A DNA stretch of 64,000 nt from a virus (IMGVR_UViG_3300006467_000563:68337-132336), one strand, 5' to 3'. Shown: positions 1-64,000, numbered from the stretch's first letter. Translations and numbers: made by a program. Notes: a model not told the origin generated them from the sequence alone.

Positions 1-1
1 T

Positions 2-358
2 GGAATTGAGCCAGTAAGAAGCCTACTTGTTTATAAAGATTCAAAGAGTGGTAACAATAAGCAAATTGTTCCTTATTACCGTACTAGAAAGCAGTACTAC
101 AAAACTGCATTTGAGATGGATAGTAATGAGCCTATGTTAAAAATGTGTGCCACAATTCAAAAATGGACTGATATGGGTATTTCATGCAATCTCTATTACG
201 ACTATGAAAAGTTTGAAGGTGGGGTTATCCCCCTCAGTGTAATTAGCTCTGATATTGTTAAAGCATACTCATGGGGAATCAAAACATTGTACTACATTGT
301 TACTCCTGATGGTGATGATGATGCTACTGTGTGTGCTGGAGGTGCATGTGCAATCTAG
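2..358 (+). CDS. nrdA: Ribonucleotide reductase class I alpha subunit, C-terminal fragment (runs in from the window edge)
   Basis: Frame open from base 2 (GIEP...); motifs GIEP, IQKWTDMGISCN, GIKTLYY and the C-terminal redox Cys pair CAGGAC; directly upstream of nrdB. Confidence 0.95.
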   Translation, partial: GIEPVRSLLVYKDSKSGNNKQIVPYYRTRKQYYKTAFEMDSNEPMLKMCATIQKWTDMGISCNLYYDYEKFEGGVIPLSVISSDIVKAYSWGIKTLYYIVTPDGDDDATVCAGGACAI

Positions 359-485
359 TCTAATTATCTGTGACGCGAGAACCGGCTCAAACCTTTTAGG
401 AATGAGCCTCGGTTTAGATTTAGTAATTAATAAAGACGAATTAATGGAAGCTGTTAAACATCATCATTTTGAGGAATATCTATGA
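348..485 (+). CDS. 45-aa small ORF (VQSSLIICDARTGSNLLGMSL...) with a sulfotransferase-like N-terminal loop
   Basis: GTG at 348 preceded by GGAGGT; its stop overlaps the nrdB start (ATGA); fills the nrdA-nrdB gap. Confidence 0.4.
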   Translation: MQSSLIICDARTGSNLLGMSLGLDLVINKDELMEAVKHHHFEEYL

Positions 486-1540
486 GAACAGTATATAATC
501 CGAACAACGTTAATACAAAACAACAACCCATTTTCTTTGGCGAACCTCTCGGTCTTCAGAGATTAGATAGATTAAAATATCCAAAGTTTCTTTCTCTGTA
601 TAAGAAACAACTTTCATTCATTTGGCGTCCCGGTGAGATTAGTCTAGTCAAGGATGCTGCAGATTATGAAACGCTAACTGAGAATGAAAAGTTTATTTTC
701 ACGTCTAATCTGAAGTTCCAGACTCTAATGGACTCATGCATTAGTAGAGGCGTAGAGACGTTACTGCCTTATATTTCTCTGCCAGAAGTAGAATACTGCT
801 GTAAGGTATGGGGTATGTTTGAGTGTATTCACAGTGAGTCTTATAACTACATCATCGAAAACGTTTATCCAGACTTCTCTGAAATGCTTGATTCTATCGC
901 TGACGACGAAGAGATTATGAAGCGTGGTAAGAAAGTAAAAGAGTGGTATGATAAGCTACTTAATGTAGATGAAAACGATAAGCGTAAAACACTTTATAAG
1001 ACTCTAATCAGCATCAACATTCTAGAAGCTGTGCAGTTCTTTGTTAGCTTTGTGTGCTCATTTGCATTCGGTAATAATAAGAAGATGATAGGCGACGCCT
1101 CTATTATTAAATTGATTCGTAGAGACGAAAATCTACACCTTCAAATCACACAAAATATGTTGCAAGCATTACATTCAAAACCAGAAGAAGGTTTTATGGA
1201 TGTAGCACGTGATTGTGCGAAAGATGTAGAGGGAATGTTTATCCAAGCTGTTGATGAGGAAAAAGAGTGGGCAAGATACCTATTTAAAGATGGGTCTCTA
1301 CTTGGCCTAACTGAAGCAATTCTATGCGAATATATCGAGTGGATTGCAAATTTAAGATTAAAGACCTTGGGCATGCCAGAAATCTACCCAAAGGCTAGGA
1401 ACACCATGTCTGGATGGCTGAATTCTTGGATGGGAGAGGCTAATCAGGTCGCACCACAAGAACAGGAAAATACGGAATATAAAATCGGTGAATCCCGGAA
1501 CGATATTAAGGGATTTGACTTTGGAGGAATTGAACTGTGA
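482..1540 (+). CDS. nrdB: Ribonucleotide reductase class Ia beta subunit
   Basis: Diiron ligands and radical Tyr present: TLMDS, ECIHSESY, LEAVQFFVSF, RDENLH; C-terminal APQEQENTEY. Confidence 0.95.
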   Translation: MRTVYNPNNVNTKQQPIFFGEPLGLQRLDRLKYPKFLSLYKKQLSFIWRPGEISLVKDAADYETLTENEKFIFTSNLKFQTLMDSCISRGVETLLPYISLPEVEYCCKVWGMFECIHSESYNYIIENVYPDFSEMLDSIADDEEIMKRGKKVKEWYDKLLNVDENDKRKTLYKTLISINILEAVQFFVSFVCSFAFGNNKKMIGDASIIKLIRRDENLHLQITQNMLQALHSKPEEGFMDVARDCAKDVEGMFIQAVDEEKEWARYLFKDGSLLGLTEAILCEYIEWIANLRLKTLGMPEIYPKARNTMSGWLNSWMGEANQVAPQEQENTEYKIGESRNDIKGFDFGGIEL

Positions 1541-2142
1541 TTGAACTAACTTATCAAGAAGACTCACAATTTTGTGCTGTAGAAGTAACTGAAGAGATTG
1601 CTGCACGTTTTAATCAGGAAGTGGCTGACGCTTTCCACGGTGCTATTGGCATCTCTGGGGAGGTCTCTGAGATTCATGAGGCTTTTTATAATGCTAATTT
1701 TTTGCCTGATAAGATTGACACTGTAAATCTTCAAGAAGAGCTTGGAGATATCTGCTGGTATATTGCTAATATGTGCACAGCACTCAAATACGATGCGAAT
1801 TGGGCATTACCTCAGACAAAAGTCGAACAGTCTGCAGATGAGGGGCTGGACAACTTCTTGCTAAAATCCATAAAAATGTCAGTAATTTCAGGAAATATCA
1901 TGGATGCATTCAAGCGAAAAATCTATTATAATGTAGAGCTTGATAAAGGAAAGTTGATTGATTGGTTAAACCAGTTAATTAAACTCGTTTATGGTATGGC
2001 AGAGAACCTAAAAATCGCATTACCTATTGTTCAACAAAAAAATGTTGATAAATTAAGGGAAAGATTTGGAGAAAAATTTTCTGAACATGCTGCTTCCAAT
2101 AGAAATTTAGAGGCAGAACGAGAAATTTTGGAAAAAAATTAA
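1537..2142 (+). CDS. MazG-like NTP pyrophosphohydrolase with tandem repeat
   Basis: GISGEVSE...EELGDICWY and NVDKLRERF motifs; second half repeats the fold without the acidic motif. Confidence 0.75.
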   Translation: MIELTYQEDSQFCAVEVTEEIAARFNQEVADAFHGAIGISGEVSEIHEAFYNANFLPDKIDTVNLQEELGDICWYIANMCTALKYDANWALPQTKVEQSADEGLDNFLLKSIKMSVISGNIMDAFKRKIYYNVELDKGKLIDWLNQLIKLVYGMAENLKIALPIVQQKNVDKLRERFGEKFSEHAASNRNLEAEREILEKN

Positions 2143-2154
2143 CAAAATAAAAGA

Positions 2155-2171
2155 AAAATTGGGTGTATAAT
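2155..2171 (+). promoter_or_regulatory. Putative phage promoter, AAAATTGGGTGTATAAT (GGTGTATAAT core)
   Basis: Intergenic, upstream of the phoH operon; the same core occurs at 40462-40471 and 62040-62049 on the - strand; no properly spaced -35. Confidence 0.55.
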
Positions 2172-2249
2172 ACATTGACGAAATGAAAAAGTATTATATG
2201 CCCAGTTTATTAAGTCAATTTAGTATTTGGATAGAATTGGCAGGTTACC

Positions 2250-2987
2250 TTGAGTAAGAAAAAACGCAGAAAAAGAATTCACATCCCAGAGTACAATCAG
2301 AAAAAGCAGTTGAAAAATACATTAACGCCAAAAACAATTGGTCAAACTGAATATATTAGAGCAATTGCTGAAAATAAGATTATTTTCTGCACTGGGCCAG
2401 CAGGTAGTGGTAAAAGTTACTGTGCTGCTGGTATAGCGTGTCAAAAACTCTTTGATGGGGAAATCGACACGATTGTTATTACTAGACCAGTAGTAGGAAT
2501 TGGTAGTAAGTCTATGGGGTTTTTACCGGGAACAATGGAAGAAAAAATGGACTTCTATGTTGCTCCGATTATTGCCCACCTTAAACACTTCTTAGGCGAA
2601 GAATTATACAATAAGTATAAGCAAGAAAAAAAGATTCTTATCTCGCCACTAGAGTTTATGCGTGGTAAGACATTTGACAATGCTTTTGTCCTGCTAGACG
2701 AAGCACAGAATACGACATATGGTGAGCTTAAGATGTTTATCAGCCGTTATGGACGTGATTCAAAAATGGTATTGGATGGTGACACTAAACAAAGTGACCT
2801 AAAGCACACCAGATATGATGATGAAATAGATAAAATTAACGGTTTCGCTCTTATGATGGATTGGATGAAACAAAAAGAAGAGTTTGGTGTATGTGAGCTG
2901 CACTTTGAGGATATTGTCCGTGAAAAAGCTGTAGCTACATTCCTGAAAACTGTTGAACGAATGGAAAAGGAGATTGGCTTATCATGA
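2250..2987 (+). CDS. phoH: PhoH family ATPase
   Basis: TGPAGSGKS Walker A, ITRPVV, GFLPG, PLEFMRGKTF, LDEAQN, GDTKQSD; TTG start. Confidence 0.95.
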   Translation: MSKKKRRKRIHIPEYNQKKQLKNTLTPKTIGQTEYIRAIAENKIIFCTGPAGSGKSYCAAGIACQKLFDGEIDTIVITRPVVGIGSKSMGFLPGTMEEKMDFYVAPIIAHLKHFLGEELYNKYKQEKKILISPLEFMRGKTFDNAFVLLDEAQNTTYGELKMFISRYGRDSKMVLDGDTKQSDLKHTRYDDEIDKINGFALMMDWMKQKEEFGVCELHFEDIVREKAVATFLKTVERMEKEIGLS

Positions 2988-3487
2988 GTTTAGTCAAATG
3001 CGAGCCGGAAGAGTTTCAAGCACTTGCTGAGCAAGAAGATATTATCGAATACTACGAATGTGTTCGCGGGTATATCTGTGAGAACTGTGGAGACAAGTTT
3101 GCTGAAATTGGCACCCGTAACGGATATAAATTCAAGAAGAAATGTCCTAGTTGTAAAAAATTAACCCTTGACTCCCTCATTATGGGGGACGTCAGGGCTT
3201 TTGTTAAGGATATTACGACTGTCGGTCAATTGGCTGAAAAAGACAATAAGAAACTTGGTAAATATGGTGTTGAGGACAAGATTCGGGAAATCAAAGAACA
3301 GAAGAAAGCGGCACAAGCGGAAGTTGCTCGTCGTTCTGGTAGAGATATGAGTCGAGTTATTGAGAAAAAGGAAGACCAGAAAACTTGGTTCAATCCTAAT
3401 GGTGATAATCTGAGCCACTTGGCAGACCTTAGTCCTAAAGCACAAGAAAAATATATTGAAACTGGGATTGTAGATAAAAATGCCTAA
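2984..3487 (+). CDS. FmdB-like zinc-ribbon protein
   Basis: CENC...CPSC ribbon followed by TTVGQLAEK, typical of phage FmdB-like proteins. Confidence 0.55.
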   Translation: MSLVKCEPEEFQALAEQEDIIEYYECVRGYICENCGDKFAEIGTRNGYKFKKKCPSCKKLTLDSLIMGDVRAFVKDITTVGQLAEKDNKKLGKYGVEDKIREIKEQKKAAQAEVARRSGRDMSRVIEKKEDQKTWFNPNGDNLSHLADLSPKAQEKYIETGIVDKNA

Positions 3488-3680
3488 GACTTATTTTTTG
3501 ACTATGGCAACTTATAGTGACGATACAGAAAAGTACTATGCTTGGCCTTCAGACTTCCCAGATATGGGTGCAGAGTGGGTTCACGAAGAAATTGAAGAGA
3601 ACCTAAAATCTTTAACTTATCTTGGGCCGATTGTTGTATTAGATTATGACAATCTAGAGAGAGGAAAAGTAAATGCCTAA
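3480..3680 (+). CDS. Hypothetical protein
   Basis: Overlap-coupled small ORF in a tightly packed operon. Confidence 0.55.
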   Translation: MPKTYFLTMATYSDDTEKYYAWPSDFPDMGAEWVHEEIEENLKSLTYLGPIVVLDYDNLERGKVNA

Positions 3681-3888
3681 AGCACGTCAAGAGCACGTTG
3701 CGATTGTAGATATTCAAATTGCAATTTTTACCAAAGATGGGCAAGAATTACATGGACCTGTTATGAATCAACAAGATATGTTGGCAGAACAAGTGCCTCA
3801 TATGAAACGGATTCAAGTCACTGGTTTTGACAAGTTTGAATGTCTAAAAAAAGTACGTGAAGCAATAAAAAAAATGGAGGATGTATGA
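3673..3888 (+). CDS. Hypothetical protein
   Basis: GAGG SD; overlap-coupled to both neighbours. Confidence 0.6.
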   Translation: MPKARQEHVAIVDIQIAIFTKDGQELHGPVMNQQDMLAEQVPHMKRIQVTGFDKFECLKKVREAIKKMEDV

Positions 3889-4205
3889 ATGAACCAATTC
3901 CGGGCCACTTAGTTTATGGCTTTACAAAATCAGAGGAAGATAAGAAAGGGCTATACGAAAAAGATGTTATAACAGTTACTTGCCCTAGCTGTAAGCGTCA
4001 TTGTGTTGATATTAAAACAGTTGATGACCAACCTATTTTTCTTAAACATATCATTGTCTGTCCATTCTGTGATGAGGAAAGTTTCATCTATAAAACAGAA
4101 GGAAGCTACATTTATGACCTTCCAGACAACGTTTGTGCGAAAGATATTGTATATGAAGAAAAAGACCAAGTCAAGTTATTTTTAGGGAGTAAAAATGCCA
4201 GATAG
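3885..4205 (+). CDS. Zinc-finger hypothetical protein
   Basis: CPSC and CPFC pairs; GGAGG SD; ATGA overlap. Confidence 0.65.
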   Translation: MNEPIPGHLVYGFTKSEEDKKGLYEKDVITVTCPSCKRHCVDIKTVDDQPIFLKHIIVCPFCDEESFIYKTEGSYIYDLPDNVCAKDIVYEEKDQVKLFLGSKNAR

Positions 4206-4527
4206 AAAATCTGATGTGTATGAGAATGTATTCTACACAAAAGGCAGAAAACGTCTGAGTAACGGGGAATATGCAAGTATTTGCCAAACAACAGACAGTA
4301 AACAAATGTGTGCTAGATATGCACTTAACACAGAATCAAAAGAAGAGTTGTTTTATATCAAGATGCATGGTGGTCGATTGATTGACCCATATCGTCCAGA
4401 GAATTCGAAAAACAACCGTTTTACGTACAAAAAAGTATCGCTACGTAATTTCAAAAAGTATGTTCGTTATTTGCAGACAGGTTCTGAGTATTTATTCAAA
4501 GAAGTTGTCCGCGATATCGAAAATTAA
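4195..4527 (+). CDS. Hypothetical basic protein
   Basis: GGGAG SD; coupled ORF. Confidence 0.65.
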   Translation: MPDRKSDVYENVFYTKGRKRLSNGEYASICQTTDSKQMCARYALNTESKEELFYIKMHGGRLIDPYRPENSKNNRFTYKKVSLRNFKKYVRYLQTGSEYLFKEVVRDIEN

Positions 4528-4539
4528 GAAGGAGTAGTA

Positions 4540-4959
4540 ATGGTTAAAAAAGGCCGTTTAAGTAAACTAGAAATCCACTATATCAAAACTAATCCCGGTA
4601 TGACTAATGAAGAGTTAGCATCAGAATTGGATAGAAGTGTGGATTCAGTCGCAAAGGTAATTCGTGACACTGTTATCGAATCTGATGATACACAATCAGC
4701 AACATCCGAATCAGTAGATACTGATGATTTGACAGACGAGCAGAAAGAGGCTTTGAGACGTGTAGAGAATAAGCCTAGAGATGACAACCCAGCAGATGTA
4801 CGTGCTGTTGATGGTAGTAATCTACCAGTCCGTAATCTTGGTAAGAATGCAGGTTGGGTTGCATTAACAGCAGCAGAAGCTATGCGTGCTGACAGTATCC
4901 CACAAAGATTCTCTGCTAAGAAAGGAACCCCCGGTGCAAGAAGAGCATTTAAAGAATAG
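4540..4959 (+). CDS. Putative HTH DNA-binding protein
   Basis: AAGGAG SD; N-terminal MTNEELASELDRSVDSVAKVI helix-turn-helix pattern. Confidence 0.6.
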   Translation: MVKKGRLSKLEIHYIKTNPGMTNEELASELDRSVDSVAKVIRDTVIESDDTQSATSESVDTDDLTDEQKEALRRVENKPRDDNPADVRAVDGSNLPVRNLGKNAGWVALTAAEAMRADSIPQRFSAKKGTPGARRAFKE

Positions 4960-4987
4960 CGAAGTTTGTACCCAGCTTGATAAGTGG

Positions 4988-5407
4988 ATGGACGATACTT
5001 GGGTCCATTCCACTCGTTGGGTAGTTGAGTTATCTAATGGAGAAACTGTCTGGCAAGATGATGGTAGACCCGGACTAGATGAAGACTCAGCTTGGGTCAG
5101 ATTGAAAAACTATTGTGAGAATAACGGATACACAATTAAGAGTATGCGTCTCCAGTTCAGAAATAATAAGCCAGAACAGGTTTATTCTGGGGGGGAATCA
5201 TATTTCTTCAGTAAGTTAATTCGTGCTTCATTTGGTACTTCAAAGAATGACCAAGTTCTGAATACTCATTACTATCTAGTCGGTATGCAAAAGGATGGTG
5301 CAGTATATATCGATAAATGGCTTGTTCCAGCATTAGTAGTGCAAGATACTTACGTTCGTAGTGTGTATGACTGTCAGGAAAATCTGATTGGAGGATACAA
5401 TGAATAA
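4988..5407 (+). CDS. Hypothetical protein (start uncertain; frame open from 4886)
   Basis: Globular-looking WVVELSNGETVWQDDGRPG sequence; coupled to the next gene. Confidence 0.6.
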   Translation: MDDTWVHSTRWVVELSNGETVWQDDGRPGLDEDSAWVRLKNYCENNGYTIKSMRLQFRNNKPEQVYSGGESYFFSKLIRASFGTSKNDQVLNTHYYLVGMQKDGAVYIDKWLVPALVVQDTYVRSVYDCQENLIGGYNE

Positions 5408-5945
5408 TGATTTAATGACTTGGATTGAGCAAAACGGTCCAATCAAGAATGAAGAAGAATATCTTGCTCTTAAGCAGTTGATTAAAGATTATGAATCTAA
5501 CACACAATCAGTTCTGATGAAATATATCAATGATGGCATTAGTGTAGATGCAGATGAATTAGAAGGTGAATTAGACTATCCAAGCGACCCTGAGCAGTAT
5601 GAGAAGTTAAAACAAGAAATTCTCATGTGTGCAGAAGGATATACTTGGGAGCAAATTGAATTTATCAAAGAACGTGCTAAACAACGCAAAGACTTTATTG
5701 AATCTCAAGACCCCAACAAAAAAGCATGTGAAGCATTTTGGGATGATAATGTCATACCAGATGTTAATTTTGAACAGGCAGACGAATATGGTCCGTATTC
5801 TAAATATCGTGCACCAGATAGTCCGCAAAGGTTTAAAATCAACCGTTTAACAGACTACGGAAAAAGTGGAAAAACCAAGCTAAAAGTATTGAAGTATAAA
5901 ACTATTGGACTCGTAAGAAAGTGCATGAAATGGCTAAAAAGGTAA
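5400..5945 (+). CDS. Hypothetical protein
   Basis: GGAGG SD then ATG at 5400. Confidence 0.65.
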   Translation: MNNDLMTWIEQNGPIKNEEEYLALKQLIKDYESNTQSVLMKYINDGISVDADELEGELDYPSDPEQYEKLKQEILMCAEGYTWEQIEFIKERAKQRKDFIESQDPNKKACEAFWDDNVIPDVNFEQADEYGPYSKYRAPDSPQRFKINRLTDYGKSGKTKLKVLKYKTIGLVRKCMKWLKR

Positions 5946-6352
5946 CATCCAGAATTAGCGGTAAGGAAATAACGCAAGCTCAGTATATTACTGAGCTTGT
6001 TTGCTCTCGTAGGTACAAAAAAAAGGAAGGGGTTGATGCCAAGACTGGATTCTGGGCTACCAACCACTATTGGGGCAAAGAATATAAAACACAAATCACT
6101 AAAGCACATGCTTTGTTAAGAATGTATGACTTTAGTGTTATCGTGCAGGTCTTAGATAAAGAATCATGGATGTTTTCTCTGCACAACAAAAGTCTCAGCC
6201 AGAAACTCTTAGATGCTCAATCTCAGCAGGATAAGAAAAACGAGGCACTGAAAGACAAAAAGATAGAAGTGGTAAAAACAGATAACTATCGCAGTCGCCA
6301 GTTCTCAAACAAAAAAGGCGGTCTGTTGAATAAATTGAAGGAAATGGAATAA
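5921..6352 (+). CDS. Hypothetical protein upstream of recA
   Basis: 143-aa ORF; TAATG coupling to recA. Confidence 0.65.
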   Translation: MHEMAKKVTSRISGKEITQAQYITELVCSRRYKKKEGVDAKTGFWATNHYWGKEYKTQITKAHALLRMYDFSVIVQVLDKESWMFSLHNKSLSQKLLDAQSQQDKKNEALKDKKIEVVKTDNYRSRQFSNKKGGLLNKLKEME

Positions 6353-7458
6353 TGGCTGTAGCAGAATATAAAGAGGGTTTAGATAAAGTTAAAAAAGACA
6401 TTCTGAAAAAGTATAACTATCAGATGAAGCCGATTTCTTGTTTGGCAGAAGAAGATAAGAAAGTACTTTCGATTAGTCCTATGTTTGACTTACAGTTGAG
6501 CGGCGGAATCCCAGAAGGTTCTAATGTTTTACTATCTGGACCACCGAAATGCGGTAAAAGTACACTGGCGTTACAGATAGCACTTGGAGCACAAGAGCTT
6601 GATGGGCGACCAGTTTTTTACTTTGACGTAGAAGGTAGATTTAAGAAGATGAATCTACATACAGTACACGGATTAGATGGTAGCCAGATTGAGCATATCC
6701 GTTCTGAGGAAGGTAAACTACTTTCAGGGGAAGACCATCTTAACATGGCATGGGATATTATTCAAAATCTACCACGATGTGTTGTCATCATCGACTCTAC
6801 TTCTCAGATTTGCTCTGCTGGGGAATTGGCAGACGACATCAAAGGCGGTATTCGTGCTTCTGGTCCCCAACTGATGAGTGCTTTTACTCGTAAGCTGGCA
6901 ACTGCAGTTTCAGTTAACAATTCTATTGTTGTTATGATTCAACATATTATTGCAGACACTGGCAGAAGTATGAAAACGAAAGCAGTTTCTGGAGGTAATA
7001 AAATCCAGTATCAGGGTGATGTTAACTTAGAATGTTCTCACTTCCAAGACTGGCTCAATGGTGAAAAATTAATTGGTAAGATTAGTCACTGGAAAGTCGT
7101 TACATCAGCAATGGGCGGGCCTACAGGCTCTTTTCCTGCCTACATCAGATATGGATATGGTTTAGATAAGACTAATGAAATTCTTGAGCTGGCACAGGAT
7201 ATGGGGCTACTCTCTAAAGCTGGGTCATGGATTACGCTGACTAGCCTGATTGATATGGTTGGTATCGACAAGGAATTAACAGCTTATGCTGTTGAGAATG
7301 ACATTGATATCGAAAAGGTTATGACAGACAAGAAAACAAAGGAAGCGTTGCAAAAACTATTTAAGTTTCAAGGTGCTGCAAAAACCCGCGATTTCTTAGA
7401 GGCTCACCCATATATGTTAAAAGCAATGAATGAAAAAATTAAGGAAATTCTTCAATGA
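6352..7458 (+). CDS. recA: RecA/UvsX-like recombinase
   Basis: LSGGIPEG, GPPKCGKST Walker A, FDVEG, VIIDS Walker B, SGGNKIQY, IRYGYG, KAGSW. Confidence 0.9.
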   Translation: MAVAEYKEGLDKVKKDILKKYNYQMKPISCLAEEDKKVLSISPMFDLQLSGGIPEGSNVLLSGPPKCGKSTLALQIALGAQELDGRPVFYFDVEGRFKKMNLHTVHGLDGSQIEHIRSEEGKLLSGEDHLNMAWDIIQNLPRCVVIIDSTSQICSAGELADDIKGGIRASGPQLMSAFTRKLATAVSVNNSIVVMIQHIIADTGRSMKTKAVSGGNKIQYQGDVNLECSHFQDWLNGEKLIGKISHWKVVTSAMGGPTGSFPAYIRYGYGLDKTNEILELAQDMGLLSKAGSWITLTSLIDMVGIDKELTAYAVENDIDIEKVMTDKKTKEALQKLFKFQGAAKTRDFLEAHPYMLKAMNEKIKEILQ

Positions 7459-7871
7459 AATTCAAAGGTTTTGATGGTCGGGAATACTCGTTTGAACTAA
7501 AATATAGTAAAGTCCGTCCAAAAAGACGATGCTCTAAGGAACATAAGCGTGCTAGAGTAATTCTGAATGAAATGTTTCCATCTAGCATTATAGTTGAAGA
7601 GCTGCCACTTAAGGGCAGCAAGACGCCAAAAAATAGTACTCTTGCTGCCGACTTTTATATCCCATCACACAACCTCATTGTCGAGGTTCACGGGCAGCAA
7701 CATTATGAGTATACACCACATTTTCATACAACAAAATATGAATTTGTTCGTTCACAAATGCGTGATAGAGTCAAGTCAGAATGGTGTGAGCTAAATAATA
7801 TCACATTGGTTGTTTTGAAATATTCAGATAAAGATGAAGATTGGAGAGTGGCAATTGAGTCAACAAAATAG
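7455..7871 (+). CDS. Vsr/DUF559-like PD-(D/E)XK endonuclease
   Basis: ADFYIP...IVEVHGQQHY...RDRVKSEWC pattern. Confidence 0.7.
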   Translation: MKFKGFDGREYSFELKYSKVRPKRRCSKEHKRARVILNEMFPSSIIVEELPLKGSKTPKNSTLAADFYIPSHNLIVEVHGQQHYEYTPHFHTTKYEFVRSQMRDRVKSEWCELNNITLVVLKYSDKDEDWRVAIESTK

Positions 7872-8334
7872 TGCAGATAAGACTACTCAACTAAAAAACA
7901 AATTGGATGAATTATTAGATAGTGTCGCTTTAGGGGATGCTAAGAAATTCATTAACAACAATACAAAGAAAATTCTAGAACTAACACCTTCTCAAATGAA
8001 GACTATGCATCCAGAAGATTTGTTTGAGGCTGCATATCTCTTGAGACAATATGCTGTTAAATTGAATCTAGATTTTAATAGGTACAGTGTTATTGTAGAC
8101 TGGTGTAGTGCAGAAATTGACGGTCAGGTTATTGAAGCTGATTTGGCTGACATTTATCAATACGAATTAAAAGTGGCTACTGTGGTAAAGCAAAACAGTT
8201 ACGCCAAACAGGTTAATACAATACGAAAATACAATTCAGCTTATCGTGAGCAGTTGAGGAATATCTCTAAGGATGTCACAAACATGGCTAACACATTAGA
8301 GAATTACGCTCGATGGAGGAAATATAATGGATAG
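7834..8334 (+). CDS. Helical/coiled-coil hypothetical protein (possibly UvsY-like mediator)
   Basis: All-helical character, position next to recA; function is inference only. Confidence 0.5.
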   Translation: MKIGEWQLSQQNSADKTTQLKNKLDELLDSVALGDAKKFINNNTKKILELTPSQMKTMHPEDLFEAAYLLRQYAVKLNLDFNRYSVIVDWCSAEIDGQVIEADLADIYQYELKVATVVKQNSYAKQVNTIRKYNSAYREQLRNISKDVTNMANTLENYARWRKYNG

Positions 8335-8920
8335 AGCAGGCTTAAATGAATTAGTCGGACAGGCTTTGATGAATATAGCTCAGTACGACAAAAACGGTCA
8401 ATTACATGAAGATGTAAGACAGGTTGCTTATGCAATGTTCTTAATTACAAATGACGAAGAATGGCTCGATACTTTTGGTATAGCATTAGAAGACTGTCTC
8501 ACAGAAGAAGAGCATGAGCCAGAGTCAAAACCAGATTCTGAGTATATTGAGCCGAAGAAAAAAGAAGGGTTCGGCGGACCAATCATTCTTGGACAAAACC
8601 AAGATACCGTAGACCCATTTAATATCCCGACAACAATAGAACCATTACTGCCACCGCCCGGACATAAGAGGGTCAACAAGTTTAAGGATTATGGTACTGT
8701 AGTAGAAAAAGATGATGCTTTGATTGATAGTAAGATTAAACGTCCTACTTATAGACCAAATAGGCGTGCTCGTGCAGACAGCTACATGAAACAAATGAGA
8801 TGCACACAATGTAACAGGGAAGATGAAGTAGATAGTAGAACTATCTTTAAGGGCAGCTACCAATATGAGCACGGGTATCACTGTCCAAAATGTATGAGGA
8901 ATTTAGTAAGTAGGAGGTAG
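8327..8920 (+). CDS. Hypothetical protein with C-terminal zinc finger
   Basis: CTQC...CPKC at the C-terminus; GGAGG SD. Confidence 0.6.
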   Translation: MDRAGLNELVGQALMNIAQYDKNGQLHEDVRQVAYAMFLITNDEEWLDTFGIALEDCLTEEEHEPESKPDSEYIEPKKKEGFGGPIILGQNQDTVDPFNIPTTIEPLLPPPGHKRVNKFKDYGTVVEKDDALIDSKIKRPTYRPNRRARADSYMKQMRCTQCNREDEVDSRTIFKGSYQYEHGYHCPKCMRNLVSRR

Positions 8921-8923
8921 CGT

Positions 8924-10333
8924 ATGCAGGATTTAGCAACAGAACGGGCATTACTTTGTGGATTAGTACAAAATGGGAAAGAGGCATATGTTGATATTCA
9001 AGATGTGATTGGGCCTAATTCTTTTACAGAAACTCAGAATGCTATTATTTTTAGTTGCTTAGCAACGATGTATGAAGGCAGTTATTCATACGACCTTCCA
9101 TCATTTTTAAGTGCTGCCGGTTCTCTTGGACATAGTGAAGCCATGAAAGAGCCAAAGCAATTAGAATACTTAAAAAGTCTGACCCAGATGAAGGTCGGAC
9201 TGGACAACGTAAGAAAACATGCTGTCAAACTTTCAAAGATTGCAGTGATTAATCAGTTGCAAGAAGCATCACGTCAAACATACCGCGACCTTTCTAATCT
9301 TAATGGTAATGAATCACTGGAACATATCTTAGCAGAGGCCGAAAAATCCATCTTTGGCGTTACTATGGATATGCAGACACAGGATGGTAATGGTGTAGAA
9401 TTTCTTGGCGAAGGTATTCTAGATTATGTCCAATGGTTGAGAGACAATAAATGTGATTTTATCGGTGTTCCCTCGCCATATGCAACTTGGAATACTGTTA
9501 CCGGGGGAGGCTTTAGACGCGGAAAGGTATCATTATTCGGTGCCAGACCAAAAGTTGGTAAAACGACAGTCGGTAAGGATATTGGACTCTATGTATCAGA
9601 CAAGGGTATTCCTGTTTTGTATCTAGATACTGAGATGGACAGCAAAGACCTTAAGAACAAAGTTTTATCCTGCCTTACAGACATTCCTACCAAAGAAATT
9701 GAGACTGGCCAATTCGACAATGTTGAATGGAAAGTAAACAAGGTTATCGCTGCTGGAGAATATTTTTCAAATTCTAAGTTTGCATATCGTAATATTGCTG
9801 GCTATGCATTTGATGATATCATGTCTATCGTTCGCAGGTGGATTTTTCAACATGTTGGATTTGATGAGAATGGTAATACGAATGACTGTTTAATCATTTA
9901 CGATTACTTCAAACTACAAGAAGCTGACAAGTTAAAAGAGATGCAAGAGACTCAGGCTCTTGGTTTTCAAGTAGCCGATATGACAAACTTTGCTATTCAA
10001 TATGATGTTCCGTTTGCTGCTTTCGTGCAGTTAAACAGAAGTGCGGAAGATATTGCACAATCAGACAGACTGCTGTGGCTTTGTGCCTCATTTACGAAAA
10101 TCAGCCGTAAGACAAATGAGGAAATTCTTGAGGATGGTCCATCCAATGGTAATATCAAATTCACTCCACTCGAAGCCCGCTTTGGTCCAGCAATGAGAGA
10201 TGATGACTATATCAATATTCATGTTAATTATGAGACATCGTCAGTAAGAGAATTAGGACCGAAGAGTTCTATTGAGCGGGAGTATGAAGATGGAAAAATT
10301 GGCGACGAAGAAGACGAAGACTTCGAAGATTGA
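8924..10333 (+). CDS. dnaB: DnaB-like replicative helicase
   Basis: ERALLCGL N-terminal domain, GARPKVGKTT Walker A, LDTEM, IIYDY Walker B, QLNR. Confidence 0.9.
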   Translation: MQDLATERALLCGLVQNGKEAYVDIQDVIGPNSFTETQNAIIFSCLATMYEGSYSYDLPSFLSAAGSLGHSEAMKEPKQLEYLKSLTQMKVGLDNVRKHAVKLSKIAVINQLQEASRQTYRDLSNLNGNESLEHILAEAEKSIFGVTMDMQTQDGNGVEFLGEGILDYVQWLRDNKCDFIGVPSPYATWNTVTGGGFRRGKVSLFGARPKVGKTTVGKDIGLYVSDKGIPVLYLDTEMDSKDLKNKVLSCLTDIPTKEIETGQFDNVEWKVNKVIAAGEYFSNSKFAYRNIAGYAFDDIMSIVRRWIFQHVGFDENGNTNDCLIIYDYFKLQEADKLKEMQETQALGFQVADMTNFAIQYDVPFAAFVQLNRSAEDIAQSDRLLWLCASFTKISRKTNEEILEDGPSNGNIKFTPLEARFGPAMRDDDYINIHVNYETSSVRELGPKSSIEREYEDGKIGDEEDEDFED

Positions 10334-11414
10334 TTTAGTAGATTTAACTGAAAAACTTGTAGATAATCTGGAAATTGTCATGAATGCACTTGGCATTCCA
10401 GACTATAATAATTATGGCAGGCGAATCACTTTTCCTTGCCCAATCCACTGTGGTGACAACCCAGAAGGATGCTGTATTTTTACTGACGGTGAAGAAAAAG
10501 TCGGTAACTGGGTATGTTGGACTAACAACTGTCATGAATGTAATGACAGCCTGTTAGAGTTTATCAGACTCAATTTAAGCAACGGAAAAGAAGCTACATT
10601 CAGTGAAGCTATTTCTTGGTCTCTAAAAGTGTTATCTTGCGACATAGAGACATTAGCAGATGTTAAATCAAATGATTTCATCAAACTAAATCGTAAAATG
10701 GCCACAAAGACCGTTGAACTGAAGGGGACACACAGTCGGGAACATATCAGAAAATATCTTGACATTCCTGCACAGTATTATCTTGAAAAAGAAAACGGCT
10801 TTCTTCCACAAACTCTAGATAGATATGACGTAGGGCTATGTCGTGTCCCAAGAAACAAGATGTATCTCCGCGTTGTTAGTCCAGTATATGACGATAATTA
10901 CCGCTTTGTTGGCTGCTGTGGTCGCACTACACAGCCAGAATGTCCTAAGTGTGGATATTATCATTATGAGAATAGAAAGTGCCCAGAGAACAACCTAGAG
11001 CGTCTATGGGGCCAAAAATGGCTGAATAGTACCGGCGAATTTGCTGGTAATACATTCTACAACTCTTGGTTTGCTGTTCCACATGTTATTCGTAACGGTG
11101 TAGCAATTCTCGTAGAGGGATGTGGAGATATCTGGAGGTTGGAAGAGGCAGATATCAAAATTGGTCTTGGTATGTTTACAACTAGGACCAGTGAAGGACA
11201 GGATATCATACTCAAACGGCTCCCAATTTCCAATCTAATTATTGCTACTGATGGCGACGATGCTGGAAAAGAAGGTAGAGATATTTTAATCAATAAATAT
11301 GAAAGATACTGCAATATTTATCCGGTTGAGTTAAGCGGCGATATTGCTGATATGGATGTTGAAGAGACAAAAGACACGTTTTATCCAATTTTAAACAGGC
11401 TAGGAGTAAAATGA
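10272..11414 (+). CDS. dnaG: DnaG-like primase (true start probably 10284 or 10290)
   Basis: CPIH...CWTNNC zinc-binding domain; TOPRIM ILVEG and ATDGDDAG. Confidence 0.88.
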   Translation: MSGSMKMEKLATKKTKTSKIDLVDLTEKLVDNLEIVMNALGIPDYNNYGRRITFPCPIHCGDNPEGCCIFTDGEEKVGNWVCWTNNCHECNDSLLEFIRLNLSNGKEATFSEAISWSLKVLSCDIETLADVKSNDFIKLNRKMATKTVELKGTHSREHIRKYLDIPAQYYLEKENGFLPQTLDRYDVGLCRVPRNKMYLRVVSPVYDDNYRFVGCCGRTTQPECPKCGYYHYENRKCPENNLERLWGQKWLNSTGEFAGNTFYNSWFAVPHVIRNGVAILVEGCGDIWRLEEADIKIGLGMFTTRTSEGQDIILKRLPISNLIIATDGDDAGKEGRDILINKYERYCNIYPVELSGDIADMDVEETKDTFYPILNRLGVK

Positions 11415-12232
11415 AAAGAGTATTATTAATTGGTGGATGTAAGCAATCTGGAAAATCCAGTGCTGCAAATTTCATCACAGGATATCAACTAAAGGCCCAT
11501 GACGTTATCGAGAAGTTCAGTATTGACGACGATGGAAGCCTTTGGGTCAATTCCTTCATTCAGGATGAGGAAGGTAATGTTGTTGAAGGCATGGGTGAGC
11601 TAGACTTAGCAAGACGTGATTCTGAGTTTGTATGGTACGCACAACAAAAAATCTTACCTTACTGTAAAATCAATAACATTGCCGACCCCCTGAAGGAGTC
11701 AGTACATACCTTATTTGGAGTTCCTATCGCTAAGTTGTACGGTAGCGACCAAGATAAGAATGAAGACTCTGGCGTTCCTTGGAAAAATGTGGCTAAGTTC
11801 CGTAAAGGGGCTGCTGTTAAGAAGCTGCAAGCAGAAGGAAAGATGGATAGAAATTTAACTATCCGAGAACTTTTGATTGAATACGGGGATGCATGTCGTA
11901 CATTTGACGTCAACTGTTTTGTGCGTCCATGTATTACTGATATTGTCAATTTTGATGAGCCTTTAACAATCGTTCCAGACTGTAGATTCATTAATGAAAT
12001 TGAGGCTTTTCAAGAGGCGGCAAAAGCAGGTGAGTTTGAATTGAAAATGATGTATTTCACTAAAAAGGTTTATGAAGAAGAGCACGAGAGTGAGCAGCTA
12101 CACAACCGATGTGATATTGACAGTCTTTTTGACGCAATTATTGACAATAGTGAAATGACCGTTTCTGAAAAGAACCAGAAAGTACTTAGCTGTCTACTTG
12201 ATTGGGGATGGGTAAAAGCGGATATGGGGTAA
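11411..12232 (+). CDS. Deoxynucleoside monophosphate kinase (T4 gp1-like)
   Basis: GGCKQSGKSS P-loop, IADPLKE, IRELLIEYG, VPDCRFINE. Confidence 0.8.
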   Translation: MKRVLLIGGCKQSGKSSAANFITGYQLKAHDVIEKFSIDDDGSLWVNSFIQDEEGNVVEGMGELDLARRDSEFVWYAQQKILPYCKINNIADPLKESVHTLFGVPIAKLYGSDQDKNEDSGVPWKNVAKFRKGAAVKKLQAEGKMDRNLTIRELLIEYGDACRTFDVNCFVRPCITDIVNFDEPLTIVPDCRFINEIEAFQEAAKAGEFELKMMYFTKKVYEEEHESEQLHNRCDIDSLFDAIIDNSEMTVSEKNQKVLSCLLDWGWVKADMG

Positions 12233-12234
12233 TA

Positions 12235-13407
12235 ATGAGTTTAGTTACATACTTTCGGTCTAGTTCCCTCGGAGCAATTGATTTTTGTGAGCATAAGTAT
12301 TTTGGGGAGTATATCCTTGGATTACACAAGCATGATTTCTTCGAGGTTAACGAGAGTGTAAAAACTACCGTAGGCACCATTGTTCATAAGACCCTTGAGT
12401 GTTTGGCACAAATTAGTGTTGCCAACGCCAAGGGGCTTAATTTTATAGTGGATGACCATCTTGGTAGAATCACATTCAATCCGAAAAAGTTGATGACTCC
12501 AGTTACATTAACTGATGAAGAAGTCGAGTATATCAACAAGACGAGAAAAAGCAAGTCTAGATACCTTAATCAGAACTCTTGTAAGATTTCCAGTGGCCAT
12601 GTTAGGCATGGTGTGGAATTAGTTGACTCAATTGTCATGAAGAGCTATGATTATTACTCTGCATTGATTGAGCAGGATTGGAAGCCTGTCCATCTTAAAG
12701 ATATATTCAACTATGTCTATATGGTACTTGACTACTCCGTTGGAAAAAGCGGACCAATTTATGACCCGCGTGTTAGAAATGTGGTTGATGTAGAACCATT
12801 CTTCGATTTTGAAATAAAAGAAGATTGGGCAAAATATAATTACATGTACAAAGGTGAAGAATTAAGTGGATACCTTTCTTTAAAAGGGACTATCGACTTA
12901 GTTACAGAGCTAGACCATGAGACTGTAGAAATTATTGATTACAAGACTGGTGAGCGAAAAGCGTGGAATGAGCCTGATGAGCCTGTTAAAACACCAGAAA
13001 AGCTCGCAACAGATACACAGTTGTTGTTATACAATCTTGCAGTCAGAAAGATGTATCCACAATACAAAAACGTTATTTGTACTATCATCTTCATTAGAGA
13101 TGGCGGGCCATTCTCTATTCCAATGAACGACACAACTGATATCGAGTTAATCCAAGAAAGAATCAAGAATAGATTCGATTATGTTAGACAGATGGACCAG
13201 CCACAACTACTTGACGTAAATCAAGATAGTTTTAAGTGTAAATACATGTGTGACTTATATAAAAATAAGTTTCCAAAAAATCAGTCAATGAATTGTTGTC
13301 AGTATTTGAAAAAGTACATTGAGAAGTTTGGTACACAAAAGGCGATTGACGTATTTACTCCAGAAGACCACCATATTGATGTTTATAAAGCACCGGGAGA
13401 AACATAA
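12235..13407 (+). CDS. Cas4/RecB-like PD-(D/E)XK exonuclease
   Basis: GTIDLV...IIDYKTG...QLLLY motifs; N-terminal Cys (DFCEHK) plus C-terminal Cys cluster (CKYMC...CC). Confidence 0.8.
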   Translation: MSLVTYFRSSSLGAIDFCEHKYFGEYILGLHKHDFFEVNESVKTTVGTIVHKTLECLAQISVANAKGLNFIVDDHLGRITFNPKKLMTPVTLTDEEVEYINKTRKSKSRYLNQNSCKISSGHVRHGVELVDSIVMKSYDYYSALIEQDWKPVHLKDIFNYVYMVLDYSVGKSGPIYDPRVRNVVDVEPFFDFEIKEDWAKYNYMYKGEELSGYLSLKGTIDLVTELDHETVEIIDYKTGERKAWNEPDEPVKTPEKLATDTQLLLYNLAVRKMYPQYKNVICTIIFIRDGGPFSIPMNDTTDIELIQERIKNRFDYVRQMDQPQLLDVNQDSFKCKYMCDLYKNKFPKNQSMNCCQYLKKYIEKFGTQKAIDVFTPEDHHIDVYKAPGET

Positions 13408-13823
13408 TGTACGCGTATGAATTAAGTGTTTATACAGAACTATTTGATTTTGATAATAGCCATGTATTAGGTAAGTTCTATTATTTAGGACCGGACGAAA
13501 TGCTGCATCCATTAGGTGATGCAATCAAAAAATATATGCAACCGCCTGTGTGCGGCATGTTAGTGTACACAGAAACCAGTAATGTAAAGCCATTTTTTAA
13601 TGAGCGTCCAGTAATGTCTGTTGGATTAGCACAATATGGCACTGCAGAATTAGAGCTTAATTTTGATGCAGAAGCAGGAAATGATTTATTTTTCGATAGA
13701 GAGACGTCATTATTAACATTAGACCGTCATCCTGCAAACGTGCAGGCAATTGGCAGAGTAATTGAAAAACTGGATGGCAATACATACAAAATCGAAATCA
13801 ATATGGATAAAATCTGGAGATAA
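13407..13823 (+). CDS. Hypothetical protein
   Basis: TAATG-coupled ORF. Confidence 0.6.
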   Translation: MYAYELSVYTELFDFDNSHVLGKFYYLGPDEMLHPLGDAIKKYMQPPVCGMLVYTETSNVKPFFNERPVMSVGLAQYGTAELELNFDAEAGNDLFFDRETSLLTLDRHPANVQAIGRVIEKLDGNTYKIEINMDKIWR

Positions 13824-13824
13824 A

Positions 13825-15465
13825 ATGCATCTTATCAAAAACAGGACACACTACGCAAATGATACTGATAGTGTAATCACATCATACACTAAACCAGAAA
13901 AACTGGTTGATTTTGCAAAAGAAAAAGGGTACTCGGTCTGTGGGATGTGTGACTATGGTAGTATCTCTGGTGCAATTAAGTTTATTGATGAATGTAAGAA
14001 GAAAGATATTAAACCTGTTGTATCATGTGAGATGACATTGGCAGGGCACAGAGCCATGTTTATCGCTATGAATACTGAAGGATGGTACAGTCTTATTAAG
14101 CTGAACTCATCATTCAGGGAGGCTGGTGATATCAGTTTGGCTGTATATCGAGCATACTCGGACAATGTCACTGTTGTAATGTCCCCTCAATCTGCTGTAG
14201 ACGAAGACATGCTCCAACTGATTAAGGATAATGCTTATATTGAGGTTCCAGTTGACCAGTCCCCAGCGACTGATTTACTTAAACCTCTTACAGTTTTTGA
14301 CTCAAGATATGTGTATGACGATGATTTGGATGACTATAAAATCCTACTGGCAGCAAAAAATGGAGTAAAATTCAAAAATGTCGAGATTGTGCATGATTAT
14401 TGTCTCGAAAAAAACTATAATAAGATTGACCCGTATGAAAACAACTGGGACGAGTTGATTAATCGTATTGGTGAATACAACGTTCTGAATAAGCCACAGC
14501 TACCAAAATTCTGTGAAGGTAGCGAGCTTGAAACTCTTACAGAGATGTGTCGTGAAGGCTGGAAAAAGAAGATTCAAGATAAGATTCCACAGTATAAACA
14601 CAAAGAATATGCTGATAGAATCAAAATGGAGCTTGCTGTTATCGAGGAAGCTAATCTATCTGGTTACTTTCTAATCGTGCAAGACTTCGTCAACTACTGT
14701 AAGGACAGAAAAATTCTTATCGGCCCAGCACGTGGTTCCGCTGGTGGATGCTTAATTTCTTTCTTGCTAAATATTACCAGTATCGACCCTATCAAGTATG
14801 ACCTTCTATTCAGCCGGTTCTACAACAAAGGACGTAATACTGGCGACCACGTTGAATATCCAGATATCGATATTGATTTTCCCGTTAACCATCGTAAAAC
14901 TGTTATCGAGTATATCCGTAACAAGTATGGACATGAGCGTGTAGCACAAGTTATTACATTCGGCTCATTAAGCGGTAAGGGTGCTCTCAAAGAGGTTCTT
15001 AAAGCACACGCTGTTCTAGATAATAAACTCATCGACGAAATCACAGCCAAGCTGCCACAAGATGCAGAAATCGCTGATAAGATGGAAGACGATGGATATA
15101 GCTCAATCATTGAATGGACTCTAGATAAAGAGCCGGATTTGATGGCTGAGTGGTGCCAAAAAAATAGCAATGGTGACTACACTGGTGAATTATCAAGGTA
15201 CTTCAGACAGGCTGCAAGAATCGAGGGGACATATAAGTCAACAGGTAAACATGCCGCTGGATTAGTAATTGGTCACACTAACTTACATGACGTATATCCC
15301 ATGTGTAAGGAAAAGGGTGGTCATGAATATATTGTAGCATTGGAAATGAATGACCTTGCGAAAGCTGGCGGGGTTAAGTTCGATATTCTAGGTCTGGCGG
15401 CTTTAGATAAGCTAATGCTGGTTAACGAAATGTTAAGATATGGTATTGTAACGAGAGAAATTTAA
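13825..15465 (+). CDS. dnaE: DNA polymerase III alpha, N-terminal half (PHP + palm)
   Basis: YFLIVQD, GPARGSAGGCL, DPIKYDLLFSRF, catalytic YPDIDIDF, GKHAAG, KFDILGL; GGAGA SD before ATG 13825. Confidence 0.92.
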   Translation: MHLIKNRTHYANDTDSVITSYTKPEKLVDFAKEKGYSVCGMCDYGSISGAIKFIDECKKKDIKPVVSCEMTLAGHRAMFIAMNTEGWYSLIKLNSSFREAGDISLAVYRAYSDNVTVVMSPQSAVDEDMLQLIKDNAYIEVPVDQSPATDLLKPLTVFDSRYVYDDDLDDYKILLAAKNGVKFKNVEIVHDYCLEKNYNKIDPYENNWDELINRIGEYNVLNKPQLPKFCEGSELETLTEMCREGWKKKIQDKIPQYKHKEYADRIKMELAVIEEANLSGYFLIVQDFVNYCKDRKILIGPARGSAGGCLISFLLNITSIDPIKYDLLFSRFYNKGRNTGDHVEYPDIDIDFPVNHRKTVIEYIRNKYGHERVAQVITFGSLSGKGALKEVLKAHAVLDNKLIDEITAKLPQDAEIADKMEDDGYSSIIEWTLDKEPDLMAEWCQKNSNGDYTGELSRYFRQAARIEGTYKSTGKHAAGLVIGHTNLHDVYPMCKEKGGHEYIVALEMNDLAKAGGVKFDILGLAALDKLMLVNEMLRYGIVTREI

Positions 15466-15701
15466 TGAATGAATTACTATTTATTATGCTAAAAGATGGA
15501 TATAGTGTCGATTACGGTACTCTGTCAATTTGTGGCCTTAAAGGAATGCACCCGAAGTGGCAGGTTGTATGTGAAAATTATAGATATCCACAATCTATGT
15601 TGTATCCATACACAGATGATGGGCTTAAATCTGCTATTCGAGACTTCATGAATATTAAACGTGGTATGGAAAAAGATGGAACTAAACATTCTAAGAAGTG
15701 A
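15465..15701 (+). CDS. Hypothetical protein
   Basis: TAATG-coupled to dnaE-N. Confidence 0.55.
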   Translation: MNELLFIMLKDGYSVDYGTLSICGLKGMHPKWQVVCENYRYPQSMLYPYTDDGLKSAIRDFMNIKRGMEKDGTKHSKK

Positions 15702-16236
15702 GATTACGAAGTGTGATTTTTGTGATTTACGCAAAAATATAAAAGATGAAACACCGCTGCCATCAAAAGGTAGTGGTAAAATCATGTTTGTTACGTCGGC
15801 CCCCCAGTTTGAGAACCTGTCATTGGGCCAGCACTTTTCTATTAACGAACAACGGTATTTCGACCTTATTCTTAAAGCATGCAAGATAGATAGTAACGAT
15901 ATCTATCTTACCAGCATCACAAAATGCTCGTACAATAAGGATAACAAAAAAACTCTTACGTGTAAAGACCTTTGTGCAACAAAATTCTTATTACGTGAGA
16001 TTCAATTGGTTGAACCAAAGTTAATTGTATGTATCGGAAAAGTTCCGGCATGTCATTTTCTGCAGATACCGTTTAGTAGATTGAAATTAGCAGACGTTGT
16101 TAACAGAACTTATGACTGTGATGGGATAAAGGTAATTCCCGTCTACAACATGTCTTACCTCATTCAAAATGGTAAAAAAATGACGCAAGACGTGATTGAC
16201 TGCATAAAGGAAACCAATGGGATTTGCGAAAGATAG
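15676..16236 (+). CDS. Family-4 uracil-DNA glycosylase-like protein with altered active site
   Basis: CDFC and TKC Fe-S cysteines; REIQLVEPKLIVCIG signature; GEAPG replaced by TSAPQ and HPS by NMS. Confidence 0.8.
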   Translation: MELNILRSEITKCDFCDLRKNIKDETPLPSKGSGKIMFVTSAPQFENLSLGQHFSINEQRYFDLILKACKIDSNDIYLTSITKCSYNKDNKKTLTCKDLCATKFLLREIQLVEPKLIVCIGKVPACHFLQIPFSRLKLADVVNRTYDCDGIKVIPVYNMSYLIQNGKKMTQDVIDCIKETNGICER

Positions 16237-16711
16237 AGTACGGGGCCTTCGTGGTGAAAAACTAGTTGCTAGAACACTAGAGAATGATGGCATCACATGT
16301 GAAATCAACGAAGATAATGAAACTAATATCTATTACGATATTGAATGTAAAATGGGTCGGGTAAAATTTACTGTTGAGGTAAAAAGTGACTACATGGCCG
16401 AGAGGACTGGTAATCTTGCTATTGAATATTACAACTCAAAACAAGGTAAGCCCAGTGGAATCACAGTTACCAAAGCAGATTTATGGGTACACTGTATTAA
16501 GGATGGGGATAATTTGACTGTATGGGCAACTTCTGTTGATACGCTAAAAGCGTTTATTGATGCAGAAGAGCCAATCAAAAAAGTGGAATTTGGTGGGGAT
16601 AACAATGCTTCACTTCTGCTCTACAATGAGCATCATATTCTAGAAATTTTTGAGAGATTAGACAACTTACAGGAAAAACAGATTAAGAAAGCAATTAAGA
16701 GGCTGTTATGA
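16217..16711 (+). CDS. Restriction-endonuclease-like PD-(D/E)XK nuclease
   Basis: YDI...VEVKSD...TGNLAIEY...PSGI..TKADLW. Confidence 0.7.
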   Translation: MGFAKDRVRGLRGEKLVARTLENDGITCEINEDNETNIYYDIECKMGRVKFTVEVKSDYMAERTGNLAIEYYNSKQGKPSGITVTKADLWVHCIKDGDNLTVWATSVDTLKAFIDAEEPIKKVEFGGDNNASLLLYNEHHILEIFERLDNLQEKQIKKAIKRLL

Positions 16712-17445
16712 AAAACAACGACATTATTTTTTACGACTTTGAAACGACAAGTGCTAATCCACGTACATGCCAACCTATCCAGTTGGCTGCTGTCGCAATT
16801 GACGGTTTTAGACTGGAAGTAAAAGAAGATAGTGTATTTCAAAGTTTGATTCGTCCAGAGTTTGACTTAGAGGTGTGCGAGAAGTATAATTTAGACCCAC
16901 TAACCGAAGAATCTATTGCTATTCACGGAAAAACAGAAGAAATGTTACGTGATGCACCACCAGCTAAGGTTGTATGGAGTCAGTTTGTAGAATACACAAA
17001 CGTGTATAATTACAACGGAAATATGTGGGGACGACCAATTGCTGCAGGTCAAAATATTCAGACTTATGATTCTGTGATTTGCGAACGTTTGGCAAAGTCA
17101 GAACCATATAAGTTCGGTCCAGTTGATGAGAAAACTGGGGAACTGGCATTATTCCAAGTGCGTGACAGATTTGACATGCTGGATGACCTCAGTCGCTGGA
17201 TGAAGTTTGATAAAAACCAACGGTCTTATTCGATGGATAATTTAAGACCTCTGCTTGGTATTGACGCAACAAACTCACACGATGCGTTAAAAGACGTGTT
17301 AGACGGTGCATTTATGTTGTGTAAATTCATGAAACTATACAAGAAGTTTTCGTCTCAATTTAGTTTTAAAGATTCATTCAAGAAAACAAACACAAACGAA
17401 CAAATCAGCAGAATTTTAGAGAACTATTATGCACAATCAAAATGA
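16708..17445 (+). CDS. DEDDh 3'-5' exonuclease (DnaQ/epsilon-like)
   Basis: YDFETT, AGQNIQTYD, HDALKD Exo I-III motifs. Confidence 0.88.
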   Translation: MKNNDIIFYDFETTSANPRTCQPIQLAAVAIDGFRLEVKEDSVFQSLIRPEFDLEVCEKYNLDPLTEESIAIHGKTEEMLRDAPPAKVVWSQFVEYTNVYNYNGNMWGRPIAAGQNIQTYDSVICERLAKSEPYKFGPVDEKTGELALFQVRDRFDMLDDLSRWMKFDKNQRSYSMDNLRPLLGIDATNSHDALKDVLDGAFMLCKFMKLYKKFSSQFSFKDSFKKTNTNEQISRILENYYAQSK

Positions 17446-19099
17446 TTTTTACCACTTCGATTGCGGATGCCAATTCCAAATCTTCGATGATGGCGAGATT
17501 AAAGAATGTGATGGTTTACCACCATTAGAAATTGATTATGAGAATATCCCGCGTGATTGTCAGATTACGTGGGATATTTATCAATCAGGTCATACAAAAG
17601 GAGTATTCCAGCTAGAAAACTCATTAGGACAACATTGGGCTAAAGAGACTGTTGCTTCTTCAATCGAGGACGCTGCTGCATTGATTAGTATTATCCGCCC
17701 CGGTTGTTTGAGAAGTAAGATTAACGATGTATCAATGACCGAATTATACGCGGCAAGAAAAAAGGGTGAGCACATCGACCCAGAGACAATCATCAAACCT
17801 CTTGCACCCATGTTATCTAGCACCTTCTTCATTCTATGTTATCAAGAGCAATCTATGCGTATTGCTATGGATATTGCTGGTTATTCGGAAGAAGAAGCTG
17901 ATATCTTACGTAAGGCTATTGGTAAGAAGGATGCTAAACTGATGGCATCTTTGAGAAGTAGTTTTCTAGAGGGCTGTAAGAAGATGGGTCTTGTTACACT
18001 TGAGGAAGCTGCTGAGATTTTCGGTTGGATTAGAGAGAGCCAAAGATACTCATTCAATAAGTCTCACGGTGCTGGATATGGTGATTTAGGATATTGGACT
18101 GCTTATGCTAAGGCCCATTTTCCTTTGCATTTCTTCGCATCATGGATTAATTTTGCACCAGAAAAAATGAAACCTAAGTTTGAGGTGCGTGACCTGCTGT
18201 TTGATTGCCAGTTGTTTGACATCCCTGTTTATCCACCATCTATTCTGGAAATTTACGGTGGTAACACGTCATTCCAAAATGGTAGAGTTCGACTTGGATT
18301 GAAACATGTTAGCAACATTGGATATAAGGCTATCCACAAGTTAACAAAAACAATCCAGCAAATCGAAATTGATATCGATAAACATGTTAACGATTGGACA
18401 TGGTACGACTTTCTTATATTCTGTTCCAATGAAGTTTCTACGACTGTAATCAATAATATGATTGACGTTGGTGCTTTGGACCATATGGGGCTTTCACGTA
18501 AAAAAATGGTGAACGAATACAATATATGGGGTCCTAAGAGCGGCAAAAAGCCACACCTGACTAAAGTTGAGAAAGATTTTTTGAGAAAAAATCGAGAAAC
18601 TCACCCAAGTCTACTTGAAGGGCTGAAGCTATTGTGTTATACTAATACCACTGCAGATAGAGTTTCTACCCCCGCCAGAGTTGATATTGTAGCCGGATTC
18701 TTGGAACAGTTACAGAGTCCAGCATATAGTATGCACGATGACGCCACTATTATTGCCAAACGGGAAAGTCATTTGATTGGGAAGTCAATCTCTATCCATA
18801 ATACTGAGACTTGCTCTATGGCAACAAATACTACATGTCGTGAATTCAACGAAGGTAAGAACGGATACATGACCCTTGTTGCAGAAGTCGGATTCGTTAA
18901 AGAGTATCCGGGTCGTGGACAAAACAAAGGTAGAACCATGTGTGCAATGTCACTTGAAGATAAAACTGGTAGGATTAATGCTATGTGTTTCTTTGACCAA
19001 TACGATGAGTTTGGTGAAGAGTTTATCGAAGGTAATCTAGTAACTGTGAAGATTACTAGAAGTAAGGATAACAAAGCGATAATAGATAAGGTATTTTAA
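17429..19099 (+). CDS. dnaE: DNA polymerase III alpha, C-terminal half (fingers, HhH, OB)
   Basis: TKGVFQLE, IIRPG, CYQEQSM, ADILRKAIGKK, YSFNKSH, LGLKHV, C-terminal OB fold (SLEDKTG). Confidence 0.92.
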   Translation: MHNQNDFYHFDCGCQFQIFDDGEIKECDGLPPLEIDYENIPRDCQITWDIYQSGHTKGVFQLENSLGQHWAKETVASSIEDAAALISIIRPGCLRSKINDVSMTELYAARKKGEHIDPETIIKPLAPMLSSTFFILCYQEQSMRIAMDIAGYSEEEADILRKAIGKKDAKLMASLRSSFLEGCKKMGLVTLEEAAEIFGWIRESQRYSFNKSHGAGYGDLGYWTAYAKAHFPLHFFASWINFAPEKMKPKFEVRDLLFDCQLFDIPVYPPSILEIYGGNTSFQNGRVRLGLKHVSNIGYKAIHKLTKTIQQIEIDIDKHVNDWTWYDFLIFCSNEVSTTVINNMIDVGALDHMGLSRKKMVNEYNIWGPKSGKKPHLTKVEKDFLRKNRETHPSLLEGLKLLCYTNTTADRVSTPARVDIVAGFLEQLQSPAYSMHDDATIIAKRESHLIGKSISIHNTETCSMATNTTCREFNEGKNGYMTLVAEVGFVKEYPGRGQNKGRTMCAMSLEDKTGRINAMCFFDQYDEFGEEFIEGNLVTVKITRSKDNKAIIDKVF

Positions 19100-19365
19100 T
19101 GTTTATTTTATATGCAATAACTACACTAATTACTCTAAGTCTATCACTAATGCTTGCTAGAGATGTAGATGAATGCTTTGGTAGAGACTACAGGACTGAA
19201 TTCTATGCTATCATTGGGATGTTATTTATTACAGGCCCATTCGCCTATGGATTGTTATTAGCCACAGCTTTACTATTTATCCCCGGATATTTGATATACT
19301 GTATTGGCGTAGTTTTTTACAGACTTTGTACAGGTTATTATAAAAAGAAAGAGGAAAATTCGTGA
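19099..19365 (+). CDS. Small membrane protein
   Basis: Two to three hydrophobic stretches, basic C-terminus. Confidence 0.6.
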   Translation: MFILYAITTLITLSLSLMLARDVDECFGRDYRTEFYAIIGMLFITGPFAYGLLLATALLFIPGYLIYCIGVVFYRLCTGYYKKKEENS

Positions 19366-21005
19366 AAACGAGAGTATTATTTGTAAATGAATTTTCGACA
19401 CATAGCTCTGGTTATGCAAAATACGGTATGGAAGTCTTAAAGCGTCTATCTGTAAAAAATGACCTAGAAGTAGCTGAGCTTGCATGCTACGGTTCTGAAT
19501 TCAAAAAAGAAGATGTGTTGGAAGCACAGAAATTGCCTTGGACAGTATACTTCAACGTTCCAAATATGAATAACCCGGAACATGTGAAACAATACAAGTC
19601 TGCTAAAGAATTTGAGTATGGATTATTCAAGTTTAATGATGCTTTGTTACACTTTAAGCCCCATATCGTTATGGACATTCGTGACTTCTGGATGCAGTCT
19701 TATCAAGAGCGGTCGCCATTTCGTGACATGTTCAACTGGGTTATTATGACCACAGTTGATGCTAAGCCTCAACACGAGCAATGGATTTACACATTCTGTA
19801 ATGCAGATGGTGTTTTTACATATACAGATTGGGGAATGGATGTTCTGAGGGAGCAGGCTGGAGATAATATCAATCTTTTAGGTTCTGCAAGTCCAGCAGC
19901 AGAAGCATGTTATAAACATGTAAATAAGAATGTGGCAAAAGAAAAAGTTGGTATCAGCACAGACACAAAAATTATCGGTACTGTAATGCGTAATCAGGGA
20001 CGTAAGCTATTTCCAGATTTGTTTCAAGCATTCAGAAAATACCTTGATGATACTGGACGTACAGATACATATCTCTACTGCCATACAGCTTATCCTGATG
20101 TAGCTTGGGACATCCCAGAACTACTAAAACGTTACGAGATTGCGAGTCGAACACTTTTCACATACAAATGTGTTAACTGTAAGCATACTTATCCATCATT
20201 CTATCAAGGAATCGGGACCGCCTGTCCTAAGTGTCACCAGCTATCTGCCCGTATGCCACGTGTTGAGGACGGTGTAACAGATGAACAACTTGCAGGTATT
20301 ATGCAGACATTTGATTTGTATGTACAGCATGTAACTAATGAAGGATTCGGTATGCCTGTAGTAGAAGCAGGACAGTGTGGCGTCCCAGTTGTAGCTGTTG
20401 GTTATTCCAGTTTGGAGGATGTAACGCCTAAAGTTGGCGGGGTCACTATCCCACCGCTTGCTTTACAAACAGAACCGCAAACAGGTAGATTAAGAGCTGT
20501 GCCTGACAATGATGGTTTGGTAGAATACATGAAGGATTTCTTTTCTCTGCCATTACCAAACAGAATGATTAAGTCTAGAGATGCTGTTTTACAAACAAGA
20601 GAGAACTATAGTTGGGACGATACAGCAAACAAGTGGTATGACTACTTTAAAACTGTCGATGTTTCACAATATGAACAAAAGTGGCAATCGCCTCTACGTG
20701 TCAAGAAACCTGCTCCATATACTGAGCAACAAGACATGATGACAAACATGCAGTTTTGCGAATGGTTGATTAAATACGTTTTATGTGACGAACGTCAAAT
20801 GCATAGTTATCTACATATGCGATTACTACGTGACATTAACAACGGTTTCACATTAACTTACGGTAACAATCCATCATACTTTTCTGAAGATAGTGTTGCT
20901 GATGGACGTCCGAATGTGACTGATTTCTCTCGCAAAAAGGCTTACCAAGAAATATTAAACATATGTACGGAGTTTAACCTATGGGAACAAAAAAGATGCA
21001 AATAA
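19362..21005 (+). CDS. GT-B (GT4-like) glycosyltransferase with zinc-ribbon insertion
   Basis: EGFGMPVVEAGQCGVPVV (E-x7-E); GTVMRNQGRK; insert CVNC-x17-CPKC. Confidence 0.85.
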   Translation: MKTRVLFVNEFSTHSSGYAKYGMEVLKRLSVKNDLEVAELACYGSEFKKEDVLEAQKLPWTVYFNVPNMNNPEHVKQYKSAKEFEYGLFKFNDALLHFKPHIVMDIRDFWMQSYQERSPFRDMFNWVIMTTVDAKPQHEQWIYTFCNADGVFTYTDWGMDVLREQAGDNINLLGSASPAAEACYKHVNKNVAKEKVGISTDTKIIGTVMRNQGRKLFPDLFQAFRKYLDDTGRTDTYLYCHTAYPDVAWDIPELLKRYEIASRTLFTYKCVNCKHTYPSFYQGIGTACPKCHQLSARMPRVEDGVTDEQLAGIMQTFDLYVQHVTNEGFGMPVVEAGQCGVPVVAVGYSSLEDVTPKVGGVTIPPLALQTEPQTGRLRAVPDNDGLVEYMKDFFSLPLPNRMIKSRDAVLQTRENYSWDDTANKWYDYFKTVDVSQYEQKWQSPLRVKKPAPYTEQQDMMTNMQFCEWLIKYVLCDERQMHSYLHMRLLRDINNGFTLTYGNNPSYFSEDSVADGRPNVTDFSRKKAYQEILNICTEFNLWEQKRCK

Positions 21006-21304
21006 TTAATGTGGCAGACGCGATGTCAGACTGGTGTTACACATACATTGATGAATATGATGTGTTCTTCACATATTATATTAATGATTGTTATGAAGGG
21101 TATGGACAGGCTATCGGTATTAATAAGGATGGTACATGTCATGTGTATAATCTTGGTCATTGTTCGTGTTATGGACCGTTAGAGGGGTCTCCTGATGTAA
21201 CCACTTTGGACGCGTTGTTAAATTCAGAACATGTATTGTCTGTAGAAATTGAGTACCCAGAACTAAAAGATGCTATTGTAGAATGGCGGAAAAAGAATGG
21301 ATAA
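20996..21304 (+). CDS. Hypothetical protein with HCSC motif
   Basis: YEGYG...KDG...LGHCSCYGP. Confidence 0.6.
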   Translation: MQIINVADAMSDWCYTYIDEYDVFFTYYINDCYEGYGQAIGINKDGTCHVYNLGHCSCYGPLEGSPDVTTLDALLNSEHVLSVEIEYPELKDAIVEWRKKNG

Positions 21305-22448
21305 AATGAAAGTATTATTTATTGGGCATTATCGAGAGCAGTCTGGGTGGGGAAGAGCAGCATGTGAGTACATTCTAGCTTTAGACGAAGTTGGAGTCGA
21401 TGTTGTATGCCGTGCTGTCAAGCTGAATGATATCCAAGCTGAAATTCCAGAACGTATTAAAGAGCTGGAAAATAAATCTACTGACGGTGCTGAAATCTGC
21501 ATTCAATGTCTACTTCCCCATCAGTTGCATTATAATGGAAATTTTAAACGCAATATCTGTATCCCTTTTATTGATACTATCGAGCTAGACAGACATCCGT
21601 GGATTTCTCAGATGGAGAATTTTGAAATCTGGTCTCCGTGTGTGTCTCTTGATGCTGCAATAGAGGATATTAAGGAATATGAGGATGAAAGCTGTCGTGA
21701 GATTAATCGTGCAGCTATCGTCCCTGTCCCATGTGACCCTTCTAAATACTTATCTACACAAACCCCTTTGGATATCGGTGTTGATTTATCAGGAAAATTT
21801 ATTTTCTACAGTATTTTCGACTTGACTCCTAGAAAAAATATGCTAGGATTACTAAAGGCGTTCCATACTGCTTTCGAGCCGTGGGAAGATGTTGCTTTAA
21901 TTATCAAGACAGGTAAATTTGGTAAGCCTGCAGATGAAGTTCGTTCTGTTTGCATCGATATGAATAAAAAGATTTGTCAAAGTCTCAAATTGTACCCAGA
22001 AGGGGAATATAATAATCCAATTTTCATTACTGAGCAATTAACTGACGAACAGATAGAACAATTGCACGTACTTGGAGATTGTTTTGTATTGCCAACTTTT
22101 GGAGAGGCGTGGTGCTTCCCAGCATTTGATGCAATGGGATATGGTAATAAGCCTATTGTTACTAAAAATACTTCATGTGATGACTATATTACTGACACAA
22201 CAGGGACATTATGTAAATCAGTCCCACAGCCAGTAAGTGGCATGACAGACACATTTAGTGAGATTTTTAATGGTCATGAAATATGGCATGAGCCAAGTAT
22301 TATAGATTTCGCTAGAAGTATGAGAGGTATGTATGAAGATAGATATGTTCCAATTCCTAAGAACAATCCTCAAAATGGCTATGAACGGACAATGGACTTC
22401 TCGCGTACAGTAGTTGGAAATAAAATGAAAGAGTTACTGAATGTATAA
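21297..22448 (+). CDS. GT-B (GT4-like) glycosyltransferase
   Basis: SGWGRAA N-terminal loop, RKNMLGLL, DCFVLPTFGEAWCFPAFDAMGYG. Confidence 0.85.
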   Translation: MDKMKVLFIGHYREQSGWGRAACEYILALDEVGVDVVCRAVKLNDIQAEIPERIKELENKSTDGAEICIQCLLPHQLHYNGNFKRNICIPFIDTIELDRHPWISQMENFEIWSPCVSLDAAIEDIKEYEDESCREINRAAIVPVPCDPSKYLSTQTPLDIGVDLSGKFIFYSIFDLTPRKNMLGLLKAFHTAFEPWEDVALIIKTGKFGKPADEVRSVCIDMNKKICQSLKLYPEGEYNNPIFITEQLTDEQIEQLHVLGDCFVLPTFGEAWCFPAFDAMGYGNKPIVTKNTSCDDYITDTTGTLCKSVPQPVSGMTDTFSEIFNGHEIWHEPSIIDFARSMRGMYEDRYVPIPKNNPQNGYERTMDFSRTVVGNKMKELLNV

Positions 22449-23436
22449 TCAAGCTGCAACTATTACACATAGAGCAACCAACACAGGCAAATTGAATATC
22501 TTGTGTATGGATACACATGAGCGGTATCAATCCAATTTGGCAAAAACTGGTCACAACTTCTATTCTTTCCATGTTGAAAATCAAAAACAATGGAATACTG
22601 TCTATGGAGATGTCCCAGATAATTATCATAGGATACTAAATCCAAAAGGTAATTCTGTACATGGTGGAGTTTTCTTCGACCTTATCTTGTCGCAGAACAA
22701 GTTTGGTCAATTCCAAATTCTATCCCAGATTGCGAAACAGACTGGTGCCCCACTCGTAAGTATTGAACATACCTTACCTTATGAAACTTGGTCTACACAA
22801 AAACGTGCATATGCTATGGCTATGCGTGGTGATTACAATGTGTATCTGTCTGAGTTTAGCAAGAAAAAATGGGGAGGCCGGGGTGACATTATCCATAACG
22901 CTGTTGACACCGACCTTTTTTCTCCTGCTGATATTAAGAAAGAGCCATATGCTCTATCTATCGTGAACGAATGGAAGACTAGAGACTATTTCTGTGGCTA
23001 CAACTTATGGACTGAGATTGCAAAACAGGTTCCGACACATGTACGTGGCGACAATCCGGGTTGGACAACACCTGCTGGCAGTATGGAAGAGCTGGTTGAC
23101 GAATATCGTAAAGCAACCGTATTCCTAAATACGTCTTTATATTCGACATGTCCAACGACTGTACTTGAGGCTGCTTCGTGTGGAGTGCCAATTGTGACTA
23201 CGGCTACTACCATGCTTCCTGAAATCATTCAGAATGGATACAATGGTTTTATTAGTAACAATCCTGATGAGCTTGTCATGTACACACAAAGACTTCTAAA
23301 TAACCCTGACTTAGCATACGAATTAGGACAGAATGCTAGAAAGACTATGTTGGAAAAATTCAGTCTGGATAGCTTTGTTGAGAAGTGGAATGTTTTGTTT
23401 GAATCAACTAGGAGTTATGTACATAAGGGGAAATGA
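22441..23436 (+). CDS. GT-B (GT4-like) glycosyltransferase
   Basis: IHNAVDTDLF, FLNTSLYSTCPTTVLEAASCGVPIVTT, NGYNGF, LGQNARK. Confidence 0.88.
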   Translation: MYNQAATITHRATNTGKLNILCMDTHERYQSNLAKTGHNFYSFHVENQKQWNTVYGDVPDNYHRILNPKGNSVHGGVFFDLILSQNKFGQFQILSQIAKQTGAPLVSIEHTLPYETWSTQKRAYAMAMRGDYNVYLSEFSKKKWGGRGDIIHNAVDTDLFSPADIKKEPYALSIVNEWKTRDYFCGYNLWTEIAKQVPTHVRGDNPGWTTPAGSMEELVDEYRKATVFLNTSLYSTCPTTVLEAASCGVPIVTTATTMLPEIIQNGYNGFISNNPDELVMYTQRLLNNPDLAYELGQNARKTMLEKFSLDSFVEKWNVLFESTRSYVHKGK

Positions 23437-23948
23437 TGGAAGTAATAATGCCGCCTGTAAAATATAGGCTTTATAAAAAAAGTAGAAACACATATGTTGA
23501 CTTGAACAACCCCCATCATAAATATTTTCTTAATCTACAAACAGAAGAAGTAAGTAGATACTACAACTACTATGCTGATAAGTGGGATGAGGTTAGTATA
23601 GATGATTATGAATTGGAAAAGTGGACTGGCCTAAAAGACAGAAATGGAACATACATTTTCGAGAACGATATTGTATTATATTATCCTTATGGAAATAAAT
23701 ATAAGCCGCAACAAGATGTATTCTGGAATAACTTGCCCGTACTTCGACTGTTAAAAAAAGAACGAGAAGAGAATGAGTTAACAGAACATTACGTTGTGAA
23801 TTTTTACTGTGGCAGTTACCGTTTGAATGCTACTTCAGGATGTTATGGTGGCATTTTATTACACACTATGTTTGAAAAGCATGAATGTGAAGTTGTTGGC
23901 AACATTCATGAAAATCCAGAATTATTAGGAGGAATGTATGGGCGTTGA
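23433..23948 (+). CDS. YopX family protein
   Basis: WTGLKDRNGTYIFENDIV ... EVVGNIHENPELL. Confidence 0.85.
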   Translation: MMEVIMPPVKYRLYKKSRNTYVDLNNPHHKYFLNLQTEEVSRYYNYYADKWDEVSIDDYELEKWTGLKDRNGTYIFENDIVLYYPYGNKYKPQQDVFWNNLPVLRLLKKEREENELTEHYVVNFYCGSYRLNATSGCYGGILLHTMFEKHECEVVGNIHENPELLGGMYGR

Positions 23949-24363
23949 TTTTGTAACTTATGTCGCTTTCGGATATCCAATTACAGATTTGGTTGAAGAG
24001 CAAGAACTTGTGCATCAGCGTACAAAATATGATGAAGATACTGGTAAGCCATATACAGTTATCGAGGAAGAGGTACAATATCACATTAGAGGGACTGATA
24101 AATACTTTGATGAACTATATGAAACAGAAGAGTTCTTTGAAGATAAAGGTTTACAAGTATGTAAGGCATATGATTATGGTGGGGACCTAGATGATGATGA
24201 TATTATCGTAGGAAATTATGAATCTATCGACGATGATAGCTACACTGCCGAAACATTCTTAGATGAGTTAGAGTCTGTAGAATTGGATATGGCTAATATC
24301 ATTGATGAGAGTGTACTCGAAAATCTTGTGCCAGCCATGTATATTTTTAAGAGGATGTGCTAA
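23938..24363 (+). CDS. Acidic hypothetical protein
   Basis: GGAGG SD; about a quarter of residues are D/E. Confidence 0.7.
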   Translation: MGVDFVTYVAFGYPITDLVEEQELVHQRTKYDEDTGKPYTVIEEEVQYHIRGTDKYFDELYETEEFFEDKGLQVCKAYDYGGDLDDDDIIVGNYESIDDDSYTAETFLDELESVELDMANIIDESVLENLVPAMYIFKRMC

Positions 24364-24536
24364 TGGAATTTGGCGGGCCAGTACATATAATCTTCTGTAT
24401 ATCCTTTTTAGTACTAGCAGTTTATTTTATGATTAAACTTATCAATACACTGTCGGATATGTTTGCAATGTTTTTTGTGTTCATGTTTAAAGATGATATT
24501 GATGCAGATTTTTTTAAGAAAGACAAAGATGCATAA
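24363..24536 (+). CDS. 57-aa membrane micro-protein (not in the ORF track)
   Basis: MEFGGPVHIIFCISFLVLAVYFMIKLINTLSDMFAMFFVFMFKDD...; TAATG-coupled upstream and overlapping the NADAR start. Confidence 0.6.
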   Translation: MEFGGPVHIIFCISFLVLAVYFMIKLINTLSDMFAMFFVFMFKDDIDADFFKKDKDA

Positions 24537-25005
24537 CATTTACACTTTTTTCTGGCGTGGTGAGTTTAGCAACTGGTATCCATGTGAGTTCCAAGTTGAA
24601 GATAAGACTTACAATTGTGTCGAGCAATACATGATGTCTCAAAAAGCTCTCCTTTTTAACGACAAAGAATCCTATGACCGAATCATGTCAACTAATGACC
24701 CCCGCGAGCAGAAGAAAATTGGTAGACATGTAAAAGGTTTCAAAGATGAGATTTGGTGGTTTGAATCTTTCAAGGTTGTCGAGGAAGGTGTATTCAGTAA
24801 GTTTCTTTGTAATGGTGAACTAGCTCAGAAGCTGATATCTACTAAAGGAACTATTTTAGTGGAAGCATCACCGTATGACCGTATCTGGGGAATCGGTTAT
24901 TCAGAACAGGAAGCAATGGAAAACTGTAATGACTGGGGAGAGAATCGCTTAGGTAAAATATTAACATATGTAAGAGAGAAATATTTTATGGGAAAAGAAA
25001 AATGA
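24529..25005 (+). CDS. NADAR/YbiA family hydrolase
   Basis: FSNWY, EQYMMSQKA, KKIGRHV, LVEASPYDRIWGIG, GENRLGKIL. Confidence 0.92.
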   Translation: MHNIYTFFWRGEFSNWYPCEFQVEDKTYNCVEQYMMSQKALLFNDKESYDRIMSTNDPREQKKIGRHVKGFKDEIWWFESFKVVEEGVFSKFLCNGELAQKLISTKGTILVEASPYDRIWGIGYSEQEAMENCNDWGENRLGKILTYVREKYFMGKEK

Positions 25006-25184
25006 AACCAAAAACGAAACACAAGCGTATCCAACGTGCAAAAGAAAGATATGAAGACTGGGACCCTAGAGGCAATTTATGTCCTATATGTGGTAAAGAC
25101 TTCAGACATGGAAACTGTTCCCATGATGTCAAACAAGCCCGCGATGTTTTATTTGAAAGATATATAAAAGAGGTTGCCGGATGA
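25002..25184 (+). CDS. Small Cys/His zinc-finger-like protein
   Basis: CPICGKDFRHGNCSH; ATGA-coupled. Confidence 0.55.
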   Translation: MKPKTKHKRIQRAKERYEDWDPRGNLCPICGKDFRHGNCSHDVKQARDVLFERYIKEVAG

Positions 25185-25453
25185 AATATGAACGCAAAGA
25201 GTCGGGCTTGATTGTCCCTCACGTTACTCCTGAAGAAGCAAGAGAAAAAATGCCTCATTTTACCACTCGATTTTTTGAGTGTTATTACGAATCTGACGTT
25301 GACTGCTTCAAAAAACTTGTCCTGAAGAACAACGGCTTTTTTGAGCAGTCAGTTCTCGTTCCATTGCTGAATCACAAAAATCAACCTGTGAGTAAGAAGT
25401 ACATTTGTATTTATCAATATTATGAGAAGATTAGTATGGAGGTATTGTGTTAG
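25181..25453 (+). CDS. Hypothetical protein
   Basis: GAGG SD; ATGA overlap. Confidence 0.55.
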   Translation: MKYERKESGLIVPHVTPEEAREKMPHFTTRFFECYYESDVDCFKKLVLKNNGFFEQSVLVPLLNHKNQPVSKKYICIYQYYEKISMEVLC

Positions 25454-26022
25454 ATTTTCCACGTAGAGATTGGAAATTTCGTGCATGGGTTATCCCAGAA
25501 AAAAGAATGATGGATTGGAAAGAATTCTTGATGGGAAATGACAGGTGGAATATGTTTGTTGGATTTGGAAACGAGTGTTATCCTTGCAATCAGCCAAAAT
25601 ACCATTTTCATGTTATGCAGTGGACTGGAATACAAGATAGCGATGGGAATGATATCTATGAAGGCGACATAATTGAGTATTTTGCTTACTGTTACGCAGA
25701 TGGCCCCGGCTGCGAATTCACTTGGGAAAGAGAAATTGGATACACAGTTAAAGAGTGGTGTATAGACGAATATGCACCAAAAAGAGATATTGTATATTGG
25801 GACACAAATTGGCAATCATATGCACCAATTATTATCACAAGTTATGATGGATGGGCCTCGTTCGATTTTATCTTAAGAGAGGCTAAAGAAGAAATACCAT
25901 TAAACTCAAAAGGTAAACCAAATTATCCACCACCATATATCAGGGTGATTGGAAATATTTTTGAAAATCCAGAATTAGTTGAGAAATGTAATGAACAACC
26001 GTTTCAGAGTTTGGAGTCCTAG
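25447..26022 (+). CDS. YopX family protein (second paralogue)
   Basis: KFRAW, MQWTGIQDSDGNDIYEGDII, VIGNIFENPELV. Confidence 0.88.
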   Translation: MLDFPRRDWKFRAWVIPEKRMMDWKEFLMGNDRWNMFVGFGNECYPCNQPKYHFHVMQWTGIQDSDGNDIYEGDIIEYFAYCYADGPGCEFTWEREIGYTVKEWCIDEYAPKRDIVYWDTNWQSYAPIIITSYDGWASFDFILREAKEEIPLNSKGKPNYPPPYIRVIGNIFENPELVEKCNEQPFQSLES

Positions 26023-26034
26023 TGGAGTATCCAG

Positions 26035-26322
26035 ATGAGTAGGTATCTCATACGTGTAACATTCCCGTATAGTTTTACTGACACAGAAGACTGGAATCAT
26101 TTTAAGATAAACAGGAAATTCACAAAAGAACATTCTTTACAAAAAGAAGTCAATACAAAAAAAGAAGCATTGTCTATCATCAAATATTTTCGCGGTTTTG
26201 CGTTTGTTGATGTATATGATTATAAGACCCCGGTAAATATTGATGACTTTGATGCAAATGTTATGTATTGTGGATATCTTGGTTTTGGCAAATGGTACGA
26301 TGAGGTACATAATGGACGATAA
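26035..26322 (+). CDS. Hypothetical protein
   Basis: GGAG SD; coupled ORF. Confidence 0.55.
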   Translation: MSRYLIRVTFPYSFTDTEDWNHFKINRKFTKEHSLQKEVNTKKEALSIIKYFRGFAFVDVYDYKTPVNIDDFDANVMYCGYLGFGKWYDEVHNGR

Positions 26323-26587
26323 AGACATTTACCCATATATAGATTTCGGCAGTGATAAAGTCCTATATTTAATACTAGGCCCCGGACACGGATATGTCAT
26401 ATCTGGCATAGGTGGAGCCAAATTATCAGAAGAAGACTTTAAATCAATTGATGATATTATAATCTCACCAAGTCTCAAAGGTAGATGCTTCGACTGTGAC
26501 AGTATTTTAGGACATGGTATTTGTCCAGACTGCCATAATGATAGAATGATAGAATCTCAATGTGAGTATTGCAAACATGCTAATTAG
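26312..26587 (+). CDS. Hypothetical protein with Cys-rich C-terminus
   Basis: GAGG SD before ATG 26312; CFDC, CPDC, CEYC. Confidence 0.55.
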   Translation: MDDKDIYPYIDFGSDKVLYLILGPGHGYVISGIGGAKLSEEDFKSIDDIIISPSLKGRCFDCDSILGHGICPDCHNDRMIESQCEYCKHAN

Positions 26588-26595
26588 GAGAAATA

Positions 26596-27066
26596 ATGAT
26601 TATTGCCGGAACTGGGCATAGACCCAAATTTTGCCCATGTAAATACAAAGAGAATCATCCGTGGCTACTTGACTTGAAAGACCGTCTTGCTTTGTCCATG
26701 CTTGCTAATAAGGTAACACACGTAATTAGCGGAATGGCTATAGGATGGGACACGTGGCTGGCTCAAGTAGCCTTAGAACTTGAAGTTCCAGTATGGGCAT
26801 ATGTCCCATTCAAAGGGCAAGGTGGTAACTGGCCAAGCTCTTCTCGTAAGGAATATGAACGTATTTTAGCAAACAGTGAGATTGTCACATTCTTAGCCGA
26901 CGAATACGATAAAGATGTATTTCTAGCTCGTGACCGTGCTATGGTATTGGACTGCGATGAAGTTTTTTCACTTCTGAATCCAGAAGCTAAAAGTGGTGGG
27001 ACTTACTATACGGTTCAATACGCCAAAAAACAAGATAGACCGATTACAAATTTTTGGAGAGATTAG
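26596..27066 (+). CDS. SLOG superfamily (YspA/DUF1273-like) protein
   Basis: AGTGHRP, ISGMAIGWD, YVPFKGQ, RDRAMV, SGGTYYTVQYA. Confidence 0.85.
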   Translation: MIIAGTGHRPKFCPCKYKENHPWLLDLKDRLALSMLANKVTHVISGMAIGWDTWLAQVALELEVPVWAYVPFKGQGGNWPSSSRKEYERILANSEIVTFLADEYDKDVFLARDRAMVLDCDEVFSLLNPEAKSGGTYYTVQYAKKQDRPITNFWRD

Positions 27067-27263
27067 TGGAAGACGATTTAAACCATATTATGCTGTATGA
27101 CAAAGATAATAAGCCATCCCTCATGGTATGTCTAACAGATAAAGGGATAGCAGCAAAAAAAGAGGGACTGGAACTAACAGATGAAAATGGCGAATGGAAC
27201 TACGAATACGTCGCTGGATTTATTGATTATAAAGTAATTACAGACTGTTTTTTAGGAGACTGA
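27066..27263 (+). CDS. Hypothetical protein
   Basis: GTG overlapping the upstream stop; GGAGA SD. Confidence 0.5.
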   Translation: MEDDLNHIMLYDKDNKPSLMVCLTDKGIAAKKEGLELTDENGEWNYEYVAGFIDYKVITDCFLGD

Positions 27264-27264
27264 A

Positions 27265-27525
27265 ATGACTGTTGAAGAACTATTGATTAAATGTCAAACA
27301 TTGGTTGACGCTGGTATGGGTAAATGCAAAGTTGTCAAATCAAGTGACGACGAAGGCAACAGCTTTCATTATATCAACGGGATTGGTAAAGACTACTTAC
27401 ATCCTTGGCAAAACAGCTACGGAGTTGAGCTTATTTGCGAAGAAACGATGGAAGATTGGATTCAAGAATGCAAAGATGACGGAACAACTCCTCCTGATTT
27501 TAAAGAGGTAGCATGCATTTGGTAA
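27265..27525 (+). CDS. Hypothetical protein
   Basis: AGGAG SD; SSDDEGNSF motif common in small phage proteins. Confidence 0.65.
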   Translation: MTVEELLIKCQTLVDAGMGKCKVVKSSDDEGNSFHYINGIGKDYLHPWQNSYGVELICEETMEDWIQECKDDGTTPPDFKEVACIW

Positions 27526-27580
27526 TTTTTGTCAAAAACTAACAAATAGTATTGAAATTGTTAGGATGAATAAGTCAAAA

Positions 27581-27604
27581 TGAGCTATAATAATATAGCT
27601 TCAT
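27581..27604 (+). promoter_or_regulatory. -10 box (TATAAT) embedded in the palindrome AGCTATA-ataa-TATAGCT
   Basis: Intergenic, ahead of the second glycosyltransferase block; no clear -35. Confidence 0.4.
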
Positions 27605-27627
27605 AATCTATTTATACAAGGAAAGTA

Positions 27628-28434
27628 ATGATAAACCACGACCTATTACCAAAAATTGAAGATAATCCAGACGCAAAACCAAGCACGTCATGTAAAAAAT
27701 GTGTGTTCAGTATCCAAGATAGCAATACGCAAATTGGATGTAGATACGATAATCGTATTAGTAAGTTCATGGACAAAGAAGATGTTGATGTGTATTCATT
27801 GACAGAAGATGGTCAAACATTCTGTGTTCTGACGACTATGTGTACAGCTTGTACGCAAAAGGTCCCAGATGGGGAAGATGATGTAAATTTTGTACGTGGG
27901 CATCTCCAAAAACAGTTAAATCTGATTATTGAAATGACATCAGAAACATCTGAGAAAGAGTTGGTTCATACATACGAAACCGCCATTAATCAACAAATAC
28001 CACCAGAGAGAATTGTTATTTCATATTGCAATCGCAACAGTATGAATCCACAAGATGTGTTCATGGCATTGTCTCAATCATCACTTGAAAGAAAAGGAAT
28101 TCGTTTTGTTATTGTACAAAGTATTAATGGGACTTCTTTTGACGAGCATATGCTCGCATGTGTTAATAAGTGTACCAGCCCCTATTTTACGACATTCATT
28201 GCAGGAGAGACAATTCCATACAATCTTGGAGAGACAGTAGACCAATTGGTAAACTACCAACTTGCTCAATTTATCGCAATTAAAGCTCCAAAGTCTTCTG
28301 GTAATGTATGTTTAACTAAGCTGTTCAAAAAAGCAATGAGAGTTAATCGAGTAGAAGACGGTAAATATGACTATTACAAAGCATTAAATATGCTGACAGG
28401 ATATAAGGATGGGGTATTACAGTGGAACGTATGA
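27628..28434 (+). CDS. Cys-rich N-terminus plus degenerate GT-A-like domain
   Basis: CKKC...C...C..CTAC; TYETAINQQIPPERIVIS resembles the GT2 N-terminus but there is no DxD. Confidence 0.5.
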   Translation: MINHDLLPKIEDNPDAKPSTSCKKCVFSIQDSNTQIGCRYDNRISKFMDKEDVDVYSLTEDGQTFCVLTTMCTACTQKVPDGEDDVNFVRGHLQKQLNLIIEMTSETSEKELVHTYETAINQQIPPERIVISYCNRNSMNPQDVFMALSQSSLERKGIRFVIVQSINGTSFDEHMLACVNKCTSPYFTTFIAGETIPYNLGETVDQLVNYQLAQFIAIKAPKSSGNVCLTKLFKKAMRVNRVEDGKYDYYKALNMLTGYKDGVLQWNV

Positions 28435-29177
28435 AATCGGTCGGAGTGATTATTCCTTGTCATAATTATGGCAACTATATTGGTGGAGCATTAAAAAGTG
28501 TACTTGACCAAGATTATATTGGTGATATTCATACAATCGTTGTAAATGATGGCTCAAAGGATAACACATTTGAAGTTGTTGATTTGTATAAGCCGTGTTT
28601 TGAAGATAACAGAACACTTGATTACTATGAGCTGCCAAATCCAACTGGACCAAGTAATGCACGTAATGTCGCGTTGAATGCTTTATTCCAACAATATGAT
28701 GTGGACTTAATAGCATTTTTGGATGCAGATGATAAAATGACTAATGACAAGTTAAGCAGACTTGTCCCTGTTTTTGATGATGGTGCAATCGGGTCAGTCT
28801 ACGCGGACTATTATCATGTTTATTCGGATGGAACGTATGCTATTGAATTGAAAGAGATTTTTGACAGAGAAAGGTTTATTGTCGAAAATATCGGGCCAAA
28901 TAATACAAGTTTAGTAACTAAAGAGGCTTTACTAGCAATTCAGGATTCATATGGATTCTTCGACCCATCTTTGAGAACATGCGAAGACTATGACCTGTTC
29001 TTACGAATTTCAGAAAAGTACCCTATCAAGCATGTAGCTGAGCCTCTGACTTATATTCGTGTACATGATAACAATTCTACAAATACAGTCAATAAGAAAA
29101 TCTGGCAAGCAAATCGCATGCGTGTAAATCAAAAGATAAAGGAGAGAATGGATGAGCGACTTAATCAACATCAATGA
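28422..29177 (+). CDS. GT2 glycosyltransferase
   Basis: VIIPCHNYG, VVNDGSKD, GPSNARN, FLDADD, CEDYDL, YIRVHDNN. Confidence 0.92.
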   Translation: MERMKSVGVIIPCHNYGNYIGGALKSVLDQDYIGDIHTIVVNDGSKDNTFEVVDLYKPCFEDNRTLDYYELPNPTGPSNARNVALNALFQQYDVDLIAFLDADDKMTNDKLSRLVPVFDDGAIGSVYADYYHVYSDGTYAIELKEIFDRERFIVENIGPNNTSLVTKEALLAIQDSYGFFDPSLRTCEDYDLFLRISEKYPIKHVAEPLTYIRVHDNNSTNTVNKKIWQANRMRVNQKIKERMDERLNQHQ

Positions 29178-29808
29178 TGTCTTTCCTAACAAGCTGTGTA
29201 TTAGCTTAGAATCCAGACAAGATAGAAGAGATGCTACAACTGCAGAACTTGGGAAATATGGAATCGATTTTGAATTCTACGATGCTAAACCTCCAATTTC
29301 TGACAGAGTCAGAGAAATTTATAACACCAGACTCCTACCCGGAGAAACTGGTGCCTTTGAATCACATTACGATGCTTTAAATAAAGCAGAAATGTTGGAA
29401 TGGGAGTCTGTTTTAATTCTAGAAGATGACGTAGAGTTAACCCCAAATTTCGATGTAAAATTTGATGAAGCCATTCGCAAAGTCCCTGACAACTGGGACA
29501 TGATTTATTTTGGTGGCAACCATGAATCAGAACCGCAAGTTCTGGGAAATGGTTTGCTGAAATGCACAGAAACATACGCGATTCATATGGTTGCAATACG
29601 AAACACTGTATATGAAATGCTCAAAATCACCTGTCAAATGAATCAATATGCCTTTCCGGTGGACTTTCTGTACGCCACGATTCATTGCCATAGGAACGTG
29701 TATGCTTTTTCTCCTGCATTAGCTTTCCAGCGTATCGACTATTCAGATATCCAAGGAGAGGTAGTAGATTATACTATTTTAAGAAAGGGGCACAATGCCG
29801 AGAAGTGA
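29152..29808 (+). CDS. GT25 glycosyltransferase
   Basis: ISLESRQDRR, GETGAFESH, LILEDDV, IYFGG, PVDFLY. Confidence 0.88.
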   Translation: MSDLININDVFPNKLCISLESRQDRRDATTAELGKYGIDFEFYDAKPPISDRVREIYNTRLLPGETGAFESHYDALNKAEMLEWESVLILEDDVELTPNFDVKFDEAIRKVPDNWDMIYFGGNHESEPQVLGNGLLKCTETYAIHMVAIRNTVYEMLKITCQMNQYAFPVDFLYATIHCHRNVYAFSPALAFQRIDYSDIQGEVVDYTILRKGHNAEK

Positions 29809-30508
29809 CAATGGTTGCAGACCAGCAAGAAAAAAAGAGGTGCCCTCAGATATCACAGTAGTTTTACTAGCAGGTAATCCCGGATGGCGTATGAAGTCTT
29901 ATGGGCCACAATGTTTACAGAAGTTATCTACGGGGCAAACTCTATTAGACAAACAGGTAAGCAGTATTCGTGCTGTTTTACCTGAATCTGAAATTATCAT
30001 CACATGCAAAGATTATCTCACAAAGATACTGAACAATAAGCCATATGACGTTCGTGTCGTACAGTCACAGATTGAAGACTCGAATGAGGTTGAAGAAATA
30101 CGGCTCGCGTTGAATAATACAATAACTGACAATGTATTATTTGTATGCAGTGACATGTACTTTGACCGTAATATATTTAATAGTGTTGATTTCAATGAAT
30201 CTTTTGTTCTATATGAAACTAACAATATGATGGCCAGCGACTCTGTTGGTGTAACTATTGTCAACGGTAAGGCCAGTATCATGTCTTATGGCATCGATAA
30301 TAAGTGGGCAAGAATCTTTTACGTAAATCAACGTGGAAAAGTATCACTAAATCATTATTGTAAGAACGAACAGAATCAAAAAATGTTTGCTTGGGAAGCT
30401 GTAAACTACGTTGTAGATAAATCATCAGTATTTGCCTATAGAACTGACTCTAATTTATACTGTGTTGAAAACACAAATGACATAAGAAAATTGAAGGGAA
30501 TGAAATAA
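29795..30508 (+). CDS. Sugar-phosphate nucleotidyltransferase-like protein (LicC/GlmU-N fold), degenerate
   Basis: VVLLAGNPGWRMKSYGPQCL aligns with LAAGxGxRxxxxxPKxL; VCSDMYF. Confidence 0.7.
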   Translation: MPRSDNGCRPARKKEVPSDITVVLLAGNPGWRMKSYGPQCLQKLSTGQTLLDKQVSSIRAVLPESEIIITCKDYLTKILNNKPYDVRVVQSQIEDSNEVEEIRLALNNTITDNVLFVCSDMYFDRNIFNSVDFNESFVLYETNNMMASDSVGVTIVNGKASIMSYGIDNKWARIFYVNQRGKVSLNHYCKNEQNQKMFAWEAVNYVVDKSSVFAYRTDSNLYCVENTNDIRKLKGMK

Positions 30509-31347
30509 TGCCGGGGATTGTAGTAGCACTAGAGCCGGATATCGAGGTTACTCGCCATCATGTGAGTATGGTATTACCGTTTACACTGGTCGGATTTACC
30601 GCACATAAGTGGGACACTAAAATGGTGTCTGCATATGATATGATGGATGCCGTAGATGCTAAATTGGTTGTCTGCAGCCATGAAGAGTATCATAAGAATC
30701 TTGGTTTACAGCAATACATCGCAAAAAATGGCCTGCCTTGTCTAATGAGATATGAAGCAGAAGGTGATGCTTTCGGTGGTGCTGGTGGTAATTGTATTAC
30801 TTATACACGCTATCCAAATACAGAATTCAAAGAAATATTACCTTCATGTGCCGATATTTTCAACTACAAGCCAGTTGGCGAGTTGGATAAGACCCCATCA
30901 TATGAAATCTCAATTAAAAACTACGTCAATCCAAGATTTTTTAGAACAAAAATTGGAGAAAATGAAAAGTTAAATGGTTTCAAAATGTTTAGAGGCTATA
31001 ATGTTAGAAACGAATATAATTTTGGTGATATGCCAGATGCTGACTTATGTCCGTTAATTCATCAAGCTAGATATGGTGTGTCACTGTATGTAGATGGGGA
31101 AAGCTGTATCACCTCTGACGTTTTCAATATTCTTCACTGCGGGGTTCCATGTCAGTGTTTGAGCGATACAGAAGAACATATGAGAAAGTTAATTGAGGAC
31201 ACTTTCGGACAAGATACTACCCAATTATTGATGAAATGTGACCTGCCTAAAAAATACACAAACTTCGACCGTGCCATCACAATCAGTAAACTCTTTAACT
31301 TAGGCGTAGAAAAGGACTTACGGAATGAATCGGTCAAGTATAAGTGA
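30508..31347 (+). CDS. Hypothetical protein, possible degenerate GT-B fold
   Basis: LPSCADIFNYKP, SDVFNILHCGVPC resemble GT-B/CgeB-like segments. Confidence 0.45.
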   Translation: MPGIVVALEPDIEVTRHHVSMVLPFTLVGFTAHKWDTKMVSAYDMMDAVDAKLVVCSHEEYHKNLGLQQYIAKNGLPCLMRYEAEGDAFGGAGGNCITYTRYPNTEFKEILPSCADIFNYKPVGELDKTPSYEISIKNYVNPRFFRTKIGENEKLNGFKMFRGYNVRNEYNFGDMPDADLCPLIHQARYGVSLYVDGESCITSDVFNILHCGVPCQCLSDTEEHMRKLIEDTFGQDTTQLLMKCDLPKKYTNFDRAITISKLFNLGVEKDLRNESVKYK

Positions 31348-32242
31348 TTATGATAAGTTCAAAAATGCTGTATATGAAGCAGCTACTAATGGATGTAAAT
31401 TTAGGAATTTTCTAAAACATCCAGCTATTCTGGAAATTTTCGGACATTATAAATACGAAAATGCTCTAAAAATCTGGGACGAGATGAGAGAGGAAATTTT
31501 AACTTCCCCTTATTTTCCAGACAATCAAGATAACGGTACATTTTTTAGCAGAAAAGAGCAAGAGGAATGTGGAATCCATACTCCCAGTCAGGCTAAATAT
31601 TTTCTTCTGCCAGAATACGATAAACTGGATTCTTTTGCTACTGATGATAGATACTTCGAATTCCAATCATTTTTACTAGAATTTATTCGTGTCGCCCATG
31701 ATATGAAGAAAAGTCTCGATATCGAGAACTTGTTCAATTATCAGATTGTGGAGCTTGGTGTCGGTTTTCTAGGACAATATCTTACTTTAAATGGCGATTA
31801 TCAGCAATATTACCTGATTGATTTACCAGAAGTATTGCTACTTGCAGAGAAGATTATTAAGAAAAAATGTCTCTGGGAGAACGACGCCACAATTGGCAGC
31901 TATATGTACAATTGGAGAAGTACCTCTAGCATCTCCACATTTGACCTAGAACGCTATCCTTTTAAAAGTCGAGGTTTAGACCATAATGGTATTTTTTTAA
32001 GCTCACACGCGTTCTCAGAGCTTACTACAGAGCATCAAGACGTTGTTTACGACAAAGTAATCCGTCATTGCAGATATGGATACCTTTTGATGAATCAAAT
32101 TAGTCACTTACATGGGGTTAATTCTTACTCTATGAGTGAAAACATTGAGAAATTAGAAGGTCTTGGAAAAACAGTCAAAGTGCATGAGGAATGGCCTTTG
32201 ACATTCAAAGGAAACCACGTAATTACTTGGATGGCAGAATGA
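31325..32242 (+). CDS. Putative sugar O-methyltransferase (SAM-dependent)
   Basis: IVELGVGFLG motif I, YYLIDLPEVL, FLSSHAFSEL...YDKVIRHCRYGYL. Confidence 0.75.
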   Translation: MNRSSISDYDKFKNAVYEAATNGCKFRNFLKHPAILEIFGHYKYENALKIWDEMREEILTSPYFPDNQDNGTFFSRKEQEECGIHTPSQAKYFLLPEYDKLDSFATDDRYFEFQSFLLEFIRVAHDMKKSLDIENLFNYQIVELGVGFLGQYLTLNGDYQQYYLIDLPEVLLLAEKIIKKKCLWENDATIGSYMYNWRSTSSISTFDLERYPFKSRGLDHNGIFLSSHAFSELTTEHQDVVYDKVIRHCRYGYLLMNQISHLHGVNSYSMSENIEKLEGLGKTVKVHEEWPLTFKGNHVITWMAE

Positions 32243-32451
32243 AAAGAAGACACACACCTCTGAAACAAGAAAACAAGGCAGTACCGGCCCTAATGGACAT
32301 GAGAATGGATTTTTTAATGGGTGGGTTGGAATGGGATGAGGAAGAAGGAAAAGTGTTACGGGCACTGATGATTCAGATTGATAATCTGCATCCAGAGCTT
32401 AAGGAATATGTATTAGACTCATTTAAGGAAAAAGAAGATGGACAGACGTAA
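32239..32451 (+). CDS. Hypothetical protein
   Basis: ATGA-coupled to the methyltransferase. Confidence 0.55.
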   Translation: MKRRHTPLKQENKAVPALMDMRMDFLMGGLEWDEEEGKVLRALMIQIDNLHPELKEYVLDSFKEKEDGQT

Positions 32452-32614
32452 TTTTTTTAAAATTTTAGGACTTGGTACTGCAATCGCTGCTGGTAAGAAA
32501 CTGGAAGGTAAAATACCAGAAGAGATTGTAGAACCAACAAAAGATGTATTAGACAAACGTGTGAAGCCACAAACTTTTACAGCAAGTGGCTCACCGATTA
32601 GTTTTTCAGGATAG
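32438..32614 (+). CDS. 58-aa protein with twin-arginine (Tat) signal-like N-terminus (not in the ORF track)
   Basis: MDRRNFFKILGLGTAIAAG...; AAGGA SD; fills the gap exactly. Confidence 0.7.
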   Translation: MDRRNFFKILGLGTAIAAGKKLEGKIPEEIVEPTKDVLDKRVKPQTFTASGSPISFSG

Positions 32615-32622
32615 GAGATAAA

Positions 32623-33243
32623 ATGAAAGATAGAGATATCGCACTAGGTTATGCAGAAGTAAAAAATGATGAGCTGTTGAAAAACAGGTATAAAGACGGT
32701 TACAAACGGATGGCAGAAGTAGTCAAAGATAATATCGGTGCTGTAATCGCATTGAATGGCCGCTTTGGCATAAACTCTATGTTGAAGCAGTACTTGAAGT
32801 GTTACCATTACGACGCTGTTGTTCTAAATGGCACACACCAAAAATATTTCTTCAATGTGTGTAAAGAAGACTTAGAGGTAGATGGTTTTTATACATATCG
32901 GCCTGATATTGCAGCTTATGATACTGTATTGGTTGATTCATCTGACATTAGTGAAGAAGAATATGTTAGTCTGATTAATCAAGTTAATGATGAACAAAAC
33001 CTGATTACAATTTACGATGGTGTCCTAGCATTCTCACCACCAGATGGTAATGGGAACCATATTCCTGTATTCGAGCTTGACTTATTCCTAATTCGTGGTC
33101 AACGTGAAAACGATTTTATCATGGATGAATTCAGTCCTGAAACTGAAGAGCTGCTTGAGAAAGGACTGGAAGACGCTAAGAATGGGAATCTTACTGAAGG
33201 ACCAGACCTTGAGTCTGATTTAGGTGATGGGGATGAAGAGTGA
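32623..33243 (+). CDS. Hypothetical protein
   Basis: AGGAG SD; 206 aa. Confidence 0.65.
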   Translation: MKDRDIALGYAEVKNDELLKNRYKDGYKRMAEVVKDNIGAVIALNGRFGINSMLKQYLKCYHYDAVVLNGTHQKYFFNVCKEDLEVDGFYTYRPDIAAYDTVLVDSSDISEEEYVSLINQVNDEQNLITIYDGVLAFSPPDGNGNHIPVFELDLFLIRGQRENDFIMDEFSPETEELLEKGLEDAKNGNLTEGPDLESDLGDGDEE

Positions 33244-33880
33244 TTACAAAACAGTAGTTATTATATCCGGGCTTCCCGGCTCAGGCAAATCAACAATTAA
33301 GCGTGATTTGGTTGAGTCGATGCTCACCCATAGATACAGCGTACAAGTAATTTCACATGACAATTACTTTATGGAAAATGGTGAGTATAAATTCACAGAA
33401 GAAAAATACTCTGCTGCCAGACCTGAATGTAAAACAGATTTCGATGAAGCTGTAGATAAAGGTATCAACTGTATCATAATTGACAACCCTAATATGGATT
33501 GGGAAGATACAAGATACTACATTAAAAATGGACTAGTTTCTGGATATAATATCCGCTTCAGAGAAAGTGAAACTGAATGGCGGTGGGATGTAGAAGAATG
33601 TGCTAAAAGAAACGTACATGGTGTTCCAGCAGACTGTATCCAATCTAAAAAAGACAGATATATGCCGCGTGTTGTTTTAATTAAGCGTGCGATGTATTTC
33701 TGTGAAAAAAAGGATATTGAGGCAATACCTGTAAAAATTGAAGAAAATAATTACGGAATCTATCTCCCACAAAATAAACCATCCCATTTATGTGTGGATG
33801 ATGAATACAGTGGAGAGAATTTAATTAATTACCTTAATGCTTTGAAAATTGGTATAATTGATTGGGAGGCAATAGAGTGA
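33224..33880 (+). CDS. N4BP2/AAA_33-like P-loop (polynucleotide) kinase
   Basis: SGLPGSGKST, SHDNYF, IIDNPN, CAKRNVHGVP. Confidence 0.8.
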   Translation: MMGMKSDYKTVVIISGLPGSGKSTIKRDLVESMLTHRYSVQVISHDNYFMENGEYKFTEEKYSAARPECKTDFDEAVDKGINCIIIDNPNMDWEDTRYYIKNGLVSGYNIRFRESETEWRWDVEECAKRNVHGVPADCIQSKKDRYMPRVVLIKRAMYFCEKKDIEAIPVKIEENNYGIYLPQNKPSHLCVDDEYSGENLINYLNALKIGIIDWEAIE

Positions 33881-34365
33881 GAGTTGGAGTTTTACTACCA
33901 AGATATAATGACTGTCAATTAGCATATGAGTGTGTGCGTAGTATTAATGCACATATTTATGATAGTGTTGAGGACGATTATATTCTCTTCTACGAAAACA
34001 TCTCAAACTTCCCAGTAGTACCTTTATGTGCTGCAATGACGCCTGACGAGATGTGTATGTTTAATGATGGTATTTTAATCAGCACAAACATGAATAATCT
34101 TGAATCCACAATTAAAACAGTCAATACCTCACAAAAGGTTTTATATTTGGCTGACATTGAGTGGATTAGACCAAATTACAACAGAAACTATAAGCAAAAT
34201 CTAGAATGTCTTGATGGTGTAAAACTAATTGCTAGAAGCGATAGACATGCTCAGATACTTAGAAATTATTGCGACAGGGATGTTTCTGTTATGAGAAATT
34301 TCAATATCCCTGAAATAGTACGACAGGTGAAAAATGTCCAAGAAGAAATATCAGAAACCAATTAG
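33877..34365 (+). CDS. Hypothetical protein resembling an isolated GT-B N-terminal lobe
   Basis: VLYLADIEW...LIARSDRHAQIL...VMRNF; GGGAGG SD, GTG start. Confidence 0.5.
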   Translation: MRVGVLLPRYNDCQLAYECVRSINAHIYDSVEDDYILFYENISNFPVVPLCAAMTPDEMCMFNDGILISTNMNNLESTIKTVNTSQKVLYLADIEWIRPNYNRNYKQNLECLDGVKLIARSDRHAQILRNYCDRDVSVMRNFNIPEIVRQVKNVQEEISETN

Positions 34366-35149
34366 TGAAGCTACAGTCATTAGCTTATATCAAAAAGAAC
34401 ACAGTTTAGCTGAGATAGCGGACAAGTTTAACACTTATCCAAACAAGATTCTTCGTATTCTGAAAAAGAATAACATTCCACGCAGAACAAATAGTGAGTC
34501 TCAAAAAGTTGCCATCGAGCGGGGAAGGAAAGATGCTCCAAATGATGGCTCACCACTAAGCGAAGAAATGAAAAAGGCTATCAGTGACGGTATGGCAAAA
34601 CACTGGGAGGGAGCAAGCGACGAGTTCAGAGAACAACATCGTGAGCGTGCTGCGGAACAGTGGAAGAATATGTCAGCAGAAGAAAAAGAAGAGCTGCAAC
34701 GAAAAGCCAGAAAAGGAATCCTTGAGGCTTCTAAGAACGGTAGCAAATTAGAGGTAGATATCCGTAAGTTTCTAACACAGAATGATATCTTATTCTACAG
34801 AAATAGAAAAGGTGTATTGTCTAATGCGGAAATGGAAATTGACGTATTTATTCCTGCCTATAACATTGCTCTTGAAGTCGATGGTATTTATCACCAACAG
34901 GCAATCCATGACCAAGCTAGTTTCGAGAGACGCAAGCAGGCCGACCGTGAAAAAAACGCTATGGCAATCAGAGAAGGACTCTGGGTAATCCGTGTCCGTG
35001 TTCTCCGTAAGAATATTTCAAAAAAGAATCACCGTGATGTGTGCGATGCACTGCTTGCAGTAATCGAAGATATCAACGGCAAGAAGAAAAAGAAAATTAT
35101 CAACATCGATATCACAGAAGATGGTATTGTAGTAAACGACGAAAGGTAA
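34334..35149 (+). CDS. HTH + helical-repeat + Vsr/DUF559-like endonuclease (homing-endonuclease-like)
   Basis: SLAEIADKFNTYPNKI HTH; SEEMKKAIS NUMOD3-like segment; EIDVFIP..NIALEVDGIYH. Confidence 0.7.
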   Translation: MSKKKYQKPISEATVISLYQKEHSLAEIADKFNTYPNKILRILKKNNIPRRTNSESQKVAIERGRKDAPNDGSPLSEEMKKAISDGMAKHWEGASDEFREQHRERAAEQWKNMSAEEKEELQRKARKGILEASKNGSKLEVDIRKFLTQNDILFYRNRKGVLSNAEMEIDVFIPAYNIALEVDGIYHQQAIHDQASFERRKQADREKNAMAIREGLWVIRVRVLRKNISKKNHRDVCDALLAVIEDINGKKKKKIINIDITEDGIVVNDER

Positions 35150-35152
35150 GTA

Positions 35153-36247
35153 ATGTCTAAAGAAACCGTTGCAGATATCCGTGCTGAATTAGTATCCCTT
35201 GGTATGACTAAAAAAGAGGCAAACTCAATTAAGGGTAAAGCAAACCTCATTGAAGCAAGACAGGGAATGAAGGCTTCTGTAATTGATATTGAGGAAGATT
35301 ATGAAGTAGAATATCCAGAGTATGAGGGAATTGAGAATTCTACTGAAGACGCTTATGAAGTAACATATGAAGATGAAGCAGCAGAAGACGCTGCAATGCA
35401 AGTATTCGACAAAGCATATTTCAATAATGACGATTATGAAGTAGAATACGACGACATCGATACAGAAGAAGAGTTTGACCCATTCCATAAAGAAGTGGAA
35501 GCTATCGAAGATAAGATTGTTGATGCATCCCAAATTCAACTAGGTGGTCCAGAGTGGCAGGAATATGTTATGGGATTATTCACAGAAGAAGAGCTGATTC
35601 CAAACCCAGATAACAAAGACCAACGTATTCCATGTCTGGCAGGTCTGAGTCGTGTAGCCAGCTCTATCTATAACATGAATTTCAGCGGCCCAGTTGCCAT
35701 TGAAACTGGATATATCAACAACCATCCATCTGCTACAGTTACATATCGTATTGAGGCAGAATATGAAGGACGAACATATGTAGCAGCAGCAGTTGGTGAC
35801 GCTTGGATTGGTAGTATGGACCCACAGAATCCAAAATCAGTGTACAACCGCTACCCAGCAGCTATCGCTGAAAGCCGTGCCGAAAGCCGTGCACTTAAGA
35901 AGCTGCTCCACCTGCGTAATGTTCCTTCTTATGAGGAAATTTCACGCACTGGAGAGGCAAACAGCTATCATTCCCCGTTCTTTGATGAATCCATTGATGA
36001 ATCCCCTCTGGAAATCAATGATACGCAGAAAATGATTATCAATCAGAAGGCCAAACAGTTTGGGATTGATGTATTCAAGTTGATTAACAAGCCTCATTTT
36101 GTAAATCCTGAAGAAAATCCTGAGATTTTGTTTGACAAAATAGATGATGTCCCATACAATGTAGCCAGTCAGATTGTTACTGAGCTGTCTGCTTACCAAA
36201 GTGCGACAGAAGAAGGTAAAGAGATTCCGCAGGAAATTTTACTCTAA
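35153..36247 (+). CDS. Rad52/Sak-like single-strand annealing protein with acidic linker
   Basis: GLSRVA...SATVTYRI...AVGDA...YPAAIAESRAESRALKKLL; acidic YEV repeats at the N-terminus. Confidence 0.5.
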   Translation: MSKETVADIRAELVSLGMTKKEANSIKGKANLIEARQGMKASVIDIEEDYEVEYPEYEGIENSTEDAYEVTYEDEAAEDAAMQVFDKAYFNNDDYEVEYDDIDTEEEFDPFHKEVEAIEDKIVDASQIQLGGPEWQEYVMGLFTEEELIPNPDNKDQRIPCLAGLSRVASSIYNMNFSGPVAIETGYINNHPSATVTYRIEAEYEGRTYVAAAVGDAWIGSMDPQNPKSVYNRYPAAIAESRAESRALKKLLHLRNVPSYEEISRTGEANSYHSPFFDESIDESPLEINDTQKMIINQKAKQFGIDVFKLINKPHFVNPEENPEILFDKIDDVPYNVASQIVTELSAYQSATEEGKEIPQEILL

Positions 36248-36271
36248 TTTGAGTTTTTCTTTCTGCCAGCC

Positions 36272-36300
36272 TTGACAAATAGGTGGAATCACTTTACAAT
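36272..36300 (+). promoter_or_regulatory. Sigma70-type promoter TTGACA-N17-TACAAT
   Basis: Perfect -35, 5/6 -10, 17-bp spacer, intergenic. Confidence 0.85.
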
Positions 36301-36330
36301 GGTTCCGTCTATTTTAATTAGGAGAAAGTA

Positions 36331-36492
36331 ATGCCACACTACGAAGACGAATATTACGAAGATATCTATTCATACTATGAAGACGATGACGATTGGGATA
36401 GTGAATATGAAGATGATGATTGGTATGACAATGAATTCGACTCAGAGTATGATGAAGACTATTATGATGATTTTGATGACCGTTGCTGGTAA
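36331..36492 (+). CDS. 53-aa Asp/Glu/Tyr-rich micro-protein (not in the ORF track)
   Basis: AGGAG SD; MPHYEDEYYEDIYSYYEDDDDWDSEYEDDDWYDNEFDSEYDEDYYDDFDDRCW; first gene after the promoter. Confidence 0.8.
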   Translation: MPHYEDEYYEDIYSYYEDDDDWDSEYEDDDWYDNEFDSEYDEDYYDDFDDRCW

Positions 36493-36504
36493 GGAAGGAA
36501 AAAG

Positions 36505-37413
36505 ATGATTTTACTTGATGGTAAACCGATTAATGTGACCACATTCCCAGACCACACTTCCCAAGTGTGGAAAGTTGAAGGCTTGGAAGATGCGAAACGT
36601 GTTGAATGGCGATATGAAAACGATTCAGAATTTCTGCATCTGATTCAGCTTATAATGCTTTTGGAAGAGCTTGATAAAGAGATTGAATTATTCATCCCAT
36701 TCATGCCATATGCTCGTCAGGATAAGCCTGTTTCAAACGAAACAACATTTGCTGGTGCTACATGTGGATGGTGTATTGGAAGTGTTGGAAGTTACATTAG
36801 TAAGTTAACAACTGTTGATGTTCATAGTGACATTGTCATTAGGATGATTTCTGGCACATCACTAGCACTGAATAATATTAGCCCTGAAATTGACAATATC
36901 TACCCACAGTCATTGATAGATGTTGTAAATGAATATGATGTAGTAATCTTCCCAGATGAGGGGGCAAAAGAGCGTTACGGGAAGCTATTCAATCCAGAAT
37001 TCAAATACAGTTTGTCAAAAGTCCGTGACCAACTGACAGGTGAAATTCTTTGTATGAGATTTAACGAAACAGATGTTAATCTTAGAAACAAGCGATGTAT
37101 TATTGTGGATGACATTTGTGATGGTGGTAGAACTTTTGTTGGAGTGTCTGATACGATTGACACAATGGACGCTGAGTGTGGAGAATTGGCTCTGTGTGTG
37201 ACACATGGAATCTTCTCTAATATGTCTATCCTTGACAGTATGTTAGGGCGGCATTTCGACAAAATTTACACTACAGACAGTTTGTATCGTGGTATGACAG
37301 CAGATGACTGGCGTATCGATGCAGAACAGAGTGTAAAATATAATACTCTGTATAATGCGATGTTAACCGGAAAACTTTCTATTCTTTCATGTGATGAAGG
37401 GGTAGTGTTGTGA
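36505..37413 (+). CDS. prs: PRPP synthetase-like pyrophosphokinase (candidate NARP1 Adps)
   Basis: TFPD, IPFMPYARQDK, VDVHS, FPDEGA, IVDDICDGGRTF, THGIFS. Confidence 0.88.
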   Translation: MILLDGKPINVTTFPDHTSQVWKVEGLEDAKRVEWRYENDSEFLHLIQLIMLLEELDKEIELFIPFMPYARQDKPVSNETTFAGATCGWCIGSVGSYISKLTTVDVHSDIVIRMISGTSLALNNISPEIDNIYPQSLIDVVNEYDVVIFPDEGAKERYGKLFNPEFKYSLSKVRDQLTGEILCMRFNETDVNLRNKRCIIVDDICDGGRTFVGVSDTIDTMDAECGELALCVTHGIFSNMSILDSMLGRHFDKIYTTDSLYRGMTADDWRIDAEQSVKYNTLYNAMLTGKLSILSCDEGVVL

Positions 37414-39107
37414 GTTGGACTATGGAAACTAATCTAACACCTAAACAACAAGAAGATTTTACTAAATCTGTCAAACGCCGACTAGCAAGACAGAATCCAT
37501 TATTTTTTGATAAGGAAGTAACTATGAACTTAACTGGTACACAGATTATGCAGCGTGAAGAAAATAGAAAAAATAGATGCTTCAAACCATCTATCACTGT
37601 TAACCCATTGCTGAAATGTGATGGATACAAGCTGGGGCACCGCCAGCAATACCCAGAAGGGACTGAGCTTGTCTATATCAACTTTACACCACGTAAGTCC
37701 CGTGTTGAAGGTGTAGAGTATATGAGGTTCTTTGGCTTCCAAGCTGTTATGGACCAAATTCTAAATGATTTTCACGTCAATTTCTTTTGCCAGCCAAAAG
37801 ATGTCGTTGTAAACGAATACAAACGAGTAGTTTCTGCATACTTGGGCAAAGATGTTGATGTAGAGCATGTAGCAAAGCTGCACGATTTGGGATATCTTCC
37901 AATTAATGCTTGTGCATTGCCTGAAGGTTCCAAGGTTCCTATGGGGGTCCCCTGTATGACCATGTGGAACACTGTACCAGAATTCTTCTGGTTGCCTAAC
38001 TACCTTGAGACTATTATCAGTGACAAGTTGTGGATGGCGTGTACAAGTGCTACAACTGCTGGAGTGTTTAAGGAACGTTTTGATTACTGGGCAGAAAAAA
38101 CTGGTGCTGATAAAAACAACTTCGTACCATTTCAAGGTCATGACTTCTCTTTTCGTGGCATGGCTGGTGAAGAAGCGGCTATGATGTCTGGTGCTGCTCA
38201 CCTTATTCCTTTTGTTGGTACTGATACTATCCCAGCTCTGCGGTGGTTGGAGCATCACTATGATGCAGACGTCACAAAAGAGTTGGTGGGATGTAGCGTA
38301 GATGCTACTGAACACAGTGTTATGTGTGCTGGTGGAATGGATAATGAGCTGGAAACATTCCGTCGTCTAATTGAGGATGTTTACCCAACAGGGATTGTTA
38401 GTATTGTAAGCGATACATGGGATTTCTGGAAACTGGTTACTGAGTTCCTACCTCTCATGAAGAGCACAATTATGGCTCGTTGGAAGAAAGACCCAACATC
38501 TAAAGTTGTAATCCGTCCTGATAGCGGCACCCCTCATAAGATTCTGAATGGGGACCCAGATGCTGATACTGAGCATGAAAAACTCGGTCTTATCGGATGT
38601 CTACATGAGATTTTTGGGGCAGAAGAAAATGAGGCTGGCTTCTACGCTGTTCACCCTTGTATTGGTGCTATCTATGGTGACGGCATCAACTTTGCAGAGC
38701 AGGAGCGTATCCTGAAAGGTTTACATGATAATGGATATGTATCTACTAGTGTAGTATTAGGGATGGGAAGCTACACATACCAGTACGTTACACGAGATAC
38801 ATTCGGAACAGTATGTAAGGCAACTTACTGCGAAATCAATGGTGAACCGCGTGAGATTTTCAAATCGCCTAAAACTGGTGCATGGAAGAAGTCTCACCGT
38901 GGATTACTGAGAGTAGATTTTGGTCTCCCGCCAGAATGTGCTGATATGGAATATGACGAATTAACTTGGGAGCCTCATAGATATTATGTTACTGAACAAG
39001 TATCTTGGGAAGAACAAGGTGGGGCTTTAGAGCCAATTATTGAAAATGGAGATTTTGTCAAGCGTCAGATTTTAAAGGATGTAAGAGATACATTCCACGC
39101 TTGTTAG
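37410..39107 (+). CDS. nadV: Nicotinamide phosphoribosyltransferase-like protein (candidate NARP1 Namat); alternative start 37524
   Basis: NPLLKCDGYKLGH, HDFSFRG, GTDTIP, ATEHSVM, SIVSDTWD, VVIRPDSG, IYGDGI, KKSHRG. Confidence 0.92.
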   Translation: MSWTMETNLTPKQQEDFTKSVKRRLARQNPLFFDKEVTMNLTGTQIMQREENRKNRCFKPSITVNPLLKCDGYKLGHRQQYPEGTELVYINFTPRKSRVEGVEYMRFFGFQAVMDQILNDFHVNFFCQPKDVVVNEYKRVVSAYLGKDVDVEHVAKLHDLGYLPINACALPEGSKVPMGVPCMTMWNTVPEFFWLPNYLETIISDKLWMACTSATTAGVFKERFDYWAEKTGADKNNFVPFQGHDFSFRGMAGEEAAMMSGAAHLIPFVGTDTIPALRWLEHHYDADVTKELVGCSVDATEHSVMCAGGMDNELETFRRLIEDVYPTGIVSIVSDTWDFWKLVTEFLPLMKSTIMARWKKDPTSKVVIRPDSGTPHKILNGDPDADTEHEKLGLIGCLHEIFGAEENEAGFYAVHPCIGAIYGDGINFAEQERILKGLHDNGYVSTSVVLGMGSYTYQYVTRDTFGTVCKATYCEINGEPREIFKSPKTGAWKKSHRGLLRVDFGLPPECADMEYDELTWEPHRYYVTEQVSWEEQGGALEPIIENGDFVKRQILKDVRDTFHAC

Positions 39108-39113
39108 TGAAAA

Positions 39114-39160
39114 GCAACCATATTCGGTTGTCTTGAGAAAGACAACCGTTTTTGGTTGTC
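39114..39160 (+). terminator. Intrinsic terminator CGGTTGTCTT-gaga-AAGACAACCG-TTTTT with flanking alternative arms
   Basis: 10-bp perfect stem 39125-39148 plus T5, right after the NAMPT stop. Confidence 0.75.
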
Positions 39161-39179
39161 ATAAGAAAAAGAGGTAGAT

Positions 39180-39584
39180 ATGAAAATTATTGTAAATTCA
39201 CAAGGTAAGTTGAATTTTGAAATTGAGGTCGGGCAACAGACTGATGCTTGGGAAGACCTAGCTAGTATCAGAGAGGTATTTGGTGACCGCGTCTGTAAAA
39301 GATGTCAAACTCCAGATGCGGAATTCTTTGTGCGTAAAGCGAAGTCTAAGAATGGCAAGAAAGAATACACTTACCATGAATTGCGTTGTAGCAAGCCAGA
39401 TTGTCGTGCAATCAAGGCATTTAGTGTCATGAATGATGATACTGGGAGGATGTATCCAAAAATCAAGGTTAATGATGAAGACCCAATGTATGAGGACTTC
39501 GTTAAAAATCCGGGTGATGATTGGGCCTATCTGCCATATGATGGGTGGATGATTTATAATCCTAAGACTGGGAAAAAAGAATAA
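39180..39584 (+). CDS. Zinc-binding hypothetical protein
   Basis: GAGGT SD; CKRC and HELRCSKPDC. Confidence 0.7.
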   Translation: MKIIVNSQGKLNFEIEVGQQTDAWEDLASIREVFGDRVCKRCQTPDAEFFVRKAKSKNGKKEYTYHELRCSKPDCRAIKAFSVMNDDTGRMYPKIKVNDEDPMYEDFVKNPGDDWAYLPYDGWMIYNPKTGKKE

Positions 39585-39787
39585 TGGATATGCCTTCAAT
39601 AGAGGAAGCACAAAAAAAGCTGGAATATCACGAACGTTATACATCTATCGTTTGTTTTACTAAATATCATTGTGAACATATGACGCGGGAAGAATATCTT
39701 ACGATGGCAGTAGCTGTCTTAGCTGATTCTTTGAATATAGCTGCTAATGATATCATTGAATTACAAAGAAAAAAAGCGGGCATATAG
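39584..39787 (+). CDS. Hypothetical protein
   Basis: TAATG-coupled; last gene of the + arm. Confidence 0.55.
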   Translation: MDMPSIEEAQKKLEYHERYTSIVCFTKYHCEHMTREEYLTMAVAVLADSLNIAANDIIELQRKKAGI

Positions 39788-39802
39788 CCCGCTTTATTTT
39801 TT
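39771..39802. terminator. Bidirectional intrinsic terminator AAAGCGGGC-atata-GCCCGCTTT
   Basis: Perfect stem with A-tract before and T-tract after, exactly where the two arms converge. Confidence 0.88.
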
Positions 39803-40421
39803 ATAGATACTCAAGTTCGACATACAAACCGTATTCAGTTTTGGACCCGATACTATCAGGGCTGGCACTAATCGCTAGATAATAGTCGTGTTGGTCAGAA
39901 TACGTCTCAGAACCGCTCTCACGCTCCCCAGAATAGCCGGGACTTGCAACTAGGTTAATTGCTACCGAACTCGTTCCAGACGTCGCATTAATCCACTCAG
40001 AGTCTCCTGAGCCGTTGTCGTTCTGTACCGTGTCAGGGTGAATCAACTCAGCAACGTAAGTTGTAACTCCAGAAGCAGCATTTGCTACAGTTGTTCGGTC
40101 GTAAATCTTGACCAAAGCATTCTGTGTCTTTACCGCACTAGTGTGAGTGAAACGTATGTTCAATGTTGCCAAGTAGTTAGGAATAGCTGTCAAAGCGACT
40201 GGGCTACCTGCAGAGTTAACAGTACCACTATCACTAGCAGCATATTTGATGTTATTTACCTGTGGACCCTCAGACGTACCGTCTCCGTTGGTGATAAACG
40301 TTGTAGTTTGAAACTCACCTACGTCAACAGACGAACCAAAGCTCTCTCCGTAAAAGCCTAGTCCAGAATCATTTAAGTTCTCTACTTGGAATGAATCTGC
40401 ATAAAAATTGATAGTTGCCAC
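39801..40421 (-). CDS. Putative virion structural protein (beta-rich)
   Basis: GTG start, GAGG SD, S/T/G-rich, preceded by the late-promoter-like motif. Confidence 0.65.
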   Translation of the reverse strand: MATINFYADSFQVENLNDSGLGFYGESFGSSVDVGEFQTTTFITNGDGTSEGPQVNNIKYAASDSGTVNSAGSPVALTAIPNYLATLNIRFTHTSAVKTQNALVKIYDRTTVANAASGVTTYVAELIHPDTVQNDNGSGDSEWINATSGTSSVAINLVASPGYSGERESGSETYSDQHDYYLAISASPDSIGSKTEYGLYVELEYL

Positions 40422-40450
40422 TGATTATACCTCTTTCGTTATTTTGTGTA

Positions 40451-40471
40451 CTCTCTATAAGATTATACACC
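40451..40471 (-). promoter_or_regulatory. Putative late promoter GGTGTATAATCTTATAGAGAG, copy 1
   Basis: 21-bp exact match to 62029-62049; intergenic; preceded by tandem AAAATAGGT. Confidence 0.75.
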
Positions 40472-40480
40472 TATTTTTAC

Positions 40481-40735
40481 CTATTTTGCACCTTTGCAGG
40501 TTTTACATTTTTTGCTTAAAAAAGTTGGTTTTCCGTCAACTCTATCCCATTTTCCAATAGGACATGATTCTGACGCAATACAGATTTTGGTTTTTATGAA
40601 GCATCCACATTTTTTACATAAAATTCCGCTAAACTCACATGCTTCACAAATTTCTACCCTATACCTTTTTTCATCTTCAGTAGTATTATGAAAATTAGAT
40701 TCAGCATATTTTATTATTGACTCCCATAATGACAC
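40481..40735 (-). CDS. Cys-rich small protein (DUF6171-like)
   Basis: RVEICEAC...CKKCGC....K......CPIGKW. Confidence 0.7.
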   Translation of the reverse strand: MSLWESIIKYAESNFHNTTEDEKRYRVEICEACEFSGILCKKCGCFIKTKICIASESCPIGKWDRVDGKPTFLSKKCKTCKGAK

Positions 40736-43662
40736 TATTTTATCTCCCTCCCTATGGCAGTTTCGATATCGTCATGCATTCTTTTTCCAACAATGTATAC
40801 GCTATTCCCGATAGAAATCATTTCATATATCTCGCTATAAGACGTTTGTAAATATCCATGACTTCCGTCTTCATAACTCATATCCTGCGGTCCAAAATAA
40901 TATGGAGTTTTAAGAGCAAGATTTGTGTCAAAAGTTAAAAGGTTATAAGAGTATGATGCTTTAAATCTTGGAATAGCAGTAGGAACTCCTAGTACTAATG
41001 TGGTTTCAACCCCTTTGATGAAACCTGCTCCGCCAAATCCTCCTAATAAACCGTTCTCAGATAATCCTCCAACTGCTGTATCAGTGTAAACTTGAGAAAA
41101 GCCACGGACCTCGTTACCGTTGTAGTCAAAGCCAGAATTAAGATACTCATTCCCACTAGTAAGAGAACTAGTATCTTTTTCCTGCCTATCTATAACGATA
41201 GCATTATTTTGAAAAGGCCCACCAGTAACACTGATAGAGTCACCATCACTACTAACACTTGGTAAATCGCTGCCAACACTATTGTATGGATATACATCAT
41301 ACCCGTATGTTATAGTGTTACTAGTATATGTATCTGTAGCTGGACTAACAGTTTCATCACGTGTGTAAGAAGCAGTAGAATAGTCTGTAACACGCCAAGC
41401 CCATCCAAATACTCCTTGGGTCACCTCTATAGCACTAGTGTTGTAATTAGGAGTAATATATTGTCTGTCTACAAATAAATTGGCTGTAGTTTCTTTACCT
41501 TCACTAGACTCAGATTGGTAATGATATTCGAGATTATAAGGGGTAGATGAATATGCGTAAAAAGAACAGTAATCATGGTAGTATCGTCCGTGTTGAGTAT
41601 TGTATCTACCAACAGAATCGCTTGGGTTATAATATTCAATACCTCCATATGCTAGTCGCTCTGTATGTGAGCAAACAAAACGATTGCCATTAGTGTCTAG
41701 TGGTAAATTCCTAATATCTGTAGTAATTGTAACCACACCATGAGCATCTACTCTAGTACTTAAATCATCTTGCACATTATCATTATAGGTATAAAAACTA
41801 TTTTCTGTTAATACAGTACCATACATATCATCAAAATCATAATGCATACCGTATGGATTTAGTTCTCGCATTTTTGGATAAACCTGCGTCCCCCCAACCC
41901 AGATAATATCATCATCAGTAATAGAAATACAAATAGCACCGAGCATTGGCTCGCTACGCCCATTTTCATTTTTCTTATATTCAGGTAATTCATCATGGTC
42001 ATAAGTAAAAAAGGGTGCCGATAATAACAGTTCTCCAGTAGTACCATCAATTTTATGGATGTCATTTAAAGCGGTTCCAGCAAATGACATATTTCCATTC
42101 TTTTTTAATGCTGTTCGGAATACGTCATATGCACCAAGACTTGTTCCCCTTGGTATTCCAACAGTATAAATATCTCCGTTAGAATCAACATCAAAATCAG
42201 CAGGAACATATGGATTTATTCTGAAAAATGTCTCTCTACCATTGAATTTATAAATTCTGTATCTTGTGGGTGCAACGTCACCGAATACATCTACTAATTC
42301 TTTAGTTTTGAAAATCACTGTAGCAGAATCGTTATCAGTAATATTAACAGTAAAATGTCCTAATACTTCATCCCAAGAATAGTTCGTAAATGCAGAACCC
42401 GGAGGGTCTGGACTACCAAGAGCAACGAATGCATCCTCGTTTACACTACTATAATAACTCTGTATACCAATATTTTTTTCTCCGCTTGAAATAAGAGTTC
42501 CACCAGTTACACTGTGCAGCTCCCACTGATAGTAATTGACATATTGGTAGACAAAATCTATGTAGTTATTACCTGTTGAGTACAAAATATTGTTCTCAGC
42601 AGCCGCTATATTCTCATCTGTGATAGAACTAACTTCTTTGTATACGAACTCAGCAGATGTGTCAGTCGCTTCATTGTGTAGATAGTATGCATCATAACTA
42701 GTACATCCAGTAAATCTATCCTGTAAAGAATAATCACTCAGGTCTAGAATTAAAAAATCGTATGAGCCTACAGTTCCAGATGTTAGCATATACATCTTGT
42801 TATTCTTAAACTTAATTCTGTAAATCAGAATATTATTACCGAAAGATGTTCTGTCATCTGTGATGATGTGTGAAGATAGAATTTTGTACTCATAGTCAAT
42901 TATAAACAGAAACAATGAGTCTCTAACTTCAGTAATACCTCTTGTTAGTCCACTGGCTCCAGCTAGTCTAACTATGCAGTAAATATTACCATCGTAAATT
43001 TCATACCCTAGCAAGTCTGGCTCATCCGTAGCAGAATCCCAAATGAATCCTTCTGGGACTTCATTGTATGTTGGATTTAATGCAAGAAAAGCAGAATCAT
43101 AGATATTCTGAATGTCAACCAAAGAAGTTAATCCGGGGTCGTAGAAGCTCTCAAGCAATCTACCATACCAGATAGGACCAGTTTCTCCTAGAACCTCAGT
43201 GTCTGTTGGATTGTCGTATACTCTATAGTACAACCTTCTATCTGGTCTGCCGCCTGTGTTTCCTGAAAAATCACTATCTAATTTAACCGTGTTGCCCAAT
43301 ACATCGGTATATTCATACGTCATAAATAAAGGATTCTCACTAACTAAATTAGCATTGTATCTTTTTACATTGCCAATAATATCTGGTGCAGAGTTGCTAT
43401 AACCAGAACCATCAGCATCTGGAATTTCATGTAGTCCGTCCTTTGCGTACGTACTTACACCGCCATCAGTATTTGGGAAAATACCGTATGCTCGAAAACC
43501 TCTATACGTATTGTCTTCGTCTTCGTAGTCTGTTGCAGGATGGTCCTTAAAATGGTCTGCAAAATTTTTAACTACGATATCGTTATTGACGTATGAAAGT
43601 TGTTGTGTTGTGTACCATTCTCCACAACATTGACATGGTCTACCCATTAGCAACCTACCCAA
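40735..43662 (-). CDS. Putative tail fibre/receptor-binding protein with beta-propeller-like segments
   Basis: Position after the hub; DFDVDSNGDIYTVG and ISITDDDIIWVGG blades; N-terminal PCQCC. Confidence 0.55.
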   Translation of the reverse strand: MGRLLMGRPCQCCGEWYTTQQLSYVNNDIVVKNFADHFKDHPATDYEDEDNTYRGFRAYGIFPNTDGGVSTYAKDGLHEIPDADGSGYSNSAPDIIGNVKRYNANLVSENPLFMTYEYTDVLGNTVKLDSDFSGNTGGRPDRRLYYRVYDNPTDTEVLGETGPIWYGRLLESFYDPGLTSLVDIQNIYDSAFLALNPTYNEVPEGFIWDSATDEPDLLGYEIYDGNIYCIVRLAGASGLTRGITEVRDSLFLFIIDYEYKILSSHIITDDRTSFGNNILIYRIKFKNNKMYMLTSGTVGSYDFLILDLSDYSLQDRFTGCTSYDAYYLHNEATDTSAEFVYKEVSSITDENIAAAENNILYSTGNNYIDFVYQYVNYYQWELHSVTGGTLISSGEKNIGIQSYYSSVNEDAFVALGSPDPPGSAFTNYSWDEVLGHFTVNITDNDSATVIFKTKELVDVFGDVAPTRYRIYKFNGRETFFRINPYVPADFDVDSNGDIYTVGIPRGTSLGAYDVFRTALKKNGNMSFAGTALNDIHKIDGTTGELLLSAPFFTYDHDELPEYKKNENGRSEPMLGAICISITDDDIIWVGGTQVYPKMRELNPYGMHYDFDDMYGTVLTENSFYTYNDNVQDDLSTRVDAHGVVTITTDIRNLPLDTNGNRFVCSHTERLAYGGIEYYNPSDSVGRYNTQHGRYYHDYCSFYAYSSTPYNLEYHYQSESSEGKETTANLFVDRQYITPNYNTSAIEVTQGVFGWAWRVTDYSTASYTRDETVSPATDTYTSNTITYGYDVYPYNSVGSDLPSVSSDGDSISVTGGPFQNNAIVIDRQEKDTSSLTSGNEYLNSGFDYNGNEVRGFSQVYTDTAVGGLSENGLLGGFGGAGFIKGVETTLVLGVPTAIPRFKASYSYNLLTFDTNLALKTPYYFGPQDMSYEDGSHGYLQTSYSEIYEMISIGNSVYIVGKRMHDDIETAIGREIK

Positions 43663-46600
43663 ATCGGGATATATTCATCCCCGTCTTTTCTTACTTGTAC
43701 GAATACACCAGATGAAGCTGACAAACTTGGGTCACGATTAGTAACAGTAATCATATCACCTGTGTATTTGAATTCACCCACACGTGGGTCTTTTCTAAAC
43801 ACCTTCATTTTAGCTGTAGTTCCCTCATAAGGATAAACAGTCTCTCCTAATAACCCAGTACCCAGTTCGTACGCACTTAAATCTTCTTCTAAATATCCTT
43901 TGAGGACAACAGGGGAAGAATACCAAACTCCCCGCTCTTCATCAAATGTTAAATCTAAAGGCCCAACCTTCCAAGTATCTCTTCTTTGTTTATGGTTAAC
44001 AACATATCTATCAACATCGCTCTTTGTTCTTTGCGTGCTTTCATCATACCTGTTTGGGATTGGGAAGCCGAACGCGTCTCTACCATAACCGGCAATCATC
44101 AAAGGACCACGATGAGCCATAGCCCGATAATCATCACTACTAGTATCTGTTAGTCCGCCAGCAGGAAGACTAGAACCAGTAGTAAGAACTTGAATATCAT
44201 GGTCACCACGAAATGGGTCTGCTTCATTTCTGTAAACTACAACCTTAGTTGGTGCAGTATTCTCATTTACAGAACCAAAGAATGGAAACGCTGCGGGGTT
44301 ACTACTTCCATCTGGATAATAAGCATCTGTACTATATGCGGCATGAAATCCATCCATACTCATTACAGCTTTACTTTTATACTTAGATGGATTAATATCA
44401 TCCTGAACGGAGAAGTGACCAGTAGCAACAGATTGACTACTCGTGTTACTATTTGGGTTACTGTCATTCTGGGCTGTTACAACCGCATTTGTAGTATTCT
44501 TCTTTTTAGTTTTATGAGTTTCCTCTGGTACTTGATAATTACCGGGAATATATCTTGAAGAATGGTCGCTCGAACCAAGATAATCTCTCAATTTTCTTCT
44601 CGTCAACTGCTGTGTTTTGGCAATCCTTTGTAATGCAGCAGTTTGCGACTGTGTCACCCCCTGATTAGGTCTTGGGGTCCACGTACGCATATTGTAAACG
44701 GTCTCAAATCCTTGAGTTGTTTTAGTAATATTGATGTCTGTGATATATGGGCCACTAGCAATAAGCTGTGCACCCAGATTTCTGTTAGGAAGGTCTGGGA
44801 ATGTAATTGTACCAGTCTCATCTTCCATAAAATAACTGATAGCACTTGCAACGCGAGCAGTACCAACCAAATTCATAACTGCCTCACTACCAAAGTTCCA
44901 AGGAACCAAGTCTGTAGCATATTCAAAATCTACACGACCTGCAGCACCAGCAGCAGACCAAGGCCCATATGTTCTCAGATTATCCTTAAGAGGAACAATA
45001 GCCATATCTGGCAGAGTAGCAGCAGCAGCATATCCCCATGAGTAAGCACCAAGGGATGAGTTGCTTAAAATGCTATCGATATATTCTTGTGTAATGTTTG
45101 GGTTGGTTTTTTGTGCAACTTCTAATAACTCTTCTAGAACTCCAAGAAGAGTACTACGACTGTTTAAAGCATGCGTTCCAATAGTTCCCGGTAAGGTTAC
45201 AACAGCACGTGGAATATCATCACCAATGTTTACAACTTGGCCTACTACTACGTCTGCCAATATAAACATATCATTCCCACTGATAATCAATGAATCAGGA
45301 GAGAAGTCTGTAAAATCGTAGTTACGGTAATTTTTTACCCTCATCATAACCTTGATACGACCGTCATCTGTAGTATATCTATTGAAGTCTGATGGTAGAT
45401 ATCCACTATCAATCAATCCAGATAGAGTGTCACTATCTTCATCAATCCATCCTGCTGTCTCCGGCTCTTTTGTTAGTCTATATTCACCAGTTTCTGAGTC
45501 TTGGGTAGTACCAGCAGTAAATGAAAATGGTAGATTAACCATAAATTTTCTACCGTAATACTCTGTTGCATATTTACGAACAAACTCATATAATCTACCA
45601 ACAGAGTTATTCAATGTGTTACTGAATTGATTGAACTGTTCAATGTTAATTTGCTTAGCTGTTTTTGACATAATCTTGCCAACAGACGGGGTTTGGCCAT
45701 TTGAGAATAAGGCTACAACATTCTCATTAAGTCCACCACTTAGCCCGATTGTATCAGCACGTTTGTATTGTAACGTGCTAGGAACACCATTTCTGACCTG
45801 AAGAAAATGTTCCCAAGACTGTCTATCAGATAATGCAGCACGCATTTCAGCAACATCCATAGTATAAGTATCACCTACACCGAAAACATCTAGATGTCGA
45901 GTATCAACCGTAATTTTATGGTCATTACCAGTACCAGTTCCCAAAACAGCAGTGCCATTAGGATTAAACCCCCAAAAAGGCCAGATATTAGCAAGTGAGT
46001 CAATACCACTATTGTACTCTTGAAAATACATATCTATTCTTTGCCCGCCAACAACGAACTTACTTGTAACGTCGTTTCTTAACTCTTTACCGTTTTCTTT
46101 TGCCATAGCACCATTAACACTGGTTACAAAATCTTGGATAGCTGTAAAAGAAACTGGTTGAGTACTACGTGGAATTGTGCGTAATTTTATCGTATCAATA
46201 CCTGAAGAATTAATCATCTCCAAATAAAAATCGTAACCCGCATCACCACATACCTGCTGAATAAGCTCCAAGACTGTAATACTTGGACCAGCAATTCTAT
46301 AGTTGGCAGAAAAAATAGGAAGCTCGCTCAAATCAAGCCCAAACTGAATTATACCATTTGACGCATCATCTCCACGGAACTTAATAGGAGTTATAGTAGT
46401 AAGTAGAGTAAGATAATTCACTACATTGAATAGTGGCATACCTGATTCGTTCACATTAGAAGAACCAAATTGCTGTTGCTCTAAGTATCCATATACATTG
46501 TATAAGTTTGGAACAGTTACAGTACCTGCATAATCAGAAACAACAACTTGAACGCCGCCAAGAATCTCTCTAGCGTCTGTTAAACTGACGTCATATACGT

Positions 46601-46847
46601 AAAGGGCTCCTGTATTGCCAACCCTTTTCCAGTTTCTGATAATCCCGCCAAATGAGAAGTCTCCCCAAGTAAAATAAGCGGGACTACCATTTTTTACCAC
46701 CCCAGTTGCGAAGTCTGGAATTCTATCTCCGTTTGATTCATCTACAACAACACGTATAGATAACTCTGCACCACCATCGCCTCTCCTAATAGAAGAGTTG
46801 ATAGATTGTACTGAGGCTCCTAAAAAAGTTGCTCTTGTGTAAGCCAT
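43647..46847 (-). CDS. Putative tail tip/baseplate hub (Tal-like) protein
   Basis: 1066 aa after Dit-like gene; N-terminal FGGIIRNW...YDVSLTDAREIL and SVLELIQQVCGDAGYDFY hub-like pattern. Confidence 0.6.
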   Translation of the reverse strand: MAYTRATFLGASVQSINSSIRRGDGGAELSIRVVVDESNGDRIPDFATGVVKNGSPAYFTWGDFSFGGIIRNWKRVGNTGALYVYDVSLTDAREILGGVQVVVSDYAGTVTVPNLYNVYGYLEQQQFGSSNVNESGMPLFNVVNYLTLLTTITPIKFRGDDASNGIIQFGLDLSELPIFSANYRIAGPSITVLELIQQVCGDAGYDFYLEMINSSGIDTIKLRTIPRSTQPVSFTAIQDFVTSVNGAMAKENGKELRNDVTSKFVVGGQRIDMYFQEYNSGIDSLANIWPFWGFNPNGTAVLGTGTGNDHKITVDTRHLDVFGVGDTYTMDVAEMRAALSDRQSWEHFLQVRNGVPSTLQYKRADTIGLSGGLNENVVALFSNGQTPSVGKIMSKTAKQINIEQFNQFSNTLNNSVGRLYEFVRKYATEYYGRKFMVNLPFSFTAGTTQDSETGEYRLTKEPETAGWIDEDSDTLSGLIDSGYLPSDFNRYTTDDGRIKVMMRVKNYRNYDFTDFSPDSLIISGNDMFILADVVVGQVVNIGDDIPRAVVTLPGTIGTHALNSRSTLLGVLEELLEVAQKTNPNITQEYIDSILSNSSLGAYSWGYAAAATLPDMAIVPLKDNLRTYGPWSAAGAAGRVDFEYATDLVPWNFGSEAVMNLVGTARVASAISYFMEDETGTITFPDLPNRNLGAQLIASGPYITDINITKTTQGFETVYNMRTWTPRPNQGVTQSQTAALQRIAKTQQLTRRKLRDYLGSSDHSSRYIPGNYQVPEETHKTKKKNTTNAVVTAQNDSNPNSNTSSQSVATGHFSVQDDINPSKYKSKAVMSMDGFHAAYSTDAYYPDGSSNPAAFPFFGSVNENTAPTKVVVYRNEADPFRGDHDIQVLTTGSSLPAGGLTDTSSDDYRAMAHRGPLMIAGYGRDAFGFPIPNRYDESTQRTKSDVDRYVVNHKQRRDTWKVGPLDLTFDEERGVWYSSPVVLKGYLEEDLSAYELGTGLLGETVYPYEGTTAKMKVFRKDPRVGEFKYTGDMITVTNRDPSLSASSGVFVQVRKDGDEYIPIWVGC

Positions 46848-46863
46848 GTTCGTTCCTTAAATC

Positions 46864-48459
46864 CTAAGCGTTGATTTTTAAACCAGCACTAGTTGTGCTA
46901 GTATCATTTTCATATGTCCATTCTACTGAGTATGAATATCTACCAGTTAATGGATTCCAGTTGTCTGTTTGATTGCTGACAAAGCAGGTACTTAAATATG
47001 TGTTTGGGTTCGCAGCATCGACGATGTTTTGAATGTCAGCCATAGCAGCATTAGACGGACCAGTAAAACCAGTAATCAAATTGTCTGGCATACCAGATAC
47101 TGGGTCTAAAACTACCTCGATTGATAATCCACGTTTCAATGATTGGTATGTTCCAATATCTTGTAACTTTGGTCCTAATTCGCGGCCAATGATAGCCTGC
47201 TCAGCAAAAATGTTGACTCCCCAGTTGTTTGTAACTGCGATAACCTCGCTGCGAGAACCAGTAATAATATTACTTGGCCTATCATCATACTCATATGTGT
47301 AAGTGATAACTCCACTGGCTGGGTTTCTACCAACTGTGGCAGTGATAGGAATGGTATTTAGAACCGCAATGCCGCTATAGTTTTGTGCCCGTGTAATTAA
47401 TAAGCCTTGAATAGTAGACCAAGCTGCATCTGCATTTTCATAGCCTGTCACGGTATCACTAACAGAGTTTGCTGACCTCTCATACAAACCAGTAACAGTA
47501 CCTGATATACCAACTCGTTTTACTCCAGTATCACTAGCTTCTGTTGTAGTTACTGTGAATTGCTCAAGGTAGTTCTGGTTCGCAATAGTCCAAGACTCAG
47601 TCAGACTAAAAGTACCAGCAACCTCATCGTATGTAATACTTCTTGTATGGTTATACGGTGCACCGGGATTGTCTGGGGCATCTGGTGCACCTGCAGACGG
47701 GTCATAAGGTCCAGCACCAATAGGTAATAATGCCTGAGAAATGGCATCTGAACTATATCCAGCACGAGCAGTTACAAAGTCTCTAGCATTTTTCCATGCT
47801 GGCTGTGCAATACTACCGTCTGCTTCGAATGTTAATTGTCCAGTGGCATTGATTGTATGAGTTAGCGTATATGTTCTAGAGTCGTTATTTGATGGAGGAT
47901 TAGAACCTTCGCCAAGACTTAAAGATACACCCTGTGCTTGCTCATTTGATTGTAAAGACCAATTCTCAGATGCAGAAGTAATATTGAAATCAAAGACACC
48001 TAAGTCTTCCTCATTATCACCTACAAGACTACCACCAGATAATCTATTAGTAGTAACATTGATTGTGTAAGTTGCACGGTCGAACCATCTGCCCTCTGGG
48101 AAGTTAATTGACTCAATGATTGGATTACACTTAATAGGAGCAGTACCATCTGCTGACTGAAATTCTAACTCTAAACCATCAGTAGCGAATAGCTGTCTTA
48201 ACGCTTCAGTCTTTCTCTCAATAGAAGCAAGACGTGAATCAGCATCTACATCTTCATCATTAGGATATCCACCAGCAGCCCAAAAGGTTCCATCACTCAT
48301 TGGAGAACCTTTGTAGGCGAATAATGTTCCACTAATTGTTAAAGAGAATTTCGGTGAAATCTTTTGACCATCACCAGAACGTTGATACTCTTTATTGATT
48401 GTAACTAATGGGGCGGGAATAATCCGCTTACCATCATACATAACTCTTGTTTCTGCCAT
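46864..48459 (-). CDS. Putative distal tail/tube-fold protein with internal repeats
   Basis: Beta-rich; repeated G-x-(F/I/Y)-(S/T)-(L/Y) domain ends; position downstream of the tape measure. Confidence 0.5.
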   Translation of the reverse strand: MAETRVMYDGKRIIPAPLVTINKEYQRSGDGQKISPKFSLTISGTLFAYKGSPMSDGTFWAAGGYPNDEDVDADSRLASIERKTEALRQLFATDGLELEFQSADGTAPIKCNPIIESINFPEGRWFDRATYTINVTTNRLSGGSLVGDNEEDLGVFDFNITSASENWSLQSNEQAQGVSLSLGEGSNPPSNNDSRTYTLTHTINATGQLTFEADGSIAQPAWKNARDFVTARAGYSSDAISQALLPIGAGPYDPSAGAPDAPDNPGAPYNHTRSITYDEVAGTFSLTESWTIANQNYLEQFTVTTTEASDTGVKRVGISGTVTGLYERSANSVSDTVTGYENADAAWSTIQGLLITRAQNYSGIAVLNTIPITATVGRNPASGVITYTYEYDDRPSNIITGSRSEVIAVTNNWGVNIFAEQAIIGRELGPKLQDIGTYQSLKRGLSIEVVLDPVSGMPDNLITGFTGPSNAAMADIQNIVDAANPNTYLSTCFVSNQTDNWNPLTGRYSYSVEWTYENDTSTTSAGLKINA

Positions 48460-48461
48460 TA

Positions 48462-51239
48462 TTAGAATCCGTGTGTATAAAGTGTAATATTGCCACTATC
48501 ATCTACTGTTGACGATGGCATAAATAATGTAGTTGATTTAGTTTCAGATGGTACGCTATTGATAAATAGTGTAGTGTTGTCATCAGAACCACTTGCGACC
48601 ATCATATACATAGACATGCCACGCCAGTTATATTGCTGGTCTCTTTCGATATAAAGAGGCATATTACTATCAGACGGGTAAGCTCCTGCAGTAGTGCCGG
48701 GGGCAGAAATAAATAATGTTTTACTATCTGTCTCTTGCACAAAAGCATTTTGGATGTATAATGTGGTTGAGTCAGATAATGACTCTGCAACATTTTTGAT
48801 ATATAAAGGCATGTTAGAGGTGATATCTGCACTAGATGGAGAGTTAATAAATAACGGCATCTCAGCATCTAGTTCTCCAGAATTATCTGCCTTCATAAAT
48901 AGTGTAGTTACCTTTCGATGGGCAGACTCGGTAGCACCCCAAATGGATAAGTCATGTCCGCTTGTAACATCATCTCCAAAACCATTGATATACAACGGAA
49001 TATTATTATCATCTTGGAACACACCATGAATGAACAAGGTGTGATTACCAGAATCATTGGATAAACCATGTGTAAATAACGTTGTATTGTTATCGGACGT
49101 AACATGACCACCAGTAAATAATGGAGTTGTTTTTGGAACTATGCTATTCTGTAAAAACAGGTCAATTGTACTAGCATCATAAATACCACCAACTGTATGT
49201 AATGTTACTCCAGTTGGGCTAATGAATTCATGCCCTACTGTATTAAGGGTAATATTATCAGTAGGCATTTCAGCATAAGAGTGTAACGTCGTATCTGCTG
49301 GATAGTAACTATTCTGCAGGAATAATGTTGTAGAGTTTTCAGTGATAGATTGACCTTCTACATCAACATCTAATGCAAAAATTGATGCACTTAGGCTGGT
49401 TGAAGCAGCAACATAACGTGTATATCTAACAGAGATTCCTACATAGTCAATATTCATAGACCAAGGCTTGGAACCATTAGTAACAGCCTGAATCTTAACT
49501 CCAAAACCACTACTGTTAACAATTTCTGGTGTTAATGAGGCTCCCCAAACAGTACTAGAGCTTCTAAAGATATCAGTACCTATAGAACCTTCTTGTGGGG
49601 AAAAAGTTTGCTCGTCACTAATCTTAGTACCACTGTCGTCTGTTAACCAATAAGATACCGTAGCCTGCATATCTGCACCACCCGGCTCTTGAAAATAAGA
49701 CGAAGATACTTTCAGGTATACCTCAACAACCTGCTGGTCTGCAGCTAATGAGAAACCGAAGTTAGACAAATACAATGTTTCTGACTCTGCAGAAGCAGCA
49801 CCTACAGTACAATACAATCCATCTACAATAGTAGTATTATTCAAATCAGACCAAGGTTCTGTTCCGGGCGAAGCACTAGATACAGTAGATGCCGTGCGAT
49901 ATCCTTCTGAAATAAACTCAATATCGTCATAGCGAGTTTCAGAAAATATCTGTAGGTCTATGTATGTATTACTTAAATCATACTCATTCCAATCTGTCTG
50001 TTGTTGGCTAATATCATTTAGTGGGAAACTATATAAATTTGGTGTTTCACTGACGATACTAATCAAACTACCAGAACTAGTAATATTCGATGGAGATATA
50101 CTTGCAATTTCTAAACCATTGTTATCATACAAAGTTGTATATCTCTTATGTTGGATGGCTGGCAAAGGAAAAGTTGTGCCGCTCCCACTTGCATAAATAT
50201 CAGTAATATCATCTAATGTAAGTGCTCTTCCCCAGATTCCCCATTCATCAACAGACCCATCAAAGAATGACTCACTGACAGACATTGTTGAATTAGAGCT
50301 TACTACAGCAGCATTTCCACCAAGATACATGTCGTAGAAAACATACCCGATATCGTAGTTGCTGTAATATTCTTCTGTAAAATCTTCTGCATTGACACTA
50401 ATCTTTATCTTCCGTGTATTGATATCAAATACACATACAACAAATACCCATGTGTCTAATGGTATTACATCACTGTATACAGTTTGAACATTCTCACCAG
50501 TGAAAGCTCCTGTATCTGGACTAACAAACGAACGGTTAATTGCGAACTGCAGTCTACCATCATCTATCATTCTTAGCCAACTAGCGGTATGACATAAGCT
50601 GCCATCCCCAATTGCAAAAATCAGTGAGTTAGTATAAGAGTTAACCTTAATCCATCCACCGAAACTTTTATCAGAATCGAAACGATATGTCGCATTATCG
50701 CTGTTTGATATACTGCTGTAATAATAAGAATTACCAGCAAAATCTGCAGCATTACCAACCTTACCAGAAGAATGAGTAGGTGGAGTAGGTGAGAATGCAC
50801 TAGATAAAGAGCGACCGGGAGTTACTGAGTCTGTAACTACACCACCAGCACCGGAATCTAAATCCCAGTAATTTAGTAAGAAGTCTCCATCGCTATAAAA
50901 TGAACCAACTCCCCAGTCAGCAGAAGTTCCAAATATAGATGGTGATTTTGCCGCATAGAGGTTAAGTTGAATCCCACCACTCTCTGGACGTACCGCCATC
51001 TCACCAAGATTAATTCTTACTTTTTCATAGTAAGCCTTAATATTGTCATATTGAGTACCAGACTCATACACATCTTCAAAAAAACTATTCCCGGCAAGAT
51101 TTCTTTGTACGTAATCTGCCGTATCTGGGGAAGTAGTCCCTTCATTGATTGCGTCATACCTTGAGGAAGAACCACTATTTACGTCCCAATTAACTAACGT
51201 AACATCTGGAGCTACCGGATATAATTTTTGTACAGACAT
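48462..51239 (-). CDS. Virion protein with LamG/ConA-like domain and C-terminal 20x repeat
   Basis: LLNYWDLD...SFGGWIK...WVFVVCVFD...IKISVNA...FDGSVDEWGIWGRALT LamG pattern; repeated xxL(F/Y)(I/T)xG. Confidence 0.7.
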   Translation of the reverse strand: MSVQKLYPVAPDVTLVNWDVNSGSSSRYDAINEGTTSPDTADYVQRNLAGNSFFEDVYESGTQYDNIKAYYEKVRINLGEMAVRPESGGIQLNLYAAKSPSIFGTSADWGVGSFYSDGDFLLNYWDLDSGAGGVVTDSVTPGRSLSSAFSPTPPTHSSGKVGNAADFAGNSYYYSSISNSDNATYRFDSDKSFGGWIKVNSYTNSLIFAIGDGSLCHTASWLRMIDDGRLQFAINRSFVSPDTGAFTGENVQTVYSDVIPLDTWVFVVCVFDINTRKIKISVNAEDFTEEYYSNYDIGYVFYDMYLGGNAAVVSSNSTMSVSESFFDGSVDEWGIWGRALTLDDITDIYASGSGTTFPLPAIQHKRYTTLYDNNGLEIASISPSNITSSGSLISIVSETPNLYSFPLNDISQQQTDWNEYDLSNTYIDLQIFSETRYDDIEFISEGYRTASTVSSASPGTEPWSDLNNTTIVDGLYCTVGAASAESETLYLSNFGFSLAADQQVVEVYLKVSSSYFQEPGGADMQATVSYWLTDDSGTKISDEQTFSPQEGSIGTDIFRSSSTVWGASLTPEIVNSSGFGVKIQAVTNGSKPWSMNIDYVGISVRYTRYVAASTSLSASIFALDVDVEGQSITENSTTLFLQNSYYPADTTLHSYAEMPTDNITLNTVGHEFISPTGVTLHTVGGIYDASTIDLFLQNSIVPKTTPLFTGGHVTSDNNTTLFTHGLSNDSGNHTLFIHGVFQDDNNIPLYINGFGDDVTSGHDLSIWGATESAHRKVTTLFMKADNSGELDAEMPLFINSPSSADITSNMPLYIKNVAESLSDSTTLYIQNAFVQETDSKTLFISAPGTTAGAYPSDSNMPLYIERDQQYNWRGMSMYMMVASGSDDNTTLFINSVPSETKSTTLFMPSSTVDDSGNITLYTHGF

Positions 51240-54200
51240 TAAACTTTTCTTTCTGAAGAACTAGTACCAAGATTCATATCAGCAATTAACATCCCTGTTG
51301 AGTCATTTAATTTATCTTCAATCAATTTAGTGATTGCTGGCATCATATTAGCAAGTACTTCTGCACCATTAACAACTAAGTCAACAGATAGTCTACCTTC
51401 GTGACGAATTTCACTTGGCATCGCAGCCATCTTATCAGCAGCATCTAACATCCTGCTAGAAGCACTTTCCATCATAGATGCACCAGTAGTTAACCCTTCA
51501 CTATTAGCACTTTCTGGTTTATTGGAATCAAGGGCTTTAATAAATTGCTTGAAGAAGTCACTCTCAGTAAAACTAGTTCTTACACGAGATTGATTAGACC
51601 CCGGATAAGTCTTAGTACCAAAAATTGTATCACCAGTAAATTTACCATCAACCAACTTGTTAGCTTCAAACGGAGAAACAAACTTGTCAAATGCAGCAGA
51701 TTGTGCTTCAATCTTCTTATCTGAGAAACCTTGCTCTTTCAGATTATCTAAGAAGTTTTGCTTTATGACCGCACGACGTTCCTCACTCGCTCTCTGACCA
51801 ATCAGTCCACCGGGACCAGTAATGTCTGAGAAGAATGTATCAATGATTCCTTTTTCACCTGCTCTCTTTGATTCTCTTCCTCCTTTTAAGAATGTGTCAG
51901 CAGATTGTCCTGTATTATATGCAGAAATTAAACCAGAGTGTCTTGTTGCCAATGCAGCAGAATTCTCTGCTTCTGCCATCTTAGCAGCAGCAATCTGTTG
52001 GTTATTACGACGAAATACCCCTTCAATACCACCACCATTAAACTGAGAAAACTCAACAGGTGTTGATAGAGGTCCGGGCTGTCCGGGCTGTACTGGTTGT
52101 CCTACTGGACGATTATTAATCTGACGTAATTTTTCTAACCCTCGGTCAACTTGTGACTCTGTAATAGGCTTAGGCTTGAAAGCATTGCTCCCCGGATTAT
52201 CTTCTGGGTTAGCAAATGGATTGTTTCCAGCAGCATTTTGTCTTGCAGACTGAGCAGTACGAGCACTTTCTTCCATCTTATCACGGATATCTGTAAGTAA
52301 CTTCTCTGCTTTATCTCTTTGCTCGACAGCTTTTGCTGAATTCTTTTCAAGATTTTTATTCGCTTCAGGGTCAAACTCAGATAATTTTTTCTTATCCGAA
52401 GCACCAATATCTGTGATGTTTCTTAGTTGAGTTGGAGTAAACTTAGTATTTGCTCTAAGCCCAGATTGTAAAGAACCAATCTGTTTATCAACATCATTTA
52501 AGTTAGTATTAAGAGTGTTAGTTACAACTTGTTCTAAAGCAGCATAAAACTGGTCTGGTGTAATGTTGTCTCTACCACCTAACAGAGAATCAAACTGCTT
52601 ACCAATAATGCCAACTTGAGTTTGTGTAAAACCAGAAGAACTTAATTCATCTAGTAATGCTTTACGAACTGTAACAAACTCAACTGCATCGTTAATAGAA
52701 CCTCCAGCTTTATTGAATGCTCTACTAACAAATGTCTCTCTGAATGGATTACCACCGGGAGCTAAATCTGCTTGTATTCTTTTTAGACCTTTTTCTCTTA
52801 CCTCAAGCTCCTTGATTTGAGAAGTAGTCCCTAGAATACTACGTGCTTGTCCAAGTTGATTTTGATTAATACCTAAATTTTTAGCTAAGACCTCATTGCT
52901 TGCAAATTGTCCAGCTAGTTTTTCTACTCTATTATTAGCATTTTTAAGAGTGTTCTCAGCAGCAGCTTCTTCTGAACGTAAAAACGCTTGACGCATATCG
53001 TCCACAAATGAAGAGAACAGGCTATCAAGTTTTGCAATCATACGGTCTAATGCAGAAGTTGTGTTTTGTGCCAATGCCTCGTTTGCATCACGCATAACTT
53101 GGATTGCATCTACCAGTTTTTGCTCAGCAGTTTTTTCTGCCTGTCCGGGTTCTAAAAATCCTTTCAGGTTTGCTGGAGTGGCAGCTTTAAGAAGGTCTTT
53201 ACCTAAGTCTTCAAGTTTTACTCCTTTGAATATAGCATTTTGGTTAGCTTCAATAAAAGGTAATGCAGCTTGTGCTACAGCTTTAGGAGTAGCAGCTAGG
53301 TTACCTTCTTTTTGCAACTTAAGCACAATATTTAAAGCAGCGATTTGACGTGCAAGCTCATTTTGTTCTTTAGGCGTACCGAAAGCCAGAGTCTTCAGAG
53401 TTCCAGTCACTACCTGTCTCTGAGCCTGTTGTTTAGCTAATTCATCTTGAGCATTTTTTACATTGATTGTGCTATCAGCTAGGAACTTCAAAGCATTTGT
53501 TAGTCTAGTAACTTCTAGACCAGCATCTCTAAATTCTTGCTGTGCTTCTTGTAATCCTTCACCGCCTCCAACGTTTAGTTTGTCAAGCCTATCACTTGCT
53601 TTTCTGAATCTTTCTTGTGCACCACCGGGGCCAGTTAATCTAGATTGGATTCCTGCAACTGTACGGGGACCACCCTGAGTTAAGACACTTAATTTTTGGT
53701 CAAACTCAGTATTAGCCTCTTGTGGTGTTAATGGTCTTCTCAATTGAACTGAACGTTGCTGTTGACCTAATTCAATAGAACGAAATCTGAAGTTGTTAGA
53801 CTTATCAATTGCAGCTTGTAATTGTCCTAAACTTCCAGCAAGTACATTCTTTCTCTTAGCAAGTTCATCGCTAATATCAGCGAACGCTTTACCAAGAGTC
53901 TCTTCCATCGTAGAAGTTAATTTTTGAGCTGTACCAGCTAAGTCTTTACGAACTTCATTGATGATTGTAATATCCTTACCTTCATCACCGATGATTGCAC
54001 GTGCCTGTCCGATAATTAAATCTCTAGCAAAATCTGGAACATCTTTTAGGCTATCCTTTAAGCGTGATACAAAATCGCCACCTTGCCCAAGTGGGTCTTG
54101 GTCTCTTAATTTAGTCAAGATTGATGGCAAGTCTTGTGAAACCTTGGCACTACTTACAATTTCATCTGCTAGCCGAGTACCAGCTTCACCGAAAAGTCCT

Positions 54201-57200
54201 CCAATATTACGTGCAGTATCTTTGAAATTAGCGAAGTCGCCAATATCTGAGAAGTTTCTAAATCCAACATCTGCACCTGAGAAGTTTGCAACAGCCTGTC
54301 CTTCAGTAAAACCAGATTCTCTTGCAAGAGTATTTTGAATATCAGATAATTTCTTAAACGAGTTAACCACCTCTTGAGAAATAACGCTCAGCTCACGCAT
54401 ACGTTGTGTTTCACGTTCTGCTAAGGCAATCTTTTGACGGTCTACTTCAAGAAGTTTGTTCTGTTGGTCAATCTGTCTCTTATACTTCTCATTCAATTCT
54501 TCTACAGGAATGTTCTGTTGTAAAGCTAAGAATTCAATTGTATCTTTCCCAGCTTTTTGGAACTCTGCAAAAGTCTTACTTCCTTCTGCCAGCTTTCCTA
54601 AGAATTCAGTTAAACCGGGAAGTTGAGTATTAATATCAGATTGAATATTTTGACTTGCTGTAGCATCACCAGCAGCAGCAATTTGTAGACGTCTTACGTT
54701 TCTTACATTTGAACCAACGCGAGAAGCATTTTCTGCAGCCGTACCTGCCCCGGATGAGATACCTTTTAAAAGTATCTCTACATCAGCAATTGCTTTTCCA
54801 ATTTGAACTTCTTTAATTTGACTCTCAGCATTTTTAAGGCTAAGAACCATATTAGATACACCACCAATAAATGCACCAACAACTGCTCCCTGCGGTCCAA
54901 ACAATGCACCAACACTAGCCCCAGTAGCTGCACCAGTTAAGAATCCGCCTGCACCAGATTGTAAAGTACTTTGACTTCCACCAGCAATAGATTCAGCACC
55001 ACGTGAAGATAAGAATTGTCCTCCAACACCAGCTACAGCAGCACCGCCTAAACCTATATTAGTGATATTTTGTAATCTTGCAGCACGAATACGAGCATTC
55101 TTATATCTTGCCCTTGCCGCTTTTTTCTCATCTCTTGCTTGATTTCTAACAAGTATATCACTGTCTAAGTTTCCGCTTTTACGTAGAACCTCTGATTCTA
55201 AACTATCAAGTTCTTGAAATTGTGTGTTAGTACCATTTTGGAAACCAAGTGCTCGCTTACGCGTACCGATAGCTCTTTTAGAAGCCTTAGCTCTATTTTG
55301 TTTAGCTTTAGATAAATTAGAACGAGCAGCACCAATAGGTGTAGCAGACTGTACTGCTTGGTCAGCGGTTGCAAGTTGGTCCTCTAGCTTAAATTGGAAT
55401 TCTGTTAAACCGCGATATTTTTTAATCTTGTTTTGGTAATCACGCTTAATTTCTCTTTCAATTTTAGCAGGTAGACCGCGACCGATAGACTTTAGTTCAA
55501 ATGCCTCTCTTTGTGTTTGGAATGCTTTCTCAGCCTCAACACGTGCATCATTTAAACGACCACTCTTATTAAATCGATTAAGTCTTAATTTTGCTTCCGA
55601 TTGATTTTGTACAGCAATGTCTGATTTATCAAAATCTGCTCTAGCAGAGTTTTCTCTAACTATTGCGGAACGCAGTTGCCCACGTGCTACTTTAGCTGCC
55701 TGCTCTGCTGCCACCTTTGATGATTCAATACTAGTACGCTTTGCATCTCTAATATTTTGTGCGTCAGTAAGTTGTTTTTCACTTTGAGAAACACGCGACT
55801 CTGCTCTTCTTTGTTCCCTACTAGTTGGTCTTAACTCTTTTTGGAATTCTTTAGCACTAGATGTTGCATTTTTAACAGCAATATTATTATTCTTAGTAAG
55901 TGCTGTCATAATGGCAAATTGGGCACCAAGAGCACCAATATAACCAATAACTTCTTCTACACCTTCTCCAAGGTCAAGCAATTGAGGAAGTACTTGTGCA
56001 GCAAGTGCAGCAGCACCTACGCCACCAGACAGTCCAATTTTATTAACTATTCCGCCACTAGCATAGCCAGCAATACCTCTTTTAACACGTCCACCTTTAG
56101 CAAATTTCTCTCCCGGCATACGCCCGTCATTTAAAGCATCAAAGAATTTTACTCCAAAAGTATTTACAGCATCTTCTTGTACTACGTACTCTCCACCACG
56201 CACCCCAATAACTCTATCATCAACACCTTTTGGACTTCTACCCGGAATTACTCCATTGTAACCACCAGTATTAAAACCACGGATTTTTGGTGCTTCAGGA
56301 GACCTTAATGTTTTTAAGAAACCGCCAGAACCGCCAAGGAATCTTGTTCCTAATCGGACAGCGGCGACACTACCTAAAACAGATAATGCTGGAAGTAATG
56401 GAACGATTGCATCGCTTAATCTAATCAAAGCACTTGTCATGCCAATTACAGCATTTGTAATAACTTCGAAAGACTTACTAGATGCAACAGAACGGATTAA
56501 TGCTTCAAACTCTTCACGAACTTTGGCAATCTTAACTGACAGTGACTCTTGAGCAGTTGCAGCGTCAATGGCTAATGAGTTACTATTAGCTTGAGCCACA
56601 GCTAGTGCTTTCTCAGCAGTAGCAAATTCTTTAATTAATGGAATCACCTTAGTAACTTGACGGAAACCACCAAGCTCTTCGATAATCTGAGCAAATCTAG
56701 GGTCTGTACTAGGTAAATTCTTCAGTGCAGTACTTAAAGCACGAACAGCCTCATAACCACCAATGAACTGATTCTCAATACCATTAACTGTTCCCTTTAA
56801 ATCAATTCCAGCATCTTGCAAGAAGTTTTGAGTACGAGTTCTTTGTAAACGTGTGAAGATAGTACGGAAACCAGTAGCGATACTCTCTGCAGATTCACGA
56901 GTAGTAGAACGTACAGATGTTAACAGAGCAATATATTCTTCCATGTTACCACCGGCAGCAGCGAACGCACCACCACCACGACGAATAGCAGTTGTAATGT
57001 CAGAAGATTCAATAGCGAACGCTTTACTAACAGAGTTGATAGAGCTTAACTTCTTCTCAATCCCATCAGCAGTAACACCAAACTGTCTGAAAATAGCAAT
57101 GGTGGCTTCAGTAGTATCGTTGATACTATCGAATGTAGGAGAAAGGTCAGCACGAGCAATGGCACCTAAAGTTTTTTCTACTTCCTTCGCACTAATACCA

Positions 57201-57697
57201 GTTTGAGACAATGTACGTGACGCTTCATTCAAGCTCTTAGATGAAGCACCAAGACTTGTAGATAGAGAGGTAATCTCATTAATTAATGAAGAAAGCCCTC
57301 TAATGTTCCTTCCAGTAACCTGAGAAATCTTATATAATTCACGTTCAAATTCAACAGCTTCGCCAACAGACGTTTTAATAGCACGGGCTAAGTCGATAAA
57401 ACCACTAGTAATAACAGTGAACGCAGCAAAACGTCTAATAGCTAAAGCAGACTGCTTACCAAAATATTCAATGGTATCGCCAGACTGTCTAGCAATCTTA
57501 TTAGTTTTTGCTAACGACTTGTTAGTGGCATCAAGTGACTTATTCAGATTTCCTATAGCATTTTGCGTACCTTTAGGGACATTAATGTTAACTGTTCCAT
57601 TAACACTATTAATACCTTTTTCAATCTGTCTAAGTGTTTGCGGTAGGTTGCGTGCTCTTACGTCAATCTCCGCACTATAAATCATCGCATTTGACAT
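51239..57697 (-). CDS. Tail tape measure protein (2152 aa)
   Basis: Long helical Ala/Gln-rich protein; TP901-type core (SKAFAIESSDI...RESAESIATGFRTIFTRL); Gly-zipper hydrophobic segments. Confidence 0.92.
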   Translation of the reverse strand: MSNAMIYSAEIDVRARNLPQTLRQIEKGINSVNGTVNINVPKGTQNAIGNLNKSLDATNKSLAKTNKIARQSGDTIEYFGKQSALAIRRFAAFTVITSGFIDLARAIKTSVGEAVEFERELYKISQVTGRNIRGLSSLINEITSLSTSLGASSKSLNEASRTLSQTGISAKEVEKTLGAIARADLSPTFDSINDTTEATIAIFRQFGVTADGIEKKLSSINSVSKAFAIESSDITTAIRRGGGAFAAAGGNMEEYIALLTSVRSTTRESAESIATGFRTIFTRLQRTRTQNFLQDAGIDLKGTVNGIENQFIGGYEAVRALSTALKNLPSTDPRFAQIIEELGGFRQVTKVIPLIKEFATAEKALAVAQANSNSLAIDAATAQESLSVKIAKVREEFEALIRSVASSKSFEVITNAVIGMTSALIRLSDAIVPLLPALSVLGSVAAVRLGTRFLGGSGGFLKTLRSPEAPKIRGFNTGGYNGVIPGRSPKGVDDRVIGVRGGEYVVQEDAVNTFGVKFFDALNDGRMPGEKFAKGGRVKRGIAGYASGGIVNKIGLSGGVGAAALAAQVLPQLLDLGEGVEEVIGYIGALGAQFAIMTALTKNNNIAVKNATSSAKEFQKELRPTSREQRRAESRVSQSEKQLTDAQNIRDAKRTSIESSKVAAEQAAKVARGQLRSAIVRENSARADFDKSDIAVQNQSEAKLRLNRFNKSGRLNDARVEAEKAFQTQREAFELKSIGRGLPAKIEREIKRDYQNKIKKYRGLTEFQFKLEDQLATADQAVQSATPIGAARSNLSKAKQNRAKASKRAIGTRKRALGFQNGTNTQFQELDSLESEVLRKSGNLDSDILVRNQARDEKKAARARYKNARIRAARLQNITNIGLGGAAVAGVGGQFLSSRGAESIAGGSQSTLQSGAGGFLTGAATGASVGALFGPQGAVVGAFIGGVSNMVLSLKNAESQIKEVQIGKAIADVEILLKGISSGAGTAAENASRVGSNVRNVRRLQIAAAGDATASQNIQSDINTQLPGLTEFLGKLAEGSKTFAEFQKAGKDTIEFLALQQNIPVEELNEKYKRQIDQQNKLLEVDRQKIALAERETQRMRELSVISQEVVNSFKKLSDIQNTLARESGFTEGQAVANFSGADVGFRNFSDIGDFANFKDTARNIGGLFGEAGTRLADEIVSSAKVSQDLPSILTKLRDQDPLGQGGDFVSRLKDSLKDVPDFARDLIIGQARAIIGDEGKDITIINEVRKDLAGTAQKLTSTMEETLGKAFADISDELAKRKNVLAGSLGQLQAAIDKSNNFRFRSIELGQQQRSVQLRRPLTPQEANTEFDQKLSVLTQGGPRTVAGIQSRLTGPGGAQERFRKASDRLDKLNVGGGEGLQEAQQEFRDAGLEVTRLTNALKFLADSTINVKNAQDELAKQQAQRQVVTGTLKTLAFGTPKEQNELARQIAALNIVLKLQKEGNLAATPKAVAQAALPFIEANQNAIFKGVKLEDLGKDLLKAATPANLKGFLEPGQAEKTAEQKLVDAIQVMRDANEALAQNTTSALDRMIAKLDSLFSSFVDDMRQAFLRSEEAAAENTLKNANNRVEKLAGQFASNEVLAKNLGINQNQLGQARSILGTTSQIKELEVREKGLKRIQADLAPGGNPFRETFVSRAFNKAGGSINDAVEFVTVRKALLDELSSSGFTQTQVGIIGKQFDSLLGGRDNITPDQFYAALEQVVTNTLNTNLNDVDKQIGSLQSGLRANTKFTPTQLRNITDIGASDKKKLSEFDPEANKNLEKNSAKAVEQRDKAEKLLTDIRDKMEESARTAQSARQNAAGNNPFANPEDNPGSNAFKPKPITESQVDRGLEKLRQINNRPVGQPVQPGQPGPLSTPVEFSQFNGGGIEGVFRRNNQQIAAAKMAEAENSAALATRHSGLISAYNTGQSADTFLKGGRESKRAGEKGIIDTFFSDITGPGGLIGQRASEERRAVIKQNFLDNLKEQGFSDKKIEAQSAAFDKFVSPFEANKLVDGKFTGDTIFGTKTYPGSNQSRVRTSFTESDFFKQFIKALDSNKPESANSEGLTTGASMMESASSRMLDAADKMAAMPSEIRHEGRLSVDLVVNGAEVLANMMPAITKLIEDKLNDSTGMLIADMNLGTSSSERKV

Positions 57698-57712
57698 TAT
57701 TACTCTTTTTTA

Positions 57713-58207
57713 TTAAACCATTTTGACTTTAAATATATCAAAGCCGCTAGTATCTTTAATTTTATCCTCTATAAACGTAACCTTCTTAAAATTCCTATTA
57801 TGTTTTAAATCTAGCTCTAATTTTGCAATCAGAACAGGCAAATCAAACTCATATTTATTCCTGTCAATCTTGTATTTCATATTGACTTTTATATCTTCTG
57901 ACATATATGGTGAAAAAGTATCAACAGGAACTACCACACAAAAATTAATCAGACATTCATCCTGATTATCTGTTAAAACTTTAAACTCAACTGTAGCCTG
58001 ACTAGCGTCAACTTTTTCAAAAAGTTCCTCGAAATTTTTACGCTTATCAGTCACCCGTAGAGTAGAACGGCATCCGTTTACTGTGCCAACAACATCTAAA
58101 ATGGTTCCAAGTAACAGTGCAGTTATTTCAGAAGACGTCTGCTCGTAAACAGACGTCTCCTCTTTGAAAAAAATTTGGCAGAAAAAAGATTTGATGGCTG
58201 AAAACAT
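57713..58207 (-). CDS. Hypothetical protein (tail assembly region)
   Basis: TAATG-coupled; immediately upstream of the tape measure. Confidence 0.55.
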   Translation of the reverse strand: MFSAIKSFFCQIFFKEETSVYEQTSSEITALLLGTILDVVGTVNGCRSTLRVTDKRKNFEELFEKVDASQATVEFKVLTDNQDECLINFCVVVPVDTFSPYMSEDIKVNMKYKIDRNKYEFDLPVLIAKLELDLKHNRNFKKVTFIEDKIKDTSGFDIFKVKMV

Positions 58208-58971
58208 TATACAGCCTCCACTGGATTACCATCATCATCTACGAATGGAGCAAACTCATCTTCCTCTTTCTTAACTTCTTCTGCTTCCTTGACAGGGGAG
58301 CCATCTCTCGTTACCTTATTGCCATCTTTGTCGATGAAGTTTAAATCCTCATCTACGAACTTGTACTTGATTAAGAACTTGTTCTCCGGCAACTCGTTCT
58401 CCCAGTTGTCCTCAAGACCATAATAGGAGTTTGCGAAATAACCACTTGCTTCAAATAGCCACGGATGGTCTGGACCATCTTTGTATTCTTCCACAGTTTG
58501 ATAAATTTGGTTACCATCTTCATCACGAAGACATTTAACGAAAAGAAACTCAAATGCTGCATCCATACATTGAGACTCTACCGAATACCGCTTCAAGTCA
58601 GCTAAAGGAGCATGCATGGCATTAATTTTTTGTCTGCATTCTGTAATCTCCAATGCTAACTCACGACCTTCAGATAACTTGATTCCACCCTTTTTGAGCT
58701 TATCAATATTCTCATTGATTTTTCTAGCTAGGGTAATTTCCTGCTCTGACTTCTCTTCGTCCCAAAGTCCTTGTTGCTCAGCAATCTCATATAGCCTTGA
58801 ACGTAGGATAGCTGTTGACTTACCGTTCTCATCTTTTTCGTTGATGAGTTTTGCGAACATTTTCTTTTCAACTACGTCCGCCTCACGATAGTCAGATTTA
58901 CTTGGTGGAATAACAAATACTGTTACTTCGTTACCGTCAATGTCTTTTCCGTTAATTTGCTTCTTCTTCAT
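58207..58971 (-). CDS. Putative tail assembly chaperone
   Basis: Charged helical protein between tube and tape measure; AAGGA SD. Confidence 0.55.
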   Translation of the reverse strand: MKKKQINGKDIDGNEVTVFVIPPSKSDYREADVVEKKMFAKLINEKDENGKSTAILRSRLYEIAEQQGLWDEEKSEQEITLARKINENIDKLKKGGIKLSEGRELALEITECRQKINAMHAPLADLKRYSVESQCMDAAFEFLFVKCLRDEDGNQIYQTVEEYKDGPDHPWLFEASGYFANSYYGLEDNWENELPENKFLIKYKFVDEDLNFIDKDGNKVTRDGSPVKEAEEVKKEEDEFAPFVDDDGNPVEAV

Positions 58972-58983
58972 TTTTCTTTCCTT

Positions 58984-59316
58984 TTAACCTTCTTGTGTTG
59001 GTCTTGGTTTTACTTTCATGTTGAGTTGATATCTTAACCATGTTACATCATAGTTGTCCAACTCGTCTTTAATGAGGTTGATTTGATTATGTCCATTGTC
59101 AAAAATATACTTACGAACTGCATCAAAGCTCTTCTTATTCTCAATCATTTCTGTGGTCATTGAAGAGCCATCTGCTCCCCATAAATGCCCCATCTCTTCT
59201 TCGAGCTTAGAAAGTGCCCCAACCATGATTGTCTTAGCACTTTTTTCAAACAGTTCTTTTAGTAATTCTCTGGACCTCTTTCTATAAGCCTCGTCGTCCT
59301 TACTTAATCGTTTCAT
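58984..59316 (-). CDS. Hypothetical protein (tail assembly region)
   Basis: ATGA-coupled ORF. Confidence 0.6.
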   Translation of the reverse strand: MKRLSKDDEAYRKRSRELLKELFEKSAKTIMVGALSKLEEEMGHLWGADGSSMTTEMIENKKSFDAVRKYIFDNGHNQINLIKDELDNYDVTWLRYQLNMKVKPRPTQEG

Positions 59317-60371
59317 TTTTTACTAGCCTTCATCTTTTCCCTAAATAAGTTCGCTTTTGCGATATTTATGTCTTGCTTTACGTCATGCAAGTCGTTATGA
59401 TTAACTTGTCGTTCTTTGATAATTTGGTTAATTCTTGTTTTCTTCAGTACCTCTGCATGAGGCGTGTTCATAGCATTAATAGCAGCAACATCAGAAGAAC
59501 TAATTTTTCTATAACCTGTTGGTGAATCTGCATCATATGTAGAAGCAACGAATACTTCATCTGATTTAGCAATCTTCTCATTTTCAGTAGTAAACTTTCC
59601 TTGTTCTTTTTTCTGCTTCTCTTCTTGCTCACGTCTCTGAAGAATAAGCCATCCGTCTAACATATCATCATTTTCTACAACATGTGATGGAGGAGGTTCA
59701 TATGATTCTTTGACATTGTCATATAGAGACGTCCAAGACAACAGCACCAACTGTTCATCAGTTAGTTTAGTAGAAGGTATACCAAAAATATCCCCAGTGT
59801 ATTTGTTTGCTGTTAGATAATTAGTCCAAGGAGTTGTTCTAGCTATCTCACGAATGTATGAATCTGGGATGATGTTGTTGTAGTAAAAACTCACAAGATG
59901 CTTGATATCAGCATCACCCCAGTTGTATTTTTCTCCATCAAGATATGTAGAATGTCTTAACTCGTATTCTTTTTGCATGTACAACGCTGCTGTTCTACAT
60001 GTGTTCTGGCTTAACTGACCGCGTCTGTTTCCAAGTTCCGCGTACGACTTTCTTGACTCAAACAAGATTCTCTCAGCCATTTTTCTTTTTGCTGGGATAG
60101 ATTCACTCAAATACAGTTTTACTTTTGTGTTTTCTATATCTGTAGGAATTGTTGTCTGATATAATTCTTCATCTTCCTCAGACCAAAGGTCATTATCCAT
60201 TAGATATTGAAGAATCTGCTCTTCAGTTAGAACACCAGCATCCTGACACGCCGCGTAGTGCTCCTGATAGACGCCTGCAGCCTTATATTTTACATTTGGA
60301 GCTGGACATCGAATCTCAAGTTCTAGGCCCTCATAGTCGTACAGAAGGACTCCTGAGATGATTCTGTGCAT
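59313..60371 (-). CDS. Putative tail assembly chaperone-like protein (frame open from 60410; likely start 60371)
   Basis: Between tube and tape measure; PPSHVVENDDMLDGW; ATG 60371 preceded by GGGA + 7 nt. Confidence 0.55.
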   Translation of the reverse strand: MHRIISGVLLYDYEGLELEIRCPAPNVKYKAAGVYQEHYAACQDAGVLTEEQILQYLMDNDLWSEEDEELYQTTIPTDIENTKVKLYLSESIPAKRKMAERILFESRKSYAELGNRRGQLSQNTCRTAALYMQKEYELRHSTYLDGEKYNWGDADIKHLVSFYYNNIIPDSYIREIARTTPWTNYLTANKYTGDIFGIPSTKLTDEQLVLLSWTSLYDNVKESYEPPPSHVVENDDMLDGWLILQRREQEEKQKKEQGKFTTENEKIAKSDEVFVASTYDADSPTGYRKISSSDVAAINAMNTPHAEVLKKTRINQIIKERQVNHNDLHDVKQDINIAKANLFREKMKASKK

Positions 60372-60418
60372 AAAAAAATCCCGCTTATGAAAGTCCATAA
60401 AAGAATCCATAAACGGGG
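60372..60418 (-). terminator. Terminator-like hairpin CCCGTTTATGGA...TTCATAAGCGGG + T7
   Basis: 12-bp stem with two GU pairs followed by A-T7; contains the SD of the downstream gene. Confidence 0.6.
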
Positions 60419-60432
60419 TTGTTGTTATTCAT
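60385..60432 (-). CDS. Putative 15-aa leader peptide MNNNNPVYGFFYGLS
   Basis: AGGAAGGA SD then ATG; runs through the hairpin and stops in its 3' arm. Confidence 0.45.
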   Translation of the reverse strand: MNNNNPVYGFFYGLS

Positions 60433-60464
60433 TTTATTTCCTTCCTGAAGTCCTATGTATGATG

Positions 60465-60905
60465 CTATAGCAATTTTTCGAAATACAATCCATTCTTAAT
60501 TCCCCACCAGTGGTCGGGTAAGTAAAGTGTATATCCACATTTTATCAAGTTATTGGCACTGATTAAATTATCGTAAGACGTATACGTGATAATACGAGTT
60601 TGGCCAATCTTTTTTGCTGCTCGTTCCCTTGCACGTATGAGCCGCTTTTGTATGCCATTTCCTCTTGCTTTCGGCAGTACTCCAGCTCTTGACAAAAATG
60701 CTGCTGGCTTTTTGATGTAATCGTAAACAGTCATGCCAGCAAAAGCTATTGGTTCGTCATCTACATAAGCAAGCCACCAATATGAGCCTACTTTGGGATA
60801 AGGTGTTTCACCAACGAAACACTTTGTATCTAGCGTATGTAATATTGAAAAGATGTTATCAGAGATATTGTCTGGTGTTGCTACACGCTTAATGACAATG
60901 TCCAT
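60465..60905 (-). CDS. GNAT acetyltransferase
   Basis: LSRAGVLPKARGNGIQKRLI (motif A), NLISANNLIKCGY (motif B). Confidence 0.9.
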   Translation of the reverse strand: MDIVIKRVATPDNISDNIFSILHTLDTKCFVGETPYPKVGSYWWLAYVDDEPIAFAGMTVYDYIKKPAAFLSRAGVLPKARGNGIQKRLIRARERAAKKIGQTRIITYTSYDNLISANNLIKCGYTLYLPDHWWGIKNGLYFEKLL

Positions 60906-60935
60906 ACATCCCCCAATTAACTTAAAAGAGTAAAT

Positions 60936-60954
60936 GGGGGCACTATGTGCCCCC
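60936..60954 (-). terminator. Hairpin GGGGGCAC-ata-GTGCCCCC after the tail tube gene (second hairpin at 60969-60990)
   Basis: Perfect 8-bp GC stem followed by ATTTACTCTTTT on the - strand. Confidence 0.7.
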
Positions 60955-60998
60955 TATGAGAAAGAATAGGGAGTGATTATCCATACTCCCCAGATGGA

Positions 60999-62000
60999 TT
61001 ATAGCCCAGCAGGGTCCTGTGGGTGAGTAATTGTGAAGTCGTTGTAAGTAACGTAACTGAACTGGTTGGTTACATTACCACCACCAGCATCTCCACCACC
61101 GTAAGATACACTTGAAAGTACGTTCTTAGAACCTAAGTTAATGTTGGTTCCATCTTCAAACTGTACCTGAATTGTGTGCTCTGAACCACCTACTTCACCA
61201 GTTTCTTCATCTACAGAAATCCAGTCTCCAGATGTTGAGATGATTTCGAAGTCTGTTGTTACTTCGGCAGGAAGGTTTGGCGACTTAAAGTAAGCAGCTT
61301 TACGTCCTAACTCGAATAGAGACTCACGACCTAAGTCAATAGATGTAGAGAATGATTGAATTCTTGGATGTAGAGGATTATCTACATCGACGTTTCCAAT
61401 ACCTGTAGCACTAATTCCCGGCATATTGGTAGGTAGAATAGAGTTCGCGTAAACGAAGTTCTCTCTTAATTGGATACCACCAGAAGCCAAAGGTGTGTCT
61501 GTATTATCGAATAGAGACCCCTCAAAAATGCTTGCACCACCTGCAGACCATAGTCTATGGTTACCAACAAAAGTAGAGCTTTCAGTAAAAGGCCCATCAA
61601 CACTGGCAGAAATTGTAGTACCATTCCAGTACATACCAGAACTCTCAACTGTAGCTAAAGCGTCACCAGATGCAGAGTCATTGGTATCAGGAAAGATACT
61701 TAAAGCAATATGGCACTTCTCAGATGCACGACCAATCATAGTTGGAGTTGTAGCATTTGGAGTAGCCAAGTGGTATAGAAGTGGATAACCATCGATACTT
61801 TTTTCCATCGTGATTTCTACTTCGGGAATATCTTGAATGTTCTCATAAATTGAGATTTGACCTAACTCAAACTCTTGAATCAGGTTAAAAGTTGTAGTTG
61901 TACCGATAGATTGGACACCGTGGGCTACTGTATAGCTTGCTCCACCGTCTTCTTTGAATCCAACTGCCTGTACAGCCCAGAAAATTCTATTATTTGACAC
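60999..62000 (-). CDS. Major tail tube protein
   Basis: Own promoter motif, AAGGAG SD and terminator; HGVQSIG..FNL..FELGQ..IYEN..DIPEVEITMEK tube-like pattern; upstream of chaperones and tape measure. Confidence 0.7.
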   Translation of the reverse strand: MSNNRIFWAVQAVGFKEDGGASYTVAHGVQSIGTTTTFNLIQEFELGQISIYENIQDIPEVEITMEKSIDGYPLLYHLATPNATTPTMIGRASEKCHIALSIFPDTNDSASGDALATVESSGMYWNGTTISASVDGPFTESSTFVGNHRLWSAGGASIFEGSLFDNTDTPLASGGIQLRENFVYANSILPTNMPGISATGIGNVDVDNPLHPRIQSFSTSIDLGRESLFELGRKAAYFKSPNLPAEVTTDFEIISTSGDWISVDEETGEVGGSEHTIQVQFEDGTNINLGSKNVLSSVSYGGGDAGGGNVTNQFSYVTYNDFTITHPQDPAGL

Positions 62001-62028
62001 GTGTTTCTCCTTTTAAGTTGTATGTACG

Positions 62029-62049
62029 CTCTCTATAAGATTATACACC
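62029..62049 (-). promoter_or_regulatory. Putative late promoter GGTGTATAATCTTATAGAGAG, copy 2
   Basis: 21-bp exact match to 40451-40471; intergenic, ahead of the tail tube gene. Confidence 0.75.
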
Positions 62050-62057
62050 GATTTTGG

Positions 62058-63020
62058 TTAAAATATGACTTCCACACCCATTCGAACGGGTCTGTAATAC
62101 AATCGGTCACTAAGCTCTTGCATGGGCTGATTTGAGCCGTTGTCGATAAGTCTCATGCTCGACCCAAGGTAACTATCTATTCTATATCCCCCATCTCCTG
62201 ATGCTGCTGTCATTTGCGGATATGTCTTAGCTCCATCTTTTAACATTCCAAGCGAATCTAATGGAGCAGCATCGGAAGCAGCTACTAAGTTGGTATCATA
62301 TAAGTAGATACGTGGTCTATGTTGATTTTTAATTATGTCTGCGAGTCTGGTAACCTCGCTTTTTGTCTCTGCTAGAATATGGAATAGTACACTTAAGTCG
62401 TTATACTCTAATGTGTTACCCAATTCTACTCCACCAGTATTTTTGCGTGAAACCATTTCCACTCCAATCCAAGGCAATTGCACACGAGTAGGCCCATAAT
62501 TAGCATAGTCGTCTTTTACATCCTTATTGAAGTTTGTTGTTCTATCAATTGTTCCATGTTGAATTCTTTGAAACATTTGGTCAGAATCGCATTGTTCAAC
62601 CTTGACTGATTTATAACTATGGTTTATACTTACGGTAGCATTGGTTGGAATAGCAGAAGAAAAAATGACGCTGCCTTGAGGGTAATTGTAATAATGTTCA
62701 TATGTTCCAGTAGTATCACTATCATAGAAGCTACCATTTACGGTTACACCACTAATAGAGATTGGGGTATTTACTGCCATACCTGATTCCCAAACCCAAT
62801 TCATTCTCTGAGTTTGCCAGACCATACCATCTGTCTCTTCTTCAATTGTGATTGGTTTCATAGCAGTATGGTCAATTCCCATGCCATCTGTTACTCCATT
62901 AGTAGCATTTACATATGCACCAATATCAAGCAGGCCCCAGTCAACGAAGTCAACAATATTTGCTGCAATAATCTCAGTAACTGTATCATCACCAAAATTG
63001 CTTACTTTTACAAAGCTCAT
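62058..63020 (-). CDS. Putative tail terminator/neck protein
   Basis: Position just upstream of the tube; C-terminal LPWIGVE...VLFHILAETKSEVTRLADII terminator-like pattern. Confidence 0.5.
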   Translation of the reverse strand: MSFVKVSNFGDDTVTEIIAANIVDFVDWGLLDIGAYVNATNGVTDGMGIDHTAMKPITIEEETDGMVWQTQRMNWVWESGMAVNTPISISGVTVNGSFYDSDTTGTYEHYYNYPQGSVIFSSAIPTNATVSINHSYKSVKVEQCDSDQMFQRIQHGTIDRTTNFNKDVKDDYANYGPTRVQLPWIGVEMVSRKNTGGVELGNTLEYNDLSVLFHILAETKSEVTRLADIIKNQHRPRIYLYDTNLVAASDAAPLDSLGMLKDGAKTYPQMTAASGDGGYRIDSYLGSSMRLIDNGSNQPMQELSDRLYYRPVRMGVEVIF

Positions 63021-63697
63021 TAGAATGTCCTATTTAATAAACCTACAATGACTCTATTAATATGGTTGTTGCCATCCTCTACAGCCCTTGTAACCCAGTT
63101 GTCAGTTTTTGTTCCAGAGTATTGTGCAGGGACTTTCCAGAATCCTGTTTTTGTTTTTGCCATAATAGCGTCACCAGTACGAGAGGGGATTGGGCTATCA
63201 TATTCCCCTTTCAAAACTTGATAATTTGCAATAATGATTGAATCACCTTCAAAAGATAACCAAGAAAGCCAAGGCAAAATATATTGTCCAGATGTAATGT
63301 ATGATTGTTTCAGACTTAAAGCCTCGAACATATTTCTAGGAATAGCCTCGATAGCTATAGTACCACTCGGACCCTTTGAGGTTTTTCGTAATTGAGCCTG
63401 CTGAATATGAAGTTCACCAACTAATGTCTCGATTATTTCGTCAATGGCATTAACATCAACAGACTTATCAAGACCGAACTCTGCTCTTAGGTCAACACTA
63501 CCATTCCCATATGCTAATGACTCATATATTTCAGTTTCTTTGATAGCAAAAATAAGTGCTTCTGGAATCTCTTCTTCTGCTAGAACAGAAAACTGTTTGA
63601 ATCTTTTTTCAATATCTTTATTCATGACTTCAGATGCCATCTTAATCATGTCTTGATAGCTAGTTGTCATTTTTGTGGTGTATCTATATTTTGCCAT
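63020..63697 (-). CDS. Putative head-tail joining/tail completion protein
   Basis: Synteny only; TAATG-coupled. Confidence 0.4.
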   Translation of the reverse strand: MAKYRYTTKMTTSYQDMIKMASEVMNKDIEKRFKQFSVLAEEEIPEALIFAIKETEIYESLAYGNGSVDLRAEFGLDKSVDVNAIDEIIETLVGELHIQQAQLRKTSKGPSGTIAIEAIPRNMFEALSLKQSYITSGQYILPWLSWLSFEGDSIIIANYQVLKGEYDSPIPSRTGDAIMAKTKTGFWKVPAQYSGTKTDNWVTRAVEDGNNHINRVIVGLLNRTF

Positions 63698-63999
63698 TAT
63701 GCCTTCTTACTAAGATGGGCTACAAAGTATTTATCTTTTGACAATCCCCAAGGTAGGCAGTCGCCAGAAAGTTGATAGCTTACCTCACCATACTCTTTTA
63801 TCTCGTATGATGGAATGATATCAATCGCCTTCTTTAGTTTCTGCTTATCAGCAATAAAACCTATACACATCGCATCCCCATCTGGAATATCAACTCCCCC
63901 AAGTTTTCTAAAGGAAGCCTTGTCGTAGTACATTCTCAATTGAATATCTTCTCCAGAAGGAGTGTTGATTTTTCCTTTGCCATGACAATAAGGACATGT
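63697..63999 (-). CDS. Partial gene running off the window edge; head-closure-like with CPYC
   Basis: Frame open to the edge: TCPYCHGKGKINTPSGEDIQLRMYYD... Confidence 0.5.
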   Translation of the reverse strand, partial: TCPYCHGKGKINTPSGEDIQLRMYYDKASFRKLGGVDIPDGDAMCIGFIADKQKLKKAIDIIPSYEIKEYGEVSYQLSGDCLPWGLSKDKYFVAHLSKKA

Positions 64000-64000
64000 C

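Follow-up and report, generated by a model that had tools for sequence, protein, structure and literature searches.

A polymerase-linked glycosylation module in a lineage of uncultured phages, with a phage protein as its candidate acceptor

In the phage DNA analysed here, a window of 64,000 nucleotides (IMGVR_UViG_3300006467_000563:68337-132336), inserted genes split a glycosylation module that is ancestral and belongs to the core genes of a large lineage of uncultured phages from marine and sediment settings. Our best reading, a tentative one, is that the module serves to glycosylate, in the cytoplasm, a conserved protein that the phage itself encodes, probably one in the virion. Sugars on the phage's own proteins are preferred to sugars on DNA because restriction sites have been purged from the genome and no base-priming enzyme was found in it.

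The glycan genes form two separate clusters: A (19362-23436), with three GT-B/GT4 glycosyltransferases (GTs), and B (27628-32242), with a Zn-ribbon/GT-A-like protein, a GT2, a GT25, a sugar nucleotidyltransferase, a small GT-B and a protein with a weak sugar O-methyltransferase match; 4 kb of filler lie between them (Table 1). A preliminary description of this DNA had drawn a single glycosylation region from 19362 to 34365, directly after the polymerase genes. The genes are real and the placement holds, as DnaE-C ends at 19099, but the region is not one block, and neither the filler nor the three genes at the 3′ end show a link to glycans. The filler, which also holds small ORFs, varies in content among close relatives, where Tad2-like genes occur in it as well, and the wider lineage lacks it, clusters A and B being directly adjacent there. 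The 3′-end proteins show no similarity to any lineage GT HMM, and the P-loop kinase and the 206-aa protein are without counterparts in the wider lineage. The 88-aa gene, whose 3′ end reaches into the first GT gene, has a counterpart in none of the 80 related loci and is outside the conserved module. The 107-aa protein is 41% identical in the close relatives L002 and L005, with no match in the wider lineage or in Pfam.

Table 1. Genes and blocks of the region, with positions counted from the first nucleotide of the window
Feature	Position	Strand	Evidence or remark
Small 88-aa protein	19099..19365	+	3 hydrophobic segments (hydropathy)
GT-B/GT4, 547 aa, first of trio	19362..21005	+	Pfam Glycos_transf_1, AF2, Foldseek, lineage HMM
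Acidic, Cys-rich protein, 107 aa	20981..21304	+	Between first two GTs, close relatives only
GT-B/GT4, 383 aa, second of trio	21297..22448	+	PHROG 2170, lineage HMM
GT-B/GT4, 331 aa, third of trio	22441..23436	+	Pfam Glycos_transf_1
Filler block, non-glycan	23433..27525	+	Pfam
YopX (two)	23433-23948, 25447-26022	+	Pfam
NADAR	24463-25005	+	Pfam
YpsA-SLOG	26596-27066	+	Pfam
Family c5 protein, 268 aa, Cys-rich ribbon and GT-A-like domain	27628..28434	+	
GT2 (GT-A), 251 aa	28422..29177	+	Pfam Glycos_transf_2
GT25, 218 aa	29152..29808	+	Pfam Glyco_transf_25
Sugar-1-phosphate nucleotidyltransferase-like protein (MobA/GlmU-N type), 237 aa, basic	29795..30508	+	Pfam NTP_transf_3
Small divergent GT-B, 279 aa	30508..31347	+	Atlas structure, lineage HMM
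Putative sugar O-methyltransferase, 305 aa	31325..32242	+	NCBIfam TIGR04371, weak
206-aa acidic protein, 218-aa P-loop kinase (KTI12/AAA_33-like), 167-aa protein	32623..34365	+	Pfam

The trio enzymes of cluster A are retaining-type GT-B/GT4 enzymes, and Pfam, PHROG and lineage HMMs together bear out the three GT4 genes recognized earlier. Against a Glycos_transf_1 cut-off of 26.4 bits, the 331-aa GT scores 61.6 bits (9e-17) and the 547-aa GT 34.9 bits (1.4e-8, with a lineage HMM match at 1.7e-210), while the 383-aa GT lies slightly below the cut-off at 24.5 bits and is assigned through PHROG 2170 (2.9e-15) and the lineage HMM (1.3e-119). The 547-aa GT contains a CxxC...CxxC insert at about residues 270-292, a helical C-terminal extension at about 430-547 and, in its C-terminal domain, an E-x7-E motif whose two glutamates, E327 and E335, are unchanged across 33 sequences. 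Its AF2 model (pLDDT 89.5) has the two-Rossmann GT-B fold, which was modelled for this GT only. Foldseek gave 3oy2 (chlorovirus B736L) as the best match of the model (E 2e-16), followed by MshA, PimB′ and BshA, with target-normalised TM scores of 0.71-0.79 to these proteins; the Foldseek and family classification called for in the preliminary description thus comes out as GT4-type GT-B for the 547-aa GT. The 331-aa GT is the best-conserved gene of the module, with at least 489 homologue clusters at 45-52% identity and occurrence in 179 IMG/VR loci; none of its homologues was found among cultured phages.

In cluster B, the GT2, the GT25 and the nucleotidyltransferase-like gene all stand as described. 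The GT2 matches Glycos_transf_2 at residues 9-139 with 81.2 bits (1.1e-22; cut-off 23.3), a TuaG-like protein at 1.3e-16 and its lineage HMM at 2.3e-70. The GT25 reaches 47.2 bits (3.2e-12; cut-off 24) in a match that spans only profile positions 3-117 of 199, with weak PDB matches to mimivirus R655 and GT25 proteins; tblastn matches it in 6 of 80 related loci, and a GT25-like family is present in 22 of 80. The nucleotidyltransferase (NTP_transf_3, 1.1e-8; lineage HMM, 5e-61) has matches to the GlmU N-terminal part and is widespread, with tblastn matches in 71 of 80 loci and its gene family in 65. The sugar O-methyltransferase call is kept as a resemblance, since TIGR04371 (NanM-like) gives 25.9 bits (6.5e-6) and does not reach its curated cut-off of 44 bits; the protein has neither a Pfam methyltransferase match nor a PDB match, and it is kept in L002 and L005 at 72-74%. 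Three further GT-like folds had been proposed, of which two are supported and the third was not found. One of the two is the c5 protein, which looks GT-A-like (Atlas TM 0.52-0.56, a GT2-like lead) and belongs to a family found in 71 of 80 loci; its lineage HMM (1.1e-36) also weakly touches the GT2. It has no Pfam match, its GT-A-like domain is without a conserved DxD in the family consensus, and the protein may be catalytic or an adaptor. The other is the 279-aa protein, with Atlas TM 0.65-0.73 to GT4/CgeB-like clusters and a CgeB-like lineage HMM match (5.4e-6), the counterpart by position of the CgeB-like (Glyco_trans_1_2) GT of the wider lineage; its AF2 model is poor (pLDDT 55), and it has only nine matches among 1.84 billion representatives. 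An Atlas lead placing this protein in the T4 beta-GT family was not borne out by later searches.

Comparison with 80 IMG/VR loci of related uncultured phages (contigs up to 174 kb) places clusters A and B contiguously, just 3′ of a split DnaE. All 80 loci contain the GT-B trio, at 37-46% identity, a level equal to that of DnaE and the exonuclease (36-47%), and each gene beyond +5 kb downstream is present in at most 22. A trio universal at polymerase-level conservation, followed by variable genes, points to a conserved core with variable tailoring. The related loci range from 28 to 57% GC and different restriction sites have been lost in different loci, which argues for diverse hosts but one conserved acceptor; such an acceptor is more readily reconciled with a target carried by the phage than with a host envelope. 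By placement, the module belongs to the replication module (DnaE, SSB, sigma factor), away from the structural genes, and the GGTGTATAAT element, found before structural genes, is missing from it. In 77 of 80 loci it is tightly linked to the polymerase and interleaved with the exonuclease, SSB and sigma factor genes, a location that counts against a virion acceptor.

Further glycan genes are encoded elsewhere in the genome. The preliminary description had seen no sugar-nucleotide synthesis genes in the window; the nucleotidyltransferase is itself such a gene, and GMD and a PseB-like dehydratase, encoded outside the window, indicate that this synthesis is present there. An upstream glycan island holds GT2, CAP59-like, GT4, radical-SAM and TylF genes. 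With at least seven GT-like genes in the region and four in the island, deoxysugar enzymes, and two or three O-methyltransferases, some of these elsewhere in the genome as in PBCV-1, the gene content fits the multi-sugar, methyl-capped glycan made by soluble enzymes that had been suggested. The soluble trio, together with the c5 protein, the GT2, the nucleotidyltransferase (which would activate the sugar phosphate) and the CgeB-like GT-B, would together assemble a conserved inner oligosaccharide in the cytoplasm. Outer sugars and methyl caps would come from enzymes that vary across the lineage; in the present phage these would be the GT25, the O-methyltransferase-like protein and the upstream island, supplied by GMD and the PseB-like dehydratase. 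The acceptor would be a conserved phage protein, with a virion protein the most probable choice, as known from chloroviruses and mycobacteriophages. Both the core/cap division and the identity of the acceptor are points that we infer.

Between the acceptors named earlier, DNA or S/T-rich virion proteins, virion proteins are the best candidate and DNA is unlikely. The S/T-richness did not hold up, as the compositions are ordinary fibre-like ones with no clear sequon, and the acceptor search found no S/T-rich tail in any virion protein and no acceptor. SG or [ST]G.[ST] motifs occur at 1.45-1.66 times the level of shuffles in virion-module ORFs, versus 1.2-1.4 times elsewhere, a modest excess that is not confined to virion ORFs. 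The GT-like and glycan genes of the region are indeed free of membrane anchors, without a segment at the transmembrane hydropathy threshold. The step from there to a cytoplasmic acceptor is a weak one, because LPS-core and teichoic-acid GTs (WaaG, TarM, TarS, TarP) are also soluble. In the genome as a whole, no protein reaches four hydrophobic segments at the threshold applied, and neither Bac_transf nor an integrase was found, so that phage genes could not start, flip or polymerise a surface polymer; the reported lack of a flippase holds and extends to an initiating transferase. Soluble virus-encoded GTs are found without export or oligosaccharyl-transferase machinery, as in the virion glycosylation systems of PBCV-1 and mycobacteriophages.

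That the oligosaccharide is built on a DNA base, protecting the genome from nucleases as in T4, RB69/DLP3, TET-associated clusters or YerA41, is highly improbable. In favour of this reading, the module follows the polymerase genes in 77 of 80 loci, similar to T4 with its beta-gt in the neighbourhood of genes 42 and 43; a gene resembling a dNMP kinase is found upstream; DLP3 DNA is arabinosylated by three adjacent GT4 enzymes (PMC13326640); and the acidic pI of the GTs is no bar to DNA, as T4 alpha-GT is likewise acidic. Phage DNA-glycosylation systems (T4 alpha/beta-GT; RB69/DLP3 poly-arabinosyl-5-hydroxycytosine; C5-methylase, TET and GT) share GT4-like GT-B and GT-A enzymes with the present module, enzymes which also resemble LPS, teichoic-acid and small-molecule GTs, and they have up to three consecutive GTs and a nucleotidyltransferase near replication/nucleotide-metabolism genes (PMC13326640; 10.1101/2023.12.21.572611). 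Nor would a multi-sugar DNA modification be unusual, as had been stated, since it is already known from RB69, DLP3, TET-associated clusters and YerA41 (PMC13326640; 10.1101/2023.12.21.572611; PMC9023294). The present genome (89% complete) contains no ThyA-like, Tet_JBP, C5-methylase or TGT gene, by a search that for TET had no positive control; the window is free of a thymidylate-synthase-like gene, as described, and the suggested genome-wide search for base-hydroxylating enzymes found none. To our knowledge, all the named systems need a ThyA homologue (5hmC, 5hmU, 5hoC) or a C5-methylase with TET/JBP for the hydroxyl handle, and no enzyme for such a handle was found here or in the relatives searched. 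The sole thymidylate synthase is a canonical ThyX (RHR...S..RY motif), about half identical to 6j61, a flavin-dependent thymidylate synthase. The eight relatives that are at least 90% complete have one synthase each (seven ThyX, one ThyA), and ten related records yielded eight ThyX, one ThyA (in a record without ThyX), no TET and one C5-methylase. A six-frame search with the Pfam family T4-Gluco-transf gave no match up to an E of 10, and T4 alpha- and beta-GT are outside the top 50 structural matches of the 547-aa GT. GATC occurs 0 times against about 616 expected in the genome, GCGC 2 against 142 and CCWGG 0 against 81; nine 6-bp palindromes are absent, and counts no higher than 20% of the expected number are seen for 11 of the 49 palindromic 6-mers, compared with 2 of the 3738 that are non-palindromic. 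For 14 or more restriction specificities, which involve all four bases, all or nearly all sites have been lost, and which sites are purged varies from one trio-carrying relative to another. Such purging is expected only of cleavable DNA and would be needless under blanket base modification; the genomes of the DNA-glycosylating phages, in contrast, are restriction-resistant. Contigs from several metagenomes also assembled normally, a further point against modified bases. DNA is therefore unlikely as the acceptor, given no known base-priming enzyme in the genome or near-complete relatives and the extreme, host-specific elimination of sites.

That the infecting phage remodels a glycan of the host envelope, for instance to exclude superinfecting phages or to keep progeny from adsorbing to debris, is possible but unlikely. 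Working from the cytoplasmic face, the enzymes would modify lipid-linked intermediates (LPS/LOS core, teichoic acid, capsule) and rely on the host for initiation and export. The TuaG-like GT2, the GT25 (an LOS family) and the WaaG/RfaG-like and EpsE-like GT4 resemblances are consistent with this, as are the solubility of such host enzymes and an early or middle placement, which suits action on a living cell. Bacterial glycan clusters (LPS/LOS core, teichuronic/teichoic acid, EPS) and the Gtr and TarP converters share with the phage the GT4, GT2, GT25 and nucleotidyltransferase families, SDR dehydratases, O-methyltransferases and peripheral anchor-less GTs. Unlike them, the phage genome has no initiating phosphoglycosyl transferase, flippase, polymerase, ABC exporter or GT-C, nor any polytopic membrane protein. 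The surface-converting phage GTs known to us are accessory genes of temperate phages, whereas the present phage is lytic-type without an integrase and its GTs are core, not patchily distributed as in the Gtr and TarP type. Phages of disparate GC and differing restriction histories, among which host acceptors would differ, all share the trio as a slowly evolving core. Decidedly unlikely is some other cytoplasmic product, whether a free or lipid-bound methylated oligo- or polysaccharide (mycobacterial methylmannose polysaccharides are a comparison), a glycosylated small molecule, or a glycosylated host or non-virion phage protein, possibly in counter-defence. Structural matches to the small-molecule GT4 enzymes MshA and BshA, to sucrose-phosphate synthase and GlgM, and to 7qsg, a methylmannose-polysaccharide mannosyltransferase, point this way, as do the anti-defence genes (NADAR, Tad2-like, SLOG) interleaved with or adjoining the module. 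However, these genes are variable filler missing from the ancestral contiguous layout, 7-11 GTs with variable caps far exceed the needs of known small-molecule pathways, and we know of no precedent for such a product in phages.

For glycosylation of a virion protein, the closest comparisons are mycobacteriophages and chloroviruses. In Che8, Corndog and Myrna, soluble phage GTs reportedly decorate capsid and tail-tube proteins, with O-methyltransferases in some phages and without export machinery (Freeman et al. 2023, as cited in PMC12619734). These phages are reported to have a few GTs, and acceptors with C-terminal glycan-bearing tails, whereas 7-11 GTs and no such tails were found here, and the present module lies in the replication region. 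The chlorovirus PBCV-1 has machinery comprising A064R, A111/114R, A075L, A546L/B736L, GMD and GMER (PMC5408694, PMC7826918), and its soluble capsid GTs are early genes acting in the cytoplasm (PMC5408694). It is a eukaryotic giant virus, and the 547-aa GT, whose best PDB neighbour is B736L (3oy2), shares only 17% sequence identity in what is a generic GT4 match to a protein without known function. Its acceptor is Vp54, whereas a candidate acceptor is proposed here, and its GT genes, early and outside the structural block, are scattered, whereas those here form one operon-like module adjoining DnaE (PMC5408694, PMC7826918). The likenesses are several soluble virus-encoded GTs without membrane anchors, an own GMD, a methyltransferase cap and a conserved glycan core with variable outer sugars (PMC5408694, PMC7826918). 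Still more tentatively, a widespread lineage of uncultured large phages may coat its particles with a virus-made glycan that has a conserved, trio-built core and a hypervariable, methylated, phage "serotype"-like outer part, possibly capped by nonulosonic acid in some members, the enzymes being expressed with the replisome, as in chloroviruses. If so, virion glycosylation would extend beyond actinophages, at a scale seen in giant viruses.

The virus record that contains the window (G000; 177,764 bp, IMG/VR, rated 89% complete; window at 68337-132336) encodes a split DnaE, the two halves of which flank a UDG-like gene and an exonuclease gene on the + strand, and two groups of glycan genes, clusters A and B, on its 3′ side. 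None of the cluster A and B proteins contains a hydrophobic segment able to span the membrane. The clusters are separated by two YopX genes, NADAR, YpsA-SLOG and small ORFs, and cluster B is followed by an acidic unknown protein, a P-loop kinase and another unknown protein, for which no glycan link was detectable. The preliminary description of 19362-34365 as one glycosylation region therefore holds for the glycan genes, but not for a uniform 15-kb span. The 88-aa protein encoded after DnaE has three hydrophobic segments; its gene extends over the beginning of the first GT gene and is without counterpart among the wider relatives.

Coordinates of the glycan genes and their neighbors (bare coordinates, window positions; G000, positions in the whole record; L005, locus of a close relative; L022 and L023, loci of wider relatives)
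Feature	Coordinates	Strand	Remarks
DnaE, N part	13762-15465	+	
DnaE, C part	17429-19099	+	
Small hydrophobic protein, 88 aa	19099-19365	+	directly after DnaE C part
GT-B/GT4, 547 aa	19362-21005	+	cluster A, first of trio
GT-B/GT4, 383 aa	21297-22448	+	cluster A, second of trio
GT-B/GT4, 331 aa	22441-23436	+	cluster A, third of trio
NADAR	24463-25005		between clusters
Cys-rich N-terminus + GT-A-like body, 268 aa	27628-28434	+	cluster B
GT2	28422-29177	+	cluster B
GT25	29152-29808	+	cluster B
MobA/GlmU-N-type nucleotidyltransferase	29795-30508	+	cluster B
Small GT-B, 279 aa	30508-31347	+	cluster B
Sugar O-methyltransferase (weak match)	31325-32242	+	cluster B
PseB/CapD-like dehydratase	G000 13516-14379		
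Upstream glycan island, first gene, 135 aa	G000 32977-33384		then GT2, CAP59-like GT, 458-aa GT2, radical SAM, TylF methyltransferase, GT4
Gly/Ser/Thr-rich protein, 255 aa	G000 46410-47177		21 kb before window start; 46327-47177 together with the preceding GGTGTATAAT element
GDP-mannose 4,6-dehydratase (GMD), 491 aa	G000 146633-148108	-	head of late block, after window end
Inserted anti-defense-type gene	L005 468-854		
Variable-end and DnaE-neighborhood features	L022 18551-21014; L023 1378-4773		wider relatives

Four close relatives (contigs of 42-175 kb) retain both clusters in the same order, with differing genes, at times Tad2-like, between them. In wider relatives, the order starts with split DnaE, exonuclease, (SSB) and (sigma factor), followed by a trio of GT-B genes of about 552, 379 and 337 aa. 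On the 3′ side of the trio lie a 154-aa methyltransferase-like gene (following the trio in 71 of 80 related loci), a homolog of the 268-aa protein, GT2, a nucleotidyltransferase, a CgeB-like GT-B and an epimerase, and then a variable set of FkbM methyltransferases, GT8, GT25-like and GT2 genes, with GT29 and a DHDPS-family enzyme once. The trio was found in all 80 fetched loci with 37-46% identity to the window, a level equal to that of DnaE and exonuclease, and no family past about +5 kb is present in more than 22 of them. For the 331-aa GT, homolog clusters (45-52% identity) number at least 489 and IMG/VR loci 179, and a search of cultured phages gave no homologs. Judging from this comparison of gene order and identity, clusters A and B are one ancestral module that is core to a large uncultured lineage.

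The Tad2-like, NADAR and YpsA-SLOG genes are anti-defense-type genes that, in this clade, are inserted into the GT module, and the inserted content changes from relative to relative; the inter-cluster spot acts as a hotspot where such genes insert. At the variable end of the module in wider relatives, a GT29 (sialyltransferase-family) gene can adjoin a DHDPS/NanA-family gene, which may point to nonulosonic-acid caps. One wider relative carries an intein with a LAGLIDADG domain within DnaE-C, as well as a further GT (680 aa) upstream of the exonuclease gene preceding DnaE-C. Searches for close relatives in IMG/VR via single-protein patterns, and for cultured phages by megablast or tblastn, returned no useful relatives. 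The huge phages LR756504 and LR756508 have GT25 homologs without synteny, and the “Moraphages”, which also have four core GTs, apparently belong to a different, T4-like lineage (PMC12619734).

GT-like genes number about 11 across the genome as a whole, alongside two or three for O-methyltransferases, one for a radical SAM enzyme and three for sugar-nucleotide enzymes. The 154-aa methyltransferase-like family has a single homolog in this genome (E 1e-19), the gene that opens the upstream glycan island; this island is therefore a displaced piece of the same ancestral module. The product of that gene, located 35 kb before the window start, has a glycine-rich SAM motif that looks degenerate. GMD is extended N-terminally by about 100 aa, its Pfam match is split into three stretches, and its neighbors are an HNH endonuclease and an ERCC4 nuclease. 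GMD homologs, about 50% identical, are scattered over Proteobacteria and Flavobacteriales and are uninformative about the host.

The high-confidence AF2 model of the 547-aa GT (pLDDT 89.5) has chlorovirus NY-2A B736L (3oy2; E 2e-16) as its top PDB neighbor, followed by the generic GT4 enzymes MshA, PimB′, BshA and sucrose-phosphate synthase; T4 alpha-GT and beta-GT are absent among its top 50 PDB structural matches. The likeness of the predicted fold to B736L, a protein without known function, is only a resemblance. The 547-aa GT is longer than ordinary GT4 enzymes, which measure about 360-400 aa; the additional length includes a CxxC...CxxC ribbon inserted in the C-terminal Rossmann domain and a conserved, well-predicted helical domain of about 115 aa at the C-terminus. 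These additions might serve in acceptor recognition. The 279-aa protein, which an Atlas lead linked to T4 beta-glucosyltransferase, had no PDB sequence match, and Pfam T4-Gluco-transf was unmatched across the genome, so that this link found no support. The protein is a divergent CgeB-like GT-B with only nine relatives among 1.84 billion representatives; its AF2 model (pLDDT 55) was too poor for a structure search.

Regarding the acceptor, characterized phage DNA glycosylation always requires a hydroxyl handle, made by a ThyA homolog (5hmC, 5hmU, 5hoC) or by a C5-methylase with TET/JBP (PMC13326640; 10.1101/2023.12.21.572611). The lack of a base-priming enzyme, already pointed out for the window, extends to the remaining genome: six-frame profile searches of the 89%-complete genome found no ThyA-like, Tet_JBP, C5-methylase, TGT or T4 beta-GT family protein. 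The ThyX present is canonical, with its catalytic motif and about half of its residues identical to the flavin-dependent thymidylate synthase 6j61. Among ten large related records (G001-G010; eight at least 90% complete), ThyX occurs in eight and ThyA in one, the complete record without ThyX, whereas TET is found in none and C5-methylase in one; this complementary pattern corresponds to a single ordinary thymidylate synthase in each genome. Restriction sites are also purged. Across the whole genome, window included, GATC is absent (about 616 expected) and GCGC occurs twice (142 expected), and zero counts were obtained for CCAGG and CCTGG (81 expected each), AAGCTT (44), CAGCTG (42), CCCGGG (20), GAGCTC (18), GGTACC (17), TCCGGA (15), AGGCCT (12), CTCGAG (11) and GTCGAC (10). 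Of the 49 palindromic 6-mers expected 10 times or more, 11 are at 20% of expectation or less, compared with 2 of 3738 non-palindromic ones, both fitting GRGCYC; GAGCCC/GGGCTC are at zero, consistent with this motif. GATC and GCGC are likewise at zero in three close relatives (L002, L003 and L005), and the trio-carrying relatives differ in the purged site (many have purged GATC, others GCGC and one TCGA, and many have purged no site). Depletion is much weaker in a 50-kb sample of T4. Selection against restriction sites works only where enzymes can cut the DNA, and a blanket bulky base modification would abolish that selection. With no base-priming gene and with purged sites, DNA, one of the two acceptors initially proposed, is an unlikely acceptor, and we give it very little credence as the target, although a sequence-specific or partial modification may exist. 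Acidic pI is uninformative about DNA binding here, as the GT families are all acidic and T4 alpha-GT has a pI of 6.1.

The absence of membrane anchors had been taken to imply a cytoplasmic acceptor, which does not follow, since the soluble WaaG, TarM, TarS and TarP act on lipid-linked host intermediates. The same enzymes lend some plausibility to a host envelope glycan as the target. However, neither an integrase nor a Bac_transf initiating transferase was found in the genome, and none of its proteins has more than three hydrophobic segments, so the phage alone could not start, flip or polymerize a surface polymer. Furthermore, the trio evolves slowly and is a core set across loci of 28-57% GC with differing restriction histories, which would imply one conserved phage-borne acceptor rather than the differing envelopes of many hosts. 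The host envelope is thus a possible but doubtful target, and another cytoplasmic product or target seems improbable. A phage-own protein, probably of the virion, is tentatively preferred as the acceptor. The earlier proposal of S/T-rich virion proteins survives in its favoring of a virion protein; no S/T-rich tails were found on virion proteins, and no virion-specific sequon emerged, as the enrichment of Ser-Gly and [ST]-G-x-[ST] in virion-module ORFs is modest (1.45-1.66-fold) and similar elsewhere. A late-promoter-like GGTGTATAAT element precedes structural genes and was found upstream of neither GT cluster. This element also precedes the gene for the 255-aa Gly/Ser/Thr-rich protein, which follows the upstream glycan island at a distance of about 2.6 kb, ahead of two genes resembling a lysis pair; this protein is a possible candidate acceptor, as a late or virion protein. 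Further candidates, among the abundant virion proteins, are a putative capsid protein (G000 138229-139242) and the proteins at 60999-62000, 62058-63020 and 39801-40421.

In the proposed mechanism, the whole system would be virus-encoded and cytoplasmic. The nucleotidyltransferase and SDR dehydratases would supply activated sugars, the conserved GTs would put together an inner oligosaccharide, and the variable GTs and methyltransferases would cap it, with a virion protein as the most probable acceptor. If the virion is indeed the acceptor, a large, environmentally common phage group would make its own particle glycan, with a bearing on adsorption, particle stability, grazing, immune recognition and the diversification of phage “serotypes”. 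What is new is how extensive the gene set is, that it forms a universal core module in a large lineage of uncultured phages, where its place beside the replicative polymerase is fixed, and that evidence at the sequence level argues against a DNA target despite this position. Phage GT clusters could be sorted without chemistry by asking whether a base-priming enzyme is present and whether restriction sites are purged; both answers here speak against DNA, though polymerase-adjacent genes make a DNA role the default guess.

The enzyme families themselves are ordinary, and self-glycosylation by phages or giant viruses has precedent. The position of the module is constant, beside DnaE, SSB and sigma factor, and the closest functional parallel to the proposed system is chlorovirus PBCV-1, in which the genes for soluble GTs are early genes, capsid proteins are glycosylated in the cytoplasm, and GMD and a methyltransferase domain are virus-encoded (PMC5408694, PMC7826918).
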